Below, piece by piece: positions 1 to 55,008 of a DNA stretch of 55,008 nucleotides. The stretch comes from Candidatus Nomurabacteria bacterium. GTDB taxonomy: Bacteria; Patescibacteriota; Minisyncoccia; Phycocordibacterales; UBA9973. The first letter of the stretch is position 1; every line of letters starts with the position of its first letter. Below the pieces are notes generated by a model. The model was not told where the DNA came from. It saw nothing but the letters and a program-made list of their open reading frames with translations, and made no database searches. Made by a program: the position numbers and the translations under genes. Location of the stretch: contig CALRAL010000004.1 of NCBI GenBank assembly GCA_943350875.1, positions 1 to 55,008 on the forward strand, in the 5' to 3' direction.

Positions 1-42
1 GCAGCCAAAAGATTATTAGTACCTGTATTATCCACAAGTGCC

Positions 43-2736
43 ATGACCGCTGCTTCTGGATTACCTCCAAAACTGCAACCATTTGCAATATCTTTAATAT
101 CTCTTAGTATGCTAAGTTTAAGTCTTACATCAATATCTGGAGCAGCTGGTCTGGTAGCAGGAAAAGGAACTGCCTTTGCAACTAAAAGATTACTATCAGA
201 AAAAGCCATTGCTAAAAAATCCAGAGAGATGACTGAAGAAAGAAATAGAAAAATATCTAAGTTAGATGTAAATGATCCAAAATTTAGTGCAACAGTAAAA
301 GTAATAGAAGAGGAATATAAAAAAATATTATCGATGACAGAAAATAGAAGAGCCTTGAGAGGTATCGCTGGGGTATTAACAGCAGTCGGTACAAGTACCT
401 TGATTCAAGTAAATGCTGAAACTATTACAAAAGAGGGAGGAGAATTGGTACAAAAACTAGAACATACAATGCCAAGCATTGCTCCAGTGATAGAAGGAAT
501 TCATACAGTCTCTGGAAGTATCGCAGAAGTACAAAAAAGTATGTATGAGAAACTAGACCACACAGTAAGTGCAGTAGGTGGCTTGTTTAATAAAACAGAA
601 CACGCTGAGGCTTCTTCCTCTCATTTAGATAGTTCTGCTGTGAGAGATACAGTAAGTGCAGATTCAACACACAAAATGGCAAGTTATGATCCAAATAAAG
701 TTGGAACAGAAAAAGTCACACAGCAAGAAGATAACGAGTTAAAAACACCCCGCCAAGAATTTGAAGAATCTATGAAGCAATATCATGTTGTAAATACTAA
801 TCCAGTTGAACACCATACTACTGAGGTCAAATTTGAACATGGGATGGGAGGAATAAAAGCTATAGAGAATTTGCAAGAGCAATTACATCAAAAATATGGT
901 GATGATACATCAAAAGCAACATCGGAAGAAGTAAGATTTATGAAAATGAGTTCAGTAGAAATAGCAAAAGAAACTGGACTTTATGACCCAAACAATCCTG
1001 AAGCAGAAAGTGCATTAATCAAAGAAGGCGCAACACTTAGTATTAGTGATAAAGGTATCATATTAAACAATACAAAGGATGACATAAACTTAGGAACAGA
1101 AAAATATTCTGGAGATATGATGGAACATAAAACAACAATAAGTGAATTACTAAAATTACACCCAATTAGAAATACAATTATTGAACCTCACCAGGCTAGA
1201 ATAAACACCCATGAACCATCAGTAGTAGGATTTGTAAGACAACCCATAGAAAATGAAACGTCAGGAAATTTAGAACATAAAACTAATACAACAACAGAAC
1301 ACGCGAGAATTGAAGAAGATTTAGCTAATAAATCTGGACTTAATCCACGAAATTTTAAAATGCATGATGATTTTGTTAAAGCTGCTGAAGAAAAAATAAG
1401 GGAAAATAATTCTAACATAAAAGAGTTGAAGGAGCAAAAAGATGCAGAGGAGCTAAAAAAATATGAACAATCTAGCAAAAGTCAGGTGGACCAATCTGAA
1501 CAAAAAGAAGTAACCACGCCTATTGGGAAAGTGGATGAATCATTAAAAACTTTCGATGAGTTAGAAAAGGATGCAAGGATGCATGACGGTAGTCATAATA
1601 AAGACCCACAGCAACTTGAACAGGGAAATATAAAGAATAATGAAATGGAAGTTAAACCTGAAATAAAAGTAGAAAAATATGGTGAAGTTGTTAATAAAGA
1701 ACAAAATACAAACGACACTGTTGAGTCAGGACAATTAATAAATTATAACTGGGAAGGGAACCAAGACCATGCAATTGGGATACCAGTTGGACCACATGGA
1801 TCGATGACCATTCAATTTGAATATGAAGATGGGAAAATAATTGGCACCGAAGCTACAGTAAAAGACTTTGGTAATAATGTAGATCTTGCCCATCAATATA
1901 AATTGAATCCGACAACAGCTAGTTACGCCGATGGTCAGATAGACGACATGGCAAATAAAATTGAGTTTTTGAAAGTTTTACCTCATAACACTAAAGAGTA
2001 TCAGTTCTTGCAAAAAGAAATAATAGACATGCAAAAGGATATAAACCATAACTATCCTGGCGTTCTTGATCCTAATAAATTCGAGATAACACACCCAACA
2101 CCGTATATTGATAATCATACAGTGGCACAACCAATAAATAAAATAGGAGAAGATACAGAAATCAAAAAAGCAGATACAAAGGTTGATGAGAGTAAATACA
2201 GCCCAACAGAAAAACACACTAGTGAGCAGAAACAAGAAAATACTGGAAACATACAATCAGTAGAGACAAAAATTTTTGACTTAATTACTATTACAAAAAA
2301 TGAACATTTCCCACATATCGACGGGACAAAAGTTCAATTCACATATGATAATCAAGGGAAAATAATAGACATAAAAGACACGCAGCAAGATCTAACAAAC
2401 GTTAGACCAGCTGATCTGCTAAAGACGGATGACCCTAAACATAATTTCATGACTGAAATCAAAAATACAATGCAAAAAGAAGAGATAGCTATCTACAAAC
2501 AGCAAGGATTGGTTGATGGTCTTATAGATCATGAAAAAACACTTTATAAATATTTATATGTACATGATCAGATTAATAAAAACCCAGCCTATGCAAATGA
2601 AGCTGAATACTTAAAAGGTAAAATCATAGAAGAAATTGGAAAAATATCAAAATATGGTGATGTCATTGATTACAATAAACTTCCTGAAGACATACAAGAA
2701 GCATATAAAAAAAGTGACAGAATAAAAAATTATTAA
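43..2736 (+). CDS. Large hypothetical membrane-anchored or surface protein (897 aa), rich in Lys/Glu/Asn. The frame is open back to nt 1, so the true 5' end may lie outside the window.
   Basis: Long uninterrupted ORF with an N-terminal hydrophobic segment (LQPFAISLISLSMLSLSLTSISGAAGLVAG). No catalytic motif recognised. Confidence 0.6.
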   Translation: MTAASGLPPKLQPFAISLISLSMLSLSLTSISGAAGLVAGKGTAFATKRLLSEKAIAKKSREMTEERNRKISKLDVNDPKFSATVKVIEEEYKKILSMTENRRALRGIAGVLTAVGTSTLIQVNAETITKEGGELVQKLEHTMPSIAPVIEGIHTVSGSIAEVQKSMYEKLDHTVSAVGGLFNKTEHAEASSSHLDSSAVRDTVSADSTHKMASYDPNKVGTEKVTQQEDNELKTPRQEFEESMKQYHVVNTNPVEHHTTEVKFEHGMGGIKAIENLQEQLHQKYGDDTSKATSEEVRFMKMSSVEIAKETGLYDPNNPEAESALIKEGATLSISDKGIILNNTKDDINLGTEKYSGDMMEHKTTISELLKLHPIRNTIIEPHQARINTHEPSVVGFVRQPIENETSGNLEHKTNTTTEHARIEEDLANKSGLNPRNFKMHDDFVKAAEEKIRENNSNIKELKEQKDAEELKKYEQSSKSQVDQSEQKEVTTPIGKVDESLKTFDELEKDARMHDGSHNKDPQQLEQGNIKNNEMEVKPEIKVEKYGEVVNKEQNTNDTVESGQLINYNWEGNQDHAIGIPVGPHGSMTIQFEYEDGKIIGTEATVKDFGNNVDLAHQYKLNPTTASYADGQIDDMANKIEFLKVLPHNTKEYQFLQKEIIDMQKDINHNYPGVLDPNKFEITHPTPYIDNHTVAQPINKIGEDTEIKKADTKVDESKYSPTEKHTSEQKQENTGNIQSVETKIFDLITITKNEHFPHIDGTKVQFTYDNQGKIIDIKDTQQDLTNVRPADLLKTDDPKHNFMTEIKNTMQKEEIAIYKQQGLVDGLIDHEKTLYKYLYVHDQINKNPAYANEAEYLKGKIIEEIGKISKYGDVIDYNKLPEDIQEAYKKSDRIKNY

Positions 2737-2750
2737 TAACATAAAAAATT

Positions 2751-3056
2751 ATGAGTACGATAAAAGAAAATTTAATAGATTTGTTTGAACTAGATAAATT
2801 GCCACCCGAAAAGGCAATCGAGATGACAGAGCGCTTGGGTAAATTAGTATTTCAAGCTGTTTTGGTAAGAGTATTACCGACACTTTCAGAAGAAAATTTA
2901 ACTAAATATGAAGGAATAATTGCAAAGAATGAAGGAGTTGAAGTAATGTTTAAATTCTTAGGGGAAGCAGTGCCTAACTTTGAGGGAATAATAACAGAGG
3001 AAGCCGAAGCATTGCGAGCTGATTTGGCGGGGGAATTTGAAGCAGCTGGAATATAA
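2751..3056 (+). CDS. Small conserved hypothetical helical protein (101 aa)
   Basis: Clean ORF 14 nt after the previous stop, followed by an intrinsic terminator. No motif recognised. Confidence 0.55.
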   Translation: MSTIKENLIDLFELDKLPPEKAIEMTERLGKLVFQAVLVRVLPTLSEENLTKYEGIIAKNEGVEVMFKFLGEAVPNFEGIITEEAEALRADLAGEFEAAGI

Positions 3057-3062
3057 AAAACA

Positions 3063-3091
3063 AAAAAAGTCCCCAGAAATGGGGATTTTTT
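3063..3091 (+). terminator. Rho-independent terminator-like hairpin
   Basis: aaaaaagtCCCCAgaaaTGGGGatttttt: a 5-bp GC stem with a GAAA loop, flanked by an A-run and a T-run. Confidence 0.6.
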
Positions 3092-3112
3092 AATTTGTGT
3101 TATATTTAAACA

Positions 3113-5200
3113 ATGGGAGAACATCTAGCTGGACTAAATAGCGCTCAAAAGGAAGCAGCCACTCATACGGACGGTCCGCTTTTGATTATTGCTGGAGCAG
3201 GAGCAGGAAAGACTAAAACCATTACCCATAGAATAGTGAATTTGATCAAAAAAGGCATCTCCCCAGATAAAATATTGGCCGTGACTTTTACCAATAAAGC
3301 TGCCAAGGAAATGCGAGAGAGAATAATCTTGGAAATAGAGAAAAATGCTAAAGGTCAGAACAGTGTCCCTTTTGTGAGCACTTTTCACTCTCTTGGAGTG
3401 TATATCATAAAAGAAAATGCTCACGAATTAGGCCTGACAAAGCATTTCACCATCCTAGATGAGTCAGATTCTAATAGAATAGTAAAAGAAGCAATAGTAG
3501 AGATAGGACTTGATCCAAAACAATATGACCCGAAAAAAATAAAAGGAATAATCAGTCGAGAAAAAGGTAAATTCACCCAGCTTTTAGAATTCACTGAGAG
3601 AGCGGAGGGAGGCGGGGGAGGATTTATGAGTAAAATAGTGGCGCAAGTATGGAATATATATGAGAAAAATAAAGCTAAAGAAAATGCACTCGACTTTGAT
3701 GATTTACTTTTAAAAACGGTAGGACTTTTAAAGAACAATGAAGGAAAAAGAAAAATGTATCAGGAAAGATGGACACACATCCATATAGATGAATACCAAG
3801 ATACAAATGAAGTGCAATATCTAATGTCCCGACTACTTTGTGGAGATAATAAAAATATCTGTGTGGTGGGAGATGCCGACCAGAACATTTATTCATGGCG
3901 AGGAGCAAATTTGAAAAATATTTTAAGCTTTGAAAAAGATTATCCGAACGCAAAGATAGTGACGTTGGAAGAGAATTATCGTTCAACAAAAAATATTTTA
4001 GAAGCTGCGAATGAAGTAATCAAGAAAAATAAATACAGACCAGACAAAAATTTATTTACTAAAAATGATGCAGGGGAGAAAATATCCCTTTACGAAGCTC
4101 TTGATGAAGCTGATGAAGCAGATTCTGTAGCAACAAAAGTTTTAGAAATATTAGATAATGAAGCAAATGATATCTCAACGGGGTCGCTGTCTGTGCGTGC
4201 TCGCACAGCGCTGCCTCTCGGCTCGTCAGCCTGCGAGACACCCCGCCAAGACACACTTGCTTCATTATCTGAACCCAAGAGCATTTTGTCTGAAGTAGCA
4301 ATTTTATACCGAGCAAATTTCCAATCGAGAGTTCTAGAAGAAGCGATGCTCCGCTACAACATACCACACCAAGTTTTAGGAATAAAATTCTTTGAAAGAA
4401 AAGAAATAAAAGACACTCTCGCATATTTGCGTGCTGCACTAAACCCTGAAAGCTTATCAGACATAAAACGCATCATAAATTTCCCCAAAAGGGGGATAGG
4501 CAAAGCAACTTTGGTGAAAATATTTGCGAAAGATATGGAAAGTTTGCCAATAAAAACAAAAATAAAGATTGATAACTTCTATAAAACATTAGAAGAAATA
4601 AAAAACAAAATAACAACAGAAAAAGCATCAGATGTGATAAGGTTCACCGTGAAAAAAGCTGGGATTGAGAGCGAATTATTAGAAGGTGGAGAAGAAGAAA
4701 TAGAAAGGTTAGAAAACATAAAAGAGCTAGCGACCCTAGCATTAAAATATGACAACTTACCAAATGGAGCTGGAATAGAAAGGCTTTTAGAAGATGCATC
4801 ACTGTCTTCAGATCAAGATAGCTTAATGATAACAGATGAAAAAAAGGATAAAAAAGATGCCATTAAGCTAATGACTGTGCATGCTTCAAAAGGTTTAGAA
4901 TTTAAATATGTTTTCGTTGTAGGACTAGAAGATGGGCTCTTCCCACATAAGAGAGATGGTGAGATTCCCGAAGATAAAGAAGAAGAAAGGAGACTTTTCT
5001 ATGTAGCACTCACCCGAGCGAAAGAGAAATTATTTTTAAGTTTCGCAAATTACCGAACCATCTTCGGCTCACGACAAATAAATGCGCCGAGTGAATTCAT
5101 TTCAGATATCCCGAGTGATATTTTAGAAAAAGACCTGCCCGCCAATGCCTTCGGCCTCAGGCGATGGCAGGCGGGAGGAGAGAAAGATATTATTTTCTAA
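3113..5200 (+). CDS. pcrA: ATP-dependent DNA helicase, UvrD/PcrA family
   Basis: N-terminal LNSAQKEAA...IIAGAGAGKTKTITHRI (Walker A). Also DEYQDTN, VGDADQNIYSWRGA, LEENYRST and TVHASKGLEF helicase motifs. Confidence 0.9.
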   Translation: MGEHLAGLNSAQKEAATHTDGPLLIIAGAGAGKTKTITHRIVNLIKKGISPDKILAVTFTNKAAKEMRERIILEIEKNAKGQNSVPFVSTFHSLGVYIIKENAHELGLTKHFTILDESDSNRIVKEAIVEIGLDPKQYDPKKIKGIISREKGKFTQLLEFTERAEGGGGGFMSKIVAQVWNIYEKNKAKENALDFDDLLLKTVGLLKNNEGKRKMYQERWTHIHIDEYQDTNEVQYLMSRLLCGDNKNICVVGDADQNIYSWRGANLKNILSFEKDYPNAKIVTLEENYRSTKNILEAANEVIKKNKYRPDKNLFTKNDAGEKISLYEALDEADEADSVATKVLEILDNEANDISTGSLSVRARTALPLGSSACETPRQDTLASLSEPKSILSEVAILYRANFQSRVLEEAMLRYNIPHQVLGIKFFERKEIKDTLAYLRAALNPESLSDIKRIINFPKRGIGKATLVKIFAKDMESLPIKTKIKIDNFYKTLEEIKNKITTEKASDVIRFTVKKAGIESELLEGGEEEIERLENIKELATLALKYDNLPNGAGIERLLEDASLSSDQDSLMITDEKKDKKDAIKLMTVHASKGLEFKYVFVVGLEDGLFPHKRDGEIPEDKEEERRLFYVALTRAKEKLFLSFANYRTIFGSRQINAPSEFISDIPSDILEKDLPANAFGLRRWQAGGEKDIIF
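4178..4250. repeat. GC-rich hairpin-bearing segment in frame inside pcrA
   Basis: Sharp GC island in an AT-rich gene. Hairpins are CTGTGCG-tgct-CGCACAG (4191-4208) and TCTCG..CGAGA (4216-4238). It encodes SLSVRARTALPLGSSACETPRQ, just before the conserved AILYRxNxQSR block. Confidence 0.6.
5134..5175. repeat. CCTGCCCGCC...GGCAGGCGGG element (42 nt) in frame in the pcrA C-terminal tail
   Basis: cctgcccgccaatgccttcggcctcaggcgatggcaggcggg. It aligns along its whole length with the 40-nt copy in polA (39991-40030). Confidence 0.65.
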
Positions 5201-5216
5201 GTAAAACACAAAACAT

Positions 5217-6101
5217 ATGCATAAAACAAAAAAATCATTGGGACTAAAAATTGGGAACAATTTCGTCCGAGCCAAAAAGGCTTTAGGACAGAATTTCTTA
5301 AAATCTCAGCTGGCGATAAAGAAAATAATTGAAACGGGAGAAATAAAACCAAACGATATCGTTTTAGAAATAGGCCCCGGGAAGGGAATATTAACAGAAA
5401 AGCTTTTACTTGTAGCAAGAACGGTTCTTGCTATCGAAAAAGACAGAGAGCTCTTTGAGTTTTTGAAAATTAAATTCGAAAAAGAAATTTCAGAAAAAAA
5501 ATTAATTTTAATTAATGATGATATATTAAAATTAAAAATTGCTAGGCAAGACCTAGCAATTTATAAAATTATTGCAAACATTCCTTACAACATCACTGGG
5601 GCAATTTTAAAAAAGTTTTTGACAGAAAAACATCAGCCAGAGAAAATGGTGCTCATGGTGCAACACGAAGTGGCGCAGAGGATCACCACCCCTAGCCCCT
5701 CCTCCACAAGGAGGGGAAAAGAGAGCTTGTTATCTATTTCAGTCAAAGCTTATGGCACACCAAAGTTAATTATGAAAGTGCCAGCGCGATACTTCTCCCC
5801 AAGCCCAAAAGTTGACTCCGCAGTGATAGAAATAAAAAATATTTCTCGCAAAATATTTGAGGAAAATAAAATAAATGAAGAAAAGTTCTGGGAAATAGTG
5901 CATTTAGGCTTCGCACATAAGAGAAAGAAGCTCTCTGGTAACCTAAAACAATACACAGGCAACGCCTGTGTATTGGAGAAGTTGAAAGTTTTGGAATTAA
6001 AAGACAAAAGAGCAGAAGAATTAACATTGAAAGATTGGATTTCACTCGCAAAAGATACAACCCTTCCTAGCCTCCCCTTGTCAGGGGAGGAAAAAAATTA
6101 A
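5217..6101 (+). CDS. rsmA: 16S rRNA (adenine1518/1519-N6)-dimethyltransferase RsmA/KsgA
   Basis: LGQNFL signature, VLEIGPGKGILT SAM-binding motif, ANIPYNIT motif, typical length. Confidence 0.88.
   Translation: MHKTKKSLGLKIGNNFVRAKKALGQNFLKSQLAIKKIIETGEIKPNDIVLEIGPGKGILTEKLLLVARTVLAIEKDRELFEFLKIKFEKEISEKKLILINDDILKLKIARQDLAIYKIIANIPYNITGAILKKFLTEKHQPEKMVLMVQHEVAQRITTPSPSSTRRGKESLLSISVKAYGTPKLIMKVPARYFSPSPKVDSAVIEIKNISRKIFEENKINEEKFWEIVHLGFAHKRKKLSGNLKQYTGNACVLEKLKVLELKDKRAEELTLKDWISLAKDTTLPSLPLSGEEKN
5696..5716. repeat. C-run/G-run hairpin in frame in rsmA
   Basis: CCCCTCC-tccacaa-GGAGGGG. The same stem occurs in uvrB at 44524-44544. Confidence 0.6.
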
Positions 6102-6132
6102 AAGTCCCCCTGACAAGGGGGATTTAGGAGGT
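6071..6132. repeat. Composite C-run/G-run hairpin element straddling the rsmA stop codon
   Basis: cctccccTTGTCAggggagg, a 14-nt spacer, cccccTGACAAggggg, then atttaggaggt. The same architecture is found at 24259-24351. Confidence 0.7.
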
Positions 6133-6174
6133 TAGAAACTAGCATTTTATTTTAATTCTTAGTATAATATACGT

Positions 6175-6579
6175 ATGAAAAAAGGCATTTTTTTTACACT
6201 GCTCATATTCTTTTTTGTGTTTTTATTTTCAGCTAAAACAACTTTTGCAATCTTCGGACTAGGTCAATCTTTCGGTGGAAAAATACTTCACACAAAAGAT
6301 ATAAAAATACAAGCAGCTGAAAGTGCTGGGTATCATTGCTTGATCCTTGGTAGCACCATTACCATAGCGCCTCTTGGTTCTCCAGCTGGGACTCCGATAG
6401 GATATTTCATACCTGCAAGCGTGATACCGAAGACAAGGACTACCCCGATGACTGGACAATTCATTTTAGGTAAATATGCTGGTACCACAAGCATAGAATG
6501 CCTACCACCACATTTTGTAATGCCAGTAATAACTGTACCGTTAAGTATAATAACCATGTTCGGAACATCAAAGTTTTAG
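6175..6579 (+). CDS. Small secreted hypothetical protein (134 aa)
   Basis: Signal-peptide-like N-terminus (MKKGIFFTLLIFFFVFLFSAKTTFA). TATAAT-like box at 6162-6167. Confidence 0.55.
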   Translation: MKKGIFFTLLIFFFVFLFSAKTTFAIFGLGQSFGGKILHTKDIKIQAAESAGYHCLILGSTITIAPLGSPAGTPIGYFIPASVIPKTRTTPMTGQFILGKYAGTTSIECLPPHFVMPVITVPLSIITMFGTSKF

Positions 6580-6586
6580 ATTTTAA

Positions 6587-6628
6587 CAGGCAAGACCTGT
6601 ACAAATTCAGGCAAGACCTGTACAAATT
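6587..6628 (+). repeat. Perfect tandem duplication, 2 x 21 nt, abutting the next start codon
   Basis: caggcaagacctgtacaaatt occurs twice (6587-6607 and 6608-6628). Each unit contains the hairpin ACAGG-caaga-CCTGT. Confidence 0.85.
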
Positions 6629-7582
6629 ATGATAAAAAACCCTTTAAATAACGAAAAAGTAAAGAAAATACTGCCAAGCAAGAAATTCGCTATAATAATG
6701 GGTATTTCTGTGGTTTTGATCGTGGCTATATATATGATTTTCTTCATGCCTTCAAAAAAGGAGGATTATACAGGGCTAAAAACTACTACTGGAGAAAGTT
6801 TGCTAGCACAACAAGCAGACAATCAAGACATCTTCACTCTAGTCCAACACGACACAGATAACGATGGCATTCCAGACTGGGAAGAATCCCTCTGGGGAAC
6901 AGATAAGACGAAAAAAGCTACTTTTGAGGGTATGCCTGATGCCACATACATAGAAAACAAGAAAAAAGAATTAAAAACAGATAAAATAAACACTGAAAAC
7001 ACCCTTACAGAGACAGATAGATTCGCTAGAGAGTTCTTCACTGCTTACACTGCCATGAAAGAATCCGGCAAAGTAGATCCAAATGCTATAAATGAATTCT
7101 CTAATGAATTAGGCAAAAACATCGTTAGCCCTGATATAATAGATCAATATAATGCAAGTGATATCAAAACCACCAGCAAAGACACATCGGTAGAAAGGAC
7201 CCAGTATTACATAGTCATCAAAAACATCTTTGACAGCTACCAAAAAGCAGGTATCGGGGAAGAATTGAGCATCTTGGGTGGAAGATTGGCTACATATTCT
7301 TCTACTGGCAAAGCTAGCTCCTATGAAAAGCTCCCAGCTATAGCTACCGCTTACAAGAACTTCGCGGAAAAGGTGATGGAGCATGCTGTACCAGCGAGCT
7401 TGGCAGAAATACATTTGAGAATAGCCAACAGCGCAAACAACACCGGCACTAGTGTGCAAAATATGACCAAGACCATCACCGACCCCATCGTTGGGCTTTC
7501 CGGACTTTCTCAATATCAGAAATACAGTGATGAATTGGTAAAAAATGTGGCAGATTTAAAGGCGGTTTTGAGTAAAAAGTGA
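6629..7582 (+). CDS. Membrane-anchored hypothetical protein with a DxDxDG calcium-binding-like motif
   Basis: One N-terminal TM segment (FAIIMGISVVLIVAIYMIFFM). DTDNDGIPDWEE resembles a thrombospondin type 3 repeat. Confidence 0.55.
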   Translation: MIKNPLNNEKVKKILPSKKFAIIMGISVVLIVAIYMIFFMPSKKEDYTGLKTTTGESLLAQQADNQDIFTLVQHDTDNDGIPDWEESLWGTDKTKKATFEGMPDATYIENKKKELKTDKINTENTLTETDRFAREFFTAYTAMKESGKVDPNAINEFSNELGKNIVSPDIIDQYNASDIKTTSKDTSVERTQYYIVIKNIFDSYQKAGIGEELSILGGRLATYSSTGKASSYEKLPAIATAYKNFAEKVMEHAVPASLAEIHLRIANSANNTGTSVQNMTKTITDPIVGLSGLSQYQKYSDELVKNVADLKAVLSKK

Positions 7583-7597
7583 TATAATATAAAACTG

Positions 7598-7981
7598 ATG
7601 AGCAAGATAAAAAAAAGTGCATTAATTATATCTTTTGGTTCACAAACGACAGGACAGGCAGACGCCATGTCTGACTTTGATTTTGCCGTTTTGGCAGAAA
7701 AACCGCTCACCCTTTCGCAAAAAGTAAAACTCTGTGATCATCTAGAGAAAAAGCTGAAAATCAATCCAGATAAGATAGATTTGGTTGACCTGCATACCGC
7801 TTCGCCCTTGCTTTCATACGAAGTAGCACAAAAAGGGAAATTGATCGAGGGAAGTGATTTTGATTTTATAAGATTTAAAGTCCGAGCGTGGAAAACATAT
7901 TTGGACACTGCCAAATTCCGTCGCATAGACGAACAAATGATAAAAAATTATGTCCAAGGAATTTATCTTCAAAAAAATTAA
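7598..7981 (+). CDS. mntA: Minimal nucleotidyltransferase (MNT), MntA-type antitoxin
   Basis: GSQTTGQADAMSDFDFAVL matches the GSxxxG...SDxD nucleotidyltransferase motif. It overlaps the downstream HEPN gene by 32 nt. Confidence 0.75.
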   Translation: MSKIKKSALIISFGSQTTGQADAMSDFDFAVLAEKPLTLSQKVKLCDHLEKKLKINPDKIDLVDLHTASPLLSYEVAQKGKLIEGSDFDFIRFKVRAWKTYLDTAKFRRIDEQMIKNYVQGIYLQKN

Positions 7982-8366
7982 ACAAATGACAATTTTGCTC
8001 GTTGAATTAGATGTGTTTTTAACTGCATCATATTTAGAATTTAGCAAAAATCGTAGCAACATAAGGGCTTCTGAAAGAAATTTTCAGCTGATTGTAGAGC
8101 TTGCCAGCGATATAAATGCTCATATATCTTTAGAGCGCGGTGTTCGCACTCCCGACAACTACAAAGAATCTTTCCGGGAAATCGAAAAATTCGGAATTTT
8201 GGATGAAAAAACGACGAAAGAACTGGAACAAAGTGTTAAATTGAGAAACATTTTAACTCACGAATATGATTTTGACGAAGATAATTTTATTTTTTACAAA
8301 TCAGCCAAGAATTTTATGACCACTTATAAAAATTACATTGTGGCGATAGAAAAATATTTGAATTAG
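7950..8366 (+). CDS. hepT: HEPN/DUF86 toxin, HepT-type
   Basis: LRNILTHEYDF carries the Rx4-6H HEPN motif. Paired with the upstream MNT gene. Confidence 0.75.
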   Translation: MSKEFIFKKIKQMTILLVELDVFLTASYLEFSKNRSNIRASERNFQLIVELASDINAHISLERGVRTPDNYKESFREIEKFGILDEKTTKELEQSVKLRNILTHEYDFDEDNFIFYKSAKNFMTTYKNYIVAIEKYLN

Positions 8367-8373
8367 TTATAAA

Positions 8374-11289
8374 GTGAGAAAAATGCAGAAGTTAAATCAA
8401 AAAATGAAGAATTGCATCACCACACTGCTCATAGTGAGCTTTGTGGCTATGCCTATTTTAAATGCCTTTCCTAAAAAAGCAGAGGCACAGAGTATCGGTG
8501 CAAACGCCAATGGCCTCGGTCCACTAATAGCCCAACTACCTGGATGCATACAACTAGCAAAAGACGCTGTAAGCGGTGTTGGGGATTTTATTGGTAATTT
8601 ATTCAGTTCCAATACTAGCAATATACCAGGTAGTTCAGATTTTGTAGGACCAATACAACCAGCAGAAGATAGGAGTGATTTCGTAGGACCACCAGCACCC
8701 AATCTTGAAGATAAAGCAACTAATGGAATAGCAGAAACTAGTGCTGTTACAGTAGTTATAAAAGGATCAGCAGAAAAAAATATAGCTGATTCGAAAACTG
8801 CAGATGAAGCCACTGCGAAAAACGTTGCAGCTCAGCGTAAAAACGACACATGCTTGAAAGCTATCGGTAAAGTAATGGTAAAATTGCTTTTGCAGAAGTT
8901 GACGCAAAGTATGGTAGATTGGATAAACAATGGCTTCAATGGTAAACCAGCTTTTATCCAAAGCCCAGGACAATTCTTTGGCGATATCGCTAAAAATGAA
9001 TTCTTGCAATTTGGGGCAGAGATGAATCCACCGGAATTATACCCATTTGCTAGGGCATTCCTGCAAACTCAAGCTAACGCTTTCAAAAAGAAATTTCATG
9101 ACAACGCAAAATACTCTTTAGATAAATTAATCTATGAAACAACCCCAAACTGCCAAGATGAAAATGGAATACAGATAAGATGTGGTGCTATTGCATTCTA
9201 TCAAAACTTTAACAATGGCGGATGGAATGCTTGGGCCAATGCCACACTACCACAGAATAATCCTGTTGGTTTTCAGATAATAGCAAGTAATGAATTACAA
9301 GATAGATTGAGAGGTCTTTCCAAATCAACAGGTGAGATTATACAAGATTCATTAAATTGGTCTGGAGGGTTTCTCAACCAAGAGCATTGTATAAGCCCAG
9401 CGCATAACATATCGAGAGCAGAAGATGCTGAAGCATTAAAAACATTCGGAAATAATGGACCAACAGCCAAAGATTTATCAGATTGGAAATATGAATATGG
9501 AAACGAACCAATACCTAGACGTTGCACCGGGGGGTTTGAAAATATAACTCCTGGAAAACTAGTAGCAGAAGCAGCTACGAGAGTGACTGCCTACCCAGAG
9601 AATGACTATCTGAAAGCAGATGACTTGAATGATGCAATAGCAGCTATTTTGGATGCTACATTGAACCATTTTGCGGTCAAATGGATGGATGAAGGGTTCA
9701 TTGCTCTTGATAAAGCATTTGGGCCAAAAGCAAAAGCAGGTGGGTTTGAATCTGAGCCCTATGGTGAGAGAAGAAGCACTAGAACAGAAGAAGATTATGA
9801 TAGGAATGACCTAGGTAGAAGCAAATTCTTACAAAATCATCCGAACTTTAATATCCGCACAGACTTAACCCAAGCACTCATAGACGAACAGAGGACTTAC
9901 CAAGATAAATTGAAAAAGCAAAATGAATCTATCACAGATTTAATAAAAGTTATTTACCAGCTTGATTACTGCATCCCAGGTCCTCACCCAGGTTGGTATG
10001 AAGATTCACAGAGAAATTTGGATGTACAAACAAATGCAATAAAATCTGAAACAACAGAAAGCCTCAAAGATGTCACTTTAGAAGGAATATCAAAAATTGC
10101 CAATGTTGGAGCACCGATAGGTGGTGCGATAGGTGGTGCAGCCCTAGCATCAGCATTATTCACTACAACAGCAGTGGGTGGAGCGGCGGCGGCGGGAGCC
10201 ACAGCAGGAAGTGTTGTCCCCATTGTAGGAACAATTATTGGAGCTGCAGTAGGTGCGGCAATAGCTTATGGAATACAAACTTTTAGTGATGGTAAGGATG
10301 AAGAAAAAGTACAACTTTTTTATGCCAGTGTAATAAATGGATTAACTGGCATACAACCTAGTTGGAAAGGAACCGATGATCCTAAAAAACAAAATTTTAG
10401 AAGCAAAGAAGGGACTGTAAATGTAATAAATACAATCTATCAAAGATATGCCAATATAATCGCGAAAACTTATACTACCGAATTCTTGCCAGATGTATAT
10501 AAAGAGGCAACCACAAAGTTTAATGAGGTCAAAGGATACAATCAAATCTTTTTAGATAATGTAGACGAGATAAATAATAGAGAAACTACTATAAAAAAAT
10601 TAATAGAAATAAAAAAAGGAATTGATGAATTAAATAATAGAAAAAGTGTCACTGTAGGTGGAGAAATATTAGCTACTGATAGAGAAAATAAAAAACAATT
10701 TCTAGAACAATATGAAATTGATTTGAAACCATTGATAAAAAAATTCGGGAGATTATCTTCAGGTATGGTTAACGGTGACGATATATCAAATGTTGATAAT
10801 TTAACAAAACAAGTAAATGACGAAAAAAGTTATGTGTATAAAGAGCTATTAAAAGGCCCAGATGGTTGTGAACAACAAATGGTAGAAATTATGAAAAAAA
10901 TAAAAGATGACTTTACAACAAACCCAAATGATCAAGAAAAAGAAGTAAGAAAAGACATTTTCGAAACAAAAAGGATGACTTATCCTGTAGAGATATTGTA
11001 TGACTATAATTACATAGCAGATGGTGCTTCCATACCAGACCCTTGGAATAGTGGTTACGACAAAAATAAAAACATATCTCATAATGATCTTGGTCCAGGG
11101 TTCTTGAGTAAGCTATATTTCAAAATATTTGGTGATGGTAGCAGTAATCAGACAAATCAAATAACTCATCCATTAGATGTCTGGGATTTCTTTGGACATA
11201 ACACAGATGAAGGAACCAAAGAAAGAGCAATAGGTACAAGAAATGATGATTATAATGGCAAATTTGAAAGAGTTATTGGGATTTATTAA
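8374..11289 (+). CDS. Large secreted or membrane protein (971 aa), first gene of the T4SS-like locus. An alternative ATG start lies at 8383.
   Basis: N-terminal signal/TM segment (CITTLLIVSFVAMPILNAFPKKAEA). Central Gly/Ala-rich hydrophobic hairpin (GAPIGGAIGGAALASALFTTTAVGGAAAAGATAGSVVPIVGTIIGAAVGAAIAYG). Coiled C-terminal half. Confidence 0.6.
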   Translation: MRKMQKLNQKMKNCITTLLIVSFVAMPILNAFPKKAEAQSIGANANGLGPLIAQLPGCIQLAKDAVSGVGDFIGNLFSSNTSNIPGSSDFVGPIQPAEDRSDFVGPPAPNLEDKATNGIAETSAVTVVIKGSAEKNIADSKTADEATAKNVAAQRKNDTCLKAIGKVMVKLLLQKLTQSMVDWINNGFNGKPAFIQSPGQFFGDIAKNEFLQFGAEMNPPELYPFARAFLQTQANAFKKKFHDNAKYSLDKLIYETTPNCQDENGIQIRCGAIAFYQNFNNGGWNAWANATLPQNNPVGFQIIASNELQDRLRGLSKSTGEIIQDSLNWSGGFLNQEHCISPAHNISRAEDAEALKTFGNNGPTAKDLSDWKYEYGNEPIPRRCTGGFENITPGKLVAEAATRVTAYPENDYLKADDLNDAIAAILDATLNHFAVKWMDEGFIALDKAFGPKAKAGGFESEPYGERRSTRTEEDYDRNDLGRSKFLQNHPNFNIRTDLTQALIDEQRTYQDKLKKQNESITDLIKVIYQLDYCIPGPHPGWYEDSQRNLDVQTNAIKSETTESLKDVTLEGISKIANVGAPIGGAIGGAALASALFTTTAVGGAAAAGATAGSVVPIVGTIIGAAVGAAIAYGIQTFSDGKDEEKVQLFYASVINGLTGIQPSWKGTDDPKKQNFRSKEGTVNVINTIYQRYANIIAKTYTTEFLPDVYKEATTKFNEVKGYNQIFLDNVDEINNRETTIKKLIEIKKGIDELNNRKSVTVGGEILATDRENKKQFLEQYEIDLKPLIKKFGRLSSGMVNGDDISNVDNLTKQVNDEKSYVYKELLKGPDGCEQQMVEIMKKIKDDFTTNPNDQEKEVRKDIFETKRMTYPVEILYDYNYIADGASIPDPWNSGYDKNKNISHNDLGPGFLSKLYFKIFGDGSSNQTNQITHPLDVWDFFGHNTDEGTKERAIGTRNDDYNGKFERVIGIY

Positions 11290-11296
11290 ATTGGAG

Positions 11297-13744
11297 ATGC
11301 AAAAAAATATATTTAAAATATTAATACTTGGAATCATATTGTTGTCCACACCATTTTTTGCACATGCATGGGATATGAAAACTTATGAGGCTTTTGGAGT
11401 TCATCGTGACTCTGCAATCTTGTGGGGTGGTCTTGATGACACTGGAACCCTCAAATTTGAATTTAGAAGTAAAAGTGACTATGTAAATGCTGCTGATCCG
11501 ACAACAGGTCATCCAGATGGACAAATCTTAAGTGAGGATAATGATGACAATCATCCAGGGAAAAACACTTGTAGGGGTAAATTTAAAGACACAGGAACTG
11601 ATTATCAAAATCATCCAGGAACTGATTTTTCTGGATTCCTTGGAGCTTATTGTCGTCTCTTTAACTTAGAACCAAATACTACATACTATTTTCGTGCTTG
11701 CGCACAAAATCCAGACACAAACCATCCTTATAGATGCTCACCTATTATAAATAACTTTACGACAACAGTAGACCCTTCAAATAATCCTCTGCTAAAAACT
11801 GGTCCGACAGAAAAAGTAAGACAAAACAGTGCTAGACTGAAAGGATTATTTAATTCTAGTGATGGAAGTGATATTTTTGATATTTGGTTTGAATATAGTA
11901 CTGATGAACAAACAGTTCAAGAAAATTCTGGCATACCTATTGTTGCAAGGCATGATAGTAATGGTGGATCTCAAACAATAAGTGAACTAATACCAGAAAC
12001 CATGTATTATTATCGAGTTTGTGCTAATAATGAAAGAAATCACCCAACAATTGCAAACTGTGGAGAAATTGTTAGTTTCAAAACACTGAATGGTTTCAAA
12101 CCTCAAGTAATATCAGAAAGAGTAGAAAATGTACAACGCAAAAAAGCCATTTTGGTGGTAAATGTTAAACCAAATTATGCTGAAACTACTATTGATTTTC
12201 TGCTTGGAAAAGCAATAAACCAAAATATGAATGGTCTTCATTGTGACTTAAATGAAACGACAAATTCAAAAAGTATTCTTATTAAAGCAGGAACTACTTG
12301 GAACGAAGGTGAAACTCAATGGCCAGTAGAAAACTTAGAACCAAAAACATATTATTGTTTCAATGTAAAAATTCACAATAAATACGGAGACGATGAAGGA
12401 TTCGTAAAAACATTTTTCACTCGAGGCCCGGAAGACCTGCCCGAAAGCAACCTTGCTGTCATTACTGATGGAGCAGATTCTATTAACGACGTAAGTGCAA
12501 TATTAAAAGGTCACGGGAAGCCTGCCACTCCGCCAATAATCCCGCCAGCCACTACACCTGCTCCAGTCTTGCCGACCAGCGTATATTTCAGGTATTCTAC
12601 TGCCAATAAGCCACCAGTTTTCTGTAACGACATTTATGGTACTAATATGATTGCCACAAGGGACCAAAAAATAACAAGAAAACCCCCAAGCAACCCACCG
12701 CTTTCACCAACTGACCCAGAAAATCTAGTACAATTTTCTCAAAAAATCACTGGGCTTATCCCTGACACAATCTATTATTATTGCGCCGTAATTTCAGATA
12801 AGAATGACATAACTTATGGCTATGATAGTAATACTAACAAAATGCCATCTTTCCGCACAGCACCTTGTTCTACTTGTGATCAAACAAATGTAGAGACAAA
12901 AAGTGTAGATAGTGTGAATGAAATATCGGCAGAACTGAAAGGAACTTACCGTTCAACAGAAGTTGTAAAAACATATTTCGAATATAGGGCAATGGCACAA
13001 AAGACCAGAGAAGGAATAGCCTTAGAGATAGGGGATTGGATAAAAGTAGATGAAACAACACAAAGCAAGGGCTCTATTGGTGATATGGATTTCGTTCTAC
13101 CAAAATTAAATCCAAATACAACATATCAGTACAGAGCAGTGGCACAAGCAATGGAAAATAGTTTCACTCCTAACAAAAGATTCGTTGGACAGACTATCAC
13201 ATTTAAAACGGAACGTTTAAGTACAGACACAGGAAATGGCGGATATTCTGGATACAATAATAGCCAAAACAATACTAATTATGGCGACTTCGGAAATGGA
13301 AATAATTTTGATGGAGAAAATAACAGCTTCAATAATTATGGGGACAATAGTTCTAACAACAGTGGACCTAGTTTTACATTGGGACAAACTGCTACTCCAC
13401 CTGTTGATGCTACAGTACACAGTAAAGAAGGTGTCGAGACAGTATTCGCAAGGCAGATAGTGGGGAATAAAGCCCTCGCAAGCAAATATGGCTATACCGA
13501 TGGGCAAGATCTGCAAACTTTCGCAGGTACATTAGCACACTCATTGGCAATAACTTTCGGATATATAAGCGCCAGTGGTAAAGAAATACGTGTGGCACAG
13601 GCAGACGTGGCAGCCTATCAGTTGGAGTTCGTAAATGACAAATTGACTGTGTATGAATATTTCAGAAACATCATCATAAATATCCAAGATGTCACATCAG
13701 TTTTCAAAAATGTTCACGAATATGAGTATACCTTCAAGAAGTAG
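11297..13744 (+). CDS. Secreted protein with about 5 fibronectin-III-like repeats and an Asn/Gly/Ser-rich low-complexity segment
   Basis: The ATG at 11297 gives a signal peptide (MQKNIFKILILGIILLSTPFFAHA). Recurrent repeat ends: LEPNTTYYFRAC, LIPETMYYYRVC, LEPKTYYCFNV, LIPDTIYYYCAV, LNPNTTYQYRAV. The track start at 11243 overlaps the previous gene and lacks the signal-peptide logic. Confidence 0.65.
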   Translation: MQKNIFKILILGIILLSTPFFAHAWDMKTYEAFGVHRDSAILWGGLDDTGTLKFEFRSKSDYVNAADPTTGHPDGQILSEDNDDNHPGKNTCRGKFKDTGTDYQNHPGTDFSGFLGAYCRLFNLEPNTTYYFRACAQNPDTNHPYRCSPIINNFTTTVDPSNNPLLKTGPTEKVRQNSARLKGLFNSSDGSDIFDIWFEYSTDEQTVQENSGIPIVARHDSNGGSQTISELIPETMYYYRVCANNERNHPTIANCGEIVSFKTLNGFKPQVISERVENVQRKKAILVVNVKPNYAETTIDFLLGKAINQNMNGLHCDLNETTNSKSILIKAGTTWNEGETQWPVENLEPKTYYCFNVKIHNKYGDDEGFVKTFFTRGPEDLPESNLAVITDGADSINDVSAILKGHGKPATPPIIPPATTPAPVLPTSVYFRYSTANKPPVFCNDIYGTNMIATRDQKITRKPPSNPPLSPTDPENLVQFSQKITGLIPDTIYYYCAVISDKNDITYGYDSNTNKMPSFRTAPCSTCDQTNVETKSVDSVNEISAELKGTYRSTEVVKTYFEYRAMAQKTREGIALEIGDWIKVDETTQSKGSIGDMDFVLPKLNPNTTYQYRAVAQAMENSFTPNKRFVGQTITFKTERLSTDTGNGGYSGYNNSQNNTNYGDFGNGNNFDGENNSFNNYGDNSSNNSGPSFTLGQTATPPVDATVHSKEGVETVFARQIVGNKALASKYGYTDGQDLQTFAGTLAHSLAITFGYISASGKEIRVAQADVAAYQLEFVNDKLTVYEYFRNIIINIQDVTSVFKNVHEYEYTFKK

Positions 13745-13746
13745 CA

Positions 13747-13771
13747 CCTAGCAAGGACAGTCCTTGCTAGG
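13747..13771. repeat. 25-nt perfect palindrome (12-bp arms) immediately after the stop codon
   Basis: CCTAGCAAGGAC-a-GTCCTTGCTAGG. Its 21-nt core is repeated identically at 17400-17420. Confidence 0.85.
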
Positions 13772-13787
13772 GGGAAGTTATAAAGAA

Positions 13788-14435
13788 ATGCGAAAATCAA
13801 ATACAAAAACAAATAAAAGAGAAATAATGCTGATACCAAATGAAAGGGTGATCAGTAAGATATTTTTTATTAGAAACAAAAAGGTTATGATAGATAGTGA
13901 CCTCGCAGGACTTTATGGAGTTGAAACAAAAGTACTCAATCAGGCTGTTAAAAGAAATCTAGAAAGATTCCCAGAAGATTTTATGTTTCAGCTTACTAAA
14001 GAAGAAGCTAATGCTTGGAAATCAGAAGTTGAAATACCAAACTTAAGGTACCAAATTGGCACCTTAAGTTCAAGGTCACAATCTGTGACCTTGAATAACT
14101 TGAATTCACAATCTGTGACCTCAAGTTCAAGGTACCAAATTGGCACCTTGAAACAAGGTGAAAATATAAAATATCTGCCTTATGTTTTCACTGAACAAGG
14201 TGTCGCCATGCTCTCATCTGTTTTAAATAGCAAAAGAGCGATACAGGTAAATATCCAAATCATCCGAACGTTTACGCAGTTTAGAGAGTTATTGTTGGGG
14301 GATAAAGAATTAAGGACAAAGATAGAAAAAATGGAGAAAAAATATGACAGCAAATTGAAAGAAGTGTTTGATTTATTAAAACAGTTAATCATGGAAGAAG
14401 TAGAGCCAAAAGGTAAAATAGGATATAGGAGGTAG
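13788..14435 (+). CDS. ORF6N (KilA-N-related) DNA-binding domain protein
   Basis: IFFIRNKKVMIDSDLAGLYGVETKVLNQAVKRNLERFPEDFMFQLTKEE and LPYVFTEQGVAMLSSVLNS are the family hallmarks as I recall them. The TTG start at 13764 in the track lies inside the palindrome, so the ATG at 13788 (or 13827) is preferred. Confidence 0.75.
   Translation: MRKSNTKTNKREIMLIPNERVISKIFFIRNKKVMIDSDLAGLYGVETKVLNQAVKRNLERFPEDFMFQLTKEEANAWKSEVEIPNLRYQIGTLSSRSQSVTLNNLNSQSVTSSSRYQIGTLKQGENIKYLPYVFTEQGVAMLSSVLNSKRAIQVNIQIIRTFTQFRELLLGDKELRTKIEKMEKKYDSKLKEVFDLLKQLIMEEVEPKGKIGYRR
14042..14152 (+). repeat. Four tandem 27-30-nt palindromic units inside the ORF6N CDS
   Basis: Units at 14042-14068, 14069-14095, 14096-14125 and 14126-14152. 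Example: TTCAAGGTCACA-atc-TGTGACCTTGAA. They encode LRYQIGTLS / SRSQSVTLN / NLNSQSVTSS / SRYQIGTLK. Confidence 0.8.
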
Positions 14436-14444
14436 TTTGAAAGT

Positions 14445-14467
14445 TCCGCTAGGAAAGACCTAGCGGA
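14445..14467 (+). terminator. Hairpin after the ORF6N gene (possible terminator, no clear T-run)
   Basis: TCCGCTAGG-aaaga-CCTAGCGGA, a 9-bp stem. Confidence 0.35.
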
Positions 14468-14484
14468 GAAAAGTAGAAAGGAAA

Positions 14485-16977
14485 ATGCGAAATAAATTAT
14501 TTAAAAGAATAGTGATCGGAACGGTAATGCTAGGAATATTCCTCGCGCCTATTTCCGCTGGGATAAAGATAAATAATGAAAATAAAACTATGGCAGTAAA
14601 AGTAGATGCAAGCATAGTTAGAGCAGATGACCCAAAAGGAACTTGTGAGATCGCACACAATGGTCGTGGAATTAACTTTTCACAAAACCATATAACGGAA
14701 GCTGAATGTAATAAAATGGGTGATAGTAGAAGATGGACACCAGATAGTGGAACTGCTAAAACTGAAGACAGTCCTGGTTTTAGTCTAAATTGTGGAGTAG
14801 GTGGTTTATTTGGTTGGAGCGATAGTAGCCTTGGAGGTTGTATAGCGCAGATTGTTTATGCATTTTGGGTTGTATCTTCATGGATTGCATTATTGGGAGG
14901 ATTTGTTCTTGATTGGTTTATATATTATTCCACTAATAGCTCTTCATATACAGGTGCTTTTGTGGAGCAAGGTTGGGGGATAATACGAGATGTGGCAAAT
15001 ATATTCTTTATCATCGCTCTTCTTTATGTAGCTATCAGAACGGTATTGAGTTTGCATGTGGCAGATAATAAAAAACTGATTGGTATGGTAGTTTTCATCG
15101 CCTTATTTATAAATTTTAGTTTATTTACTACCAAAGTTGTGATTGACACTTCAAATATCCTGGCAAAAATATTCTATAATAACATAACTCCCGCAGACGA
15201 TAAAGGAAATTCTGCGATTGGTACTAAGGGTCAAAAATCTATTTCTGCAGCTATTGTTAGCCACTATAATCCACAACAAATTATGAGTGGAACAGAATAT
15301 AAAGAGGATGGAGGGGTCACTAAATTTATTTTTATTGTAATTGTTCTTTTGGTTGTCACCCTTTATACTGCTTATATTTTCTTTTCGGTAGCATTACTTT
15401 TTGTCAGTCGAGTCGCTTCTCTGTGGATGTCTATGATATTTGCTCCAATAGCTTTCATATCATATGTTGTGCCATTTGAAATTCCCGGCTTTGGTCATAA
15501 AAAATGGTGGACTGATTTATTTCAATTTGCATTTCTGGCTCCTATCTTTATATTCTTCCTTTATTTAATAGTACGATTTTTAAGTATTGGGGAACAACTT
15601 GTTGACACTAGTAATTCTACTAAAATAGTACCAAAAATAATGGGTGTGATGATTCCTTTTGTGTTATTGGTTGTCCTATTAAAACAAGCTAAAGATATTG
15701 CTGTAAAATATTCTGGTGAACTTGGTGCGGCACTGATGAAAGGAGCTCAAGCTGTTGGTGGGATAGCTCTCGGCGCAGCAACAGGGGGAGCAGCACTTGG
15801 TTTAAGCAGTCTGGCAGGAGCAGCAACTAAAAATACTCTTGCTGATGATGAGCTCCGTAAAAAAGCTGCAGGGGGAGACAAAGTAGCACAAGGAAAAATA
15901 GATAGAGCCAATCGCTTGGCTTCAAAAAGTTTTGATATAAGACAAACAGGAATAGGTAAGGGATTTAGTAAAATGTCTGGTATGGACATAAGTAAAGGAA
16001 TTGGAATCGATGCAATAAGTGCTGAAAACTTAAAAGGAGGAGTAAAAGGGAGAAATGATCGTAAGGTAGAAAAATATGAAGAAAAAATGAAGAGCTATGA
16101 AATGACAGCATCAGAAGCTCAAATCCAAAATGGAAAAGCAGATAATTATAAAAAAGGCTATGAAAAAGATAAGAAGGAAGCTAAAAAAATATCAGATAAT
16201 AACCAAGAAGTAAATTATGACAAAGCACTAAATATTCAGAAAAATAAACTTGCAGCCGATAAAGAAAAATATGATAACACATATAATAACGCATTGAATG
16301 CATATAAAGCTAGTGGTAATACTGGAGCTACTGCTGAAAATTTATTTAAAGAAAGATATGAGAAAAGGAATCCTCCAATTTTTACATCATTTGATGAAGA
16401 AAGTTTTAGAAAAAAATATAACAAAGAGCATGAGAAGGACGAATTTGATGAAGAGGCATTTAAAAATGCTTATGAAAAAGGAGGGGATTTAAGTAAGTTT
16501 GGATTAAATAAAACGGTTGAAGGAAAAGTTTATACAGCAGCAGAAGAAAATAAAGAGCGCAGAAAGGCCTATGCCTATAGTCTTAAATACCCAAAAAGAG
16601 ATGAAAATGGTAAAGGAATTACAAATGAACAAGGTCAGCCAGTTGGGGGAGATTTTGGAAAAGCACTCAGAGAGAGCATGAAAAATAGACTTGTACCTAC
16701 AGGTGAACTAAGTAAAACATTATTAACAGGAGCATTAACATATGGTATGGCTCCCCTTATTGGAGGAATAATAGATGCCATAAAAGCAACAAGACCCGTA
16801 AGTAAAGAATTAACAGCCAGAGTAGAAAAGGGTAAAAGTGATCTTGAAAAATTCTCTGATGTAATTAAAAAAGCAACAGGAGGAAACCTCCGTGCCAAAG
16901 AAGAAGCAGGTGAAACAATGCATAAGGTAGTTAATAAAACAGAAAGCAATGATAGTTCAGTAAAAAAAGATCATTAG
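14485..16977 (+). CDS. Polytopic membrane protein, VirB6/TrbL-like, with a long Lys/Glu-rich C-terminal tail
   Basis: Signal/TM segment at the N-terminus, then at least 6 predicted TM helices (for example FIFIVIVLLVVTLYTAYIFFSVALLF and LFQFAFLAPIFIFFLYLIV). A Gly/Ala-rich segment follows. It lies next to PrgI-like and VirB4-like genes. Confidence 0.5.
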   Translation: MRNKLFKRIVIGTVMLGIFLAPISAGIKINNENKTMAVKVDASIVRADDPKGTCEIAHNGRGINFSQNHITEAECNKMGDSRRWTPDSGTAKTEDSPGFSLNCGVGGLFGWSDSSLGGCIAQIVYAFWVVSSWIALLGGFVLDWFIYYSTNSSSYTGAFVEQGWGIIRDVANIFFIIALLYVAIRTVLSLHVADNKKLIGMVVFIALFINFSLFTTKVVIDTSNILAKIFYNNITPADDKGNSAIGTKGQKSISAAIVSHYNPQQIMSGTEYKEDGGVTKFIFIVIVLLVVTLYTAYIFFSVALLFVSRVASLWMSMIFAPIAFISYVVPFEIPGFGHKKWWTDLFQFAFLAPIFIFFLYLIVRFLSIGEQLVDTSNSTKIVPKIMGVMIPFVLLVVLLKQAKDIAVKYSGELGAALMKGAQAVGGIALGAATGGAALGLSSLAGAATKNTLADDELRKKAAGGDKVAQGKIDRANRLASKSFDIRQTGIGKGFSKMSGMDISKGIGIDAISAENLKGGVKGRNDRKVEKYEEKMKSYEMTASEAQIQNGKADNYKKGYEKDKKEAKKISDNNQEVNYDKALNIQKNKLAADKEKYDNTYNNALNAYKASGNTGATAENLFKERYEKRNPPIFTSFDEESFRKKYNKEHEKDEFDEEAFKNAYEKGGDLSKFGLNKTVEGKVYTAAEENKERRKAYAYSLKYPKRDENGKGITNEQGQPVGGDFGKALRESMKNRLVPTGELSKTLLTGALTYGMAPLIGGIIDAIKATRPVSKELTARVEKGKSDLEKFSDVIKKATGGNLRAKEEAGETMHKVVNKTESNDSSVKKDH

Positions 16978-17029
16978 AATAAATAATGTATTATTAAAAG
17001 TCGATTATAAATAGCAAAATAAAAAAATT

Positions 17030-17776
17030 ATGGATGAAAAAACAACACAAATGATAAAAGAGCGATTTGATGCTTTGCCTAAAATGATCCAGGAGGCAAT
17101 TCTCTCATCTGGTTATGAAAATTCACTAATAGAAATTGGTAAAAAATATCAATTAAATGTTGAACAAATGGGCACGCTTGAGCTGGAAACAACCTTGACA
17201 ATGATGGGAATAACCGCTACTAAAGATTTTGAAGTTGAACTGACACGCGAGCTTAAATTTGATAAAATAAAAGGTGCGCAAATAGTCACAGATATTAATG
17301 AGAAAGTATTTTTGACTATCCGAGAATTACTGAAAATAATGAATACACCACCGGGAGAAAAATCAGAACTTGATGAACCTGTTGAATTAGAAGAACCTAT
17401 AGCAAGGACAGTCCTTGCTAGTAATGCTAGTAAAAATGAAGGGGAGGGAAATAAAAATGTGTTAAAATCTGCTGGGATAGAGATACTGGATGGAGATAAA
17501 AGAATGGATGAAAAAGAAATTGAAAAAAATAGAGTAGTACAAAATATCTCAAAATTGACTGACTTTTCAAAAGCTACAACTATTAAAACAGAATATTCAT
17601 TAAATAATATTTCAAAAGCTGGGGTATCAGTGCCCAAAACAGAACCATCCCCATCGTTAGTAAAAACAGCTATGCCTGGGGGAATAATGCCAACATCAAC
17701 TGTGTCGCAAGGAGCAAATTTATCACCATCATACGGAATAAAATCTGACCCTTACAGGATGTCACCGAATGAATAG
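17030..17776 (+). CDS. Hypothetical protein (248 aa) within the T4SS-like locus
   Basis: Clean ORF with no recognised motif. Carries the in-frame palindrome at 17400-17420. Confidence 0.5.
   Translation: MDEKTTQMIKERFDALPKMIQEAILSSGYENSLIEIGKKYQLNVEQMGTLELETTLTMMGITATKDFEVELTRELKFDKIKGAQIVTDINEKVFLTIRELLKIMNTPPGEKSELDEPVELEEPIARTVLASNASKNEGEGNKNVLKSAGIEILDGDKRMDEKEIEKNRVVQNISKLTDFSKATTIKTEYSLNNISKAGVSVPKTEPSPSLVKTAMPGGIMPTSTVSQGANLSPSYGIKSDPYRMSPNE
17400..17420. repeat. 21-nt palindrome in frame inside the CDS
   Basis: TAGCAAGGAC-a-GTCCTTGCTA, identical to 13749-13769. Encodes IARTVLA. Confidence 0.85.
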
Positions 17777-17807
17777 GTTATGCATCCCGTTAGATGAAAT
17801 ATAAGTT

Positions 17808-18260
17808 ATGCAATTCAAAGTTCCACAATTTTTAGATATAGAAGACAAGATTTTCGGGCCTTTCACCTTTAAGCAGTTCGTGTACCTCGCTGGAGGAGGA
17901 GGGCTCTGCTACATATTATTCAAACTCCTTGGATTCTTGGGAAGCTCAATACCAGTGCTCGCAGTAGCTGGATTCTCATTGATATTAGCATTCTATAGAC
18001 CAAATAATAAACCATTCTTAAATATGATAGAAGCCAGTGTAAAATATGCAATGCAAGATAAACTATACATCTGGAAAAGACGAAAAAACACAAAAGAATA
18101 CAGACAAGAAGAGGAAAAAGCTATGGAATTAAAAACAAAAATGATGCAGAAGAATGGAAAAAGATTGAGTGGAAGTAAATTGCGTGACTTGGCTTGGAGT
18201 TTGGATGTGTTAGATTTAAAAAAACCTGTCTCGACGCAAAGCGAGGAAAAATCACAATAA
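17808..18260 (+). CDS. PrgI-family (VirB3-like) small membrane protein
   Basis: MQFKVPQFLDIEDKIFGPFTFKQFVYLAGGGG followed by two TM segments. This N-terminal pattern is typical of PrgI-family T4SS components. It sits directly upstream of VirB4. Confidence 0.65.
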   Translation: MQFKVPQFLDIEDKIFGPFTFKQFVYLAGGGGLCYILFKLLGFLGSSIPVLAVAGFSLILAFYRPNNKPFLNMIEASVKYAMQDKLYIWKRRKNTKEYRQEEEKAMELKTKMMQKNGKRLSGSKLRDLAWSLDVLDLKKPVSTQSEEKSQ

Positions 18261-18264
18261 TCAT

Positions 18265-18906
18265 ATGTCGTTAAATGCAAAAGCAACTCAAGAGTTTGTC
18301 CCAATCAAGGAAGTCCGTGATGGTATCATTGTATTAAAAGATGGAAATTTACGTTCCATAGTCTTGGCAAATTCTACAAACCTCTCCTTAAAATCAAACG
18401 ATGAACAAAGAGCCACCATTATGCAATTCCAGAACTTCTTGAATACCTTAGACTTCCCAGTACAAATATCAGTTCAATCAAGAAAATTGGACATTAGGCC
18501 TTATATTTTGCTTTTGGAAAACAGAATGGCGGTACAAAATGAACCATTACTTAAATTGCAAACAAAAGAATATATAGAATTTATCAAAAATTTTACAGAA
18601 ACAGTGAGCATAATGACAAAAAGTTTCTTTGTGGTTGTGCCTTATACTCATACGACATTGAAATCAGATTCTGGAATTTTTAAAAGATTTTTCTCAAAGA
18701 AAGACAATATTGAAGAAAAATTGCGAGAACAGACGGACTTTGAAGAAAAAAGGTCTCAACTGGAACAGAGGGTGAGTGTCATACAGCAAGGACTCAGTCG
18801 TTGTGGCATAAAATCAGCCCAATTAGGGACAGAGGAGATAGTGGAAGTACTTTATAAAGTATTTAATCCGGGAGAATTAGAAGGTAAGATTGACATTAGT
18901 AGTTGA
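18265..18906 (+). CDS. VirB4/PrgJ N-terminal-domain-like protein (stand-alone ORF)
   Basis: TQEFVPIKEVRDGIIVLKDGNLRSIVLANSTNLSLKSNDEQRATIMQFQNFLNTLDFPVQI resembles the N-terminus of Gram-positive conjugative VirB4 ATPases. It is in the same frame as the following ATPase ORF. Confidence 0.5.
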   Translation: MSLNAKATQEFVPIKEVRDGIIVLKDGNLRSIVLANSTNLSLKSNDEQRATIMQFQNFLNTLDFPVQISVQSRKLDIRPYILLLENRMAVQNEPLLKLQTKEYIEFIKNFTETVSIMTKSFFVVVPYTHTTLKSDSGIFKRFFSKKDNIEEKLREQTDFEEKRSQLEQRVSVIQQGLSRCGIKSAQLGTEEIVEVLYKVFNPGELEGKIDISS

Positions 18907-18927
18907 AAGTGAAAAGTTATAAAGTTT

Positions 18928-20781
18928 ATGAGTATTTTTGATAAATTATTTGGTAAAAAAGAAAAAGTAGAAGATGGAGAAAGGGGAGCAAAGGCCTCTG
19001 TTTTGGCAGTGTTACCAGAAGAGATATATGAATCAGCTACCCTTGAGCTCCAAGACGTCATTGCTCCATCAGCCCTCAAAATAGAACCAAAATCAATAAG
19101 TTTGGGAGACAAGATAGCTCGTACTTTTTTTATAATATCTTATCCAAAATTTTTGAGCGACAACTGGTTCTCGCCAATCATCAATTTAGATAAAGTTTTC
19201 GATGTTTCAATATACATTAGCCCCATAGACACATCGCTCGCCCTCCGCCAATTCCAAAAAAAGGTAGCTGAAGTACAAAGCCAGATAAATGCTCGTCAAT
19301 CAAAAGGCATGGTGCGGGATCCAATGCTTGACACCGCCTATCAAGATCTAGAAGGACTCCGCGACAACCTAATCCAAGCCCAAGAAAAGATGTTTGATGT
19401 GGGAATATACATCACCATCTATGCGGACAATGATTTGGAACTTTTCAAAGTGGAAAATGAGATAAAATCAATTTTGGAATCAAAGCTCATATACATCAAG
19501 CCTGCTCTTTTCCAACAAGAAGAAGGTTTTAAAAGCATCATCCCTATCGGCACAGACCTTATAAATATCAATCAGAAATTGAATTCTGAACCTCTCTCAA
19601 GCGTATTCCCATTTATATCTTTCGATCTGACTTCAGACAGGGGAATACTTTATGGCATAAACAGACACAATTCTTCTTTGGTTATTTTCGACAGATTTTC
19701 GTTGGAAAATTACAATTCCGTCACCTTTGCAAAGTCTGGTAGTGGTAAATCTTACTGCACAAAACTAGAAATCTTGCGTTCGCTGATGTTTGACATAGAT
19801 GTCATAGTCATAGATCCAGAAAAAGAATACGAATACTTGTCTGAAGCAGTGGGTGGACGATATTTCAATATCTCACTTTCTTCAGATCACCACATCAATC
19901 CGTTTGACCTGCCAATGCCGAGGGAAGATGAGACAGCCGAAGACGTGCTCCGTTCAAATACCATAAACCTAGTCGGACTTTTCAGACTAATGTTGGGAGG
20001 GCTCACTCCTGAAGAAGACTCAATAGTGGACAGAGCCATCTCTGAAACTTATGCCATCAAAGACATCACCCCTGAATCAGATTTTTCAAATATTGAACCG
20101 CCCCTCCTTTCAGATTTCGAAATGGTATTGCAGGGGATGGAAGGTAGTGATTCTCTAGTGCAAAGACTTGTAAAATATACGAGGGGAACTTGGGCCACAT
20201 TCTTAAACAGACCATCCAATGTGGATATAAACAAAAAGTTCATCGTGTTCTCTATCCGCGATATGGAAGACGAATTAAAACCGGTTGCTATGTACATAAT
20301 AATGCACTTCATTTGGAATGCTATCCGCAAGAATTTAAAAAAACGCCTACTCGTCGTGGATGAGGCTTGGTGGATGATGAAATCAGAGGACACTGCTTCA
20401 TTCCTATATTCTATTGCCAAAAGAGGTAGAAAATACTTCCTAGGGCTTGCAACTATTACCCAAGACGCGGCGGACTTTATGAAAAGCCCTTATGGAGTAC
20501 CAATTGTCACGAACTCTTCTATCCAAATACTTTTAAAACAATCTCCATCAACCATAGATGTGTTGCAGAAAACTTTCAACCTTACAGACGAAGAAAAATA
20601 TCTGCTTCTGGAGTCTGGAGTGGGGGAGGGCATATTCTTTGCTGGATTGAAACATGTCGCTATCAAAGTCATCTCTTCTTATACCGAAGACCAGATCATC
20701 ACTTCTGATCCATCTCAAATATTATCCATCAAGAAAGCTAAAAACGATTTGGAAGAAGCCGAAGCCCAAAAGAAAGGTTAG
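18928..20781 (+). CDS. virB4: VirB4-family T4SS ATPase (C-terminal NTPase portion)
   Basis: Walker A FAKSGSGKSY and Walker B LLVVDEAWWMM. The conserved GLATITQD block follows. Confidence 0.8.
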   Translation: MSIFDKLFGKKEKVEDGERGAKASVLAVLPEEIYESATLELQDVIAPSALKIEPKSISLGDKIARTFFIISYPKFLSDNWFSPIINLDKVFDVSIYISPIDTSLALRQFQKKVAEVQSQINARQSKGMVRDPMLDTAYQDLEGLRDNLIQAQEKMFDVGIYITIYADNDLELFKVENEIKSILESKLIYIKPALFQQEEGFKSIIPIGTDLININQKLNSEPLSSVFPFISFDLTSDRGILYGINRHNSSLVIFDRFSLENYNSVTFAKSGSGKSYCTKLEILRSLMFDIDVIVIDPEKEYEYLSEAVGGRYFNISLSSDHHINPFDLPMPREDETAEDVLRSNTINLVGLFRLMLGGLTPEEDSIVDRAISETYAIKDITPESDFSNIEPPLLSDFEMVLQGMEGSDSLVQRLVKYTRGTWATFLNRPSNVDINKKFIVFSIRDMEDELKPVAMYIIMHFIWNAIRKNLKKRLLVVDEAWWMMKSEDTASFLYSIAKRGRKYFLGLATITQDAADFMKSPYGVPIVTNSSIQILLKQSPSTIDVLQKTFNLTDEEKYLLLESGVGEGIFFAGLKHVAIKVISSYTEDQIITSDPSQILSIKKAKNDLEEAEAQKKG

Positions 20782-20806
20782 AAGAGAGTTAGAAAGCTAA
20801 CGTAGA

Positions 20807-21805
20807 ATGTTATATAATAGAAATATGATAAAAAAATACTTAATTTTATGTCTAATATTCGCAAGTATTTCTTTTGCTACTGTAGCTTATGCGCAAGTGA
20901 GAGATGGCGACATATCTTTAAATATTTCCCCAGCGAATCCAAACCCAAATGAAAACGTCACAGCTACTCTAAACAGCTACGTCATCACTCTCGACAATGC
21001 GAATATCTCTTGGTCTGTAGAGGGCCAAGAGATGTCTTCTGGCATAGGTAAAAAGAGCTTTTCCTTTAATTCTGGGAGTCTCGGATCTCAACTAAACCTG
21101 ACAGCAACCATAAACACTGTGGATGGCCAAACCATCACCAAGAGTGTGACCATCACCCCTGCAGGATTGGACATCCTCTGGGAAGGGGTAGATTCATATA
21201 CTCCTCCGTTTTATAAAGGTAAAACATTGGTGGCTAATCAAGGGGCTTTCAAAGTCGTAGCTATGCCAACTTTGAACATGCTAGGCGGGAGAGTGAGCCC
21301 AAACAACCTTTCCTATAAATGGGGCAAGGATGGCAGTGGGGCTCCAAATGCTTCCGGCTGGGGCAAGAGTTATTATATTTTCCGCAATAGCTACTTAGAC
21401 CGAGAGAATGAGGTGGAAGTGGAAGTAAAAGACATCCTAGGCAGTACCAGCGCCACAGGGAAGATAGATTTACAGACAGTGGATCCGAAAATAGTATTCT
21501 ACAAGAAAAGTCCGCTCACCGGCACAAGATTAGAAAACAGCATCAAAGACGGAGCTTTCATAAATGGGAGCGGGGAGACACTCGTAGCTGTGCCATACTT
21601 CTTCTCACCTAAAAACATAGCTAGGCCAGAGCTCACTTTTGATTGGCTTTTAAATAATCAAAAAGTGGAAACTCCAGATTCCAAAAATACGCTCTCAATC
21701 AAGACAGAAAATGGAGAATCCGGAACTGCAAGGATAAAAGTGGTGATTAATAACATCAACACACTTTTCCAAAGTATGGAAAAAGAAATAAATGTCAGTT
21801 TTTAA
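20807..21805 (+). CDS. Secreted beta-rich hypothetical protein. An alternative ATG start lies at 20825.
   Basis: Signal peptide MIKKYLILCLIFASISFATVAYAQ. The last codons (MEKEINVSF-stop) lie in the 39-bp duplicated segment. Confidence 0.6.
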   Translation: MLYNRNMIKKYLILCLIFASISFATVAYAQVRDGDISLNISPANPNPNENVTATLNSYVITLDNANISWSVEGQEMSSGIGKKSFSFNSGSLGSQLNLTATINTVDGQTITKSVTITPAGLDILWEGVDSYTPPFYKGKTLVANQGAFKVVAMPTLNMLGGRVSPNNLSYKWGKDGSGAPNASGWGKSYYIFRNSYLDRENEVEVEVKDILGSTSATGKIDLQTVDPKIVFYKKSPLTGTRLENSIKDGAFINGSGETLVAVPYFFSPKNIARPELTFDWLLNNQKVETPDSKNTLSIKTENGESGTARIKVVINNINTLFQSMEKEINVSF

Positions 21806-21814
21806 GAAATACAA
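21776..21814 (+). repeat. Left copy of the 39-bp direct repeat flanking the BrnTA cassette
   Basis: atggaaaaagaaataaatgtcagtttttaagaaatacaa, identical to 22488-22526. Confidence 0.9.
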
Positions 21815-21832
21815 AAATGTGGATAATTAAAC

Positions 21833-21861
21833 TTGACAATGTATATACATGACGCTACAAT
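21833..21861 (+). promoter_or_regulatory. Consensus sigma70-like promoter motif at the left end of the cassette
   Basis: TTGACA (21833-21838), a 17-nt spacer, then TACAAT (21856-21861). It overlaps the only in-frame ATG/TTG starts of brnT, so either the motif or the start assignment is uncertain. Confidence 0.3.
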
Positions 21862-22162
21862 TAAAAATGAAGGGGGTCGAATAATTAAAAAAGTTGTTGG
21901 TTTTGAATGGGATAATGGAAATAAAGGGAAAAACCTTTTAAAACATCAAATAAAAAACGAGGAGTGTGAGGAAGTTTTCTTTGATCAAAACAAGAAGATT
22001 TTAAAAGACAATATTCACTCTATTAAAGAAGAACGTTATATACTGCTAGGGAAGACAAAAAAACAAAAATTAATTTTCTTAGTTTTCACCATCAGAAAAA
22101 ACCAAATAAGGGTAATCTCAGCTAGAGATCTTAATAAAAAAGAATATAAATTATATGAATAA
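21839..22162 (+). CDS. brnT: BrnT-family (DUF497) toxin
   Basis: GFEWDNGNKGKNLLKHQIKNEECEEVF...RYILLGKT...LVFTIRKNQIRVISARDLNKKE matches the DUF497 pattern. Overlaps brnA by 8 nt. The start is uncertain (TTG 21833 or ATG 21839). Confidence 0.75.
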   Translation: MYIHDATIKNEGGRIIKKVVGFEWDNGNKGKNLLKHQIKNEECEEVFFDQNKKILKDNIHSIKEERYILLGKTKKQKLIFLVFTIRKNQIRVISARDLNKKEYKLYE

Positions 22163-22415
22163 AAAAATTCCAAAATTTAAAAACGAAGCTAAAGAAAGAG
22201 ATTTTTGGTTAAAATTAGATCTGTCCAAGCATTTTAAACGATCTGATTTTGAGAAAGTGTCATTTCCTAATTTGAAACCATCTTCTCAGCCCATTTCATT
22301 GCGTCTGCCATCGCATCTTATTGTCCGAGTAAAAGAACATGCCAACGAGCTTGATATGCCTTATCAATCATTGATGAAGAAATATATCGCGCAAGGTATT
22401 TTATCAGAGGTGTAA
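22155..22415 (+). CDS. brnA: BrnA-type antitoxin (CopG/RHH-like C-terminus)
   Basis: EAKERDFW...ISLRLPSHLIVRVKEHANELDMPYQSLMKKYIAQGI is the typical BrnA_antitoxin pattern. Paired with brnT. Confidence 0.7.
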   Translation: MNKKIPKFKNEAKERDFWLKLDLSKHFKRSDFEKVSFPNLKPSSQPISLRLPSHLIVRVKEHANELDMPYQSLMKKYIAQGILSEV

Positions 22416-22425
22416 AAGCTGAGGT

Positions 22426-22442
22426 GGTGACAAATTGTCACC
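22426..22442. repeat. 17-nt perfect palindrome near the right end of the cassette
   Basis: GGTGACA-aat-TGTCACC. Same GGTNNCA..TGNNACC pattern as the ORF6N internal units. Confidence 0.8.
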
Positions 22443-22487
22443 AGTTGAAAATGCGAGCAGTAAATTAGTTAAATTAAATTAAACATA

Positions 22488-22526
22488 ATGGAAAAAGAAA
22501 TAAATGTCAGTTTTTAAGAAATACAA
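22488..22526 (+). repeat. Right copy of the 39-bp direct repeat
   Basis: Identical to 21776-21814. Supplies the start codon and first 7 codons of the downstream gene. Confidence 0.9.
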
Positions 22527-23919
22527 GAAAATAGTTTTACCTTTCTTTATACTTTTCGTATTTTTTGGTATTTCACATTATGTAAATGCAATAACATTAT
22601 CTACGATAGGAATAGATGGATCTAATTGGGGGATAAAAGCAACAGCAACAGGTAGTGACATAAGAACATATAATTTTAGTGAGATACCAAGTGTAATTAT
22701 CTATAAAGGAACCAGTATAGTAAAAACACAAAACCTCCCTAACTATGTAAATGACATTGCAAATATATTAATCACAGGTCTAGAAAAAAATACTACATAC
22801 AAAGCAGTTATAAAAAGTAACCCACCTGAACCTGGAGTTCCAATGGAACTTGCTCAGATTGAAAAAACCACAGGGGTAGCAACTCCAAGCCAAGATCCAA
22901 TAATAATAGGTATAACTCCAACTCCTTCAACTCAACCAACTAAAACTTGTTTCCAATGGGATAAAAATCCCAATAATGATACAATTTTAACCCCAGGAAA
23001 ATGGTGGTTCAGTAATTTAACTTCTTCTTATTTATATTTTTGGGGACCATATGACAGTGAAAATAATTGCAAAGATAAACTAAAAGATTTATCTGCTCCA
23101 CCAAAAGATACAGATACTTCATATACTTTACTTGCTCCACTACCTGGATTGGGGCTTGGAGATAATAAACCTTTTGAGACTGATAATAAAAAAAATCCAT
23201 GTGCTTTTGGAAACTATTTGAACATCATGATAAAGCTGATTATAGGTATATGCGCAGTGCTAGCCATGGTGATGATAGTGATGGGGGGGATAGAGTACAT
23301 GACAAGTGAACTCGTCTCTACTAAAGAGCAAGGCAAAGACACCATCACGAACGCCATCCTCGGGCTCGTCATAGCCCTCGGCGTTTTTGTCATATTAAAC
23401 ACCCTAAACCCCGACCTGCTGAAACTGTGTTTAGATAATATGCAACCAGCGACAATAACAATGCTAAGTGAAGAAGATCAACCGCAAACATATGATCTAG
23501 AAACAAAGTTATACCCCAATGGAATTAAGTTTGGTGTAAAATGGGATGATTCAGTTAGTCAAAAAGCAACTTTACCTAACTATGTAAAAATCTCTCCTCT
23601 GAAGGAATGCATAACTGTAGGACAACCAAACTGTACATCAACTAGAGGCTTAAACCCCGACAATGTAAAAACAACACAATGGGGATGCTTGTGTGATTTG
23701 GTAATTACAGGTGGAACAGAATTTTGGTTACATGGTGGTAAAAATGGAAAGACAACTCATAAACTTGATAGCGGAACTGTAGATCTACGTCTTGAAACAA
23801 AATTAAATGATTATATTAATAAATATGGGAAAAAAACTGAAGGAAAATATGGTCCAGTATATACAATAGGTAGTATTTCTTATTTAAAAGAAAATGATCA
23901 TTGGCATGTTTATAATTAA
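22504..23919 (+). CDS. T4SS-pilin-like (TrbC/VirB2-type) protein with an N-terminal extracellular domain and a C-terminal putative LAS/M15 metallopeptidase domain
   Basis: Signal/TM segment at the N-terminus. Pilin-like two-helix hairpin (NPCAFGNYLNIMIKLIIGICAVLAMVMIVMGGIEYMTS...TITNAILGLVIALGVFVILNTL). C-terminal VITGGTE...THKLDSGTVDL...DHWHV resembles the SxHxxGxAxD ... HxH zinc-ligand arrangement. Confidence 0.6.
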   Translation: MSVFKKYKKIVLPFFILFVFFGISHYVNAITLSTIGIDGSNWGIKATATGSDIRTYNFSEIPSVIIYKGTSIVKTQNLPNYVNDIANILITGLEKNTTYKAVIKSNPPEPGVPMELAQIEKTTGVATPSQDPIIIGITPTPSTQPTKTCFQWDKNPNNDTILTPGKWWFSNLTSSYLYFWGPYDSENNCKDKLKDLSAPPKDTDTSYTLLAPLPGLGLGDNKPFETDNKKNPCAFGNYLNIMIKLIIGICAVLAMVMIVMGGIEYMTSELVSTKEQGKDTITNAILGLVIALGVFVILNTLNPDLLKLCLDNMQPATITMLSEEDQPQTYDLETKLYPNGIKFGVKWDDSVSQKATLPNYVKISPLKECITVGQPNCTSTRGLNPDNVKTTQWGCLCDLVITGGTEFWLHGGKNGKTTHKLDSGTVDLRLETKLNDYINKYGKKTEGKYGPVYTIGSISYLKENDHWHVYN

Positions 23920-23925
23920 ATTTTT

Positions 23926-25353
23926 ATGACAACAAGAAATTTAACACTTTTAATAATAATTTTGATCGGAGCGGTTTTGGTGACGCTGGGCTTTTTGTAT
24001 TTTTACAAACCAGCAAACAATGATGGAACAGCTGGAAGCGCTACAAACTTCATCTCACAACTCTTCCCATTTGGTAAAAGTAAAACTGTGACAACTCCTG
24101 GAGGAGAAACTCCGGTAGATGTGTCAGGATTCGTTCCCACCCCAGTAGAGGAAATACCAAAAACAAAAATAACAAAAGTTTCTACTATGCCTATAGCAGG
24201 ATATGGAGTGTTTATGAAGGAAAGGTTTAAAGATGTGCCGGTGGTAGCAAACCCTACCCCAACCCTCCCCTTGTCAGGGGAGGGAGATATTATTAGCCCC
24301 CCTGACAAGGGGGGTAAGGGGGGTTTAATTGCCAAAGGGGATTTAGGGGGTCAGAAGGATAAAAAAGGGAAAGTTATTCCCCAAAAACCCACAGCTCCTC
24401 CTACTGAATTCGTCCCAGCTTTGAGATATGTGGACAGAACAACAGGTAACATTTATCAAACTTACGCAGATAAAATTGAAGAAAGGAAATTCTCTGGCAC
24501 AATCATACCAAAAGTCTATGAAGCATATTTCGGGGACAAAGATGAGTCTGTAGTGATGCGATATTTGAAAGAAGACGATAAAACAATAGAGACTTTCGTC
24601 GGGGCCTTGGCCAAAGAATTCCTAGGAGCAGACTCTGATGGTAGTACAGATGTAAAAGGTTCTTTCTTGCCAGAAAATATCACTGACATGAGCATGTCTC
24701 CAGATGGGAAGAGAATGTTTTATTTATTTAATGTAGGCAATGGTACGACAGGAATAACTGCTGAAGCATCGGGTGGCCAGAAGAACCAGGTTTTCGATTC
24801 GCCATTTACAGAATGGTTGTCCTTTTGGCCAAGCAACAAAATGATTACTCTGACTACCAAACCCTCTGCCAATGTGCCAGGGTTTATGTACGCTATAGAC
24901 CCAGACAAAAAAGATTTTAATAGAATATTAGGAGGAATAAATGGCCTAACCACGCTCACCAGCCCTGATGGTAAGCTAGTATTGTTCGGTAACAATAATT
25001 TATCACTCAATATTTACAACATTGCGACTGGAAACATAAATCAAGTAAGTGTGAAAACACTCCCTGAAAAATGTGTTTGGGGTAGAGCAAGCGACAAAGT
25101 ATACTGTGCAGTACCAAAATCAATTGATGGAGCATCCTACCCAGATGATTGGTATCAAGGAGAAGTTTCATTTGGAGATGAAATATGGAGGATAGATGCC
25201 ATAAATGGCAATGCTGATATTTTAGGAGATCCTAGCTCTATGGTGGGTGGGGAAGAGGTGGATGGCATCAAACTTTCACTAGACGAAAATGAAGATTATC
25301 TATTTTTCGTGAACAAAAAGGATTCTTACCTTTGGAAATTAAACTTAAGGTAG
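23926..25353 (+). CDS. Membrane-anchored protein with TolB-like beta-propeller repeats
   Basis: N-terminal TM segment (LTLLIIILIGAVLVTLGFLYFY). Repeats SPDGKRMFY and SPDGKLVLF are typical of WD40-like beta-propeller (TolB/PD40) repeats. Confidence 0.6.
   Translation: MTTRNLTLLIIILIGAVLVTLGFLYFYKPANNDGTAGSATNFISQLFPFGKSKTVTTPGGETPVDVSGFVPTPVEEIPKTKITKVSTMPIAGYGVFMKERFKDVPVVANPTPTLPLSGEGDIISPPDKGGKGGLIAKGDLGGQKDKKGKVIPQKPTAPPTEFVPALRYVDRTTGNIYQTYADKIEERKFSGTIIPKVYEAYFGDKDESVVMRYLKEDDKTIETFVGALAKEFLGADSDGSTDVKGSFLPENITDMSMSPDGKRMFYLFNVGNGTTGITAEASGGQKNQVFDSPFTEWLSFWPSNKMITLTTKPSANVPGFMYAIDPDKKDFNRILGGINGLTTLTSPDGKLVLFGNNNLSLNIYNIATGNINQVSVKTLPEKCVWGRASDKVYCAVPKSIDGASYPDDWYQGEVSFGDEIWRIDAINGNADILGDPSSMVGGEEVDGIKLSLDENEDYLFFVNKKDSYLWKLNLR
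24259..24351. repeat. Composite C-run/G-run hairpin element in frame in the linker of the TolB-like protein
   Basis: ccaaccctccccTTGTCAggggaggg, a 12-nt spacer, ccccccTGACAAgggggg, then ggggatttaggggg. Homologous to 6071-6132. Encodes PTLPLSGEGDIISPPDKGGKGGLIAKGDLGG. Confidence 0.75.
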
Positions 25354-25448
25354 AGCTTTTTACGGTACGGATTTTTTGAAGCTTAAAAAATCCTGAAGTT
25401 TTCGGCTCGACAGCCTCAAAACCCCTGCAAAAGCTCTACCTTAAGTTT
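25341..25448 (+). repeat. Stop-codon-anchored hairpin element, copy 1: 20-bp perfect inverted repeat clamping a conserved 68-nt core
   Basis: Arms aaacttaaggtagagctttt (25341-25360) and aaaagctctaccttaagttt (25429-25448). The core has hairpins GGATTTTTT-gaagctt-AAAAAATCC and GTTTTC-GGCT-cgac-AGCC-TCAAAAC. Confidence 0.85.
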
Positions 25449-25474
25449 CTTAAAGTTGCTATTCTGAGTATTTT

Positions 25475-26014
25475 TTACAAAGCACCAGTGTACTTTATGA
25501 CTACCCTACGAGAAGGGCCGAAGCCAGTGGATTCAGTTTTAAGATCGTTCGCAGTAGAAAGAAATTCGTGCACAATCCTGCGCTCAAAAGCAGGCATTGG
25601 GTCTACTTCTATGCTTGATTTAAAATACCTAGCCCTCTCTGCCATCATATGAGCAATAGCGTGAATGTTTTCTATCCTTTTCTTATGAAAATCGTTCACG
25701 TCTATGAGTATTTCTATACCAGAAACATTTTCTTCCCCGAAGACTGTCTTCGGGGAGTCAGGCATTTTCGATTCAACAATTCTCTTTACTAAATGATTTA
25801 GAGCAAAAAGTGCTTCGCCCTCTCTATCAAGAAAAAAGTGTGGTTGATTCACTTCTGTTTTAAACCATAAATTCCTAACACCATTCGCATTTTTACCTAA
25901 AGGATTCTCTTCTAATATAGAAATATCACTGACTTGTACCCCAGTTCTTTCAATTAAATCTTTTATTAAGCTTTGTATTTCATTTGTTTCCATCTGTTTT
26001 ATTTCTATTGGCAT
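25475..26014 (-). CDS. khpB: Jag/KhpB RNA-binding protein (KH + R3H)
   Basis: C-terminal R3H pattern (ERRIVHEFLSTANDLKTESTGFGPSRRVVI). Sits directly downstream of yidC. An alternative start at 25993 is possible. Confidence 0.75.
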   Translation of the reverse strand: MPIEIKQMETNEIQSLIKDLIERTGVQVSDISILEENPLGKNANGVRNLWFKTEVNQPHFFLDREGEALFALNHLVKRIVESKMPDSPKTVFGEENVSGIEILIDVNDFHKKRIENIHAIAHMMAERARYFKSSIEVDPMPAFERRIVHEFLSTANDLKTESTGFGPSRRVVIKYTGAL

Positions 26015-26666
26015 ACATCTGCTGACCTATGGTGAATATATTACTGGTAATCCAGTATAATGCAACCGCTCCGGAAACTCTGTAGGCAATGAAAGCAATG
26101 AGGAAAGGGAAGACGTATTTCATCTGCATGTGCATACTTTTACCAAAACTCTCTGCCATAGAACCAGTGTTGTCAGTGGAAACAGGTGGTTTAGGCATAA
26201 AATGTGCTTGGAAATACTGAGAAATACCAGCTATTATAGCTAAAACCAAGCTTTTTTGACTAATATCAAGGATTCCTAGAAAATTCATATTATAGCCAAC
26301 ATCAATCTTGATACCTTTCATAAACACATAATAAAGGGCAAAAATGATAGGTATTTGAATCAAAGCCAAAAAAAGCCCAGAAAATGGGTTCACTTTGTGT
26401 TTCTTGTATAATTCAAAAGTCTGTTTGGCTTGCTCTTCTTTACTAATTCCACTCTTTTTGAGAGCATTGATTTCAGGAGTTAAAACATTCATTTTGGCCT
26501 GATTTTTAATGGATTTTTGGGAAATAGGGTACAAAATAATCTTCACTAAAATAGTGAGAATAATAACCGCCAAACCAACATCCCCAAAAGGAACTATAGA
26601 AATGAGGAAAGTCAGCACAGCTAGTAAGGGTTTATATAAAAGCGCATTCCAAATATTTGAAATCAT
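25980..26666 (-). CDS. yidC: Membrane protein insertase YidC (short form)
   Basis: KSIKNQAKMNVLTPEINALKK...ELYKKHKVNPFSG plus 5 TM segments. Context is rnpA-yidC-jag. Confidence 0.85.
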   Translation of the reverse strand: MISNIWNALLYKPLLAVLTFLISIVPFGDVGLAVIILTILVKIILYPISQKSIKNQAKMNVLTPEINALKKSGISKEEQAKQTFELYKKHKVNPFSGLFLALIQIPIIFALYYVFMKGIKIDVGYNMNFLGILDISQKSLVLAIIAGISQYFQAHFMPKPPVSTDNTGSMAESFGKSMHMQMKYVFPFLIAFIAYRVSGAVALYWITSNIFTIGQQMYANRNKTDGNK

Positions 26667-26702
26667 TCTTCTATTCTATAGGAAAACAAGAAAAATTCCA
26701 AA

Positions 26703-27059
26703 TTATTTAGAAATTTTCTTTAGTATATTTTTAATTTCGTTATCTAATATTAAAATAGTATTTTCTTTTAAACCTTTTTTATTAAATACAAAAACTCCTT
26801 TTAAGCCAACAGGGAATAGGGGCAAATAGCTTTTTAGAGCAGAATAGCCTCTGCGACGTAAAAGATTGCGATCCACGGCTCTTTTGGCTATAGATTTGGG
26901 GCAAACAAAGGAAATCTGAGTCAAACCAGCCTTATTTTGCAGGAATTTAAAGGTTAAATTGGGAGAATTTAAAAATCTGCCTTCCCTCCCATTTGGCAGG
27001 CAGGCCTTGAAGATTTTATTGACTAATTTTCTATCAGCCCTATTTTTTTTAGGAAGCAT
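26703..27059 (-). CDS. rnpA: Ribonuclease P protein component
   Basis: Basic 118-aa protein beginning MLPKKNR, immediately downstream of rpmH. Confidence 0.8.
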   Translation of the reverse strand: MLPKKNRADRKLVNKIFKACLPNGREGRFLNSPNLTFKFLQNKAGLTQISFVCPKSIAKRAVDRNLLRRRGYSALKSYLPLFPVGLKGVFVFNKKGLKENTILILDNEIKNILKKISK

Positions 27060-27061
27060 AA

Positions 27062-27202
27062 TTACTTTGAAACAGAAAGTTTCGCTCTTCCTTTTCTCCT
27101 GCGCTGTAATAACACTTTTTTGCCATTTTTAGTCCTAGATCTGACTAGAAAGCCATGAGCTCTGGCTCTTTTCCTCTTTTTAGGTTGATATGTTTGTGAC
27201 AT
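27062..27202 (-). CDS. rpmH: 50S ribosomal protein L34 (46 aa, below the ORF-track length cutoff)
   Basis: Hand translation of the minus strand gives [46 protein letters not shown]. Confidence 0.9.
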
Positions 27203-27219
27203 AAGATAAAGATATCACA

Positions 27220-27239
27220 TTATCCACAACTTATCAACA
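27220..27239. promoter_or_regulatory. DnaA boxes in the rpmH-dnaA gap
   Basis: TTATCCACA (27220-27228, perfect consensus) and TTATCAACA (27231-27239). Confidence 0.7.
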
Positions 27240-27296
27240 TAGTTAATAAGTTTTTTTAATTCTCGTTTGATTGAAGGGATAGTATAATAGGTTTCA

Positions 27297-28652
27297 ATGG
27301 ATACAAAACAGCTTTGGAAAAATTGCTTGGTAGAAATAGAGGAAGGTATGTCTAAGGCCAATTTTAGTACCTGGTTTAAAAATACATCTATAATAAAAGA
27401 AGAATTGGGGATAATCTATGTTGGGGTGCCAAATGAATTTGTTCGAGATTGGTTAAAAAATAAATATCACAAACTCATAACCAAAACCGTAGCCGATGCA
27501 TATGAGAGTATGCGTGCTGTTGAATACTTAATAACAAAAATTGAAACAAATAAACAAGAATTGCCAAAATTAAATGAGGCTTTTGTAAATGTAAACAAAG
27601 AGTTACCATTGCGAGATTTGTATATAGACAAAGAAGACAATTTAAATCCTCGGTACAAGTTTGATTCTTTTATTGTTGGCTCATTTAATGAACTTGCATA
27701 TTCGGCTGCACAGCATATCGTGGAAAAGCCAGGCATAAATTACAATCCATTCTTTGTCTATGGAGGTACAGGATTGGGTAAAACCCACTTACTCCAAGCG
27801 ATAGGAAATGCTATAAAAGAAAAGTATGCGGATAAAAAAGTCCATTATATAACACTGGAAAAGTTTGCTACTGATCTTGTAAATTCTTTTCAAGCAGGAA
27901 ACAATAAAGCAAATGCTTTTAAAGAAAAATACAGAAAATATGATTTATTAATCATAGATGATATCCAATTTATTGGTAAAATGGAGACAACCCAAGAACA
28001 ACTGTTCCATACTTTTAACACTTATCACGAGAACAATAAACAAATTATATTTTCTTCAGATAAACATCCAAACTACATACCAGAATTAGCAGACAGATTA
28101 AAATCTCGTTTTGCTCAGGGCATGATAGTAGATATATCCGAACCAGCATACGAATCCAGACTAGCCATACTAAAAGTAAAACTACAAGAACAAAATATAG
28201 ATTTGGAGCCTGAGATATTGGAATATGTTGCATCAACAATAGAAGGGAACATCAGAGAATTGGAGGGTAGCTTAAATACCATAATATGCCAATATCGTTT
28301 AAAAAATAGGCCTCTTTCATTGGCTGAAGTAAAAACCCTAATGAAAAATAACATAAAACCAAAGAAAAATGTTTCTATAAAAGACGTAGTAAAGGTGGTA
28401 AGTGATCACTATAACCTAGATGAAGCTTCTATTTACGAAAAAACAAGAAGAAAGGAAATAGTCCGGGCTAGACAAGTGGTAATGTATCTCCTGCGGGAAG
28501 ATTTCAATGTTTCTTATCCTCTGATTGGGCAGAAACTAGGGGGCAAGGACCACACCACGGTAATCCATTCATATTTAAAGATTAAAAACGACTTGAAAAA
28601 CGACCCACAACTATTGCAAGAAATAGAAACAATCCGCACAATGTTTAAATAA
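27297..28652 (+). CDS. dnaA: Chromosomal replication initiator DnaA
   Basis: GGTGLGKTHLLQAIGN (Walker A), LLIIDDIQF, and the C-terminal DNA-binding signature IGQKLGGKDHTTVIHS. Confidence 0.93.
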   Translation: MDTKQLWKNCLVEIEEGMSKANFSTWFKNTSIIKEELGIIYVGVPNEFVRDWLKNKYHKLITKTVADAYESMRAVEYLITKIETNKQELPKLNEAFVNVNKELPLRDLYIDKEDNLNPRYKFDSFIVGSFNELAYSAAQHIVEKPGINYNPFFVYGGTGLGKTHLLQAIGNAIKEKYADKKVHYITLEKFATDLVNSFQAGNNKANAFKEKYRKYDLLIIDDIQFIGKMETTQEQLFHTFNTYHENNKQIIFSSDKHPNYIPELADRLKSRFAQGMIVDISEPAYESRLAILKVKLQEQNIDLEPEILEYVASTIEGNIRELEGSLNTIICQYRLKNRPLSLAEVKTLMKNNIKPKKNVSIKDVVKVVSDHYNLDEASIYEKTRRKEIVRARQVVMYLLREDFNVSYPLIGQKLGGKDHTTVIHSYLKIKNDLKNDPQLLQEIETIRTMFK

Positions 28653-28680
28653 GTTAAAATAATTAACAAGTTATCATAAA

Positions 28681-28751
28681 GATATTAAATAAAAATTTTT
28701 AAAATAAACCAATAATCTAAACAAGAAAAACAATTTATCCACTTATCCACA
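28681..28751. promoter_or_regulatory. Candidate oriC core in the dnaA-dnaN gap: an AT-rich tract plus tandem DnaA boxes
   Basis: AT-only tract at 28681-28718. TTATCCACT and TTATCCACA overlap by one nt at 28735-28751. Confidence 0.6.
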
Positions 28752-28794
28752 AGACTAATAGTATTAATAGATTAAATATATAAGATATAAACAT

Positions 28795-29892
28795 ATGAAG
28801 ATAGAATGCGGGATAGAACAAATCAAGAATGCAATTTTACAAACAGAGAGAATTACTGGGAAGAATTTAACTTTACCAATATTAAGCTCCATCCTTTTGA
28901 TTGCTTCCGGGAAGAATTTGAAAATGAGGGCTACAAATTTAAGTTTAGGAATAGAGATTGAGATTCCTGCCAAAATAGAAGAAGAAGGTACTGTAGCTGT
29001 GTCTGGTTCTGTTTTGTCTGGAATGTTTTCAAACATAGTTCAAAACGAAAGCATAAGTTTGTTTACAGAAGACAGCAATCTTTTAATTAAAACAAAGAAA
29101 AGTAAAATAAAATTGAAATGCAATCCTTATGAAGATTTTCCAACTATTCCAAAAGTTTCCGGAATAGAGTTAGAGATAGATGCTAAGAAAATAATGGATG
29201 GGATTAAGTCTGTGTACTATAGTTCTTCGGTTTCTGATATAAAACCAGAAATATCTAGTGTTTATATTTATTCAAATGAAGAAAATTTAGTTTTCGTTTC
29301 TACGGATTCTTTCAGATTAGCGGAAAAGAAGATAAAAGTTAAATCTTTACAAGAAATATCTGGAATCTTAATTCCTTTTAAAAATATACCTGACATTTTA
29401 AGGGTTTTTGGTGAATTTTCTGGTAATATAAAAGTATCTTTTGATAAGAATCAAATATCTTTTTCTTCAGACAGCGTGTACCTTACTTCCCGAGTTATAA
29501 ATGGAGTATTCCCGGATTATAGGCAAATTTTACCAAAAGAATCAAAAACAGAAGTGGTTGTTTTAAAGCAAGATCTATCAAATGCTTTAAAATTATCAAA
29601 TATCTTTTCAGATAAATTTAATCAAATAAACTTTTCTATAAAACCAAAAAGTAAAATATTTGAATTGTCCTCTCAAAACAACGATGTGGGGGAGAATAAA
29701 ACATACTTAGATGCAGTTTTGTCTGGAGAGGACATCGAGCTTTCTTTTAATTACAAATATTTCCTTGATTGTTTTCAATCTATAAATACTGACAGTATAT
29801 CTATCAAGCTAAATCAGTCTAGTAAGCCCATGGTAGTATCGAGCTCTTCTGACAACAGCTTCACTTATTTGATAATGCCCATGAATAGATAA
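28795..29892 (+). CDS. dnaN: DNA polymerase III beta sliding clamp
   Basis: 365 aa, directly after dnaA. Ends ...YLIMPMNR, typical of beta clamps. Confidence 0.88.
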   Translation: MKIECGIEQIKNAILQTERITGKNLTLPILSSILLIASGKNLKMRATNLSLGIEIEIPAKIEEEGTVAVSGSVLSGMFSNIVQNESISLFTEDSNLLIKTKKSKIKLKCNPYEDFPTIPKVSGIELEIDAKKIMDGIKSVYYSSSVSDIKPEISSVYIYSNEENLVFVSTDSFRLAEKKIKVKSLQEISGILIPFKNIPDILRVFGEFSGNIKVSFDKNQISFSSDSVYLTSRVINGVFPDYRQILPKESKTEVVVLKQDLSNALKLSNIFSDKFNQINFSIKPKSKIFELSSQNNDVGENKTYLDAVLSGEDIELSFNYKYFLDCFQSINTDSISIKLNQSSKPMVVSSSSDNSFTYLIMPMNR

Positions 29893-29893
29893 A

Positions 29894-32407
29894 TTATTGA
29901 GCAACATTAAAATTGGAAACCACTTCTGTTTGATTATAAGCTGTGTCATAGACTGATAATTTAATTTCGTTCACGGGTTTTAAAATTTCCAGATCTGATG
30001 GAATAAAAGAAAAATTGAATGGGTAGGTGGATGTGCCGAGGTAGTTGTCATTTACAAATATATCTATCTTTTGTAATGGGAAACGTCCAGTGCTGTTTAT
30101 TTTAAGCTGTATTTTTTGATTGGGAAAATAATTTATCATATTATTTGGTTCTAATATAGACACTATCGGTTTAGATTGTTCAGTATGAGCATCATCTTCG
30201 GCTACTGGCTTTTCATTCCAAGTAGTCACAGGATATTTCCATTTATTTTGGGTTAGCCAATTCTGTATAGGCACCTCCCAATGTTCAAATTGCGAATCAT
30301 CGCTAGGGTTTGCAGGCGGAGGACCTAAAATATCATTTTTGTTTACCCAGTATAAAATAGAATGCATGTTGGTGATAACTTTTTCTTGTTTAGTTTCTTT
30401 AGGAGTGTTTTCGGTAGCGAGCTTACCGGAGATCTTATCTATAAAGAAATGTTCATTACCTTGCCATAGACCCCTTAGTACCGGCTTTACTTTTTCAGGA
30501 TCATTATTTATATTTTCCTTTTCAAATTTTTCATTTGGCAGATTTTTCAATGCTTCAATCATAAATTTATTCCAGATAGGTCCGGCCAGAGCAGCACCTC
30601 CTTTTTTCATAGGCTTGTTATCATTATTCCCAGCCCATACACCTACTACCACAGAGGGAGTATATCCTATAGTCCAAGCATCTTTGTTGTTGTTTGTAGT
30701 ACCAGTTTTTACAGCTACTTGATGTTGAGGAATTTCTAATACAGGATGGACACCAAAGGTAGGTATCCTCGCAATACTGTCTGAAAGTACATCAGAAATA
30801 GTTAGAGCCACGTTTTTCGGCAGTACCTCCTTTTCATTCTGAGAGAAATTTTCTAAAATATTTCCATTAGCATCTTCTACTCTCAAAACTCCCATATATG
30901 GATTCCGCATACCGTTGTTAGCAAAAACTCCATAAGCAGAAGTTATGTCGAGAAGCGATACTTCTCCACCTCCGATAACGAGGGTGAGTCCATAACGACC
31001 GACATCAGTAAGGGTGCTGATACCCATATCCTCCGCAGTTTTTAGAGAATCACGTAAGCCTGCTAAATAAAACAATTTTACTGCTGGGATGTTTATGGAT
31101 TGAGCCAAGGCATCTCGCAGGCTCATTGGGCCTCTGTATTTATTGTCGTAGTCTTCTGGTTTATAGCAGTCTTTTTGGTTGTGCCCAGGCATAGTTACTC
31201 CATAAGCATCGCAGGTAGTCTGGAATTCAGTTGGAAGGTCAAATAGCACTGTATTAGGCGTAAAACCCTTATTAAAGGCTGTAGCGTATATAAAGGGCTT
31301 AAATGAGGACCCAGGCTGTCTGGAGGCCGTAGCCACGTTAAAATTACCGTCTATTTCTTTGTCAAAGTAGTTCCTAGAGCCTATCATTGTTAAGATTTGG
31401 CCTGTTTTGGGGTCTATGGACACCAAAGAGGCATTTGTGGCATTCCATTTTTTCTCATTGTCTAGGGCACCATCTTTCACGATTTGTTCGCCTTTTTGCT
31501 GTAGATCATAATCCAGAGTTGTAATCACTTTTAGTCCGCCAGTTTGTACCACTTCACTTCCATATTTTTTTTCAAGATAATCTTTTATAAAAAAAACAAA
31601 GTGCGGAGCTTTTATACTTCCCGTAGATTGTGTCATGAATGTGACGACTTCGTTTTTTGCTTTGTTGTAATTTTCTTCTGTTATAAATTTTAAATCCTTC
31701 ATCCTAGATAGGACAAAGTTCTTCCTGTCTTCTAATTTATTTTTATTTTTTCCGTAAGGCGAGAGGGTGGTAGGAGATTGAGGTATCGCTGCTAGATATG
31801 AGGCTTCGGCGAGGGTCAAGTCTTCTGGATTTTTGTCGAAATAAGTTTTACTTGCTTCTTCTATGCCATAAACATTGCCTCCGTATGGTGCTTCGTTTAG
31901 ATAAAGCTCCAATATTTTTTCTTTTGGCGTAGATTGATCTATTTTTATAGCCAAGACCCACTCTTTTATCTTTCTACCAAGAGTTTTTTTAGAATTAAGA
32001 AGTGTGTTTTTTATTAATTGTTGAGTGATAGTAGAACCTCCCTGAGTTTTACTTGTGCCAAATAAATTTGATAACACTGCCCGTACGATAGAGGTGATGC
32101 GTATTCCCCCGTGGTTATAGAAATCAGAATCTTCCACTGCTACAGTGGCATTTTTAATGTTTGAACCCATTTTCTCAAACGGAATGTTTGTTCTTTTTAT
32201 ATCTTGGTGAATATCATAGAGCAAAATCTTCTCAGTGCGGTCATATATACGAGTGGAATTTACTATTTTCCTATCTTCAAAAGAATTGAGATTTGGGATT
32301 TTAAGGGAAGAGAACCAAATAATTCCGACTCCAGATAAAAACATAAAAATACCGGTACAAGTCAGTATAAAATTCTTTAAAAAGTTATGTTTACGCCCAG
32401 TTTCCAT
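29894..32407 (-). CDS. Bifunctional class A penicillin-binding protein (glycosyltransferase GT51 + transpeptidase)
   Basis: N-terminal TM segment. EDSDFYNHGGI, GGSTITQQL and RKIKEW GT51 motifs. SSFKP (SxxK), SIN and KTGTT transpeptidase motifs. Confidence 0.9.
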   Translation of the reverse strand: METGRKHNFLKNFILTCTGIFMFLSGVGIIWFSSLKIPNLNSFEDRKIVNSTRIYDRTEKILLYDIHQDIKRTNIPFEKMGSNIKNATVAVEDSDFYNHGGIRITSIVRAVLSNLFGTSKTQGGSTITQQLIKNTLLNSKKTLGRKIKEWVLAIKIDQSTPKEKILELYLNEAPYGGNVYGIEEASKTYFDKNPEDLTLAEASYLAAIPQSPTTLSPYGKNKNKLEDRKNFVLSRMKDLKFITEENYNKAKNEVVTFMTQSTGSIKAPHFVFFIKDYLEKKYGSEVVQTGGLKVITTLDYDLQQKGEQIVKDGALDNEKKWNATNASLVSIDPKTGQILTMIGSRNYFDKEIDGNFNVATASRQPGSSFKPFIYATAFNKGFTPNTVLFDLPTEFQTTCDAYGVTMPGHNQKDCYKPEDYDNKYRGPMSLRDALAQSINIPAVKLFYLAGLRDSLKTAEDMGISTLTDVGRYGLTLVIGGGEVSLLDITSAYGVFANNGMRNPYMGVLRVEDANGNILENFSQNEKEVLPKNVALTISDVLSDSIARIPTFGVHPVLEIPQHQVAVKTGTTNNNKDAWTIGYTPSVVVGVWAGNNDNKPMKKGGAALAGPIWNKFMIEALKNLPNEKFEKENINNDPEKVKPVLRGLWQGNEHFFIDKISGKLATENTPKETKQEKVITNMHSILYWVNKNDILGPPPANPSDDSQFEHWEVPIQNWLTQNKWKYPVTTWNEKPVAEDDAHTEQSKPIVSILEPNNMINYFPNQKIQLKINSTGRFPLQKIDIFVNDNYLGTSTYPFNFSFIPSDLEILKPVNEIKLSVYDTAYNQTEVVSNFNVAQ

Positions 32408-32444
32408 CTAATTTAATTATATCAAAATATATGCTACAATTCGA

Positions 32445-33626
32445 ATGATGACGAAGGTAATAACAGATGAAAAAAAGATAGATGAAGTTTTGAACAGAGG
32501 CACAGAAGATGTTTTTGTAAAAGAACATTTAAGGCAACAGCTTTTGTCAGGTCGTGTTTTGCGAGTAAAATTTGGGATTGATCCGACAGGACCTAAAATA
32601 CATTTAGGTAGAGCTATTCCTTTGCGTAAATTAAGAGCTTTCCAAGATTTGGGACATAAAGTTATTTTAATTGTGGGTGATTTTACAGCGACTATTGGAG
32701 ATCCTTCAGATAAGCTTGAAAAAAGACCAATGTTAACAGTTTCAGAAATAAAGAAAAATATGAAAGATTACAAGAATCAGCTTGGAAAGATTATAGATCT
32801 TAAAAAAGCAGAGTTTGTTTACAACAGTAAATGGCTTGGTAAGTTGGGTTTTAAGGAAATTTCAGAATTAGCCGAAAGTTTTTCACTTCAGCAAATGTCT
32901 AACAGAAGGAACTTCAAAGATCGTATAGAAAAGAATGAAGAAATATCTCTACGTGAACTAATGTATCCTTTGATGCAAGGCTATGACAGTGTGGCAGTAA
33001 AAGCAGATGTGGAAATAGGTGGTTTTGATCAATTATTTAATTTAAAAGCAGGAAGAATTATCCAGAGACATTATGGAATGGCTGAGCAAGACGTCTTGAC
33101 TTTACAAATGCTTGAGGGTACTGATGGACGCAAAATGTCCACCTCTTGGGGTAATGTCATTACTATTGTTGATAAGCCGAAAGATATGTATGGCAAGGTT
33201 ATGGCAATAAAAGATGAATTGATTAATAAATATTTTGATTTGTGTACTGATATAAAAAGTTCTGAAATAAAAAAAGCAGAAAATCCAAAAGAAGACAAAA
33301 TGAAACTTGCTTATGAAATCGTAAAAATATATCACGGAGAGAAAAAGGTCAAAGAAGCAGAGGAGAATTTTGTAAATACATTTTCTAAAAAAGAAATTCC
33401 TGAAGAAATGGAGAAAATAAAAGGGAATATCGGAGAAATATTATCCGATATTCTGGTTTTCAATAAAATTCTTTCCTCAAAAGGTGAATGGAGGAGATTA
33501 GTAGAAGGGAATGCCATTCATGACTTAATAAATAATGAAAATATTACAGATCAATATTTTAAAATATCTAAAGATTTAACTCTCAAAATAGGTAAAAAAA
33601 GATTTATTAAAATTACTCTACAGTAA
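32445..33626 (+). CDS. tyrS: Tyrosine--tRNA ligase
   Basis: GIDPTGPKIHLG (HIGH region), FQDLGHKVILIVGDFTATIGDPSDK, KMSTS (KMSKS motif), and a C-terminal S4-like SKGEWRRLVEGNAI. Confidence 0.85.
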   Translation: MMTKVITDEKKIDEVLNRGTEDVFVKEHLRQQLLSGRVLRVKFGIDPTGPKIHLGRAIPLRKLRAFQDLGHKVILIVGDFTATIGDPSDKLEKRPMLTVSEIKKNMKDYKNQLGKIIDLKKAEFVYNSKWLGKLGFKEISELAESFSLQQMSNRRNFKDRIEKNEEISLRELMYPLMQGYDSVAVKADVEIGGFDQLFNLKAGRIIQRHYGMAEQDVLTLQMLEGTDGRKMSTSWGNVITIVDKPKDMYGKVMAIKDELINKYFDLCTDIKSSEIKKAENPKEDKMKLAYEIVKIYHGEKKVKEAEENFVNTFSKKEIPEEMEKIKGNIGEILSDILVFNKILSSKGEWRRLVEGNAIHDLINNENITDQYFKISKDLTLKIGKKRFIKITLQ

Positions 33627-33657
33627 AAATTACACAGGGGAACCCTGTGTAATTTTT
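33625..33657. terminator. Bidirectional intrinsic terminator: perfect 15-bp stem beginning inside the tyrS stop codon
   Basis: AAAAATTACACAGGG-gaa-CCCTGTGTAATTTTT, between convergent ORFs. Confidence 0.75.
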
Positions 33658-33658
33658 A

Positions 33659-33808
33659 CTAGTGGAAGCTATCATCTGGATCATAACTGTCTTCGTCATC
33701 ATGAAAGACAAAATCATCTTCTGCTCCGAGTATATCTCCATCTCCGTCCGCATCTCCTTCTTTGAACTTTTCTTCTCCTACAACATCATCATTTTCATCA
33801 CTACTCAT
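33659..33808 (-). CDS. Small highly acidic hypothetical protein (49 aa, not in the ORF track)
   Basis: Hand translation gives MSSDENDDVVGEEKFKEGDADGDGDILGAEDDFVFHDDEDSYDPDDSFH. It ends at the bidirectional terminator. Confidence 0.35.
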   Translation of the reverse strand: MSSDENDDVVGEEKFKEGDADGDGDILGAEDDFVFHDDEDSYDPDDSFH

Positions 33809-33918
33809 ATAAAAATTTTTATAAATTTTTAATACGACCTAATATAAAATCATTTTTATCAAATATAGAATTGTTTAGCAAGACCAAAATCTCAAATATG
33901 TGGATAACTTTCAAAATT

Positions 33919-34401
33919 TTAATTTTTTATACAAGCAAAAGCGGTCAGAGCTATAGCAATAGCATCTAATTCATCGTCAGATTCTTTCTTTTCTTTATTA
34001 ATATCAACCAATATTTTTACCATTTTTATTATTTGCTCTTTGTTGGCTTTTCCGTACCCCGTGGTAGCGACTTTTATCTGAGGAGGAGAAGCTTCAAATA
34101 TTTTTAAACCTGCCTTAATTCCTTCACATATCACCACTCCACGTGCTTCAGCTACATGCATCACAGTTTTTTGATTCGTAGTTAAAAAAAGTGTTTCTAT
34201 CGCCAAAACTTCCGGCTTGTATTTTTTGATTATTTTTTTTACTTCTTCGCCAATTAAATTTAATCGCACTGCAAATTCTAACTTGGCCGAAGTCTTAAAA
34301 CATTCAGAAAAAATGACTTTCTCCCTTTTATCACCTTTATTTTTTTCTAATATAGCTATTCCCAACCTCTCAAACCCCGGATCTATGCCTAGTATTTTCA
34401 T
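33919..34401 (-). CDS. ruvC: Holliday junction resolvase RuvC
   Basis: MKILGIDPGFERLGIAILE N-terminus. C-terminal DELDAIAIAL acidic catalytic motif. Confidence 0.88.
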   Translation of the reverse strand: MKILGIDPGFERLGIAILEKNKGDKREKVIFSECFKTSAKLEFAVRLNLIGEEVKKIIKKYKPEVLAIETLFLTTNQKTVMHVAEARGVVICEGIKAGLKIFEASPPQIKVATTGYGKANKEQIIKMVKILVDINKEKKESDDELDAIAIALTAFACIKN

Positions 34402-34421
34402 GGGTTCATTATAACACTACC

Positions 34422-34676
34422 TTATCCATGTTTTATTTTTAGAAATAGCATTGATACAGCAAATACTAAGGTAATAGAACTCATTATCACTAATGAAATA
34501 CTGCTAATCATTAATCCATATGTAATCCAAAGGACTTGTCCAGATAGGTTTATAAGCATCCATGATATGGAAATGTCACCAGTAGATTTAGTCTTCCAAG
34601 ATTTGATTGTTTGTGGCACAAGAGAACAAGACGTAAATATACCAGCTAGAAAACCTATTATTTCTACATTAAACAT
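34422..34676 (-). CDS. SemiSWEET / PQ-loop 3-TM transporter
   Basis: 84 aa, three TM segments, PQ motif (SLVPQTIKSWKTKS). Confidence 0.6.
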   Translation of the reverse strand: MFNVEIIGFLAGIFTSCSLVPQTIKSWKTKSTGDISISWMLINLSGQVLWITYGLMISSISLVIMSSITLVFAVSMLFLKIKHG

Positions 34677-34758
34677 ATTTATATTGTAGCATATTGACTA
34701 TTAATAGAGCTATTTTTTTACCATTCTTTACCTTTTTCATAATAAAATTATAGCAATA

Positions 34759-34962
34759 TTACTCAATTTCAGCATCTCGTAAAATATTCTTTACTATTTT
34801 TGGGTGAAGGGTTTTTGAGTTGTGGTTTGGAATTGTTATTCTTACACCTTTACTATTGTGAAATATCATATGACTTCCACTTTGGCGAGACAAAGAAAAC
34901 CCAACAGATTTTATTAGTTTTATGATTTGGCTTGCCGTATATCTAATATCTTTTGGAGACAT
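34759..34962 (-). CDS. hicA: HicA-family mRNA interferase toxin
   Basis: KLIKSVGFSLSRQSGSHMIFHN...ITIPNH matches the HicA pattern. Downstream of hicB with a 3-nt gap. Confidence 0.8.
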   Translation of the reverse strand: MSPKDIRYTASQIIKLIKSVGFSLSRQSGSHMIFHNSKGVRITIPNHNSKTLHPKIVKNILRDAEIE

Positions 34963-34965
34963 AGA

Positions 34966-35196
34966 TTAAGATATGGCAATTTGAAAATTAGAAAAAGTAA
35001 AAAATTTTTCAATAGGAATTAATTTTTCTTTTTTTGATACTCTGTCAGCCACATGAAGCTTAATAGCGTCTTTTATATTTTTTACCACTTCGTCATAGCT
35101 TTTACCTTGGGTATAACATCCTTGTAGGTCTAAACATTCGGCGACAAAGCCTTTTTTATCTTGCTCTATAACAACTGAAAAATTTTGCACTTTCAT
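34966..35196 (-). CDS. hicB: HicB-family antitoxin
   Basis: FSVVIEQDKKGFVAECLDLQGCYTQGKSYDEVVKNIKDAI matches the HicB/UPF0150 N-terminal fold pattern. Confidence 0.75.
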   Translation of the reverse strand: MKVQNFSVVIEQDKKGFVAECLDLQGCYTQGKSYDEVVKNIKDAIKLHVADRVSKKEKLIPIEKFFTFSNFQIAIS

Positions 35197-35245
35197 ATTC
35201 TATATATCATATCACATTTTGCACTATTTAGTAATAGTAGCCTTT

Positions 35246-36298
35246 TTATATCAATTTCTTTTGTTTCTCATCTACAAAATCTATTTTTAAATGTTCATAG
35301 GCTTTCTGGGTAGCGACACGGCCTCGAGCAGTGCGTTCTAGGAGTCCGAGCTGGATCAAGTATGGTTCTATCACTTCTTCGATTGTGGCTTCTTCTTCAG
35401 CCAAGGCGGCGGCCATTGTTTTTAATCCAACAGGTCCACCCCTGAATTTCTGTATCAAAATTTCCAAGAATTTTCTATCCCCACTATTTAATCCAATGTC
35501 ATCTACTGAAAGCATTTGAAGGGCCTCTTTCACAGTATCTTTGCTTAAGGGTTTTTTACTAACTTGGGCAAAATCACGACAACGTTTCAAGAAATAGTTT
35601 GCCGTACGAGGCGTAAATCTACTTCTCTTGGCAATTTCTTTCAAAGCCTCATCTTCTAGTTTAGTTTCTAGAAGTTTGCTGGATCTTTTTATTATTTCTG
35701 CGATTTCTTCATTGGAATAAAATTCCAGTCTGAAAACTCCTCCCGAGAAACGTGAGCGGAGCGGGGAAGACACAAGTGCCACTCGAGTAGTCGCTGCTAT
35801 GAGGGTAAAAGGCGGTAGGTCGAGCTGTATGGTGCGAGCACTTGGGCCTTTACCGATGATGATATCCAAAACCCCAGACTCCATAGCAGGGTAGAGTATC
35901 TCTTCTACCATTTTATTTAATCTGTGTATCTCATCAATGAACAATATGTCCCCTGGAGCGAGGTTGGTGAGGATAGAAGCAAGATCTCCGACCTTCTCAA
36001 TAGCGGGACCAGAAGTTATTTTCATCTGTTTACCTGTTTCTTTGGCTATAAGGTGGGCAAGGGTGGTTTTACCTAGTCCTGGGGGGCCATAAAAGAGGAT
36101 ATGTTCAGGAATATGGCCCCTCTCTTCAGCCGCTCGAAGCAGGATTTTAACGTTGTCTTTTATGTGTTTTTGGCCAATATAGTCCTCCCAACGGTTTGGG
36201 CGGAGGGTTTGGTCTAATACAACATCTTCAATTTTTTCCTTTTTATTAGTATTCATTTTGCGCTTGACCTCGTCGCTTGCGAGCGACTGGGTTGACAT
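35246..36298 (-). CDS. ruvB: Holliday junction branch migration helicase RuvB. An alternative start lies at 36256.
   Basis: LRPNRWEDYIGQ, GPPGLGKTTLA, ILFIDEIHRL and a RuvB C-terminal winged-helix region. Confidence 0.92.
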   Translation of the reverse strand: MSTQSLASDEVKRKMNTNKKEKIEDVVLDQTLRPNRWEDYIGQKHIKDNVKILLRAAEERGHIPEHILFYGPPGLGKTTLAHLIAKETGKQMKITSGPAIEKVGDLASILTNLAPGDILFIDEIHRLNKMVEEILYPAMESGVLDIIIGKGPSARTIQLDLPPFTLIAATTRVALVSSPLRSRFSGGVFRLEFYSNEEIAEIIKRSSKLLETKLEDEALKEIAKRSRFTPRTANYFLKRCRDFAQVSKKPLSKDTVKEALQMLSVDDIGLNSGDRKFLEILIQKFRGGPVGLKTMAAALAEEEATIEEVIEPYLIQLGLLERTARGRVATQKAYEHLKIDFVDEKQKKLI

Positions 36299-36394
36299 TT
36301 TTCTATAATATGCTATACTCTATTAAATGGCTTATTAACAGTATATCCACATTATAGCATTTACAGAAATGCTGATGTAGTATAATTTACTTTA

Positions 36395-36572
36395 TCAAAT
36401 CTGCCGTTTTTGACAAAAGAAGACACTAACCTCTAAGCAATCAACCATTGGTTCTATAATTTTGAGTAGGACGTCTTGGCATTCTTCGGAATCGCTGGTG
36501 CTATCCTTCGAGAATTTGTTACTTTTGTGGTTTATCTACAAAAGGATTGTTTAGAGATTAGTGTTTTTTTTA
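36395..36572 (+). ncRNA. Candidate small structured RNA, antisense to the flanking genes (speculative)
   Basis: TTTACA (36360-36365), 15 nt, TATAAT (36381-36386). A 21-nt closing stem pairs 36422-36442 with 36545-36565 and is followed by 8 T. Internal hairpins include a UUCG tetraloop (36482-36493) and CTTTTGT/ACAAAAG (36522-36544). Confidence 0.3.
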
Positions 36573-36613
36573 TTTGATTTTTGTTAGAAAATCATCCCGA
36601 GCGTAGCGAGAGA

Positions 36614-38329
36614 CTATTCCTCCAACAAGTCCACCACGCTTTGCACTTCTTCAAAGTCAGTTATTCCATTTAGTATTTTTACTATGCCGTCTTGGCGCAT
36701 AGAGAGGATGCCTTGAGTTTTGGCAATTCTTTTTATTTCTCTTTCGCTTGGATTTTGGGGAATTATTTTTTCTATATTTTCATCATTCCTAATCGCTTCA
36801 AATATTCCTATTCGTCCTTTGTATCCTGTCATGTTGCATTTTTCACATCCAGCTGGGACAAATATTTTGTATGGGGTATCAGGATTTATATTATATTTAG
36901 ATAGATCTTTACCCTCTTCTTTTATGCTAGCTAGTACAATTTTTATTGTTTTATCTTCTTTTTCACTTAAAGCTTTTTCTTTTTTACAAGACACACAGAG
37001 TTTGCGTACTAAGCGTTGCGCTATAGAGAGAGATAAGGCTGAGACTAGAATTTTTGGATTTACTCCGAGGTCTATTAGACGTGGTATTACTCCGGCCGCA
37101 TTGTTTGTGTGGAGCGTTGAGAAAACCATGTGCCCAGTCAAAGCAGATTCTACAGCTATACCGGCTGTTTCGCCATCACGGATTTCTCCTACCATTATCA
37201 CATCTGGGTCTTGGCGCATGATTGAACGCAAACCATCTGCAAAAGTATAACCTTTCTGATTATTTGTCTGAGTTTGGGTGATACCATTTAGGTGATATTC
37301 TACTGGGTCTTCAATCGTGATGATGTTTATCTCTCCTGAATATATTTTTCTTAAAAATGCATATAAAGTAGTTGTTTTTCCTGAACCTGTTGGACCTGTC
37401 ACGAGTATCAAACCATTGGGCTTTTTTATTTCTTCTTCAATTATTGAATACAAATATTTTTCGATTCCGATATCTTGCAAATCCACTTGGATTGATTTTG
37501 GATCAAGTATACGCATAACAATAGCTTCTCCATACGATCCAGGTATGAGCGATGTACGGATACTTATTTCATCTTTATCTTCTTCGATGCTAAATCTGCC
37601 GTCTTGAGCATTCTGTGAATTTATTTTCATTCCAGAAAGAAGTTTTATTCTAGAATTTAACAAATTAAAAACATTTAATTTTAAAAATACTACATCTTGC
37701 AGGACTCCGTCAAGGCGGAGTCGTAGTCGTGCTTTGTCCTCTTCTGGTTCGATGTGTATATCAGATGCTTTTATGGCTATAGCTCCGGCCAATATTATTT
37801 CTAAGATATGTGAAATCTTATGTACTTGATTGCCTTCCATCGCTTCATTAATATACTTTTCAATGTCTTGCATTTTCTGTATATTTTTAGCTGTATTCCT
37901 CAAAACTTCTGCAGATATGTCTAGTCCTCCAGCTTTTGAGTTTTCAGCTAAAGAAAGTTCTTGATATCTATTCCACACTTTTTCTAAACTTGCGAGAGAT
38001 ACCATATAGAATGTTGGCACTAAGTTCTTCCTTTCCATCTCTTCTTTTAGTTTACTGATCAAATCCGGATCTGGAGAACGTAAAGCAATGAAAATGTTTT
38101 TACCCGAGAGCTTAAAAGGTACCGCATTCATTTCATGTGAATCTTTTTCAGATATTGCGCGGAGGGCTTCGTTGTCCACTACAGCACGGTACAGGTCTAT
38201 ATATGGTAGCCCATACTTTGCTTCCGCCAAGGCAGACACGAGCTGTTCTTCTTCTAGTTTGTGCAACTCGTTTAGCTGTTTATTTTGTTTGTCTTCATCA
38301 AAGTCTGACATTTGTAAAGTATATATCAT
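36614..38329 (-). CDS. pilB: GspE/PilB-family secretion or type IV pilus assembly ATPase
   Basis: Walker A VTGPTGSGKTTTLYA, MRQDPDVIMVGEIRD, VFSTLHTNNA, and the tetracysteine CVSCKK...CEKCNMTGYKGR. Confidence 0.85.
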   Translation of the reverse strand: MIYTLQMSDFDEDKQNKQLNELHKLEEEQLVSALAEAKYGLPYIDLYRAVVDNEALRAISEKDSHEMNAVPFKLSGKNIFIALRSPDPDLISKLKEEMERKNLVPTFYMVSLASLEKVWNRYQELSLAENSKAGGLDISAEVLRNTAKNIQKMQDIEKYINEAMEGNQVHKISHILEIILAGAIAIKASDIHIEPEEDKARLRLRLDGVLQDVVFLKLNVFNLLNSRIKLLSGMKINSQNAQDGRFSIEEDKDEISIRTSLIPGSYGEAIVMRILDPKSIQVDLQDIGIEKYLYSIIEEEIKKPNGLILVTGPTGSGKTTTLYAFLRKIYSGEINIITIEDPVEYHLNGITQTQTNNQKGYTFADGLRSIMRQDPDVIMVGEIRDGETAGIAVESALTGHMVFSTLHTNNAAGVIPRLIDLGVNPKILVSALSLSIAQRLVRKLCVSCKKEKALSEKEDKTIKIVLASIKEEGKDLSKYNINPDTPYKIFVPAGCEKCNMTGYKGRIGIFEAIRNDENIEKIIPQNPSEREIKRIAKTQGILSMRQDGIVKILNGITDFEEVQSVVDLLEE

Positions 38330-38376
38330 TTTCGCATTAAATTACAGTGTTTTATACTTTATGCTAATATTAAAAA

Positions 38377-38916
38377 ATGCAAAAAGTTTCGGGGAATATA
38401 AAAGATACAGAACGAATAGCCAAAGCTTTTTTAAGTAACCTTTTAAAAATTAAAAATAAAGAGGCCACTGTTGTGGGCCTTTCGGGGGATTTAGGGGTTG
38501 GTAAGACTGCTTTTACCCAGATGATTGCTAAATTGCTTGGTATTAAAGAGAGGGTAAATAGTCCCACTTTTGTGATAATGAAGAAGTATGTTCTCCCCCT
38601 GCCAAGGGGGAGTGCCCAAAGGGCGAGGGGGTCTAAGACTAACACCCCTCCCAACCCTCCCCTTCGCAGGGGAGGAGCTAATTTCAAATATCTCTTTCAC
38701 CTAGATGCTTACAGATTGAAGAATCATAAAGAATTGTTGATTTTGGGTTGGGAGGAAATAATTAAAGACAAAAATAACCTAGTTTTCATAGAATGGCCAG
38801 AAAATGTAGTTAAAGCTATGCCTAAAAACCACACCAAAATCTCAATTTCTCACCTGCCTACCGGCAAGGCAGGCACCAAAGATGGGCATAGGAGTTTTAA
38901 GATAAAAGGTCTCTAA
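38377..38916 (+). CDS. tsaE: tRNA t6A37 biosynthesis ATPase TsaE (YjeE)
   Basis: LSGDLGVGKTAFTQ P-loop, VNSPTFVIMKKY, HLDAYRL. Confidence 0.8.
   Translation: MQKVSGNIKDTERIAKAFLSNLLKIKNKEATVVGLSGDLGVGKTAFTQMIAKLLGIKERVNSPTFVIMKKYVLPLPRGSAQRARGSKTNTPPNPPLRRGGANFKYLFHLDAYRLKNHKELLILGWEEIIKDKNNLVFIEWPENVVKAMPKNHTKISISHLPTGKAGTKDGHRSFKIKGL
38593..38675. repeat. Modular GC-rich multi-hairpin element in frame in tsaE
   Basis: CTCCCCC-tgccaa-GGGGGAG; GCCC-aaa-GGGC; GAGGGG..CCCCTC; ccaaCCCTCCCC-ttcgca-GGGGAGG. It sits between the conserved SPTF..Y and HLDAYRL blocks. Confidence 0.75.
38853..38873. repeat. CCTGCC...GGCAGG hairpin in frame near the tsaE C-terminus
   Basis: CCTGCC-taccggcaa-GGCAGG, encoding LPTGKAG. 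Confidence 0.55.
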
Positions 38917-38937
38917 AATGCTATAATTTCTGTAATT

Positions 38938-41343
38938 ATGGAAGATAAAAAGAAGTTATTAGTACTCCTTGATTCTCACGCGATAATACACCGCGCGTAT
39001 CATGCCTTGCCGGATTTTTTGTCTTCCAAAGGCGAACCGACAGGGGCTTTGTATGGGCTTTCCAATATGCTGATGAAGATTATTTCTGATTTGAAGCCGG
39101 ATTATATTGTGGCTTGTTATGACCTTCCAGGGAAAACTTTCCGCCATGAAGCATATAGAGATTACAAAGCGGGCAGGATAAAAGCTGATGACGCGTTAAT
39201 TTCTCAACTAAAAAGTTCACGCAAGATTTTTGAGGCATTTAATATTCCTATTTATGATTCGCCTGGGTTTGAAGCAGACGATATTTTGGGGACAATAGTA
39301 GAAGAAATGAAGGGAAATGTAAACATAATAATTGCTTCAGGCGATATGGATACGATGCAATTAGTGGATGATAAAAAAGTACAAGTTTATACACCCAAGA
39401 AAGGAATTACTGACACTATTTTATACGACGAGAGGGCTGTTTTTTCACGATTTGGTTTCAAGCCAGAACTTTTACCAGATTATAAAGGATTACGAGGAGA
39501 CCCGTCAGATAACATTATCGGCATAAAAGGAATTGGTGAAAAAACAGCCACGAATTTGATTATAAATTTTGGAACGATTGAAGAAATTTACAGAGAGTTA
39601 AAAGTTGGAAGTAAAAAGTTTAAAGAAATTGGATTAACAGAACGTATAATTAATTTATTAAAAAATAATGAAGAAGAAGCAGTGTTTTCTAAAACCTTGG
39701 CGACGATCAGGCGTGATGCACCGATACATTTTGTTTTATCACAGAAAACCTTTTGGGAAAATGCTGATTTAAAGAAAATTGAGCAAACTTTCGTTTTATT
39801 TGAATTTAGGAGTTTATTTGCCCGTCTGAGGAACTTTTTTGGTGCCAATCAGAAGTTTCCTGAAGATGACAAAACTTTGCTTCCCCAAATTTCTCCAGAA
39901 AGACTGCAAGAAACCTCAATCGCCCTTTGGCTTATAAATTCTGATATGACGAATCCGAATTTAGAGGATATTTTGCTCTATGCCAATACTCCTGCCCGCA
40001 ATGCTTTCAGCATAGCTGATGCAGGCGGGGATGCTTTTGAAACAGCACGAGAGTTTATCTTTAAAAAACTGAAGGAAAATAAATTAGAGAAAATTTATGA
40101 AGAAATTGAAAAGCCAATTATTCCAATAGTGAAAGAAATGGAGGATCATGGTGTCCTGATAGATAAAAAGTATTTTGAAAATTTGTCAAAAGAATATCAT
40201 ATAGAATTAGATAAACTTACAAAGAAAATATATGAAATGGCAGGCACCGAGTTTAATATCAATTCCCCAAAGCAGATGGGTGAAGTTTTGTTTGGTAAAA
40301 TGGGTATAAAGTCAGGATCAAAGATGGCTAAAAAGGGTGCAAGTGGTAATTTTTCCACAAAAGTTTCTATTTTGGAAGAATTAGAAGATGGGAATCCAAT
40401 CATCAAAGAAATTCTTGCTTATAGAGAATTACAGAAATTACTTTCGACGTATATTGATGTGATTCCTAAAATAACAGGGGAAGATGGCAGGATCCATGCG
40501 AAGTTTTTACAGAACAATACCACTACTGGCAGATTCTCTTCCCAAGATCCGAATTTACAAAATTTACCAATAAAAAGTGAACTTGGCAGAAGAATCAGAG
40601 ACGGTTTTATTGCTAAAAATGGGTACAAACTCTCTGCTTTTGACTATAGTCAGATAGAACTTCGGATGGTGGCGATACTCTCGGGAGATAAAAAGATGAC
40701 ACAGATTTTTAAAGAAGGAAAAGACATTCATGCAGGTGTGGCATCTTTTGTTTTTGGAGTACCAATAGATAAAGTGGACAAAGAAATGCGTCGTAAAGCG
40801 AAAGTGATAAACTTCGGCATTATATATGGTATGGGAGTTTCTGCTTTAAGGAAGAATCTTAATGGAACTCGAGAAGAAGCACAAAAGTTTTATGATAATT
40901 ATTTTAATCAATTCTCTGGAGTGCGAGATTATTTAGAAAGTGTGAAAAGTTTTGCAATCAAGAATACTTATACAGAGACATTGTTTGGTAGACGAAGATA
41001 TTTTCCAAATATAAATTCCAAAATGCCTTTTTTAAAAAATATGGCAGAGCGCACAGCTACTAACGCTCCAGTGCAGGGGACAGCAGCAGATGTCATCAAG
41101 CTCGCTATCAGGTATGCCTACGAAGATTTAAAAAAGGCTGGATTATTAGAAAAAGCGCATTTAGTTCTCCAGATTCATGATGAATTGGTGTATGAAATAG
41201 AGGAAAACACGCTTGAAAAAGCAAGTAAAATTATAGAAAATGCTATGCAGACAGTGCTCACGAGGTCTTACTTTATGTATACAGGGGAGATCCCCATTTT
41301 AGTGCATTTTGGTTCGGGAAATAATCTAGGGGAAGTGAAGTAG
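38938..41343 (+). CDS. polA: DNA polymerase I (5'-3' exonuclease + polymerase domains)
   Basis: N-terminal LLVLLDSHAIIHRAYHA...GIKGIGEKTA (5' nuclease). C-terminal DYSQIELR, RRKAKVINFGIIYG and QIHDELV polymerase motifs. Confidence 0.92.
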   Translation: MEDKKKLLVLLDSHAIIHRAYHALPDFLSSKGEPTGALYGLSNMLMKIISDLKPDYIVACYDLPGKTFRHEAYRDYKAGRIKADDALISQLKSSRKIFEAFNIPIYDSPGFEADDILGTIVEEMKGNVNIIIASGDMDTMQLVDDKKVQVYTPKKGITDTILYDERAVFSRFGFKPELLPDYKGLRGDPSDNIIGIKGIGEKTATNLIINFGTIEEIYRELKVGSKKFKEIGLTERIINLLKNNEEEAVFSKTLATIRRDAPIHFVLSQKTFWENADLKKIEQTFVLFEFRSLFARLRNFFGANQKFPEDDKTLLPQISPERLQETSIALWLINSDMTNPNLEDILLYANTPARNAFSIADAGGDAFETAREFIFKKLKENKLEKIYEEIEKPIIPIVKEMEDHGVLIDKKYFENLSKEYHIELDKLTKKIYEMAGTEFNINSPKQMGEVLFGKMGIKSGSKMAKKGASGNFSTKVSILEELEDGNPIIKEILAYRELQKLLSTYIDVIPKITGEDGRIHAKFLQNNTTTGRFSSQDPNLQNLPIKSELGRRIRDGFIAKNGYKLSAFDYSQIELRMVAILSGDKKMTQIFKEGKDIHAGVASFVFGVPIDKVDKEMRRKAKVINFGIIYGMGVSALRKNLNGTREEAQKFYDNYFNQFSGVRDYLESVKSFAIKNTYTETLFGRRRYFPNINSKMPFLKNMAERTATNAPVQGTAADVIKLAIRYAYEDLKKAGLLEKAHLVLQIHDELVYEIEENTLEKASKIIENAMQTVLTRSYFMYTGEIPILVHFGSGNNLGEVK
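39991..40030. repeat. CCTGCCCGC...GCAGGCGGGG element (40 nt) in frame in polA
   Basis: cctgcccgcaatgctttcagcatagctgatgcaggcgggg. Homologous to 5134-5175. Confidence 0.65.
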
Positions 41344-41367
41344 TTTTTGTGCTAATATATAGGTATT

Positions 41368-41847
41368 ATGGAAAACAAATCGACAGAAAACGTGTTTAAA
41401 CCAAAAAAGGACCTCGTGCATCATATCCTGGCGCATTCTTATATGTTTTACTTTATTGCTTTTATCGTAGGGCTTTTCTTTGATTATATCTTTCCACTTA
41501 AAATATTTGAAAATAATTCTACAGTTTTACTCGGTAGCCTCGTTTCTATTTTGGGAACAATTTTAGTTTTGTGGGCGCAGAAATCTTCTAAAACTTTTGA
41601 TAAGAATAATATCACTAAAAATAGTTTTTGTAATGGGCCCTATCGTTTTACTCGTAATCCTACCCACTGGGGGCTTTTCTTTTTGATAGTTGGTTTTAGT
41701 TTCATTATGAATTCTTTGTTTATATTTTTCTTCACTATAGTTTCTTTTGTGATTACAAAATCTTTTTTCTTAAAAAGGCAAGAGAGGGTTTTGGAACATA
41801 AATATGGGGCGCCATATATGGAATACAAGAAAAGTGTCAGATTCTAA
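41368..41847 (+). CDS. Isoprenylcysteine carboxyl / phospholipid methyltransferase-family membrane protein
   Basis: 4 TM segments. GPYRFTRNPTHWGLFF resembles the ICMT/PEMT family motif. Confidence 0.55.
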   Translation: MENKSTENVFKPKKDLVHHILAHSYMFYFIAFIVGLFFDYIFPLKIFENNSTVLLGSLVSILGTILVLWAQKSSKTFDKNNITKNSFCNGPYRFTRNPTHWGLFFLIVGFSFIMNSLFIFFFTIVSFVITKSFFLKRQERVLEHKYGAPYMEYKKSVRF

Positions 41848-41850
41848 TTT

Positions 41851-42498
41851 ATGATTTACCTTTTTGCTGGGGACGATACGAAGAAAAAACTCTCTACATA
41901 TGAGAAATTCATAAACTCTTTCGATAAAAAGATGGGAGTTTTCTCCATCAATAAAAATAATTTTGACCCTTTGCAGGTAGAGAGTCTGTATTCTGGAGAT
42001 GGACTTTTTTTTTCTAAATGCGCTGTGGTTTTTTCTAACGTTTTTGAAAGTGAGGATTTGGAGGATTTTGTTTTAGATAAATTAGATTTTATGTGTGAGT
42101 CAAAGAATGAATTTATATTTTTGGAAGGTAAATTAAATAAGCTAATAATAGATGACTTCAAAAAAGCTCGGGCGGAGATAAATATCTTTGAACTACCGAA
42201 GGAGAAAAAAGAGAAATTTAATAATTTTTTACTGGCTGATGCCTTTGGCAACAGAGACAAATTAAATTTGTGGATTTATTTCAGACAAGCTATGGATAAG
42301 GGGGTGGGGATGGAGGAGCTTATCGGTATCCTGTTTTGGAAAGCAAAAGACATGATTCTAAAGAAGAATTTTAGTAAATTCTCTGAAACAGAACTCAAAG
42401 ATTTTGCCTCAAAAATCTCCTACCTTCTCCCCGAAGCCCGCAAAGACGCCCGTGATGACGAATCCGCCTTTGAGCAGTTTTTGCTGGAAGCGTTTTAG
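41851..42498 (+). CDS. Possible DNA polymerase III delta subunit (short HolA-like)
   Basis: N-terminal IYLFAGDD resembles HolA starts. Helical and short (215 aa). Weak assignment. Confidence 0.3.
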   Translation: MIYLFAGDDTKKKLSTYEKFINSFDKKMGVFSINKNNFDPLQVESLYSGDGLFFSKCAVVFSNVFESEDLEDFVLDKLDFMCESKNEFIFLEGKLNKLIIDDFKKARAEINIFELPKEKKEKFNNFLLADAFGNRDKLNLWIYFRQAMDKGVGMEELIGILFWKAKDMILKKNFSKFSETELKDFASKISYLLPEARKDARDDESAFEQFLLEAF

Positions 42499-43244
42499 GA
42501 CGCGAATATATTTTTAACCAGATTTTCCATATCCTCACATCCTTTTTTTAGGATGCGAGACCTTGTTTCTATTTTATGTATTTCATCTTTTGGTATTATT
42601 TCTAATATATTTTTATCCGTAGAAATATATTCTTTTTGGCTAGGGTAATTGTATATTATTAAAAGGTCAGTTATAGCTTCATATTTTAAAATATTTTCAA
42701 TAAATTCTTCTTCTGTTCCATTTGTATAATCTTTATATTTTGTACCATTTATCACAATAGCACCGGGACACAATATTGGCATGTCTACTGCTGCCTCTAT
42801 GAGTTTAAAATAATTCTGCTTGAAAGATTCATTTAGTTCTAAAAATTCTACTTCGTTTTTTGTGATATTTTTTATTTGTACGAAAAGTTTTGTCTTAGAT
42901 TCAAATATTTTTTGTACATTAAGTGTTTTTACATCTTTTAAAATATGAATGAGGTATTTTATATTTGCAATATTCCATATTTTCCAAAAATTAATGAATT
43001 TTGAATTTGATAGATCATCTATGTAAACAGTAGAACTAAGTAGGGCTTGATGGGCTAGAAAATAAGAAGCATTTGGAAGACCTGCTGAAAAAGTGAATAT
43101 GTAATCAAAAGCATCTGTGAGCCCTAATTCTTCTAACGCAGTAGTTGCTCCTGTGCCTACTACTCCAGTCATTATTCCGCCATTTAACACTAGGGTTATT
43201 TTCCTCCCATCATCAAAAGGCGCAGTTTTGCCTTTACGACTCAA
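42495..43244 (-). CDS. Hypothetical protein, possibly a patatin-like phospholipase
   Basis: LNGGIMTGVVGTG (glycine-rich loop) and TFSAGLPNA (GxSxG-like). The motifs are degenerate. Confidence 0.35.
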   Translation of the reverse strand: MSRKGKTAPFDDGRKITLVLNGGIMTGVVGTGATTALEELGLTDAFDYIFTFSAGLPNASYFLAHQALLSSTVYIDDLSNSKFINFWKIWNIANIKYLIHILKDVKTLNVQKIFESKTKLFVQIKNITKNEVEFLELNESFKQNYFKLIEAAVDMPILCPGAIVINGTKYKDYTNGTEEEFIENILKYEAITDLLIIYNYPSQKEYISTDKNILEIIPKDEIHKIETRSRILKKGCEDMENLVKNIFAS

Positions 43245-43373
43245 TATATTTTACGACCTCATTTTGCATTGTTTTTTAACACTGTGGTCACACATAAAAT
43301 TCTGCTGAATTTTTGCGCGACCCCGTCTCGACACCGTCGTGCCTGCGACTCGCACAAAGTATCCCATACTTTG

Positions 43374-43446
43374 TGCGCCCGGTTGGGATCGAACCAACGA
43401 CCTTATCCTTAAAAGGGATCTGCTCTACCGACTGAGCTACGGGCGC
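43374..43446 (-). tRNA. tRNA-Lys (anticodon UUU), no encoded CCA
   Basis: Hand-folded cloverleaf: GCGCCCG/CGGGCGC acceptor, GCTC..GAGC D arm, anticodon loop cTTTTaa, GTTGG-ttcgatc-CCAAC T arm. Confidence 0.9.
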
Positions 43447-43507
43447 ATTTTTTATATAACAACTAAAAGCACTTTCAAACGAGAGGTATTATGATAATAT
43501 AAGAAAT

Positions 43508-45805
43508 ATGGATAAAAATCAACCTGCCCGCCAAAATGGAGGGGCCAATATCTTTAAATTACATAGTCCATTTCAACCTAGCGGCGATCAGCCGAGTGCT
43601 ATTTCAAAGCTGATGGAAGGATTGAAAAAGGGGATGAAGAAACAAACATTGCTCGGAGCTACAGGTACAGGCAAGACTTTTACCATGGCAAATGTGATAG
43701 CTCAAAATAATAAGCCAACTTTGGTGATAGCTCACAACAAGACTCTCGCTGCTCAGCTAGCTCAAGAGTTTCGAGAATTCTTTCCAGAATCTGCGGTACA
43801 TTATTTTGTTTCTTATTATGATTATTATCAACCCGAAGCTTACATGCCTGCATCTGACACGTATATTGAAAAAGATGCGCAGATAAATAAAGAGATAGAC
43901 AGGCTTCGTCATGCATCCACACAGGCCTTGCTCACAAGGCGTGATGTCATAATTGTTGCTTCTGTATCTTGCATTTATGGACTCGGTTCTCCGGATGAGT
44001 ATGAGAAGGTAAATTTGAAACTTGAATCAGGAATGAAGATGGATCGTCTGACTTTGATGAAAAGGCTCATAAACATTCATTTTGAAAGGACAAATGCGGA
44101 TTTGAGCCCGGGGCAGTTTCGTTCTATTGGGGACAGAGTAGAATTTATGCCAGTTTCAGAAACACTAATGTATCAAGTTGAAATGAAACTTGGGAAAATT
44201 TCTAAAATTACAAAAGTTGACCCTATCTCTTCAAAGATTTTAGCAGAAGAGAAAAATTTGTTTGTTTTCCCAGCCAAACATTTCATAACCGAAGATAAAA
44301 AGAAAAAGATTGCTTTGGTAAATATTAAAAAAGAATTAGTGACTCAATTAAAGAAATTTGAGAAAGAGAAAAAGTTTCTTGAGGCAGAGCGTATAAAACG
44401 TAGGACAAATTATGATTTAGCGATGATAAAAGAAGTAGGGTATTGTAATGGTATTGAGAATTATTCACGACATTTGTCTGGCAAGAATGCTGGTGATCCA
44501 CCGGAGACGCTACTATCTTACTTCCCCTCCTTGTCGAGGAGGGGATTGAGGGGTGGTGATTTAGAAAAGAACCACCTCGCCCTAAAGGGCACTCCTCCTC
44601 AGAAAGGAGGAGATATTCCTGATTTCCTTACCATCATTGATGAATCGCATGTGACATTACCCCAACTTGGGGGAATGTACGCAGGGGATGTTTCGAGAAA
44701 AGAAACCCTTGTGGAATATGGTTTTCGCCTTCCTTCAGCAAAGGATAATAGACCGTTAAAATATAAAGAATTTGAGGAAAGGGTGGGGCAAGTGATTTAT
44801 ACGAGTGCTACTCCGAGCGATGTAGAAAGAAATACGAGTGAACAAATAGTGGAACAAATCATCCGCCCTACAGGATTAATTGATCCAGAAATAATTGTGA
44901 GACCGGTATCGGCGAAGAGTTATCCTTTCCGTCGCTCGCACTCCATCTTGGAAGGGCAAGAAAGTTCTGGTCGTAGCGAATACTCCTCCAAGGATAACTC
45001 TTCGCCTTACCTTGGCCAAATACAGGATTTCATTATAGAGGCAAAGAAAACTATTAAAAAAGGTTTTAGGGTTTTAGCTACGACACTGACAAAGAAAATG
45101 GCGGAAGATTTGTCAGTTTATTTGAAGGATAAAAAAATCAAGGCAGAGTATTTGCATAGTGATATAAAAACAATTGATAGGATAAAAATAATTACACAAT
45201 TACGAAAAGGAGAGTTTGACATTTTGGTGGGGGTGAACCTCTTGCGTGAAGGATTAGATTTACCTGAAATTGCTCTCATAGCTATTTTTGATGCAGACAA
45301 GGAAGGATTCTTAAGGTCAGAAACATCACTTATACAGACTATTGGACGTGCAGCGAGAAATGTAGAAGGAAAAGTTATTTTGTATGCTGATGTTATGACA
45401 AAGTCACTTGAGAAGGCAATAGGTGAGACAACTCGCAGGAGAAATATACAGATTGCTTACAATAAAAAACATAATATTACTCCGAAAACTATTATTAAAA
45501 ATATAAAAGACATAACAGAAGAAATGGAGAGCAAACATGGTAAAGCAGTAAATGCAGAACTTTTGCTCGATGTGGAGCTTTTCAAAAAAGCTTTTGCCAA
45601 AGACAAAAGCAATAAAGGTAAAAATGAATCAGATTCAATAAAGAATATGGCTCTTTCTGATGAAGATAGGAATAATCTGGTGTACGATAAAATAATAAAG
45701 ATAAAAGAAAAAGAAATGAATAAAGCAGTAAAAGAATTAGACTTCGAAACCGCCGCGATATTGCGGGATGAAATTGTTGTATTAAAAAAGAAATTAGAAA
45801 ATTAA
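43508..45805 (+). CDS. uvrB: Excinuclease ABC subunit B
   Basis: LLGATGTGKTFTMANVI, YYDYYQPEAY, GIENYSRHLSG, DESHVTLPQ, and the C-terminal UVR motif FETAAILRDEI. Confidence 0.95.
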   Translation: MDKNQPARQNGGANIFKLHSPFQPSGDQPSAISKLMEGLKKGMKKQTLLGATGTGKTFTMANVIAQNNKPTLVIAHNKTLAAQLAQEFREFFPESAVHYFVSYYDYYQPEAYMPASDTYIEKDAQINKEIDRLRHASTQALLTRRDVIIVASVSCIYGLGSPDEYEKVNLKLESGMKMDRLTLMKRLINIHFERTNADLSPGQFRSIGDRVEFMPVSETLMYQVEMKLGKISKITKVDPISSKILAEEKNLFVFPAKHFITEDKKKKIALVNIKKELVTQLKKFEKEKKFLEAERIKRRTNYDLAMIKEVGYCNGIENYSRHLSGKNAGDPPETLLSYFPSLSRRGLRGGDLEKNHLALKGTPPQKGGDIPDFLTIIDESHVTLPQLGGMYAGDVSRKETLVEYGFRLPSAKDNRPLKYKEFEERVGQVIYTSATPSDVERNTSEQIVEQIIRPTGLIDPEIIVRPVSAKSYPFRRSHSILEGQESSGRSEYSSKDNSSPYLGQIQDFIIEAKKTIKKGFRVLATTLTKKMAEDLSVYLKDKKIKAEYLHSDIKTIDRIKIITQLRKGEFDILVGVNLLREGLDLPEIALIAIFDADKEGFLRSETSLIQTIGRAARNVEGKVILYADVMTKSLEKAIGETTRRRNIQIAYNKKHNITPKTIIKNIKDITEEMESKHGKAVNAELLLDVELFKKAFAKDKSNKGKNESDSIKNMALSDEDRNNLVYDKIIKIKEKEMNKAVKELDFETAAILRDEIVVLKKKLEN
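44524..44612. repeat. Modular GC-rich multi-hairpin element (89 nt) in frame in uvrB
   Basis: CCCCTCC-ttgtcga-GGAGGGG; GGTGGT..ACCACC; GCCC-taaa-GGGC; CTCCTCC-tcagaaa-GGAGGAG. It lies between the ETLLSYFP and DFLTIIDESH blocks. Confidence 0.75.
44911..45006. repeat. 96-nt (32-codon) palindromic element in frame in uvrB
   Basis: Perfect 17-bp terminal inverted repeats: GGCGAAGAGTTATCCTT (44911-44927) and AAGGATAACTCTTCGCC (44990-45006). Confidence 0.85.
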
Positions 45806-45952
45806 ATAACTTTTTGCTATAGTGTATCGATATACACCCCCTAAGAATAAGGCGGGGTGTGAATGTGTTATATATGGATATAGACCCCGCAAGAATTTTC
45901 CAGATAGCTTATGGGGTTATGTAATAGTAAAGTATTAAATAATATTAATTAT

Positions 45953-48682
45953 ATGAGTAAAAAAGAAGAAAATTCAAACGGGGCAAGTAAAATAATAGTA
46001 AAAGGGGCTCGTACGCACAACCTCAAGAATATAAATGTCGAAATGCCAAGAAATAAAATGCTAGTTATTACTGGTGTATCTGGGAGCGGTAAGTCATCCC
46101 TTGCCTTTGACACCATCTTTGCTGAAGGACAGAGGAGGTATGTGGAGAGTTTGTCTTCTTATGCGAGGCAATTTTTAAATCAAATGCCAAAACCTGATGT
46201 GGATGAGATAACAGGCCTCTCCCCGGCTATATCTATCGATCAGAAATCAAGGTCAAATAATCCACGTTCGACGGTGGCAACGATTACAGAGATATATGAT
46301 TATCTGCGTGTGATGTATGCGCGCATCGGGCACCCACACTGTCCCATCTGCGGGGAAGAAATAAAAAAACTTTCCAATGAAGAAATTTTAAATTTTGTCC
46401 TCGAAAAGGTCAAGAATTTCGAGAAGAAAAATTTTTCTGGCTTGACCCTTCCCGGAGTACTGGGTGGGACCCACACCATTCAAAATTCTTCCTCTCGAAA
46501 TTCTAAAAACAAAAAGAAAGTGATGGGAGTAGAATGGGATGAAACAGAGATAAATATTTTTGCGCCCGTGGTGAGGGGAAGAAAGGGTGAATATTATCAA
46601 CTTCTTTATGATTTGCTTGGGAAAGGTTTCTCTGAAATTCGTCTAGATGGAGCTATGAAGAAACTCCGTGACAGAGTCGTCTTGTCTAAGACCAAAGCGC
46701 ATAATATCGATGTATTGGTGGATAGTTTTATGATACATGAATTTAATGACGATAAAGAAGCGAGTAGGATGCGCCTTGCTGAGGCCATAGAGCGTGCGTT
46801 ACTCGAGTCAGATGGATTAGTATCTATAAAAATAGATAAAGAAGAGTTTATTGTGTCTGCAAAATTCGCATGTAAGAATGATGGGTTTTCTTTTCCTGAA
46901 ATAGAGCCGAGACTTTTTTCTTTTAACTCTCCATATGGGGCATGTACTACTTGTAATGGACTTGGTACCAAATATTTTGGTGGAGATGAACCGTGTGACC
47001 TATGTCATGGAGCACGTCTTCGCTCTGAAGCATTAAATGTATTTCTTACGACCTCCCGCCCAGACCTAGGGTCAAATAATAAAAAAGAAAAGTCCCTAGG
47101 TCTGGGCGGGCATGGTCTAAATATTCTCGATATTGCTTCTTTGTCTATAAAAGATGCATGTGATTTCTTCAAAAGTTTAAAACTTTCCGAAAAAGAAAAA
47201 GAAATATCATTGCCAGTGGTACGTGAGATAGAAGACAGACTACAATTCATGCTTGATGTAGGACTCGACTACTTACAACTTTCCCGTAAAGCGAATACAC
47301 TCTCAGGGGGGGAGGCGCAACGTATTCGCCTCGCTTCGCAACTTGGTTCACGCCTCGTCGGTGCGTTGTATGTACTCGATGAGCCGACGATAGGTCTGCA
47401 TCAGCGAGATAATGATAGATTAATAAAAACTTTGTTAAATTTGAGAGATTTAGGCAATACTATTTTGATAGTTGAGCATGATGAAGATACTATCTACGCT
47501 TCTGATTATATTGTGGATATTGGTCCAAAAGCCGGAGTACACGGTGGAGAAGTTATAGTGTCTGGAGATTTGTCTGATTTACTAACTGCCAGGAAGAATA
47601 CGAGTAATTCTAGAACGCTCGGGTATTTACGTGAAGAGTTAAAAATAGAAACTCCAGAAAAGCGTCGTGAAGCTAAAGGAGTTCTCCGAATAGCTGGAGG
47701 AAAAGTTTTCAATATTAAAAATATGAATGTAGAAGTTCCTCTCGGGGTGATGACATCTATTACAGGAGTATCTGGATCAGGTAAAAGCTCTTTGATGTAT
47801 GAGATTTTATATAAGAATCTACAAGCACGACTCGAACGACAATACCGCACGGCCAAGATATTTAATTGTAGTTCTTTTTCCGGTACAGAATATTTATCAC
47901 GGGCTATTTTGATTGATCAGTCCCCAATAGGGAGGACCCCAAGGTCAAACATAGCTACATATACTGGTGCTTTTACCCATATACGTGATTTATTTGCTAC
48001 TACAGAAGAAGCTCGATTGCGAGGGTGGAAGGCAAACCGTTTTTCTTTCAATGTGAAAGGTGGACGCTGTGAAGCCTGTGAGGGGAATGGGGAAATAGCT
48101 GTGGAGATGCATTTCTTGCCGACTGTATATGTGACCTGTGATGTATGTAATGGAAAAAGATTTGATAAAGAAACATTAACAGTAAAATATAAAAAGAAAA
48201 ATATTCATGAAGTTTTACATATGACAGTAGAAAATGGGCTTATCTTCTTTAAAGATATTCCTGCTATTTCTGATAGATTGCAGACTCTTTTTGATGTAGG
48301 ACTCGGGTATCTAGAGCTTGGGCAGTCTGCGACGACACTCTCAGGAGGAGAAGCTCAACGTGTAAAAATATCTAGTGAGCTCTATCGTCCACACTTAGAA
48401 AAAACTATTTATCTGCTCGATGAGCCGACAGTGGGGCTACATTATGATGATGTAGTTAAACTTTTAGAAGTTTTAAATAAACTTGTATCAAAAGGGAATA
48501 CTGTGGTGCTTATTGAACATAATTTGGATATAATAAAAAGTTCTGATCATATAATAGATATTGGGCCTGAAGGAGGAGTGCATGGTGGGAATTTGGTTGC
48601 CAAAGGCACACCCGAAGAAGTAGCTAGTAATGCCAAAAGTTATACTGGGAAATATCTTAAAAAAGCTCTACGAACCAAGTAG
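45953..48682 (+). CDS. uvrA: Excinuclease ABC subunit A
   Basis: [46 protein letters not shown], a second ABC module [10 protein letters not shown]...[10 protein letters not shown], and zinc-finger cysteines. The ATG at 45953 (MSKKEEN) is preferred over the track start at 45911. Confidence 0.95.
47055..47110. repeat. Hairpin element with perfect 17-bp arms inside uvrA
   Basis: CCCGCCCAGACCTAGGG (47055-47071), a 22-nt A-rich loop, then CCCTAGGTCTGGGCGGG (47094-47110). Confidence 0.85.
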
Positions 48683-48709
48683 GTGATTTTGTTAAATCAA
48701 ATATTTTTT

Positions 48710-50011
48710 ATGAAAATAGAATCTCTAAAAAAATTTAAAATGCCTGATAGGCCTGGGGTGTATTTCTTTAAGAGGTATAAGGAGATTTTATATATTGGTA
48801 AAGCCACATCACTTAAAGATAGAGTGAAAAGCTATTTTGGTAAGGACCCCGAAGGAAAGCAAGCTTCCTACGGGGCAGGTTTGATTGAGAGTAGAGGACC
48901 TCTTATTGTGAAGATGGTCCAAGAGACAAATAGGATATATTGGCAGGAGACAGATAGTGTACTTGAGGCGCTTATTTTAGAGGCGAATTTGATAAAAAAA
49001 TATCAGCCAAAATATAACACAAAAGAAAAGTCTGATAAAAGTTTTAACTATGTTTGCATAACAGATGAAGAAATACCGAAGGTTATAATAATTCGTGGAA
49101 ATAATTTATCTTCCCATGTTACAAATACATTCGGGCCATTCCCGAATACTTCTCAACTCAGAGAAGCACTAAGGATAGTAAGAAAAATATTTCCATTTTT
49201 GGATGATAAAAGCAAGAATTATTTGGAGTTTTATAAACAAATAAATTTAGTACCTGATTTGGATGATAAAAAATTGTACTTGCAAAATATAAGAAATATT
49301 AAATTATTCTTTTCCGGCAAGAAAAAACAGATTTTAAAGAATTTGCAGAAAGAAATGAAAGAATATGCAAAAAAGTATGAATTTGAAAAAGCAGGTGAAA
49401 TAAAAAGGCAACTTTTTGCACTCAAACACATAAATGATGTAGCACTATTAAAAACCAGTAGCTTTGCAGATAATAAAATTTTTGATCCTGCGCCCTTCTT
49501 TGGGCGCATTGAAGGGAACAAAGTGGGACCCTCGGATACAAAAATTTCATTATCTGCTTCGCTATCACGTATTGAGGCGTATGACGTCGCTCATATGGGA
49601 GGGAAAAATATGGTAGGAGTTATGACTGTAGTTATAAACGGAGAAGTAGAAAAAAGTGAGTACAAAAAATTCAGAATCAGAACTCAAAATGATGCAAACG
49701 ACACAGGAGCTTTGAAAGAGATTTTAGAAAGACGTTTTGCACACAGAGAATGGGCTTATCCAAGCTTGATAGTTGTGGACGGGAGTATTGCTCAGATAAA
49801 TGTCACTAAAAGTATTTTAAATAAAATGAGTGTAAAAATACCAATAGTAGGAGTTGTAAAAGACGAGCGCCATAAACCAAAAGCAATTCAGGGTGATGAA
49901 GTGATAATTAAAAAATATAAAAGAGAAATCTTACTTGCAAATAGTGAAGCACATAGATTTGCAATTTCTTATCATAAGAAAACATGTTCTAAAAACTTTT
50001 TAAATATATGA
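48710..50011 (+). CDS. uvrC: Excinuclease ABC subunit C (short form, apparently lacking the C-terminal HhH2 domain)
   Basis: GIY-YIG N-terminus (PGVYFFKRYKEILYIGKATSLKDRV...YN), UVR domain (YEFEKAGEIKRQLFALKHI), and endonuclease domain (RIEAYDVAHMGG). The ATG at 48710 is preferred. Confidence 0.88.
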   Translation: MKIESLKKFKMPDRPGVYFFKRYKEILYIGKATSLKDRVKSYFGKDPEGKQASYGAGLIESRGPLIVKMVQETNRIYWQETDSVLEALILEANLIKKYQPKYNTKEKSDKSFNYVCITDEEIPKVIIIRGNNLSSHVTNTFGPFPNTSQLREALRIVRKIFPFLDDKSKNYLEFYKQINLVPDLDDKKLYLQNIRNIKLFFSGKKKQILKNLQKEMKEYAKKYEFEKAGEIKRQLFALKHINDVALLKTSSFADNKIFDPAPFFGRIEGNKVGPSDTKISLSASLSRIEAYDVAHMGGKNMVGVMTVVINGEVEKSEYKKFRIRTQNDANDTGALKEILERRFAHREWAYPSLIVVDGSIAQINVTKSILNKMSVKIPIVGVVKDERHKPKAIQGDEVIIKKYKREILLANSEAHRFAISYHKKTCSKNFLNI

Positions 50012-50508
50012 AAAAAGAAAATACAAAAGAGAATATAGTTATATTGCATGATATACGAAGCGTGGAGAATGTGGGGGCGATGTTTCGCACGTCTGATGCT
50101 GTAGGTATAGATAAAATATACATTACTGGATATACGCCGACACCGCTAGATAGGTTTGGCAGGAAAAGGGGAGACTTGGCAAAATCAGCATTGGGGGCCG
50201 AGGAGTTCGTGCTTTGGGAGCAGAAGAAGATGGTGTGTCCTCTAATTGCTAAATTAAAACGGGATGGGTTTACTGTTATTGCCATTGAGCAAGATGAAAA
50301 ATCAGTAGACTATAAAAAAATTTCCGCCAAAGGCGGACCAGCCTATGGCTGGAAAAAACTGGCTTTCATCATGGGCAATGAAGTTTCTGGAATTCCTGAA
50401 AATATTTTAAAAAAATGTGACATCATCGCTGAAATTCCGATGCGAGGCAAAAAGGAATCACTGAATGTTTCTGTCGCGCTTGGGGTTGTTTTATTCGCAG
50501 TATTATAA
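50008..50508 (+). CDS. SpoU/TrmH-family RNA 2'-O-methyltransferase
   Basis: NVGAMFRTSDAVG, FIMGNEVSGI, IPMRGKKESLNVSVALGVVLF (SPOUT motifs). Confidence 0.8.
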   Translation: MKKENTKENIVILHDIRSVENVGAMFRTSDAVGIDKIYITGYTPTPLDRFGRKRGDLAKSALGAEEFVLWEQKKMVCPLIAKLKRDGFTVIAIEQDEKSVDYKKISAKGGPAYGWKKLAFIMGNEVSGIPENILKKCDIIAEIPMRGKKESLNVSVALGVVLFAVL

Positions 50509-50596
50509 TTTTAGAGCACGGATATTTTTTTGCTAAAAAATTCCTCGTGCTCGCGCTAGTCGCGCTCCCAAGTCTCTAAAATCATAATACTGCGAA
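50494..50596 (+). repeat. Stop-codon-anchored hairpin element, divergent relative (23-bp arms, 1 mismatch)
   Basis: Arms ttcgcagtattataattttagag (50494-50516) and ctctaaaatcataatactgcgaa (50574-50596). The core cacggatatttttttgctaaaaaattcct... resembles the copy 1 core. The left arm contains the last codons and stop of the TrmH-family gene. Confidence 0.7.
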
Positions 50597-50605
50597 TATC
50601 TAATA

Positions 50606-50709
50606 GCTGAGGGTAATACTTTTGCAGGGGTTTTGAGCTCGACGGAGCGAAAACTTCAGGATTTTTTAAGCTTCAAAAAATCCGTACCGTAAAAAGTATT
50701 AGCCTAAGC
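50606..50709 (-). repeat. Stop-codon-anchored hairpin element, copy 2 (minus orientation)
   Basis: Read on the minus strand, the 50624-50690 core equals the copy 1 core except inside hairpin 2. Arms at 50606-50623 and 50692-50709 (18 bp, 2 mismatches). It starts at the mutM stop codon. Confidence 0.85.
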
Positions 50710-51653
50710 TATTTCTGGTGTGAATCACAAAAATGTGTACTTCTGCTATTGATAATTTTTCTTTTTATCGTGCCAGTACAATCTTTTTTCTGACATTTTT
50801 CTCCAGCTCTTTGGTAAGCTTTATGATGGAGTTGGAATTTACCTCGCAGTCCATAAATATTCCTATAATCTGACATAGAATCTCCACCAAAATCTATGCC
50901 TTTTGAAAGTGTTTCTTTTATTGCCTTTAACATCAATATCATTTCTTTTCCTGTGATTTTTGAAGCGGGTCTTTCAGGATGTACTCCTATGCGCCACAAT
51001 ATCTCGTCTGAATAGATGTTACCTATTCCGGCTATCACAGACTGGTCCATCAATACTGTTTTTGTTTTACCTTTTGGTTTTTTTGATAGACATTTTTTTA
51101 ATTCTTTTAAATCAAAACTTTTTAAAAGCGGTTCCGGACCAATGCCGTCTAAATGTTTACTTTCGTGCATAGTTTTTGTATCTAGTGTTGTTATCTTGCC
51201 GAATTTTCTAGTATCACAGAAAACTAAATGTTTACCATTGGATAAAATAAAAACAAAATGTATAAATCTGTTATAAGGGTCATGTAAGGGGGTCTTTTCT
51301 CCGTCAGGTATCCAAAAAGGACGGTCCTTTAGAGAGCCTCCCCAAGGACCGTCCTTAAAGAGCCCAAATTTGTATTTTCCATACAGCAAATGCCCAGTCA
51401 TCTTCATATGAACCAGAATAGTCTTTTGATTACTCAAATTTATTAGTATATTTTTCGCTCTCCTTTCTGCACTAATTATTTTCTTTCCAGTTACTTCTTT
51501 TTTGAAAAATTTAAAATACTTTGTATTTGCAACAGTGTCGTTTTTCCTTTTATCTTTAGTATTTAAATCAGTCCAGACATCTTTAATGGTGAGTCCTACG
51601 ACTTCCTTTCTTAAACCTCTCGTAGTTGTCTCTACTTCTGGTAGTTCTGGCAT
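50709..51653 (-). CDS. mutM: Formamidopyrimidine-DNA glycosylase (Fpg/MutM)
   Basis: MPELPEVETT N-terminus, H2TH region, C-terminal zinc finger CQKKDCTGTIKRKIINSRSTHFC. Confidence 0.9.
   Translation of the reverse strand: MPELPEVETTTRGLRKEVVGLTIKDVWTDLNTKDKRKNDTVANTKYFKFFKKEVTGKKIISAERRAKNILINLSNQKTILVHMKMTGHLLYGKYKFGLFKDGPWGGSLKDRPFWIPDGEKTPLHDPYNRFIHFVFILSNGKHLVFCDTRKFGKITTLDTKTMHESKHLDGIGPEPLLKSFDLKELKKCLSKKPKGKTKTVLMDQSVIAGIGNIYSDEILWRIGVHPERPASKITGKEMILMLKAIKETLSKGIDFGGDSMSDYRNIYGLRGKFQLHHKAYQRAGEKCQKKDCTGTIKRKIINSRSTHFCDSHQK
51316..51356. repeat. Two AAGGAC-N-GTCCTT palindromes in frame in mutM
   Basis: AAAGGAC-g-GTCCTTT (51316-51330) and AAGGAC-c-GTCCTT (51344-51356). Encodes part of FKDGPWGGSLKDRPFW. 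Confidence 0.75.
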
Positions 51654-51662
51654 AGTATTTTT

Positions 51663-52256
51663 TTACCTGCCTTTGGCATGGCCCCCTAGTATTTTTAATG
51701 CTTCTTTTATTCTGGTGTTTGTATTTCCGTTTAGTGAAACTTTCTTTAATGCTTCACGGGCTTCATTTTGAGAATACCCAAGAGATTTCAATGCTTCGAG
51801 AGCGTCCATCTCACCTTGTAGGGAATGACCTTCCTTTTCTTCTCCTATTTTATCTCTTAATTCTATTACTATTTTTTCTGCTGTTTTTCTGCCAATACCA
51901 GAGACTTTTGTCAGATATGAAGTGTCTCCCGTACTTATAGCTTTTTTCAATGTCTCTATAGAAGTGATACCCAATATTGCTAAAGCTGACTTTGGGCCTA
52001 TACCAGATACATTTATGAGCATCTCGAAAAATTCTAATTCCTTTCTTTCTAAAAATCCGTATAAATCTAGCACATCTTCTCGTACATGGGTGTGGATATA
52101 AAAAAATGCTTCTTTATTTTTACCCGAGGCTAACCCTAGGGAAATTCGAGATAGAGTATCTGGAGAAATGCTAACCTTGTATCCAACTCCGCCAGTTTCT
52201 AGTATCAAAAACTTGTCCGTTTTTAGTATTATTTTCCCTTTTAAACTTCCGATCAT
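51663..52256 (-). CDS. ruvA: Holliday junction DNA helicase subunit RuvA
   Basis: MIGSLKGKI start. HhH motifs (VSGIGPKSALAIL and VSGIGRKTAEKIV). Confidence 0.9.
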   Translation of the reverse strand: MIGSLKGKIILKTDKFLILETGGVGYKVSISPDTLSRISLGLASGKNKEAFFYIHTHVREDVLDLYGFLERKELEFFEMLINVSGIGPKSALAILGITSIETLKKAISTGDTSYLTKVSGIGRKTAEKIVIELRDKIGEEKEGHSLQGEMDALEALKSLGYSQNEAREALKKVSLNGNTNTRIKEALKILGGHAKGR

Positions 52257-52326
52257 AAGTTGATTATAGCACAGGTATATTTATTGTGAGTTTGCGTTTT
52301 TTACATATTTTTGTTATCTTTAACCT

Positions 52327-52578
52327 ATGCCAATAATTAAATCAGCTAAAAAAGCTATCCGTGTGTCTTTACGCAAAAAGGCTATAAATGACAGCCGAAA
52401 GCGTGCGATGAAAGATATAATCAAGAAAATAGAGAAAACTGTAAAAACAGACAAATCTGAAGCGGTTAAGATGCTTTCTACTGCTTTTCAGACTATAGAT
52501 AAAGCATATAAGAGGGGGGTTATTAAGAAAAATAACGCTGCTAACAAGAAATCACGTTTATCAAAGTTGGTTAGATAG
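52327..52578 (+). CDS. rpsT: 30S ribosomal protein S20
   Basis: MPIIKSAKKAIRVSLRKKAINDSRKRAMK, a basic 83-aa protein. Confidence 0.88.
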   Translation: MPIIKSAKKAIRVSLRKKAINDSRKRAMKDIIKKIEKTVKTDKSEAVKMLSTAFQTIDKAYKRGVIKKNNAANKKSRLSKLVR

Positions 52579-52691
52579 AAAGTTAAAAATTTTGTTTTCT
52601 AGGGTACGGATTTTTTTAAGCTTAAAAAAATCCTGAAGTTTTCGCTCCGTCGAGCTCAAAACCCCCTAAAAACAAAATTTTTAACTTTCTA
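52576..52691 (+). repeat. Stop-codon-anchored hairpin element, copy 3 (about 28-bp arms with one bulge)
   Basis: Arms tagaaagttaaaaattttgttttctaggg (52576-52604) and ccctaaaaacaaaatttttaactttcta (52664-52691). The core shares hairpin 1 and the hairpin-2 variant with copy 2. Confidence 0.85.
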
Positions 52692-52713
52692 AATCACAAA
52701 TCTTGCTTACCTT

Positions 52714-52977
52714 ATGTCACATTTACTAGAATTTTATGGAACTGAATGCCCGTATTGTGTGCGGATGCATGAGCTCGTGGAAAGACTTGAGAAAGAAGAA
52801 GGAGTAAAAGTAGAAAGTCTTGAAGTCTGGCATAATAAAGAAAATGAAGCTCGTCTTCTAGAGCTCGACAAAGATCTCTGTGGAGGTGTGCCTTTCTTCT
52901 ATAATTTAAAAACAAAAAAATGGATTTGCGGAGAAGTAGATTACAGCGAATTCAAAGATTGGGCGAAAGGTAAATAA
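52714..52977 (+). CDS. Small thioredoxin-fold (glutaredoxin-like) protein
   Basis: CPYC redox motif near the N-terminus (FYGTECPYCVRM). 87 aa. GGVPFF is typical of the thioredoxin fold. Confidence 0.65.
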   Translation: MSHLLEFYGTECPYCVRMHELVERLEKEEGVKVESLEVWHNKENEARLLELDKDLCGGVPFFYNLKTKKWICGEVDYSEFKDWAKGK

Positions 52978-52996
52978 AAGCCGTTGAGTTTTGTGA

Positions 52997-53071
52997 TGGT
53001 GCCCTCAGTAGGAATCGAACCTACATCGCAACTTCCGCAAAGTTACGTCCTATCCATTGAACGATGAGGGC
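52997..53071 (-). tRNA. tRNA-Arg (anticodon GCG) with encoded CCA
   Basis: Hand-folded: GCCCTCA/TGAGGGC acceptor, GTTC..GGAC D stem, TAACT-ttGCGga-AGTTG anticodon arm, GTAGG-ttcgatt-CCTAC T arm, A-CCA end. Confidence 0.85.
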
Positions 53072-53138
53072 AAAGTACACTGATATTTAAAGACTAACAG
53101 TTTTTTACAAAAAATCAAAATTTTACTCCAAAAAGCAG

Positions 53139-53169
53139 AAAAGCGATTTCATAAAATGAAATCGCTTTT
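53139..53169. terminator. Perfect 14-bp hairpin with A/T-run flanks (bidirectional terminator-like)
   Basis: AAAAGCGATTTCAT-aaa-ATGAAATCGCTTTT. Confidence 0.6.
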
Positions 53170-53791
53170 GTTTTAGGTTTTACCTATTTAAAAACAGGTA
53201 GGGGAGAACCGTGTATTTTTTGAAATGTAAAAATACAAACAATATGTACTCCCGTACCATTACAGTAAACAAAGTTATCATTAATAGATGTGTAACATTT
53301 ACTGTAATTTGTGCCGTGACGCGTAAAATGAACAAAAAAATAAAAGGATATCAATTTTAGTAGTGTTGTTGTTGACAAATATAAGACCCAAGAAAGAATA
53401 TCAGCACCCTAAACACCTATTGAAAGATGAGACAACACTATTCAAACATTTATAAACAGTAGATTAAAATTGTCGATTCTGACTGTAATAATTTTTCTAC
53501 CCTTTTAAAAAACAGACCAGCAGAACTTTTCAATTAACTAATTCACAATTCATTCATTATTAAAGGATAAAGCCACGAGGCTCTCGATTTGAATTGTCCT
53601 GCTGGTAAAACTCCACATAGATCTTACCATTTACCTCTAAAATATGCAAGTTTTAGCGGACTTGACATTTAGGCTAAATAGGTGTATACTTATAGTAAGT
53701 AGGTGTTTTGCCTGCTATTAATTAACGTTCTAGCCTTATTTTATAAGGTTCAGAACAAATTCTTTGTCAAAAAAATATAGGAGACTTAACT

Positions 53792-55008
53792 ATGAAAAAC
53801 TCACGTTTTTCGACTCTATCTACTCGCTTGCATTCCTTCACTGGAATTGCATTAATTTGCTTATTCATTTTATTTTCAAACACTTCTTTCGCCCAAAATG
53901 GCAGTGGAGGAGGAGGGAATGGATATCCTTGGTACTGCGACACGATGGTCGCTGCATCTTATAATCGTATGACTATCGGTAAAACTGTCATGTCCCAAGG
54001 TGGATATGCAAAAATTCCGATTCGTATAGATATAAAACAAAAAATCAAGACTATTGATATGCAAATTTGGTTAAATAATTCTGATAACATTCGCATATCA
54101 AACAGTTTTGATTTTAGTTGGCATTATTTCTGTGACCCTTATCCAATTGTTGAACAGTGGAATAATGACGGCTTTTTGCATTTTGCATTGGTAGCGCAGG
54201 ATTCACTTTTTGGTTTCCTGGAAGGATATATAGAGATACAAGTTCAAAGTAATGCTCAAGCTGGTCAAAACTTCAGTATATTTGGGAATTGTAACTTCAA
54301 TGATAATATTTTTCCTGAAGTACAGAATGGGAATGCATTGGTATGGCATGCTGTTGATTATGGAAACATAACAGGAGGTGTACATAGTCCAATGGATGCT
54401 GCAAGAATTCTTGATTATGCTATTGATTCCAACGGTACTACCTCGGATACAACTGCGTTATTGATTATGGATGTGGATGGAAGTAAATCTTTCAGCCAAA
54501 ATCCAATAACAAGCTTTGATGCTAGGTTGGAATTGAAAAATGGTGTAGATCCGTACTTTTCATTTCCTGTTGAAACTGGATGTTGGAAATGTTATTGGTA
54601 TTTGTCCCCTCCAAGCACTAATACGGGAGATGGTAAAGTACTGATGACTCAAGTCAATACCGACGTACTTCTTTCTTTTACTGACGATTCAATCTTTAAC
54701 GGTGATTTTGTTTTAAAAATTCCGCCAGGTTCATATATAGAAACTGGTTCTGCTCTTTATGGAATATATAACAAAATGAAAATTGTTGGTGATAGTATTG
54801 TGTTTAAATTTTTTAACACACAACCATTGTCCAACGAACCGTTCCTAAAGATTGTAGGTGCAGTTGCATCTCAAGTTCATTTTAATGCAACTGTAAATCG
54901 TGGTGATAAAGTTGAAGCTGAAGTTGTCATGGGAGTTCAAAATGGTGCAAACACGGTACCAACCAAATTTGCATTATCTCAAAACTATCCAAACCCCTTC
55001 AATCCGAC
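53792..55008 (+). CDS. Secreted protein (3' partial, runs off the window) with cohesin/dockerin-like segments, ending in the start of a T9SS-type C-terminal sorting domain
   Basis: Hand-translated 405-codon open frame, absent from the track because no stop is reached. AGGAG lies 8 nt upstream of the ATG. Signal peptide FTGIALICLFILFSNTSFAQ. DVDGS... dockerin-like segment. The last residues FALSQNYPNPFNP match the Por_Secre_tail consensus start. Confidence 0.7.
   Translation, partial: MKNSRFSTLSTRLHSFTGIALICLFILFSNTSFAQNGSGGGGNGYPWYCDTMVAASYNRMTIGKTVMSQGGYAKIPIRIDIKQKIKTIDMQIWLNNSDNIRISNSFDFSWHYFCDPYPIVEQWNNDGFLHFALVAQDSLFGFLEGYIEIQVQSNAQAGQNFSIFGNCNFNDNIFPEVQNGNALVWHAVDYGNITGGVHSPMDAARILDYAIDSNGTTSDTTALLIMDVDGSKSFSQNPITSFDARLELKNGVDPYFSFPVETGCWKCYWYLSPPSTNTGDGKVLMTQVNTDVLLSFTDDSIFNGDFVLKIPPGSYIETGSALYGIYNKMKIVGDSIVFKFFNTQPLSNEPFLKIVGAVASQVHFNATVNRGDKVEAEVVMGVQNGANTVPTKFALSQNYPNPFNP

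Follow-up and report, generated by a model that had tools for sequence, protein, structure and literature searches.

A probable core-genome T4SS with lineage-conserved partners beside the replication origin of a Candidatus Nomurabacteria bacterium

The window, that is, the whole stretch of DNA analysed here, comprises 55,008 nucleotides of a Candidatus Nomurabacteria bacterium (GCA_943350875.1, contig CALRAL010000004.1, positions 1 to 55,008). According to the ORF listing, 13 ORFs lie on the plus strand at 8374-25353, with the coordinates given in an earlier sequence-only reading, which regarded them as one co-oriented block of genes. The 13 ORFs are present; however, ORF6N, BrnT and BrnA among them are genome-specific insertions and not apparatus genes. 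The bounds of the block also had to be changed, since synteny with relatives places the start of the conserved cassette upstream of 8374, at 6629, with a gene (g317) that had been left out. In relatives the order is uvrD-ksgA-g317-A971-VirB6-D248-PrgI-TrsD-VirB4-E332-pilin-F475-origin, wherever the contig is long enough. All genes described below as parts of the cassette are on the plus strand. The locus adjoins the origin genes rpmH-rnpA-yidC-jag, then dnaA-dnaN: jag-yidC-rnpA-rpmH converge on the T4SS block, and dnaA-dnaN with DnaA boxes come next. Promoter and terminator scans of the locus were no better than shuffles. Counts of related loci refer to the best 80 related species genomes, all of them Paceibacteria or Nomurabacteria MAGs, among at least 589 VirB4 relatives.

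The core of the cassette is composed of VirB6-, PrgI-, TrsD- and VirB4-like genes, and this order is collinear with the pCF10/pGO1-type order. The first of them (14485-16977) encodes a polytopic membrane protein of the "extended VirB6" type, with about seven hydrophobic helices and a long hydrophilic Lys/Ala/Glu-rich C-terminal tail; it is syntenic in 64/80 loci, upstream of PrgI. The earlier VirB6/TrbL call for this protein failed in sequence profiles, as neither a Pfam nor an NCBIfam match was obtained, nor a Pfam match in any of 50 family members. It was partly rescued by structure: with an AF2 model of residues 1-462 (pLDDT 71), the top four Foldseek matches in the PDB were TrwI/VirB6 of R388 (best E 0.027, probability 1.0, TM 0.46). 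The model best matches VirB6, and the label is based solely on this modest structure match. The small membrane protein at 17808-18260 is PrgI/VirB3-like, as had been proposed (Pfam PrgI, 5.6e-8, 33.7 bits against a gathering score of 27), and is found in 77/80 loci directly 5' of TrsD-VirB4 by tblastn synteny. The split VirB4 that had been read at 18265-20781 was confirmed by NCBIfam. Its first part (18265-18906) is TrsD-like, i.e. the VirB4 N-terminal domain as its own gene, and matches VirB4_plasma positions 101-253 (1.2e-11), TrsD positions 14-200 of 201 (1.6e-5) and CD1110 positions 2-119; its median identity among related loci is 73%. The second part (18928-20781) is a VirB4 ATPase of the MPF-FATA/CD1110 type, which matches NCBIfam conju_CD1110 at 1.2e-111 (374 bits against a cut-off of 325) and Pfam P-loop_TraG at 2.6e-26, and also AAA_10. 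Its Walker A (AKSGSGKS at 268) and Walker B (LLVVDE at 474) motifs are intact, from which the ATPase is predicted to be catalytically intact.

The gene at 22504-23919 encodes a domain-decorated VirB2-type pilin of 471 aa. Pfam T4SS_pilin matches residues 244-300 (1e-6, 29.1 bits against a cut-off of 26.6), in agreement with the earlier pilin-like call, and NCBIfam Mbov_0395 pilin-like matches at 3e-4. The protein is composed of a signal peptide, an N-terminal region, a conserved YxLLAPLPG motif, a two-helix hairpin (aa 241-298) and a Cys/His-rich C-terminal domain (aa ~330-471). Many of its 472 homologs are named "pilin", the majority span the hairpin and the C-domain, and the residues invariant in the homolog alignment include Cys, His, Asp and Glu. 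The AF2 model has a pLDDT of 88, and above 92 in the C-domain, for which no fold match was found in the PDB or BFVD. The N-terminal region may be read as Fn3-like because of its sequence and of a single homolog, P0177, which has Pur_ac_phosph_N together with T4SS_pilin.

Five lineage-conserved envelope or cytoplasmic partners surround the core. The first cassette gene, g317 (6629-7582), encodes a protein that is anchored in the membrane by its N terminus and carries a DxDxDG motif like that of thrombospondin type 3 (Pfam TSP3_bac, weak, 0.0069). Its syntenic ortholog lies every time between ksgA and A971 in tblastn (38/80 loci), and a profile of 29 orthologs gave no sequence match in the PDB. 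A971 (8374-11289) is a 971-aa secreted/surface protein, syntenic in 51/80 loci; it has a signal peptide and, at about aa 570-635, a hydrophobic hairpin rich in Gly and Ala. It has no Pfam, NCBIfam or PDB sequence match, and a profile search collected 4452 representative clusters at E<=1e-3. Of 30 distant members, 3 had Bact_surface_Ig-like, and in none did a Pfam domain fall within the conserved part. D248 (17030-17776), syntenic in 53/80 loci, is a predicted cytoplasmic protein without a TM segment; an N-terminal domain of about 100 aa is conserved in the alignment, a C-terminal DPYR motif is invariant, and no Pfam, NCBIfam or PDB match was found. E332 (20807-21805) is a secreted/anchored beta-rich protein that keeps its length and its position after VirB4 in 75/80 loci, with about 98% coverage. 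No PDB sequence match was obtained for it; weak Ig-type Pfam matches in the window protein and its orthologs suggest that it is probably Ig-like. None of the five partners (g317, A971, D248, E332 and F475) belongs to a known family; the earlier reading had said this of most accessory components. The last cassette gene, F475 (23926-25353), syntenic in 70/80 loci, encodes an N-terminally anchored extracytoplasmic protein. It had been taken for a TolB-like propeller, a call that found only faint support: the window protein has no Pfam, NCBIfam or PDB sequence match, and among 29 orthologs PD40 was found in one (0.004), NBCH_WD40 in one and PG_binding_1 in two. There is no more than a faint hint of a beta-propeller fold.

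B833 (11243-13744, plus strand) encodes a secreted protein with five Fn3-like repeats, as had been noticed (Pfam Pur_ac_phosph_N 8.8e-17, fn3 2.4e-10; five "L.P.T.YY" signatures by eye and regex). It is a variable accessory gene present in only 14/80 related loci, and its translation probably begins at the ATG at 11297. ORF6N (13764-14435) and the toxin-antitoxin pair BrnT/BrnA (21833-22415), both counted among the 13 ORFs, are unrelated insertions, and MNT/HepT is a further module inserted specifically in this genome. Since ORF6N, BrnT/BrnA and MNT/HepT are absent from relatives, they are secondary insertions. Genes of a type IV pilus are present as well, with a PilB-like ATPase at 36614-38329 and PilM downstream.

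This chromosomal T4SS machine, and with it the reading favoured by the sequence-only note, has already been published for ultrasmall Patescibacteria (Wang 2023, Cell, PMC10633639; Quinonero-Coronel 2025, Microb Genom, PMC12102498), and a review covers both works (PMC12857230). PMC12102498 describes VirB4, TrsD, PrgI/VirB3, VirB6 and PF18895 pilins without a relaxase, and in Paceibacteria a T4SS close to dnaA, dnaN, rnpA, rpmH and ksgA. Compared with that arrangement, nothing essential differs here: the component set is the same, with a separate TrsD-like gene and a PF18895 VirB2-like pilin, and a nearby relaxase or T4CP is likewise missing. What is this genome's own is the MNT/HepT, ORF6N and BrnT/BrnA insertions and the Fn3-repeat gene shared with 14/80 relatives. 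Neither the way in which the Paceibacteria pilin is built from several domains nor the conserved unannotated partners g317, A971, D248, E332 and F475 are described in the passages of that paper examined here. The T4SS of Southlakia epibionticum ML1 (SEML1_0006-0019, PMC10633639) is also of monoderm type, with pilin gene(s) and without recognisable coupling and relaxase proteins, and, to judge by its low locus-tag numbers, it too may lie near the origin. Functional data exist for this locus only: epibiotic growth requires it. By description, it differs in belonging to the class Saccharimonadia and in its array of six pilins, small and divergent, with genes for a peptidase or lysozyme following virB4; the present block has a single large pilin decorated with domains, and no hydrolase could be recognised in it. 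Among the MPF-FATA systems of Firmicutes (pCF10 prgF-prgL; pGO1/pSK41 trsC-trsE; CTn2 CD1110), TrsD and VirB4 are likewise two genes in pGO1, the VirB6-VirB3-VirB4 order of pCF10 equals the order here, and our VirB4 reaches the CD1110-family cut-off. Recent work shows that pCF10 transfer needs the VirB2-like PrgF (bioRxiv 10.64898/2025.12.18.695078). Unlike in these systems, no relaxase, T4CP, VirB1-type or other recognisable hydrolase, VirB8-like component or PrgB-type adhesin was recognised in the block, and the locus lies in the chromosome and is apparently inherited vertically and not mobile. A tblastn search of 72,556 plasmids with the VirB6-like protein gave no match.

Core components that all derive from monoderm conjugation systems, together with the embedded mobile-type modules ORF6N, BrnT/BrnA and MNT/HepT, could suggest an ordinary ICE or a recently domesticated remnant, with relaxase, coupling protein and integrase outside the window. 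However, none of these mobility genes was found in the window, as had been noted, or in its flanks (about 7-10 kb upstream on the same 150-kb contig and, from a sister contig, 7.5 kb downstream), about 72 kb in total. The gene order and the neighbours uvrD-ksgA and jag-yidC-rnpA-dnaA-dnaN are the same in all sufficiently long loci of the best 80 species, GC content is uniform across the window, the block is not bounded by tRNAs or repeats (the only tRNAs lie at 43.4 and 53.0 kb), and the modules are secondary insertions. Location, synteny and the missing mobility genes largely refute this reading, which we consider very improbable. VirB4 identity is 75-90% across the best 80 species (median 86%), higher than that of DnaA in 56/56 loci and of DnaN in 55/55. 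From these sequence comparisons, VirB4 is predicted to be under strong purifying constraint, stronger than DnaA, and the locus to be vertically inherited and fixed in the chromosome beside oriC, not a mobile element. A chromosomal, non-conjugative T4SS-like surface machine of a reduced-genome organism, as the sequence-only reading favoured, is supported because of the origin adjacency, the shared order, this constraint and the lack of mobility genes in about 72 kb. A decaying, non-functional locus is extremely improbable. In-frame TGA codons at 18904 and 18910, followed by an ATG at 18928, divide the two VirB4 parts, which share one frame in the window, as a pseudogene might. But TrsD and VirB4 are separate ORFs in 79/79 related loci and in a different frame in 57, so the split is ancestral and not a pseudogene; the arrangement is the known TrsD plus VirB4 of NCBIfam and of the T4SS described in PMC12102498, and the Walker motifs and the VirB4 conservation also refute decay.

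It is highly probable that the block is the core-genome T4SS of Paceibacteria (Patescibacteria/CPR), a Patescibacteria lineage of monoderm MPF-FATA machinery beside oriC. Conjugative export is unlikely because relaxase and T4CP were not found in the about 72 kb covered; VirD4-like homologs lie far from virB4 in many Patescibacteria, according to the 2025 survey (PMC12102498), and such a gene, or a relaxase, may lie elsewhere in this genome. The same lack would fit a DNA/nucleic-acid import system like H. pylori ComB or archaeal Ced, taking up host DNA for nucleotides or recombination. The authors of PMC12102498 propose import of DNA or other macromolecules, and Patescibacteria lack nucleotide synthesis (PMC12102498; PMC12857230). 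The VirB4 C-part matches the CedB DNA-import ATPase weakly and partially (1.5e-8, ~70 residues), but this is the shared P-loop core only, far under the cut-off (33.8 bits against 700). Moreover, ComEC or ComB-type partners are absent from the block, the cassette has no conserved DNA-binding component (the ORF6N gene being a genome-specific insertion), and in Southlakia the essential role of the T4SS can be separated from comEC-dependent competence (PMC12102498; PMC12857230), so that import is an unlikely reading. VirB4 is the pilus-biogenesis ATPase of known T4SSs. Together with the missing T4CP, the large extracellular domains on the pilin and the Fn3- and Ig-like secreted neighbours, this allows an organelle for adhesion only, in which VirB4 assembles a decorated VirB2-type pilus for host attachment and no substrate is translocated. 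We hold this for quite unlikely: the VirB6-like channel protein is kept and conserved, and, as type IV pilus genes already serve adhesion and VirB4 is more constrained than DnaA, a second adhesion-only organelle is less parsimonious.

In the core-genome T4SS proposed here, VirB4 and TrsD would dock on PrgI and VirB6 and drive the building of a pilin-based conduit across the cell wall, and the large secreted proteins would be its wall-spanning and host-contact parts. It would move macromolecules between epibiont and host cell, by protein export or uptake of host material, and would not perform conjugative DNA export. New here, if minor, are the 471-aa pilin with its putative Fn3-like N-terminal region and Cys/His-rich C-domain lacking a fold match, and A971 as the founder of a large family without annotation. 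To judge by the analogous locus of Southlakia epibionticum, a member of another class (Saccharimonadia), this T4SS is probably required for host-dependent growth.

The ATPase of the block, VirB4 (18928-20781, + strand), reached 374 bits against NF045971 (conju_CD1110) in NCBIfam, for which the curated cut-off is 325, and thus attains the membership cut-off of the CD1110 family of monoderm conjugation ATPases. It also matched PF19044 (2.6e-26) and AAA_10 in Pfam, and its Walker A (AKSGSGKS) and Walker B (LLVVDE) motifs are both intact. A monoderm (FATA)-type VirB4 ATPase is therefore present in the block. The adjoining gene (18265-18906, +) encodes a separate TrsD-like protein, which covered positions 14-200 of the 201 in the NCBIfam TrsD model at 1.6e-5 and matched the N-terminal regions of VirB4 models at 1.2e-11. 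The sequence-only reading, made by a model without database searches, had described a split VirB4, and these profile matches support it. In all 79 related loci (79/79), TrsD and VirB4 are encoded by separate ORFs, whose frames differ in 57 of the loci, so that the split is ancestral and not a sign of decay. Stop-codon recoding as the cause of the split was ruled out because of two in-frame TGAs and the different frames in the 57 relatives. Near virB4, the PrgI/VirB3 protein (17808-18260, +) matched PF12666 with 33.7 bits (gathering score 27), in agreement with its earlier assignment.

The protein encoded at 14485-16977 (+) had been called VirB6/TrbL-like. It is indeed polytopic, with about seven helices and a Lys-rich tail, and its topology and its position near virB4 fit a VirB6 protein. 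The profile support for this call was lacking: the protein matched no Pfam or NCBIfam model, none of 50 relatives matched a Pfam model, and no match turned up when 72,556 plasmids were searched by tblastn. Among PDB entries, the AlphaFold (AF2) model of amino acids 1-462 (pLDDT 71) was closest to TrwI/VirB6 chains from the R388 T4SS, which took the first four places (E 0.027-0.13, prob 0.90-1.0, TM 0.34-0.46). Since the match is one of structure and not of profiles, the VirB6 label is plausible but not firm.

A scan with VirB4 of 185,579 species, each represented by one genome, gave at least 589 relatives, of which the best 80 were all Patescibacteria (Paceibacteria, Nomurabacteria or Parcubacteria MAGs) with 75-90% amino acid identity, in keeping with a place in the monophyletic Patescibacteria clade of VirB4. 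When all window proteins were compared by tblastn with these 80 VirB4 loci, one order was found wherever the contig was long enough: uvrD-ksgA-g317-A971-(Fn3)-VirB6-like-D248-PrgI-TrsD-VirB4-E332-pilin-F475, continuing with jag-yidC-rnpA and then dnaA-dnaN. Here g317 (6629-7582), A971 (8374-11289), D248 (17030-17776), E332 (20807-21805) and F475 (23926-25353) are + strand genes of the cassette, the conserved gene set. The whole-block synteny that had been proposed for examination is thus conserved across related species, and the component order is collinear with that of pCF10/pGO1. The cassette thus begins with g317 at 6629, upstream of the start at 8374 proposed earlier. Median identity across Paceibacteria species was 86% for VirB4, 77% for DnaA and 69% for DnaN, and VirB4 was more conserved than DnaA in 56/56 loci and than DnaN in 55/55.

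The block comprises 13 + strand ORFs with gaps of 4-88 nt. Its end lies 121 nt from the opposite-strand genes jag-yidC-rnpA-rpmH, which are followed by dnaA-dnaN; rpmH (L34; 27062-27202, -) is located between rnpA and dnaA. Perfect consensus DnaA boxes, TTATCCACA, are found at 27220 and 28743 (sites 27220-27239 and 28735-28751), one ahead of dnaA and the other between dnaA and dnaN. These boxes mark the likely oriC, and the region is a canonical origin region. The cumulative GC skew showed no inversion there. As in the Paceibacteria context described below, dnaA, dnaN, rnpA, rpmH and ksgA are all close to the cassette. The rest of the window carries housekeeping genes, including uvrD, ksgA, PBP, tyrS, ruvABC, polA, uvrABC, fpg and S20, and GC content is uniform across it. 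A search of the block for promoters and terminators gave counts no higher than those of shuffled controls, and therefore no operon boundaries can be called. A PilB-type T2SSE ATPase gene lies at 36614-38329 (-) and a PilM gene just past the 3' end of the window (19049-20131 on the sister contig L082), so that this organism possesses type IV pilus genes in addition to, and apart from, the T4SS. The window opens with an ORF (43-2736) for the last 897 residues of a protein of 1172 aa that has no Pfam match. A gene for a DUF5663 protein (2751-3056) comes next, and neither of the two is kept beside uvrD in the 80 relatives.

An integrative and conjugative element (ICE) would be expected to carry its own mobility genes. 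No relaxase, VirD4/TcpA coupling protein, integrase or plasmid replication gene was found within the 55-kb window, in the 10 kb upstream (same 150,551-bp contig, ENA ERZ27280321) or in 7.5 kb of downstream sequence taken from a sister contig (ERZ27280322). Excision families were likewise undetected in the window and flanks. The earlier statement that the window holds no relaxase or coupling ATPase is therefore correct and extends to both flanks. The insertion site is not variable either, position and order being fixed across the 80 species. The fixed order, the separation of TrsD and VirB4 in every locus and the higher conservation of VirB4 than of DnaA and DnaN together effectively refute both an ICE and a pseudogenised remnant. 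The sequence-only reading had argued against a conventional conjugative element and for a chromosomal T4SS-like machine, and it is supported by the components, by their fixation beside the origin and by its agreement with published work.

Three small mobile-type modules occupy intergenic positions of the otherwise conserved cassette: an MNT/HepT pair (7598-8366) just upstream of the block, an ORF6N gene with a KilA-N-type DNA-binding domain (13764-14435, +; 3.8e-33) and a BrnT/BrnA toxin-antitoxin pair (21833-22415, +), all recognised by Pfam. None of them is at the same position in the 80 related genomes, among which BrnT/BrnA was found once, at another place (locus L036). ORF6N, BrnT and BrnA account for 3 of the 13 ORFs of the block and are unrelated to the apparatus. 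Thus the thirteen co-oriented genes noted before are real, but they do not all form one apparatus. A further element, a palindrome of about 80 nt, has the core CCCCTTGTCAGGGG in inverted pairs (6 matches against 0.1 expected) and was seen at 6074-6120, 24267-24312 and 38596-38672 and in L011 (14673), L053 (14407) and L015 (10173). Its sites include the ksgA 3' end, the inside of tsaE and, in frame, the variable linker of F475, where it encodes ...PLSGEGDIISPPDKGGKGG...; the core is also present in F475 orthologs of two other species. The element is reminiscent of Rickettsia palindromic elements, which insert in frame into genes.

Systems of this kind have been described before. In the saccharibacterium Southlakia epibionticum, Tn-seq showed that epibiotic growth requires the T4SS, which has a Gram-positive-like composition with pilins and without recognisable coupling or relaxase proteins (Wang et al. 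2023, PMC10633639). The need of the T4SS for host-dependent growth has been shown only for that species (PMC10633639). According to the survey by Quinonero-Coronel et al. 2025 (PMC12102498), VirB4 occurs in 2,417 of 3,035 Patescibacteria genomes, where it is monophyletic and nested within MPF-FATA; near virB4 are found TrsD, PrgI/VirB3, VirB6 and PF18895-type pilins, relaxases are almost absent, and the Paceibacteria locus is close to dnaA, dnaN, rnpA, rpmH and ksgA. A 2025 review repeats the same picture (PMC12857230). The sequence-only reading matches this published conclusion. In a December 2025 preprint (bioRxiv 10.64898/2025.12.18.695078), the VirB2-like PrgF is needed in pCF10; therefore pilins may be ancestral to the monoderm machinery.

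Most accessory components were said to have no recognisable family, which holds in Pfam and NCBIfam for A971, D248, E332 and F475. The profiles of these four and of g317 had no PDB sequence match, which leaves a VirB8-like or VirB1-like reading of E332 and any assignment of D248 and g317 unsupported. No block protein matched NTF2-like VirB8, SLT, CHAP or NlpC-P60 hydrolase models in Pfam or NCBIfam. The protein described as a 5x Fn3-like protein (B833; 11243-13744, +) does contain five Fn3-like repeats. F475 had been called a TolB-like propeller; its 29 orthologs gave single weak PD40 and WD40 matches, but the window protein itself matched nothing in Pfam or NCBIfam, and its profile nothing in the PDB. 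Two of these orthologs have a peptidoglycan-binding domain in the linker. A971 is the founder of a large unannotated family: a profile search against 1.84 billion representatives gave at least 4,452 representative clusters. Neither that search nor a word-index search or a Pfam scan of distant members placed a Pfam model or annotated domain on the conserved part of the family. D248, whose gene lies between those of the VirB6-like protein and PrgI, is predicted to be cytoplasmic. Among 22 orthologs its N-terminal domain is conserved and its C-terminal D-P-Y-R motif, which might serve as a docking peptide, is invariant. On the opposite strand, about 8 kb upstream of the cassette (4989-5978, -, on the upstream-flank contig L081, about 2.3 kb before window position 1), lies the gene for a LysM-LysM-Peptidase_M23 protein, a candidate wall hydrolase. 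Proteins of this kind are listed by PMC12102498 among the VirB1-like proteins with extra domains.

The pilin (22504-23919, +) was correctly recognised as T4SS-pilin-like: PF18895 matched aa 244-300 with 29.1 bits (cut-off 26.6), and a mycoplasma ICE pilin-like family matched weakly in NCBIfam. Most homologs have PF18895 and a few additionally PF04956. The protein of 471 aa is modular, consisting of a signal peptide, an N-region read as Fn3-like, a conserved YxLLAPLPG motif with the hairpin, and a C-domain of about 150 aa with the invariant residues C369, C377, C395, C397, E406, H410, H419, D427, E463 and H466-W-H468. The hairpin and C-domain layout recurs in the majority of the 120 clusters listed among the 472 homologs, and the domains flanking the hairpin vary in other species. 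Despite a confident AF2 model (pLDDT above 92), the fold of the C-domain had no Foldseek match in the PDB or BFVD (viral). The idea of a LAS/M15/M23-type zinc peptidase, taken from the H-x7-D and HWH motifs, is unsupported, as neither the protein nor its profile has a PDB sequence match and the C-domain model has no Foldseek match. A multi-domain pilin architecture is not mentioned in text passages of PMC12102498. The modular layout of the pilin, the A971 family, the D-P-Y-R motif of D248 and the ortholog matches of F475 are small additions to the literature cited here.

In the apparatus, VirB4/TrsD would dock on PrgI and the VirB6-like channel and power the building of a pilin-based conduit that crosses the wall. 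The extracellular, host-contact part may be built by the secreted A971, Fn3 protein, E332, F475 and g317, and macromolecules would pass between epibiont and host. The alternatives are a DNA-import machine and a pilus serving adhesion only; import of DNA or other macromolecules by a co-opted T4SS is the proposal of PMC12102498. Returning to the conduit, we consider it possible, though rather doubtful, that the Paceibacteria pilin is a modular 'decorated' pilin and not a minimal VirB2, in which the hairpin would sit between the Fn3-like N-region and a confidently folded Cys/His-rich C-domain. If so, and if the pilin polymerises like VirB2, the conduit surface would display a metal-binding, possibly enzymatic domain that might modify the wall or host envelope. 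The decorated pilin, the large unannotated A971 family and cytoplasmic D248, which ends in the invariant DPYR motif, would then be parts specific to this lineage in a T4SS that is more strongly constrained than DnaA.

A large part of uncultivated bacterial diversity belongs to the Patescibacteria, and the T4SS is among the few machines that Tn-seq, in one species, has tied to their obligate host-dependent life. The published picture is unchanged by this locus. The window provides a clean Paceibacteria example, with the cassette fixed next to oriC and an ATPase whose conservation exceeds that of DnaA, and the lineage-conserved partners still without annotation are targets for structural and genetic work.

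Follow-up and report, generated by a model that had tools for sequence, protein, structure and literature searches.

REP and BIME elements are GC-rich extragenic palindromes of 20-40 nt that are usually present in more than 100 copies per genome, carry an unpaired GTAG or CGTC tag at one end and are found immediately 3' of coding regions, mostly where genes converge or run in the same direction; they are presumed to influence DNA topology, mRNA stability or termination and to be read as folded single strands, and REPINs, long-persisting hairpins of ~100 nt associated with RAYT transposases, Y1 (HUH) enzymes whose gene the repeats flank, have conserved arms and a variable loop (PMC3733652, PMC2817692, PMC3333891, PMC3116915). 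We analysed a 55-kb stretch of DNA (the window) in which four palindromes, units A to D, clamp a two-hairpin centre between complementary arms, together with the relatives of these units in other genomes. Like REPs, the units are extragenic and downstream of genes, with the stop codon at the arm edge (89 of 98 units lay in ++, -- or +- gene contexts), and a conserved unpaired tetranucleotide stands next to a hairpin. They differ in their size of ~120 nt, in having few copies per genome, in the tag, which is GTAC and not GTAG, and in carrying CGTC, CGAC or CGCC in the loop of hairpin 2 and not at the end. The pattern is the reverse of that in REPINs, since here the centre is conserved and the arms are variable, and no Y1 gene was found beside the units in a weak test with two transposase queries. 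Full transposase-encoding insertion sequences (IS1397, ISKpn1, ISPpu9/IS110 family) are known to target REP hairpins (PMC1525189, PMC12288879). They provide a precedent for gene-end hairpins as landing sites and for an element held within locus-borne inverted repeats, but the part enclosed here is non-coding and only 63-68 nt long, and the enclosing arms behave as the unit's own. ERIC and similar imperfect palindromes of ~100-150 bp (Correia, RUP, YPAL) have been reviewed (PMC2229807, PMC3184786). The units share with ERIC the ~120-nt size class, the long hairpin and the occurrence in either orientation. ERIC forms one long hairpin in transcribed intergenic regions, in either orientation and with internal-insertion variants, and combines a low copy number in some species with an unexplained high conservation across species; ERIC-type elements are conserved over their full length including the terminal repeats, and many have TA target duplications. 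In contrast, we detected no sequence relationship to ERIC in this different phylum, conservation was concentrated in the two-hairpin centre, and there was no duplication.

Intrinsic terminators have GC-rich stems of 5-12 bp, a short loop and a direct U-tract. The units also stand at stop codons and between convergent genes, are A-rich 5' and T-rich 3' on both strands, and have relatives with canonical terminators at orthologous sites; however, their stems are 20-30 bp long, a conserved three-way junction of 63 nt takes the place of the short loop, and the window copies have no clear U-tract. Classical MITEs are derived from DDE transposons and have shared terminal inverted repeats, direct target-site duplications and an autonomous transposase-encoding relative, whereas the outer arms here vary between loci, only the inner arms are alike within subfamilies, and no consistent duplication was seen. 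IS200/IS605-derived elements have two subterminal hairpins and neither terminal repeats nor duplication; they insert 3' of a fixed tetra- or pentanucleotide in genomes that encode TnpA. Two hairpins, the missing duplication and, in most copies, a T-run 5' of the junction are shared, but the units have long complementary arms, which are unexpected for such elements, and no TnpA was found near them with the Y1 queries. Integron attC sites carry R''/R' (RYYYAAC...GTTRRRY) at the stem base and occur in cassette arrays with an integrase; conservation in the units is apical instead of basal, and their neighbours are syntenic housekeeping genes.

Table 1. Units A to D and a plain comparison hairpin in the window. 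Bit scores are from the family covariance model.
Feature	Position	Strand	Description
Unit A, whole element	25341..25448	+	20-nt arm + 68-nt centre + 20-nt arm; 108.1 bits
Unit A, 5' arm	25341..25360	+	AAACTTAAGGTAGAGCTTTT; holds the final codons and TAG stop (25351-25353) of ORF 23926-25353
Unit A, core	25361-25428	+	between the arms
Unit A, hairpin 1	25369..25393	+	GGATTTTTT-GAAGCTT-AAAAAATCC; palindrome AAGCTT in the loop
Unit A, hairpin 2	25398..25422	+	GTTTT-C-GGCT-CGAC-AGCC-TC-AAAAC; covariation among copies in the inner 4-bp stem and in one outer pair
Unit A, 3' arm	25429..25448	+	AAAAGCTCTACCTTAAGTTT; perfect 20-bp complement of the 5' arm
Unit B, whole element	50602..50713	-	109.7 bits; centre 50624-50691; arms 50692-50713 / 50602-50623
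Unit C, whole element	52576..52691	+	102.7 bits; centre 52599-52668; arms 52576-52598 / 52669-52691
Unit D, divergent relative	50494..50596	+	31.8 bits, E = 4e-7; centre 50517-50573; arms 50494-50516 / 50574-50596
Plain stop-anchored hairpin without a centre	33622..33660	+	18-bp perfect stem, GAA loop; comparison object

The family of conserved cores in clamps is real in the window and exceeds chance. A 41-mer of the core was present exactly twice, with 0 expected from 100 shuffles, units A, B and C scored 103-110 bits with a covariance model built from 78 copies, and the folding z-scores of the four units were -5.1 to -8.3. Scanning the window with the model gave nothing significant beyond A, B, C and D. 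An earlier note on this DNA had described three near-identical cores and a divergent relative, each in a stop-anchored clamp, and this observation is confirmed. Unit A lies between convergent genes, one for a 475-aa hypothetical protein (TAG stop) and jag/R3H. The stem of unit B had been given as 18 bp; we found 22 bp, of which 2 are mismatched and at most 10 pair without interruption, and fpg (minus-strand ORF 50709-51653) has its TAG stop in the 5' arm of this unit. The arms of unit C are a perfect 23 bp (84% if extended to 37 nt), the 5' arm opening with the TAG stop of rpsT (S20), and those of unit D, arranged tail-to-tail with unit B, are 23 bp with 1 mismatch, the 5' arm carrying the TAA stop of a SpoU methylase gene. 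The plain hairpin at 33622..33660 follows a gene for a class I W/Y-type aminoacyl-tRNA synthetase (Pfam tRNA-synt_1b). It scored 12 bits with the family model, which is not significant, and is not a family member; no T-run follows it. Window units were not followed by a U-tract, and a consensus terminator scan called 0 of the 4, nor the hairpin at 33622, while many units in other genomes end in T-runs.

Family-wide statistics were taken from 167 non-redundant units, and pair tables for the hairpins from 153 copies of standard length. The size of the whole unit is near-constant at ~110-125 nt, made up of paired arms of ~28 nt each and a centre of ~63 nt (63-68); measured from GTAC to the outermost pair in the 167 units, the arms are mostly 24-31 nt long and most often 27-30 nt. 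Whichever strand is read, the arm on its 5' side is A-rich and that on its 3' side T-rich. The centre folds as a three-way junction with an AT-rich hairpin 1 and a GC-rich hairpin 2. The tetranucleotide GTAC 5' of hairpin 1 is invariant, and CGYC (CGTC/CGAC/CGCC) occupies the loop of hairpin 2. Most copies also have a T-run directly 5' of the junction, which is TTTT with interruptions in some cases. A coding centre was rejected because of stops in all three sense-strand frames. The junctions (UAC / UGAA / C) were by eye unlike those of the hammerhead, with other small ribozymes covered by the negative Rfam result reported below, and an invertible promoter was dismissed since neither orientation of the centre contained, by eye, a promoter-like hexamer pair.

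Across the 153 copies the stem of hairpin 1 was practically unchanged (pairs 8-30 and 9-29 invariant, the first pair G-C in 146), and it covaried among divergent relatives (GG/CC, GC/GC, GA/TC). In the inner stem of hairpin 2, which was 99% paired, the three pairs had undergone 19, 28 and 22 double changes, and pair 39-56 was U-A in 95 copies and C-G in 51, all of these being counts that take in copies descended from one event. Core mismatches, tallied from the pair tables, were of the G·U type in 7 cases versus the A·C type in 14, and outer-arm mismatches in 34 versus 55. When the wobble test was split by transcription direction, an excess of G·U appeared in no context. Both strands folded equally well as DNA. 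Since the helices covary, yet G·U is no commoner than A·C and both strands fold, selection acts on the structure, though not on that of a single-sense RNA.

The stem sequences had been described as unique to each locus. This holds inside the window but not across genomes, where the arms form subfamilies and show homology when orthologous sites are compared. Between unrelated loci, the inner arms and a bulge are conserved, and they flip along with the core. One long-form subfamily has conserved ends, and otherwise the outer arms differ between loci.

We found that the tie to stop codons and flanking inverted repeats extends from the window to the family: a gene of at least 80 aa ended in, or within 40 nt of, an arm in 107 of 137 units, and the median stop-codon position was -1 relative to the outer arm base on either side. 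With both neighbours called in 98 units, the gene contexts were ++ in 36, +- in 34, -- in 19 and -+ in 9, so that ~9% of the units have divergent neighbours and hence no gene end beside them. The neighbours are housekeeping genes (RNase Y, RecA, EF-G, S9, S20, trigger factor, FtsZ, SerRS), with XerC/D-type recombinase, ComEC, Fpg and SpoU as further examples.

In the window the upstream gene is co-oriented with the unit in 4 of 4 cases, its stop codon lying inside the 5' arm, as had been noted before. As a family rule, however, co-orientation failed: among 55 units in tandem contexts, 36 were sense and 19 antisense to both neighbours. At orthologous sites with 80-90% flank identity, co-directional gene pairs included, 24 cores had the same orientation and 22 were flipped, versus 32 and 0 at flank identities of at least 98%, and at the strictly co-directional RNase Y to HU site 4 copies were sense and 4 antisense. 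On flipping, the core and the inner-arm bulge turn while the gene-proximal arm stays homologous. Core orientation is therefore random at orthologous sites. It may not be fully neutral, in view of the 36 versus 19 tandem bias and of a GC skew on the core-sense strand that was positive in 37 strongly skewed loci and negative in 16. A replication-strand rule was rejected, since 37 versus 16 is a mere bias and is confounded with gene orientation.

Units were retained across species at the orthologous rpsT, fpg, jag, recA, rny and smpB sites. At the RNase Y site, compared in 7 species, the CDS was 78% identical and third codon positions 46%, the arms 76-80% and the core 96%, and the core was conserved equally in both orientations. 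Between the window and its relative L074, the 1.6-kb spoU-fpg region has ~72% nucleotide identity, whereas the core of unit B is identical at 63 of 63 positions. Unit B and its L074 ortholog are both GCTC/GAGC, while unit A is GGCT/AGCC, and the rare D type occurs at the same site in both. At this SpoU site the complementarity of the clamp was kept despite sequence drift and with one arm coding, which bears out the suggestion that the clamp stays complementary as its sequence changes. Copies within a locus were barely closer to each other than random pairs (4.8 versus 5.5 differences), and concerted evolution was rejected for this reason; some copies of the same genome do share derived states, such as GTTCT...GAAAC in all copies of several contigs.

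Other relatives lacked the unit. After rpsT in L186, a plain hairpin, AAAAAGCCCC-ATAA-GGGGCTTTTT, takes the place that unit C has in the window, and L027 and L073 have plain hairpins of A-tract, GC-stem and T-tract at sites where relatives have units. L045 has neither arms nor core beside a gene whose protein is 94-97% identical to those of unit-carrying relatives, and arms and core are both absent in L047 at recA-efp and in L068, L073 and L209 at smpB-ssrA. The smpB-ssrA comparisons hint at an inverted duplication of the target, but they are ambiguous. The 54 nt by which L047 differs from L096/L130 turned out to be an indel beside the unit and unrelated to it, and no strain-level empty site for unit C was obtained, since the sole other contig with an identical S20 protein ends inside the element.

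The exact 20-mer of the core was found in 92 stretches of species-representative genomes from at least 49 assemblies, nearly all of Nomurabacteria, Paceibacterota or Parcubacteria (Patescibacteria), and metagenomes added more than 120 contigs; viral contigs, scanned twice, gave no core match. Each species genome had 3-5 exact 20-mer matches, and a single 813-kb contig had 4, compared with 3 strong copies and 1 divergent copy in the 55-kb window. With Rfam at the curated gathering threshold, only 2 tRNAs were detected in the whole window and only tRNAs in 18 related loci, and a permissive scan of unit A returned only generic long-hairpin miRNA models far under threshold. A full-text literature search for the core sequence had no match, and in the literature on CPR repeat elements no description of the clamped palindrome was found, in line with the remark in the earlier note that the element belonged to no recognised family. 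The clamped palindrome is an undescribed intergenic element specific to Paceibacteria-type CPR, and it may be REP/ERIC-like in kind.

The reading that we favour, at a probability of about 45%, is that the unit is a REP/ERIC-like structured palindrome in which the clamp serves as an operon-end hairpin and the centre as a recognition site whose folded DNA form, or either of whose strands, is read. The clamp would form a strong hairpin in transcripts from either direction and, by analogy with REP elements, might stop transcription or protect 3' ends. The centre would be the sequence-specific recognition site of a putative trans-acting factor, and its orientation would be irrelevant because what is read is a folded single strand of DNA or the strand that happens to be exposed. 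Units would be mostly inherited vertically, would flip, for which recombination of one arm with the other is the simplest route, would be lost as whole palindromes, and would now and then give rise to complete copies at other gene ends. The fast-drifting arms may be kept complementary by intra-hairpin correction (template switching or repair), by selection or by both, and template switching as the origin of arm complementarity is a reasonable inference. A more specific proposal, that the centre is a hitherto unrecognised, orientation-independent chromosomal cis-element, bound as folded DNA or on either transcript by a putative conserved Paceibacteria factor, serving as operon-end punctuation inside a clamp maintained by template switching within the hairpin and being neither a parasite nor a plain terminator, is less likely than not. 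The low copy number, unlike that of REPs, the units between divergent genes and the window units without a canonical U-tract count against the favoured reading, as do the mild orientation bias, the different junction subfamilies at the recA and jag sites, and covariation counts that include copies of shared descent.

The earlier note had proposed that the core alone enters the loops of pre-existing terminators. In that account, terminator hairpins at stop codons would have received in their apical loop a small mobile element made up of the centre plus short inner repeats, the locus-specific outer arms being the old terminator stem; we consider it unlikely. The recA and jag orthologous sites are occupied by different junction subfamilies, which is better explained by repeated hot-spot insertion than by pure vertical descent, and plain terminator hairpins exist at orthologous sites and at 33622-33660 in the window. 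Some units, with B-type or D-type centres, are nested in a larger conserved palindrome, TTTGAATTACGAAACTC...GAGTTTCGTAATTCAAA, L004, L087, L058 and L032 carry an additional hairpin within the loop of one of the two hairpins, and contig breaks often fall inside the element. However, the outer palindrome was never found without a centre, and 1.5 Mb yielded no empty hairpin whose arms match those of a filled site. Near-constant arm lengths are unexpected for unrelated host terminators, and sites without a core are also without arms. The arms belong to the unit, as indicated by their length, by their inner parts, which are conserved and flip with the core, and by the absence of whole units. No consistent direct target-site duplication was seen at the outer arm boundaries of the 167 units or in filled-versus-empty comparisons. 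Transposase genes adjoined none of the more than 200 units in the loci analysed, and tblastn with two Y1 transposase queries, a weak test, gave nothing significant in the 1.5 Mb around them. Orthologous copies are moreover far better conserved than neutral sites, and turnover alone is a poor account of the rare D type kept in both the window and L074. A functionless, decaying selfish repeat, whose similarity would come from recent spread or gene conversion, is very unlikely. Presence or absence does differ between related species, and the derived states shared among some same-genome copies (GTTCT...GAAAC) would suit it, but pairs of copies from one locus differ almost as much as random pairs do (4.8 versus 5.5), orthologs share variants missing in paralogs (unit B and L074 versus unit A), the core holds 96% at orthologous sites where the arms fall to 76-80%, and no viral or plasmid vehicle was seen.

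Two explanations place the function in RNA. A cis-acting structured 3'-UTR RNA, acting as a specialised terminator, processing site or 3'-end stabiliser with the P1 clamp selected as RNA, would account for units at stop codons and operon ends, and the three-way junction has covarying helices and conserved junction nucleotides, like many RNA families, and variable-length extensions of both hairpins; the 4 of 4 co-oriented window copies and the 36:19 tandem bias point the same way. The earlier note had offered such a 3'-UTR module as its other explanation. Orientation was nevertheless random at orthologous sites (24 versus 22), even strictly co-directional ones, 19 of the 55 tandem units were antisense to both neighbours and 9 units lay between divergent genes, G·U did not exceed A·C in helices or arms, cores were equally conserved in both orientations, and the window units had no U-tract. 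The random orientation and the missing G·U excess make a co-oriented 3'-UTR RNA quite unlikely. An independently transcribed sRNA gene, whose long stem is cut (for example by RNase III) to free a centre that acts in trans, would fit an orientation independent of neighbouring genes, a centre extremely conserved relative to its flanks, and a long near-perfect stem suited to double-strand-specific RNases, and the palindromic AAGCUU loop could give kissing dimers. It is most improbable in view of the sense strand, which has no G·U signature, and of the varying arms, with no conserved promoter at a fixed distance and nothing specific in the scan; several copies per genome placed exactly on stop codons would be odd for a gene, and individual copies are dispensable.

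CPR/Patescibacteria have tiny genomes and are largely uncultured, and almost nothing is known of their non-coding DNA. In dozens of species, a 63-nt centre at the ends of core housekeeping operons is ~96% identical where synonymous sites are saturated, and operon-end punctuation, if true, would be a system constrained more strongly than the neighbouring proteins. If the centre binds a factor, it would represent a lineage-specific mechanism of transcript-end formation or chromosome organisation and offer a handle to find that factor; if it is mobile, it would be a repeat type opposite to REPINs and MITEs in its conservation, with a fixed centre and free arms. On the practical side, contigs frequently broke inside the element, which interrupts assemblies of CPR genomes, and a covariance model could serve to annotate it.

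Four copies of a palindromic element (units A to D) were examined in the window, each with a centre, or core, of two hairpins held between complementary arms that together form a clamp; the centres of A, B and C (B-type) are nearly identical and that of D (D-type) is divergent. A 41-mer from the centre occurred exactly twice in the window versus never in 100 shuffles, and the folding z-scores of all four units against shuffled controls ranged from -5.1 to -8.3. With a covariance model derived from 78 copies, all taken from other genomes, the scores were 103-110 bits for A, B and C and 31.8 bits (E = 4e-7) for D, and the 55 kb had no further significant match. Together with the complementary arms, these values bore out the repeat family proposed in the earlier note. 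The upstream gene, co-oriented with the unit, also had its stop codon inside the 5' arm in all four cases, as that note had stated; these genes encode a 475-aa protein without Pfam match (unit A), Fpg (B), ribosomal protein S20 (C) and a SpoU methylase (D).

Window units with the loci of related genomes (L-numbers) where their sites recur, and copies with hairpin extensions (for these, the position is that of the whole unit in its own locus)
Feature	Position	Arms	Centre	Site and loci
Unit A	25341-25360 / 25429-25448	20 nt, perfectly complementary	68 nt	475-aa/jag pair: L031, L034, L066, L115
Unit B (minus strand)	50692-50713 / 50602-50623	22 bp, 2 mismatches	50624-50691	fpg: L074, L046
Unit C	52576-52598 / 52669-52691	23 bp perfect, extendable to 37 nt at 84%		rpsT: L150, L196, L203
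Unit D	50494-50516 / 50574-50596	23 bp, one mismatch	divergent, 57 nt	spoU, with D-type unit: L074
Extra hairpin, 10-45 nt, in hairpin 1 loop	3103-3234			L004
Extra hairpin, 10-45 nt, in hairpin 1 loop	4358-4471			L087
Extra hairpin, 10-45 nt, replacing hairpin 2 tip	2415-2560			L058
Extra hairpin, 10-45 nt, replacing hairpin 2 tip	2408-2551			L032

No Rfam family matched the element and its sequence was in no paper of the searchable literature, in agreement with the note, which did not recognise it as a described family. A 20-mer exact in A, B and C was used to query a collection of species-representative genomes and matched 92 stretches, 5 of which were chance matches within unrelated genes. 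The remaining matches were complete cores in Patescibacteria MAGs (Nomurabacteria, Paceibacterota, Parcubacteria, Yonathbacteria, Vogelbacteria and others), the first 80 loci representing at least 49 species. A 35-mer of the core matched at least 120 metagenome contigs, and the element was not found in viral contigs. Many matches were at contig ends, as expected of a repeat. The spoU-fpg region of the window, which is a Paceibacteria-type chromosome, was collinear with the Parcubacteria MAG at L074 at ~72% nucleotide identity.

The anatomy of the element was determined from 167 non-redundant units, among which no consistent target-site duplication was seen. The centre reads (C/G)GGTAC, hairpin 1 (GGATTTTTT GAAGCTT AAAAAATCC), TGAA, hairpin 2 (GTTTTC NNNN CGYC NNNN TCAAAAC) and CCC. 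Hairpin 1 was essentially invariant within the main (A-C) subfamily, and its second pair covaried among D-type relatives (GG/CC, GC/GC or GA/TC). The inner stem of hairpin 2 existed in about a dozen Watson-Crick versions, including GCGC, GGCT, GCTC, GCAC/GTGC, GTGT/ACAC, GCCC/GGGC and GCCT/AGGC, with 19, 28 and 22 double changes in its three pairs and 99% of cells paired; the outer pair 39-56 was U-A in 95 copies and C-G in 51. Both hairpins are extendable, since a few copies carried long extensions in one or the other. Between GTAC and the outermost pair, most arms were 24-31 nt long and the modal length was 27-30 nt; this narrow distribution defines a unit size of ~115-125 nt. The arms start A-rich and end T-rich whichever strand is read. 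Inner arms grouped into subfamilies common to unrelated loci, one (...ATRAAC TTTTTYCGG / CCTNCAAAAG TTAT...) with a conserved bulge and another (...AATATTTTTGCC / TTAAAAACATT...) with a conserved A·C mismatch. Long-form units had conserved ends (TTTGAATTACGAAACTC...GAGTTTCGTAATTCAAA) hosting a B-type or D-type centre, and this form was never seen without a centre. The arms are thus not arbitrary. The description of a conserved loop in a unique stem holds as a gradient, in that conservation drops away from the centre; the stem itself, with its near-constant length and inner-arm subfamilies, is part of the element. D-type and B-type units stood tail-to-tail between convergent genes in the window (50494-50713), an arrangement conserved in L074 (6900-7111), and L047 (~1390-1600) contained a further variant, a D-type hairpin 2 beside a B-type unit.

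Position relative to genes was scored in 137 units with sufficient flank, counting genes of at least 80 aa that ended in an arm or no more than 40 nt away. A gene end was in or near an arm in 107 of them (only on the co-oriented side in 42, only on the opposite side in 29, on both sides in 36), and the median position of the stop codon was -1 relative to the outermost arm base, so the tie to gene 3' ends extended to the whole family. Flanking genes were ordinary housekeeping genes (RNase Y, RecA, EF-G, S9, S20, trigger factor, FtsZ, SerRS, a XerC/D-type recombinase, ComEC, Fpg and SpoU); presumably GyrB, SmpB, ThrRS and others, recognised by eye only, belong here too. Canonical terminators were found at orthologous positions after rpsT (L186), after the RNase Y gene (L027) and within a convergent pair (L073), indicating that units occupy terminator positions. 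Window units A-D had no clear U-tract, and none was called by a consensus terminator scan.

Clustering of flanking proteins showed that many unit sites were orthologous across species, and the sites of all four window units recurred in other genomes. At the site between RNase Y and HU in seven species, the core was 96% identical and the arms 76-80%, versus 78% for the last 300 nt of the gene and 46% for its third codon positions; the window and L074 agreed at 63/63 positions of the unit B core. Purifying selection therefore acts on the centre. Unit D differed from its L074 counterpart at 2-3 loop positions, and the arms of the two genomes were widely different yet still complementary, including the SpoU arm, which is coding sequence; arm complementarity is therefore maintained. 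Copies within one contig differed at 4.8 positions versus 5.5 for random pairs, so that the conservation is not mainly due to gene conversion. Between the co-directional RNase Y and HU genes, the core was sense in four species and antisense in four, the inner-arm bulge flipped along with it, and the gene-proximal arm remained recognisably homologous (AAATCTTnnAAATATAAC). Among orthologous pairs with at least 98% flank identity, 32 had the same core orientation and none was flipped; the counts were 24 and 22 at 80-90%, and 62 and 44 below 80%. On the time-scale of species, units therefore invert often, and core orientation is close to neutral; the simplest route of inversion would be recombination between the unit's own inverted arms.

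These comparisons bear on the two explanations put forward earlier. The first, a mobile element made of the core alone and inserting into hairpin loops, has a precedent in IS elements that insert into REP hairpins (PMC1525189, PMC12288879). Presence or absence among close relatives involved whole units, however: L045 had neither arms nor core beside a gene 94-97% protein-identical to those of unit-bearing relatives, and units were missing between recA and efp (L047) and between smpB and ssrA (L068, L073, L209). These cases do not support gain of the core alone at gene ends, and we consider this explanation unlikely. Some re-insertion or replacement did occur, as the junction subfamily differed between species at the recA and jag sites, and in L164 the complete unit near the RNase Y gene was directly followed by a truncated second copy (…AAATCCGTACCTGGAAAAAGTGTATATTTTATAAACTT), which points to a second insertion or partial duplication at one site.

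The second explanation, a cis-acting 3'-UTR RNA, agrees with the stop-codon location and the covarying helices. Random orientation at orthologous sites, even between co-directional genes, counts against a sense-specific RNA, as do 19 units antisense to both neighbours and 9 between divergent genes (neighbour orientations ++ 36, +- 34, -- 19, -+ 9). Nor was there a G·U preference: pair tables gave 7 G·U-type versus 14 A·C-type pairs in core helices and 34 versus 55 in outer arms, where transversion-type mismatches were commonest and the result was independent of transcription direction. With DNA folding parameters, the two strands folded equally well. An RNA of this kind is accordingly quite improbable; a selfish repeat without function we regard as very improbable, and a processed sRNA gene as the most improbable of these readings. 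The structure is plainly under selection, apparently for Watson-Crick pairing in the two strands or for hairpins formed by DNA, and hairpin 1 and the junctions appear to be the place of a putative sequence-specific recognition. A mild orientation bias (36 sense versus 19 antisense in tandem contexts; GC skew on the core-sense strand positive in 37 strongly skewed loci and negative in 16) may be caused by transcription or by replication.

ERIC is ~120 nt long, forms one long hairpin, occurs in either orientation and shows a puzzling conservation across species. ERIC-type palindromes are the closest formal analogues of our element (PMC2229807, PMC3184786), but ERIC is conserved along its whole length whereas conservation of the element is centred on the core, and the two had no sequence relationship. 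The closest functional analogues are REP/BIME and REPINs, which are extragenic, have an unpaired tag beside the hairpin, are located just past stops where genes are convergent or in tandem, and have proposed roles in termination, mRNA stability or DNA topology (PMC3733652, PMC2817692, PMC3333891, PMC3116915). The element differs from REP/REPINs in size, tag, copy number and conservation pattern, and a weak test with approximate queries found no Y1 transposase near units. Our preferred reading, with a probability of about 0.45, is a structured REP/ERIC-like element of Paceibacteria whose clamp would be an operon-end hairpin effective from either direction, and whose centre would be recognised by a putative factor, either as a folded single strand of nucleic acid or as a palindromic duplex. 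Units would be mostly inherited vertically, flip through their own arms, be lost as whole palindromes and now and then be copied as whole units. We infer a terminator or stabiliser role for the unit and a factor that binds the centre; arms may be homogenised by template switching.

Other repeats were seen alongside. An unrelated conserved centre (...GCCTTCGCCCTCGGAG-N-GGACAGGGAACCCACGAC...), absent from the window and without Rfam match (L028 and L045 scanned), had the same architecture of conserved centre and long, locus-variable complementary arms beside gene ends in L001 (two copies), L028, L041, L045, L134, L197 and L202. At the RNase Y site of L174, the place of the unit in relatives was taken by another long inverted repeat (GCCCGCACACCTATTTTGGTATT...AATACCAAAATAGGTGTGCGGGC), with an AT-rich spacer of ~90 nt and no recognisable core. 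Just past the unit, L096 and L130 differed from L047 by a 54-nt insertion (ACTTTATATATGGTCCTCCTTCGCCAAGGATTCGGGCGGACGCGGGAAAAATTA) directly before a start codon, the contigs being otherwise 100% identical; this may be an indel between strains or a further small element. A second repeat in the window, rich in GC and consisting of a single hairpin or a pair (CCTCCCCTTGTCAGGGGAGG ... CCCCCTGACAAGGGGG; 6057-6133, 24250-24325, 38642-38688, 5689-5718, 44522-44551) was mostly within long ORFs with the frame intact, and is reminiscent of the in-frame palindromic elements of Rickettsia; the copy at 24250-24325 was inside the 475-aa gene preceding unit A, and that at 6057-6133 lay across the stop codon in which ORF 5217-6101 ends. 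A palindrome of 22 nt whose two ends are TAG/CTA (TAGCAAGGACAGTCCTTGCTAG) occurred in the window in identical form at 13749-13770 and 17400-17421 and with 82% identity at 5413-5434, close to where ORFs 11243-13744 and 5217... end. Two adjoining ~56-nt palindromes (AACTTAAGGTACCAAATTGGCACCTTAAGTT / CAAGGTCACAATCTGTGACCTTGAA) at 14040-14152, within ORF 13764-14435, shared their two hairpins but had them in exchanged order. A 42-nt direct repeat (ATGGAAAAAGAAATAAATGTCAGTTTTTAAGAAATACAA..., 98% identical) lay over the stop of ORF 20807-21805 (21776-21817) and the start of ORF 22504-23919 (22488-22529). The sole clear bidirectional terminator-like site called near units was a 14-bp perfect palindrome with A/T tracts (AAAAGCGATTTCAT AAA ATGAAATCGCTTTT) at 53139-53169, beside tRNA-Arg (52997-53071).

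Follow-up and report, generated by a model that had tools for sequence, protein, structure and literature searches.

The Rickettsia palindromic elements (RPE-1 and related) were reportedly described by Ogata et al. in 2000. RPE families are conserved over the whole element, and we know of no transposase either for the RPEs or for the family presented here. MITEs, in turn, are defined by family-conserved terminal inverted repeats together with target-site duplications. The RPEs have been reviewed (PMC10969869). Like intragenic REPs, they concentrate in UvrABCD, PolA, and tRNA synthetases, with uvrB of R. conorii hit twice (PMC3733652), and the intragenic GTAG/CGTC-tagged REPs of Di Nocera et al. 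(2013) are concentrated in RecBCD as well (PMC3733652). Inverted repeats can also be created, homogenized, and expanded, and their spacers inverted, by template switching (PMC8794818, PMC8604942, PMC13100816), the mechanism of which is set out in PMC8794818.

Here, we consider a palindromic segment of uvrB in a stretch of 55,008 nucleotides of Nomurabacteria DNA (the window, by which we mean the whole stretch). Comparative analysis makes it probable that this segment is a copy of a low-copy, selfish, hairpin-forming DNA family of Paceibacterota whose members occupy loops of housekeeping genes (mostly DNA-repair genes) without breaking the frame. Like RPEs and intragenic REPs, they are most likely translated along with the host gene, as a hydrophilic loop that would be disordered.

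Results

Direct complementarity and fold energy confirm the preliminary description of a 96-nt palindrome with perfect 17-bp ends in uvrB. The palindrome (44911-45006) lies in frame in the gene, and its arms, GGCGAAGAGTTATCCTT and AAGGATAACTCTTCGCC, are 100% complementary across 17 nt and stand 62 nt apart (Table 1). The single-strand fold of the region reaches -45 kcal/mol compared with -26.3 +/- 3.4 for shuffles (z = -5.5), a value that 0 of 200 shuffles equal. Because GGTA (44905-44908, host codons P-V) is able to pair with TACC (45008-45011, host codons Y-L), with a small bulge between, the hairpin of the window reaches into host codons. The interior, described earlier as imperfectly self-complementary, is weakly so in that two 5-bp helices can be drawn; however, these candidate inner helices of the core are invariant across copies, RNAalifold gives a different pairing that is equally invariant, and since the helices never vary they are unproven.

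Table 1. Features of the uvrB element in the window
Feature	Sequence	Positions	Strand	Basis or remark
uvrB host gene, 765 aa		43508..45805	+	ORF list, Pfam domains, PDB alignments
Largest foldable extent of hairpin		44905..45012	+	Minimum-free-energy fold
5' arm of closing stem	GGCGAAGAGTTATCCTT	44911..44927	+	Copy-specific; alignment A1 columns 14-30
Family-conserved core	CCTTTCCGTCGCTCGCACTCCATCTTGGAAGGGCAAGAAAGTTCTGGTCGTAGCGAATACTCCTCCAAGG	44924..44993	+	nhmmer profile, A1 invariant columns, codon-position conservation
Unpaired interior of window copy		44928-44989	+	Read as FRRSHSILEGQESSGRSEYSSK
3' arm of closing stem	AAGGATAACTCTTCGCC	44990..45006	+	Exact reverse complement of 5' arm
Tryptic peptide of window insert (predicted)	SHSILEGQESSGR			

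The host ORF contains the Pfam domains UvrB, UvrB_inter, Helicase_C, and UVR. Compared with solved UvrB structures, its product carries two in-frame inserts, seen as gaps in the PDB alignments at query residues 341-371 and 468-499. The first base of the 96-nt element is the third base of codon 468, and the frame is kept. Because the PDB alignments cover query residues 372-467 and pick up again only at 500, 'RP' and 'GQI' are separated by 2 residues in solved UvrB proteins and by 36 in the window protein, in agreement with the preliminary description, according to which the flanking blocks are nearly contiguous in characterized UvrB. The insert site lies between PDB UvrB residues 427 and 428; this is where helicase domain 3 begins, in a loop that links a strand to a helix. 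In an AF2 model of moderate quality (mean pLDDT 62.7), residues 469-502 are coil with pLDDT ~30, and the insert is predicted to occupy a disordered loop. Alignment and model alike show a loop or surface site that the protein fold can accommodate. The evidence supports a palindromic insertion that enters a UvrB loop cleanly and in frame. Comparison with UvrB orthologs, expected to reveal a clean 32-residue indel, does show the frame preserved, but the net gain over insert-free close relatives is 84 nt, not 96 (DP-to-GQI distance of 135 versus 51 nt).

Chimeric reads can create palindromes, and an assembly or sequencing artefact was an early concern. The interval 44584-45600 is covered at flat depth by Logan contigs from two lake-water metagenome runs, which match it with 0 differences; two run assemblies with an identical sequence at even depth indicate that the element is not an assembly artefact, and the same core recurs in related copies from dozens of unrelated assemblies. 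These independent assemblies and related copies refute the artefact reading, the probability of which is negligible. The runs that contain the window are DNA runs only, and their assembled contigs (contigs, not reads) show no excision or inversion joints. One aquifer metatranscriptome contains a relative; its contigs cross no element, and a single 182-nt contig that begins inside a 3' arm, at depth 2, is uninformative.

The window copy belongs to a family of 68 distinct copies at 78 loci, all in Paceibacterota/Nomurabacteria MAGs and metagenomes, and the scan returned zero matches to viral contigs. The family profile matches the window copy at 44925-44992 (nhmmer, 78 bits). Related loci hold 1-3 copies each and the window holds 1, with no further copy in its 55 kb by 17-mer search with 3 mismatches, blastn-short, tblastn, or the nhmmer profile; the 17-mer arm itself, with 3 mismatches allowed, has no second site in the window (0.15 expected by chance). 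As stated in the preliminary description, the sequence is distinct from the C/G-run hairpins elsewhere in the window. Long ORFs contain 65 of the 68 copies, such that an in-frame, open palindromic repeat is present in several unrelated housekeeping genes, and 63 copies are read in one common frame (xRRSHSILEGQxxSGRSEYSSE). The host genes are uvrB (at two sites), polA, uvrA, uvrC, cca (CCA-adding enzyme), leuS, ileS, and carA. Two copies carry an inverted core, at sites that are otherwise filled in the forward orientation. A programmed inversion switch was considered but not adopted; the window copy, when flipped in silico, leaves the frame open, and 44 of 64 copies would acquire a stop. P0035 and P0108 share an inherited derivative with an internal deletion of 63 nt; the last 9 nt of the core remain in both, which rules out precise excision footprints.

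Conservation of the whole element among copies is absent. What is conserved and common to the sites is a core of ~62-70 nt together with about 10 bp of inner stem, and the inner 10 nt of the window 5' arm (44918-44927) correspond to this semi-conserved inner stem (pair table). At each of the three codon positions, core identity is about 83% (0.85/0.83/0.83), whereas the flanking uvrB codons show 0.84/0.88/0.42 and 0.85/0.92/0.53; at the third positions of same-residue codons, identity is 0.87 in the core versus 0.43 and 0.52 in the flanks. The core is therefore conserved as nucleic acid rather than as peptide. Such nucleotide-level conservation of a low-copy core, across genomes with saturated synonymous sites, exceeds that of a decaying parasite and implies some constraint, which speaks against a purely selfish element. 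A host-beneficial peptide module, in which a shared loop motif (RRSHSILEGQ..SGRSEYSSE) would serve interaction or regulation in repair proteins, could explain why 63 of 65 genic copies have the same frame and peptide though other core frames are open too, and Ser, Arg, and Glu abound in the peptide, which is hydrophilic. It would not explain conservation that is equal at the three codon positions with synonymous sites nearly invariant, nor the 13 cca copies in which one extra base shifts the reading frame of the conserved 3' half, nor the two inverted copies. As the segment is also predicted to be disordered and is patchily present among close relatives, we give this explanation very little credence.

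In contrast to the core, the arms differ in every one of the 68 copies. The stem is typically ~21 bp, with spans clustered at 21-22 bp, and its outer part is different in every copy and strictly Watson-Crick. The outer-stem columns show 4-6 pair types each, with flank identity at background, and all 23 stem pairs covary with changes on both sides. Stem cells are paired in 84% of cases versus 32-44% when the partner is slid, and double-change cells number 367 versus 127 in shuffles. Essential host codons often make up one arm, with their reverse complement as the other: at uvrB site 1, where CCN GAY TTY YTN varies synonymously, the 5' arm shows the complementary changes; at uvrB site 2, the stem spans TAY CCN GGN CAG ATT, and in relatives it clearly extends into the host Y-P-G-Q codons. 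The preliminary description would have been refuted by relatives with a similar segment but no inverted repeats; relatives do carry such a segment, always with inverted repeats, of a different sequence each time.

These properties bear directly on the 'MITE-like' label and on the 17-bp 'terminal inverted repeats' of the preliminary description. A classical MITE would be an IS deletion derivative with a transposase that recognizes the 17-bp ends, and the perfect inverted ends, small size, and palindromic shape of the window copy suit such an origin. However, with ends different in all 68 copies and the interior alone conserved, the terminal repeats are not a family feature, and conservation of terminal inverted repeats is contradicted. 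Target-site duplication is absent both in the window, where the flanks (...GGTATC / element / TTACCT...) hold no direct repeat, and in comparisons of filled with empty alleles. In the metagenome scan, the 3' half adjoins every 5'-half core match, so no longer, autonomous parent is seen; Pfam identifies no transposase domain in the window ORFs, and a Y1 transposase is likewise missing there. With copy number also low, at one in 55 kb, membership in a MITE family is unsupported, and we regard this origin as highly improbable.

A covarying helix also raises the question of a functional structured RNA in the mRNA (a regulatory hairpin, RNase III site, ribozyme, or small intron), perhaps co-regulating excision-repair genes. 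Nucleotide-level conservation of the core, covariation of the long closing helix, concentration of copies in uvrA, uvrB, uvrC, and polA, and a stem length of about two helical turns would all be in keeping with this idea. However, G·T accounts for 13.9% of non-Watson-Crick stem cells versus 17.3% expected, and with no such enrichment the complementarity of the stem looks like that of DNA and not of an RNA helix. The single open frame of 63 of 65 genic copies would be needless under RNA excision, the core is inverted in two copies, a deletion derivative is tolerated, and the inner helices are without covariation. Rfam at its gathering threshold returns two tRNAs only in the window, and for 44700-45200 nothing relevant and no family match even at E <= 10. 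An RNA function thus appears unlikely.

Occupancy of the uvrB sites turns over: at least 22 and 24 state changes are required on a UPGMA tree of 120 UvrB proteins, and UvrB proteins that are 94% identical can differ in occupancy. Paralogous cores within a genome share 90% identity, compared with 83% for cores that occupy one and the same site in different genomes (permutation p < 1e-4). We infer movement of the element solely from this distribution and within-genome likeness. Homing-like horizontal transfer with flanking uvrB, by transformation and homologous recombination with the conserved gene as homology arms, would account for the patchy distribution on the UvrB tree, for a core far less diverged than host synonymous sites, and for the observation that filled alleles are mostly Y-P-G-Q-I and empty ones Y-K-G-Q-I. 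That reading is weakened because host synonymous identity near the element is not raised: it stays at 0.37-0.55 in every bin up to 120 codons away, as it does in element-free alleles, with no signal of co-conversion of host flanks. Arms and junction positions also vary among copies at the same site, and we consider transfer of this kind quite unlikely.

Discussion

If the segment is a copy of a selfish hairpin-forming DNA family, its arms would be made and kept perfect by DNA-level copying. The likeliest process is template switching, intrastrand or nascent-strand, when the hairpin is replicated. Cores could be homogenized or re-copied among the few sites within one genome, and selection on the host protein would then leave only in-frame, stop-free copies in tolerant loops. 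The two inverted cores fit this proposal because template switching predicts spacer inversion (PMC8604942). Template switching gives perfect reverse-complement arms in one step, which matches both the inverted cores and the Watson-Crick arms that track host codons; however, the process has been described for ordinary inverted repeats generally and not as the source of the site-specific stem of a repeated element. Template switching, if open-ended, would not predict that stems keep so narrowly to about 21 bp. Concentration of copies in the polA-uvrB-uvrA-uvrC neighborhood could reflect either local copying or host function.

More speculatively, there may be a class of DNA elements in Paceibacterota, represented by at least three families in the window alone, that move without end-recognition transposition, the core being copied into a few permissive sites and the ~21-bp stem being templated each time from the local flank. 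Template switching or fold-back synthesis would underlie such propagation. The host may instead maintain the hairpin, for example as a switch in excision-repair genes that can be inverted or processed. We offer this proposal tentatively and think it doubtful as it stands; if true, either version would explain why a low-copy core is constrained at the nucleotide level, why the stem has the length measured, and why copies concentrate in uvrABCD and polA, a bias noted across bacteria.

Rickettsia and a few other bacteria account for most known cases of palindromic repeats that survive in essential genes, and the range of such repeats is now extended to Patescibacteria. The unusually informative aspect of the present family is its anatomy, with a DNA-conserved core and a stem that is particular to each copy and follows essential host codons through their synonymous changes, which sets the part that is copied apart from the part that is made on site. 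This anatomy points to a DNA-level templating mechanism that is testable by comparative genomics. On the practical side, such inserts inflate or fragment CPR protein alignments and break assemblies.

Bacterial MITEs (Correia/NEMIS, ERIC, BOX, RUP) are similarly small, non-coding, hairpin-forming, and occasionally intragenic with in-frame fusions, but their family-conserved terminal inverted repeats and target-site duplications were both tested and are absent here. Intragenic REPs hit the same gene set as the present family (uvrA, uvrB, uvrC, uvrD, polA, leuS, ileS), yet they are hairpins of 20-40 bp whose stems are conserved and which end in a tetranucleotide tag, whereas the present elements have a 62-nt conserved loop region and a variable stem; CGTC and GTAG/GCAG (GYAG) occur inside the core and not at the hairpin foot or in REP geometry. 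RPEs differ from the present family, in which conservation is confined to the core and inner stem, with the outer stem copy-unique and partly made of host codons; copy number is also much lower here, and the phylum is Patescibacteria. The likeness to RPEs is one of features: both are palindromic repeats of ~100-150 nt that a bacterium with a small genome carries in frame in unrelated housekeeping genes, and both are read through (here by prediction from the DNA) as a conserved peptide at positions that suit the protein fold.

An in-frame palindrome in UvrB

The uvrB gene encodes a plainly recognizable UvrB, and its reading frame runs through a palindrome at 44911–45006. The preliminary description gave this palindrome perfect 17-bp inverted arms, which the sequence bears out; 62 nt separate them, and the arm finds no second match in the window with up to three mismatches allowed (chance expectation 0.15). 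Folded as a single strand, 44905–45012 reaches −45 kcal/mol, compared with −26.3 ± 3.4 in dinucleotide shuffles (z = −5.5). An assembly or sequencing artefact is excluded: 44584–45600 is identical, at even depth, in independently assembled contigs of two lake-water metagenome runs, so the window copy is real. The source organism is a Patescibacteria/Paceibacterota bacterium of Nomurabacteria type with a G+C content of ~36%.

Alignment with solved UvrB structures breaks at the palindrome (query 372–467 matches chain residues 332–427, and query 500–671 matches 426–597), confirming the proposed extra segment after the IVRP block and before GQIQDF. In solved structures the insertion point falls between residues 427 and 428, where the strand that closes with IVRP gives way to the helix that opens with GQIQDF; helicase domain 3 begins here. 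Structure prediction makes the insert a loop: an AlphaFold2 model whose overall quality is moderate (mean pLDDT 62.7) shows residues 469–502 as coil with pLDDT of ~30, which fits a tolerated surface loop. The segment had also been described as a 96-nt in-frame insertion that should appear as a clean indel among relatives. It is present and in frame, but the net gain over insert-free relatives is 84 nt, and comparison of close relatives with and without the element shows it taking the place of a 4–6-residue loop rather than splitting that loop cleanly.

A further break relative to solved structures, at query 341–371, marks another uvrB insertion place (site 1, the palindrome occupying site 2). 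The window's site 1 insert consists of short G/C-run hairpins, and its residues 345–368 likewise have pLDDT below 50; in relatives, site 1 is occupied by the element family of site 2. Contig depth rises from ~13 to 53–60 at 44564–44607, where several contigs end, so this G/C-run unit is multi-copy in the genome. The presence of dnaA-dnaN places the window probably near the replication origin.

Palindromic elements and gene context in the window
Feature	Position	Strand	Description
uvrB ORF	43508–45805		765 aa, contains the palindrome
Site 2, 5' arm	44911–44927		GGCGAAGAGTTATCCTT
Site 2, 3' arm	44990–45006		AAGGATAACTCTTCGCC
Site 1 insert	44528–44620		in frame, codons 341–371, SLSRRGLRGGDLEKNHLALKGTPPQKGGDIP
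uvrA ORF	45911–48682
uvrA palindrome 1	46413–46504		in frame, 92 nt, 23-nt arms 91% complementary
uvrA palindrome 2	47055–47110		in frame, 56 nt, perfect 17-bp arms CCCGCCCAGACCTAGGG
polA ORF	38938–41343
polA stretch	39829–39918		reads RNFFGANQKFPEDDKTLLPQ, DNA CAGAAGTTTCCTGAAGAT, no core
UvrD/PcrA helicase ORF	3113–5200
Third family copy	4153–4270		within the helicase ORF, reads ...GSLSVRARTALPLGSSACETPRQ...
Intergenic family copy	25341–25448	+
Intergenic family copy	52562–52705	+
Intergenic family copy	50602–50713	−
Intergenic family, more distant relative	50492–50598
Short hairpin	6065–6129		3' end of rRNA adenine dimethylase gene
Short hairpin	24267–24312		in frame in ORF 23926–25353
Nucleotidyltransferase/HepT-like pair	7598–8366		toxin-antitoxin type
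PrgI, TraG/VirB4-like ATPase and T4SS pilin domains	17808–23919
dnaA-dnaN	27297–29892

A conserved core with copy-specific arms

When the 120 closest UvrB proteins (697–792 aa) are aligned, the peptide xLRRSHS(I/V)LEGQxxSGRSE(D/Y)SSE recurs patchily at two places, after LSYFP (site 1) and after IVRPVS (site 2). In relatives' DNA it corresponds to a near-invariant core, CTCkCCGTCGyTCGCACTCyrTCTTGGAAGGGmAAG-n5-TCTG-n3-GyAGCGAAkACTCCTCyrAG, between arms that are distinct in each copy examined. Pattern scans found the core at 21 genome and 52 metagenome loci, with no match in viral contigs; all titled genome records carrying it are Paceibacterota, Nomurabacteria or Patescibacteria, except for a handful with a Saccharibacteria label. 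Profile searching across all 78 loci yielded 68 distinct copies; searches of the window found one.

Long ORFs house 65 of the 68 copies, 63 of which share orientation and frame. With host genes assigned by sequence and Pfam, the commonest site is the polA linker after the 5'-3' exonuclease domain (an automatic tally of 22 counts two leuS copies and omits two polA copies). A further 13 copies fall in the CCA-adding enzyme (cca), in its HD domain; other hosts are both uvrB sites, uvrA (two sites), uvrC, leuS, ileS and the C-terminus of carA, and one place is intergenic. The core is inverted in two copies, in cca (L043) and at uvrB site 2 (L066); other genomes carry it forward at these sites, and both inverted copies remain open.

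Conservation of the core is at the nucleic-acid level. Across 14 genomes carrying the element at uvrB site 2, identity at codon positions 1/2/3 is 0.84/0.88/0.42 in upstream host codons and 0.85/0.92/0.53 downstream, compared with 0.85/0.83/0.83 in the core. Among codons for an identical residue, third-position agreement is 87% in the core versus 43% and 52% in the flanks. The cca subfamily has one additional base in the variable stretch, so that the conserved 3' half (AGCGAATACTCC...) is read there in a different frame (SQRILLRA). Selection for a peptide-level function is contradicted by both the codon-position pattern and the frame-shifted cca copies, which make the peptide a by-product. The strong bias toward one frame is most likely a matter of which frames encode a loop that the protein can tolerate; with the core flipped, 44 of 64 copies would acquire a stop codon.

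The arms behave differently from the core. When 49 canonical copies are aligned without gaps, each of the 23 outer-helix pairs varies on both sides, 84% of stem cells are paired versus 32–44% with the partner column slid, and double-change cells number 367 versus 127 ± 9 in shuffles. Elements have a median of 19–21 paired positions, compared with ~4 at random spots within these loci. Of the cells that are not Watson-Crick, 13.9% are G·T versus 17.3% expected, which argues for a DNA palindrome rather than a selected RNA helix. That the element is a functional RNA is improbable, since G·U pairs are not enriched in the stem, no Rfam match was found, the reading frame is kept, and inversions and deletions are tolerated. 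Uninterrupted stems span 17–26 bp with a mode of 21–22 bp, the window copy being short at 17, and they cluster at 21–22 bp regardless of where essential host codons begin. No explanation offered here predicts this length.

Often one arm consists of host sequence, with the reverse complement of that sequence as the opposite arm, a direct observation. The 3' arm at uvrB site 1 crosses the conserved host codons P-D-F-L, and synonymous variation in these codons is mirrored in the 5' arm: CCT GAT TTT TTG occurs with AAAAAATCAGG, CCT GAT TTC CTG with GGAAATCAGG, and CCC GAC TTC CTT with GGAAGTCGG. The site 2 stem extends over TAY CCN GGN CAG ATT (Y-P-G-Q-I) to a depth that varies by genome. Site 2 alleles with any palindromic insert mostly continue Y-P-G-Q-I, and insert-free alleles mostly Y-K-G-Q-I; those few that lack an insert yet have P, S or L may once have carried one.

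In polA, to judge from the sequences, the host-derived arm seems to be the opposite one. About 20 relatives have the element at the position of the window's polA stretch, which includes CAG AAG TTT CCT GAA GAT, resembling the 5' arm of a related copy (L012). This stretch could be either ancestral host flank or an element remnant. At another related polA locus (L042, 7968–8146), the only metatranscriptome contig begins within the 3' arm, at a depth of 2 that is too shallow for interpretation.

Turnover and origin

Mapped onto a UPGMA tree built from these 120 UvrB proteins, occupancy requires at least 22 state changes for site 1 and at least 24 for site 2, and it differs between proteins that are 94% identical. 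Two relatives (P0035 and P0108) were rejected as precise excision footprints, as both have inherited a deletion of 63 nt inside the element, with the arms and the final 9 nt of the core retained. Core identity is 90% between sites within a genome versus 83% at the same site between genomes, and for the variable stretch 88% versus 76% (permutation p < 1e-4). Recent horizontal transfer (homing) together with flanking gene sequence is not supported, since carriers show no greater similarity to one another in the host codons beside the element than in other places. The proposed MITE-like status fails as well: terminal inverted repeats are not conserved across copies, target-site duplication is absent, and no parent element was found in the metagenome scan, viral contigs or window ORFs.

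The simplest account covering these facts, and the most likely, is a selfish DNA element that forms a hairpin and is read through in translation, as Rickettsia palindromic elements (RPEs) are. Template switching during replication would make and maintain the closing stem, and genome-specific cores would arise as the few copies in each genome underwent gene conversion or were re-copied. Template switching is known to make perfect reverse-complement arms in a single event and to fix existing stems; it also homogenizes arms, expands them and inverts spacers (PMC8794818, PMC8604942, PMC13100816). It would account for Watson-Crick-only arms, for arms that track synonymous host changes, for one-sided extension into essential codons, and for the two inverted cores.

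Comparison with other palindromic elements

Further palindromes occur in the window. The intergenic family resembles the uvrB element in architecture, with a ~68-nt core (CGGTACGGATTTTTTGAAGCTTAAAAAATCCTGAAGTTTTCGCTCCGTCGAGCTCAAAACCCC) and 20–22-bp arms that differ per copy. The third family (core GGGTCGCTGTCTG...GCGCTGCCTCTCGGCyCGTCrGCCTGCGAGACACCCC) has 17-bp arms in the window; it also occurs at uvrB site 1 in L013, with 24-bp arms, and at site 2 in L020. The two short hairpins have CCCCTTGTCAGGGG / CCCCTGACAAGGGG in common. With at least two further families of core-plus-unique-stem architecture in the window, this design appears to be a general property of these genomes and not something confined to a single element.

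The searchable literature yielded no description of such elements from CPR/Patescibacteria. Functionally and descriptively, the element resembles RPEs and intragenic REPs, in a new phylum; unlike the described families known to us, its loop region is conserved and its terminal stem derives from local sequence. In the window, in-frame palindromes lie in uvrD, uvrB (twice) and uvrA (twice). This preference for excision-repair genes has precedent, as intragenic REPs and RPEs concentrate in UvrABC, UvrD, PolA, RecBCD and tRNA synthetases, and R. conorii uvrB is interrupted twice, the cause of the gene preference having been left open (Di Nocera et al., PMC3733652).
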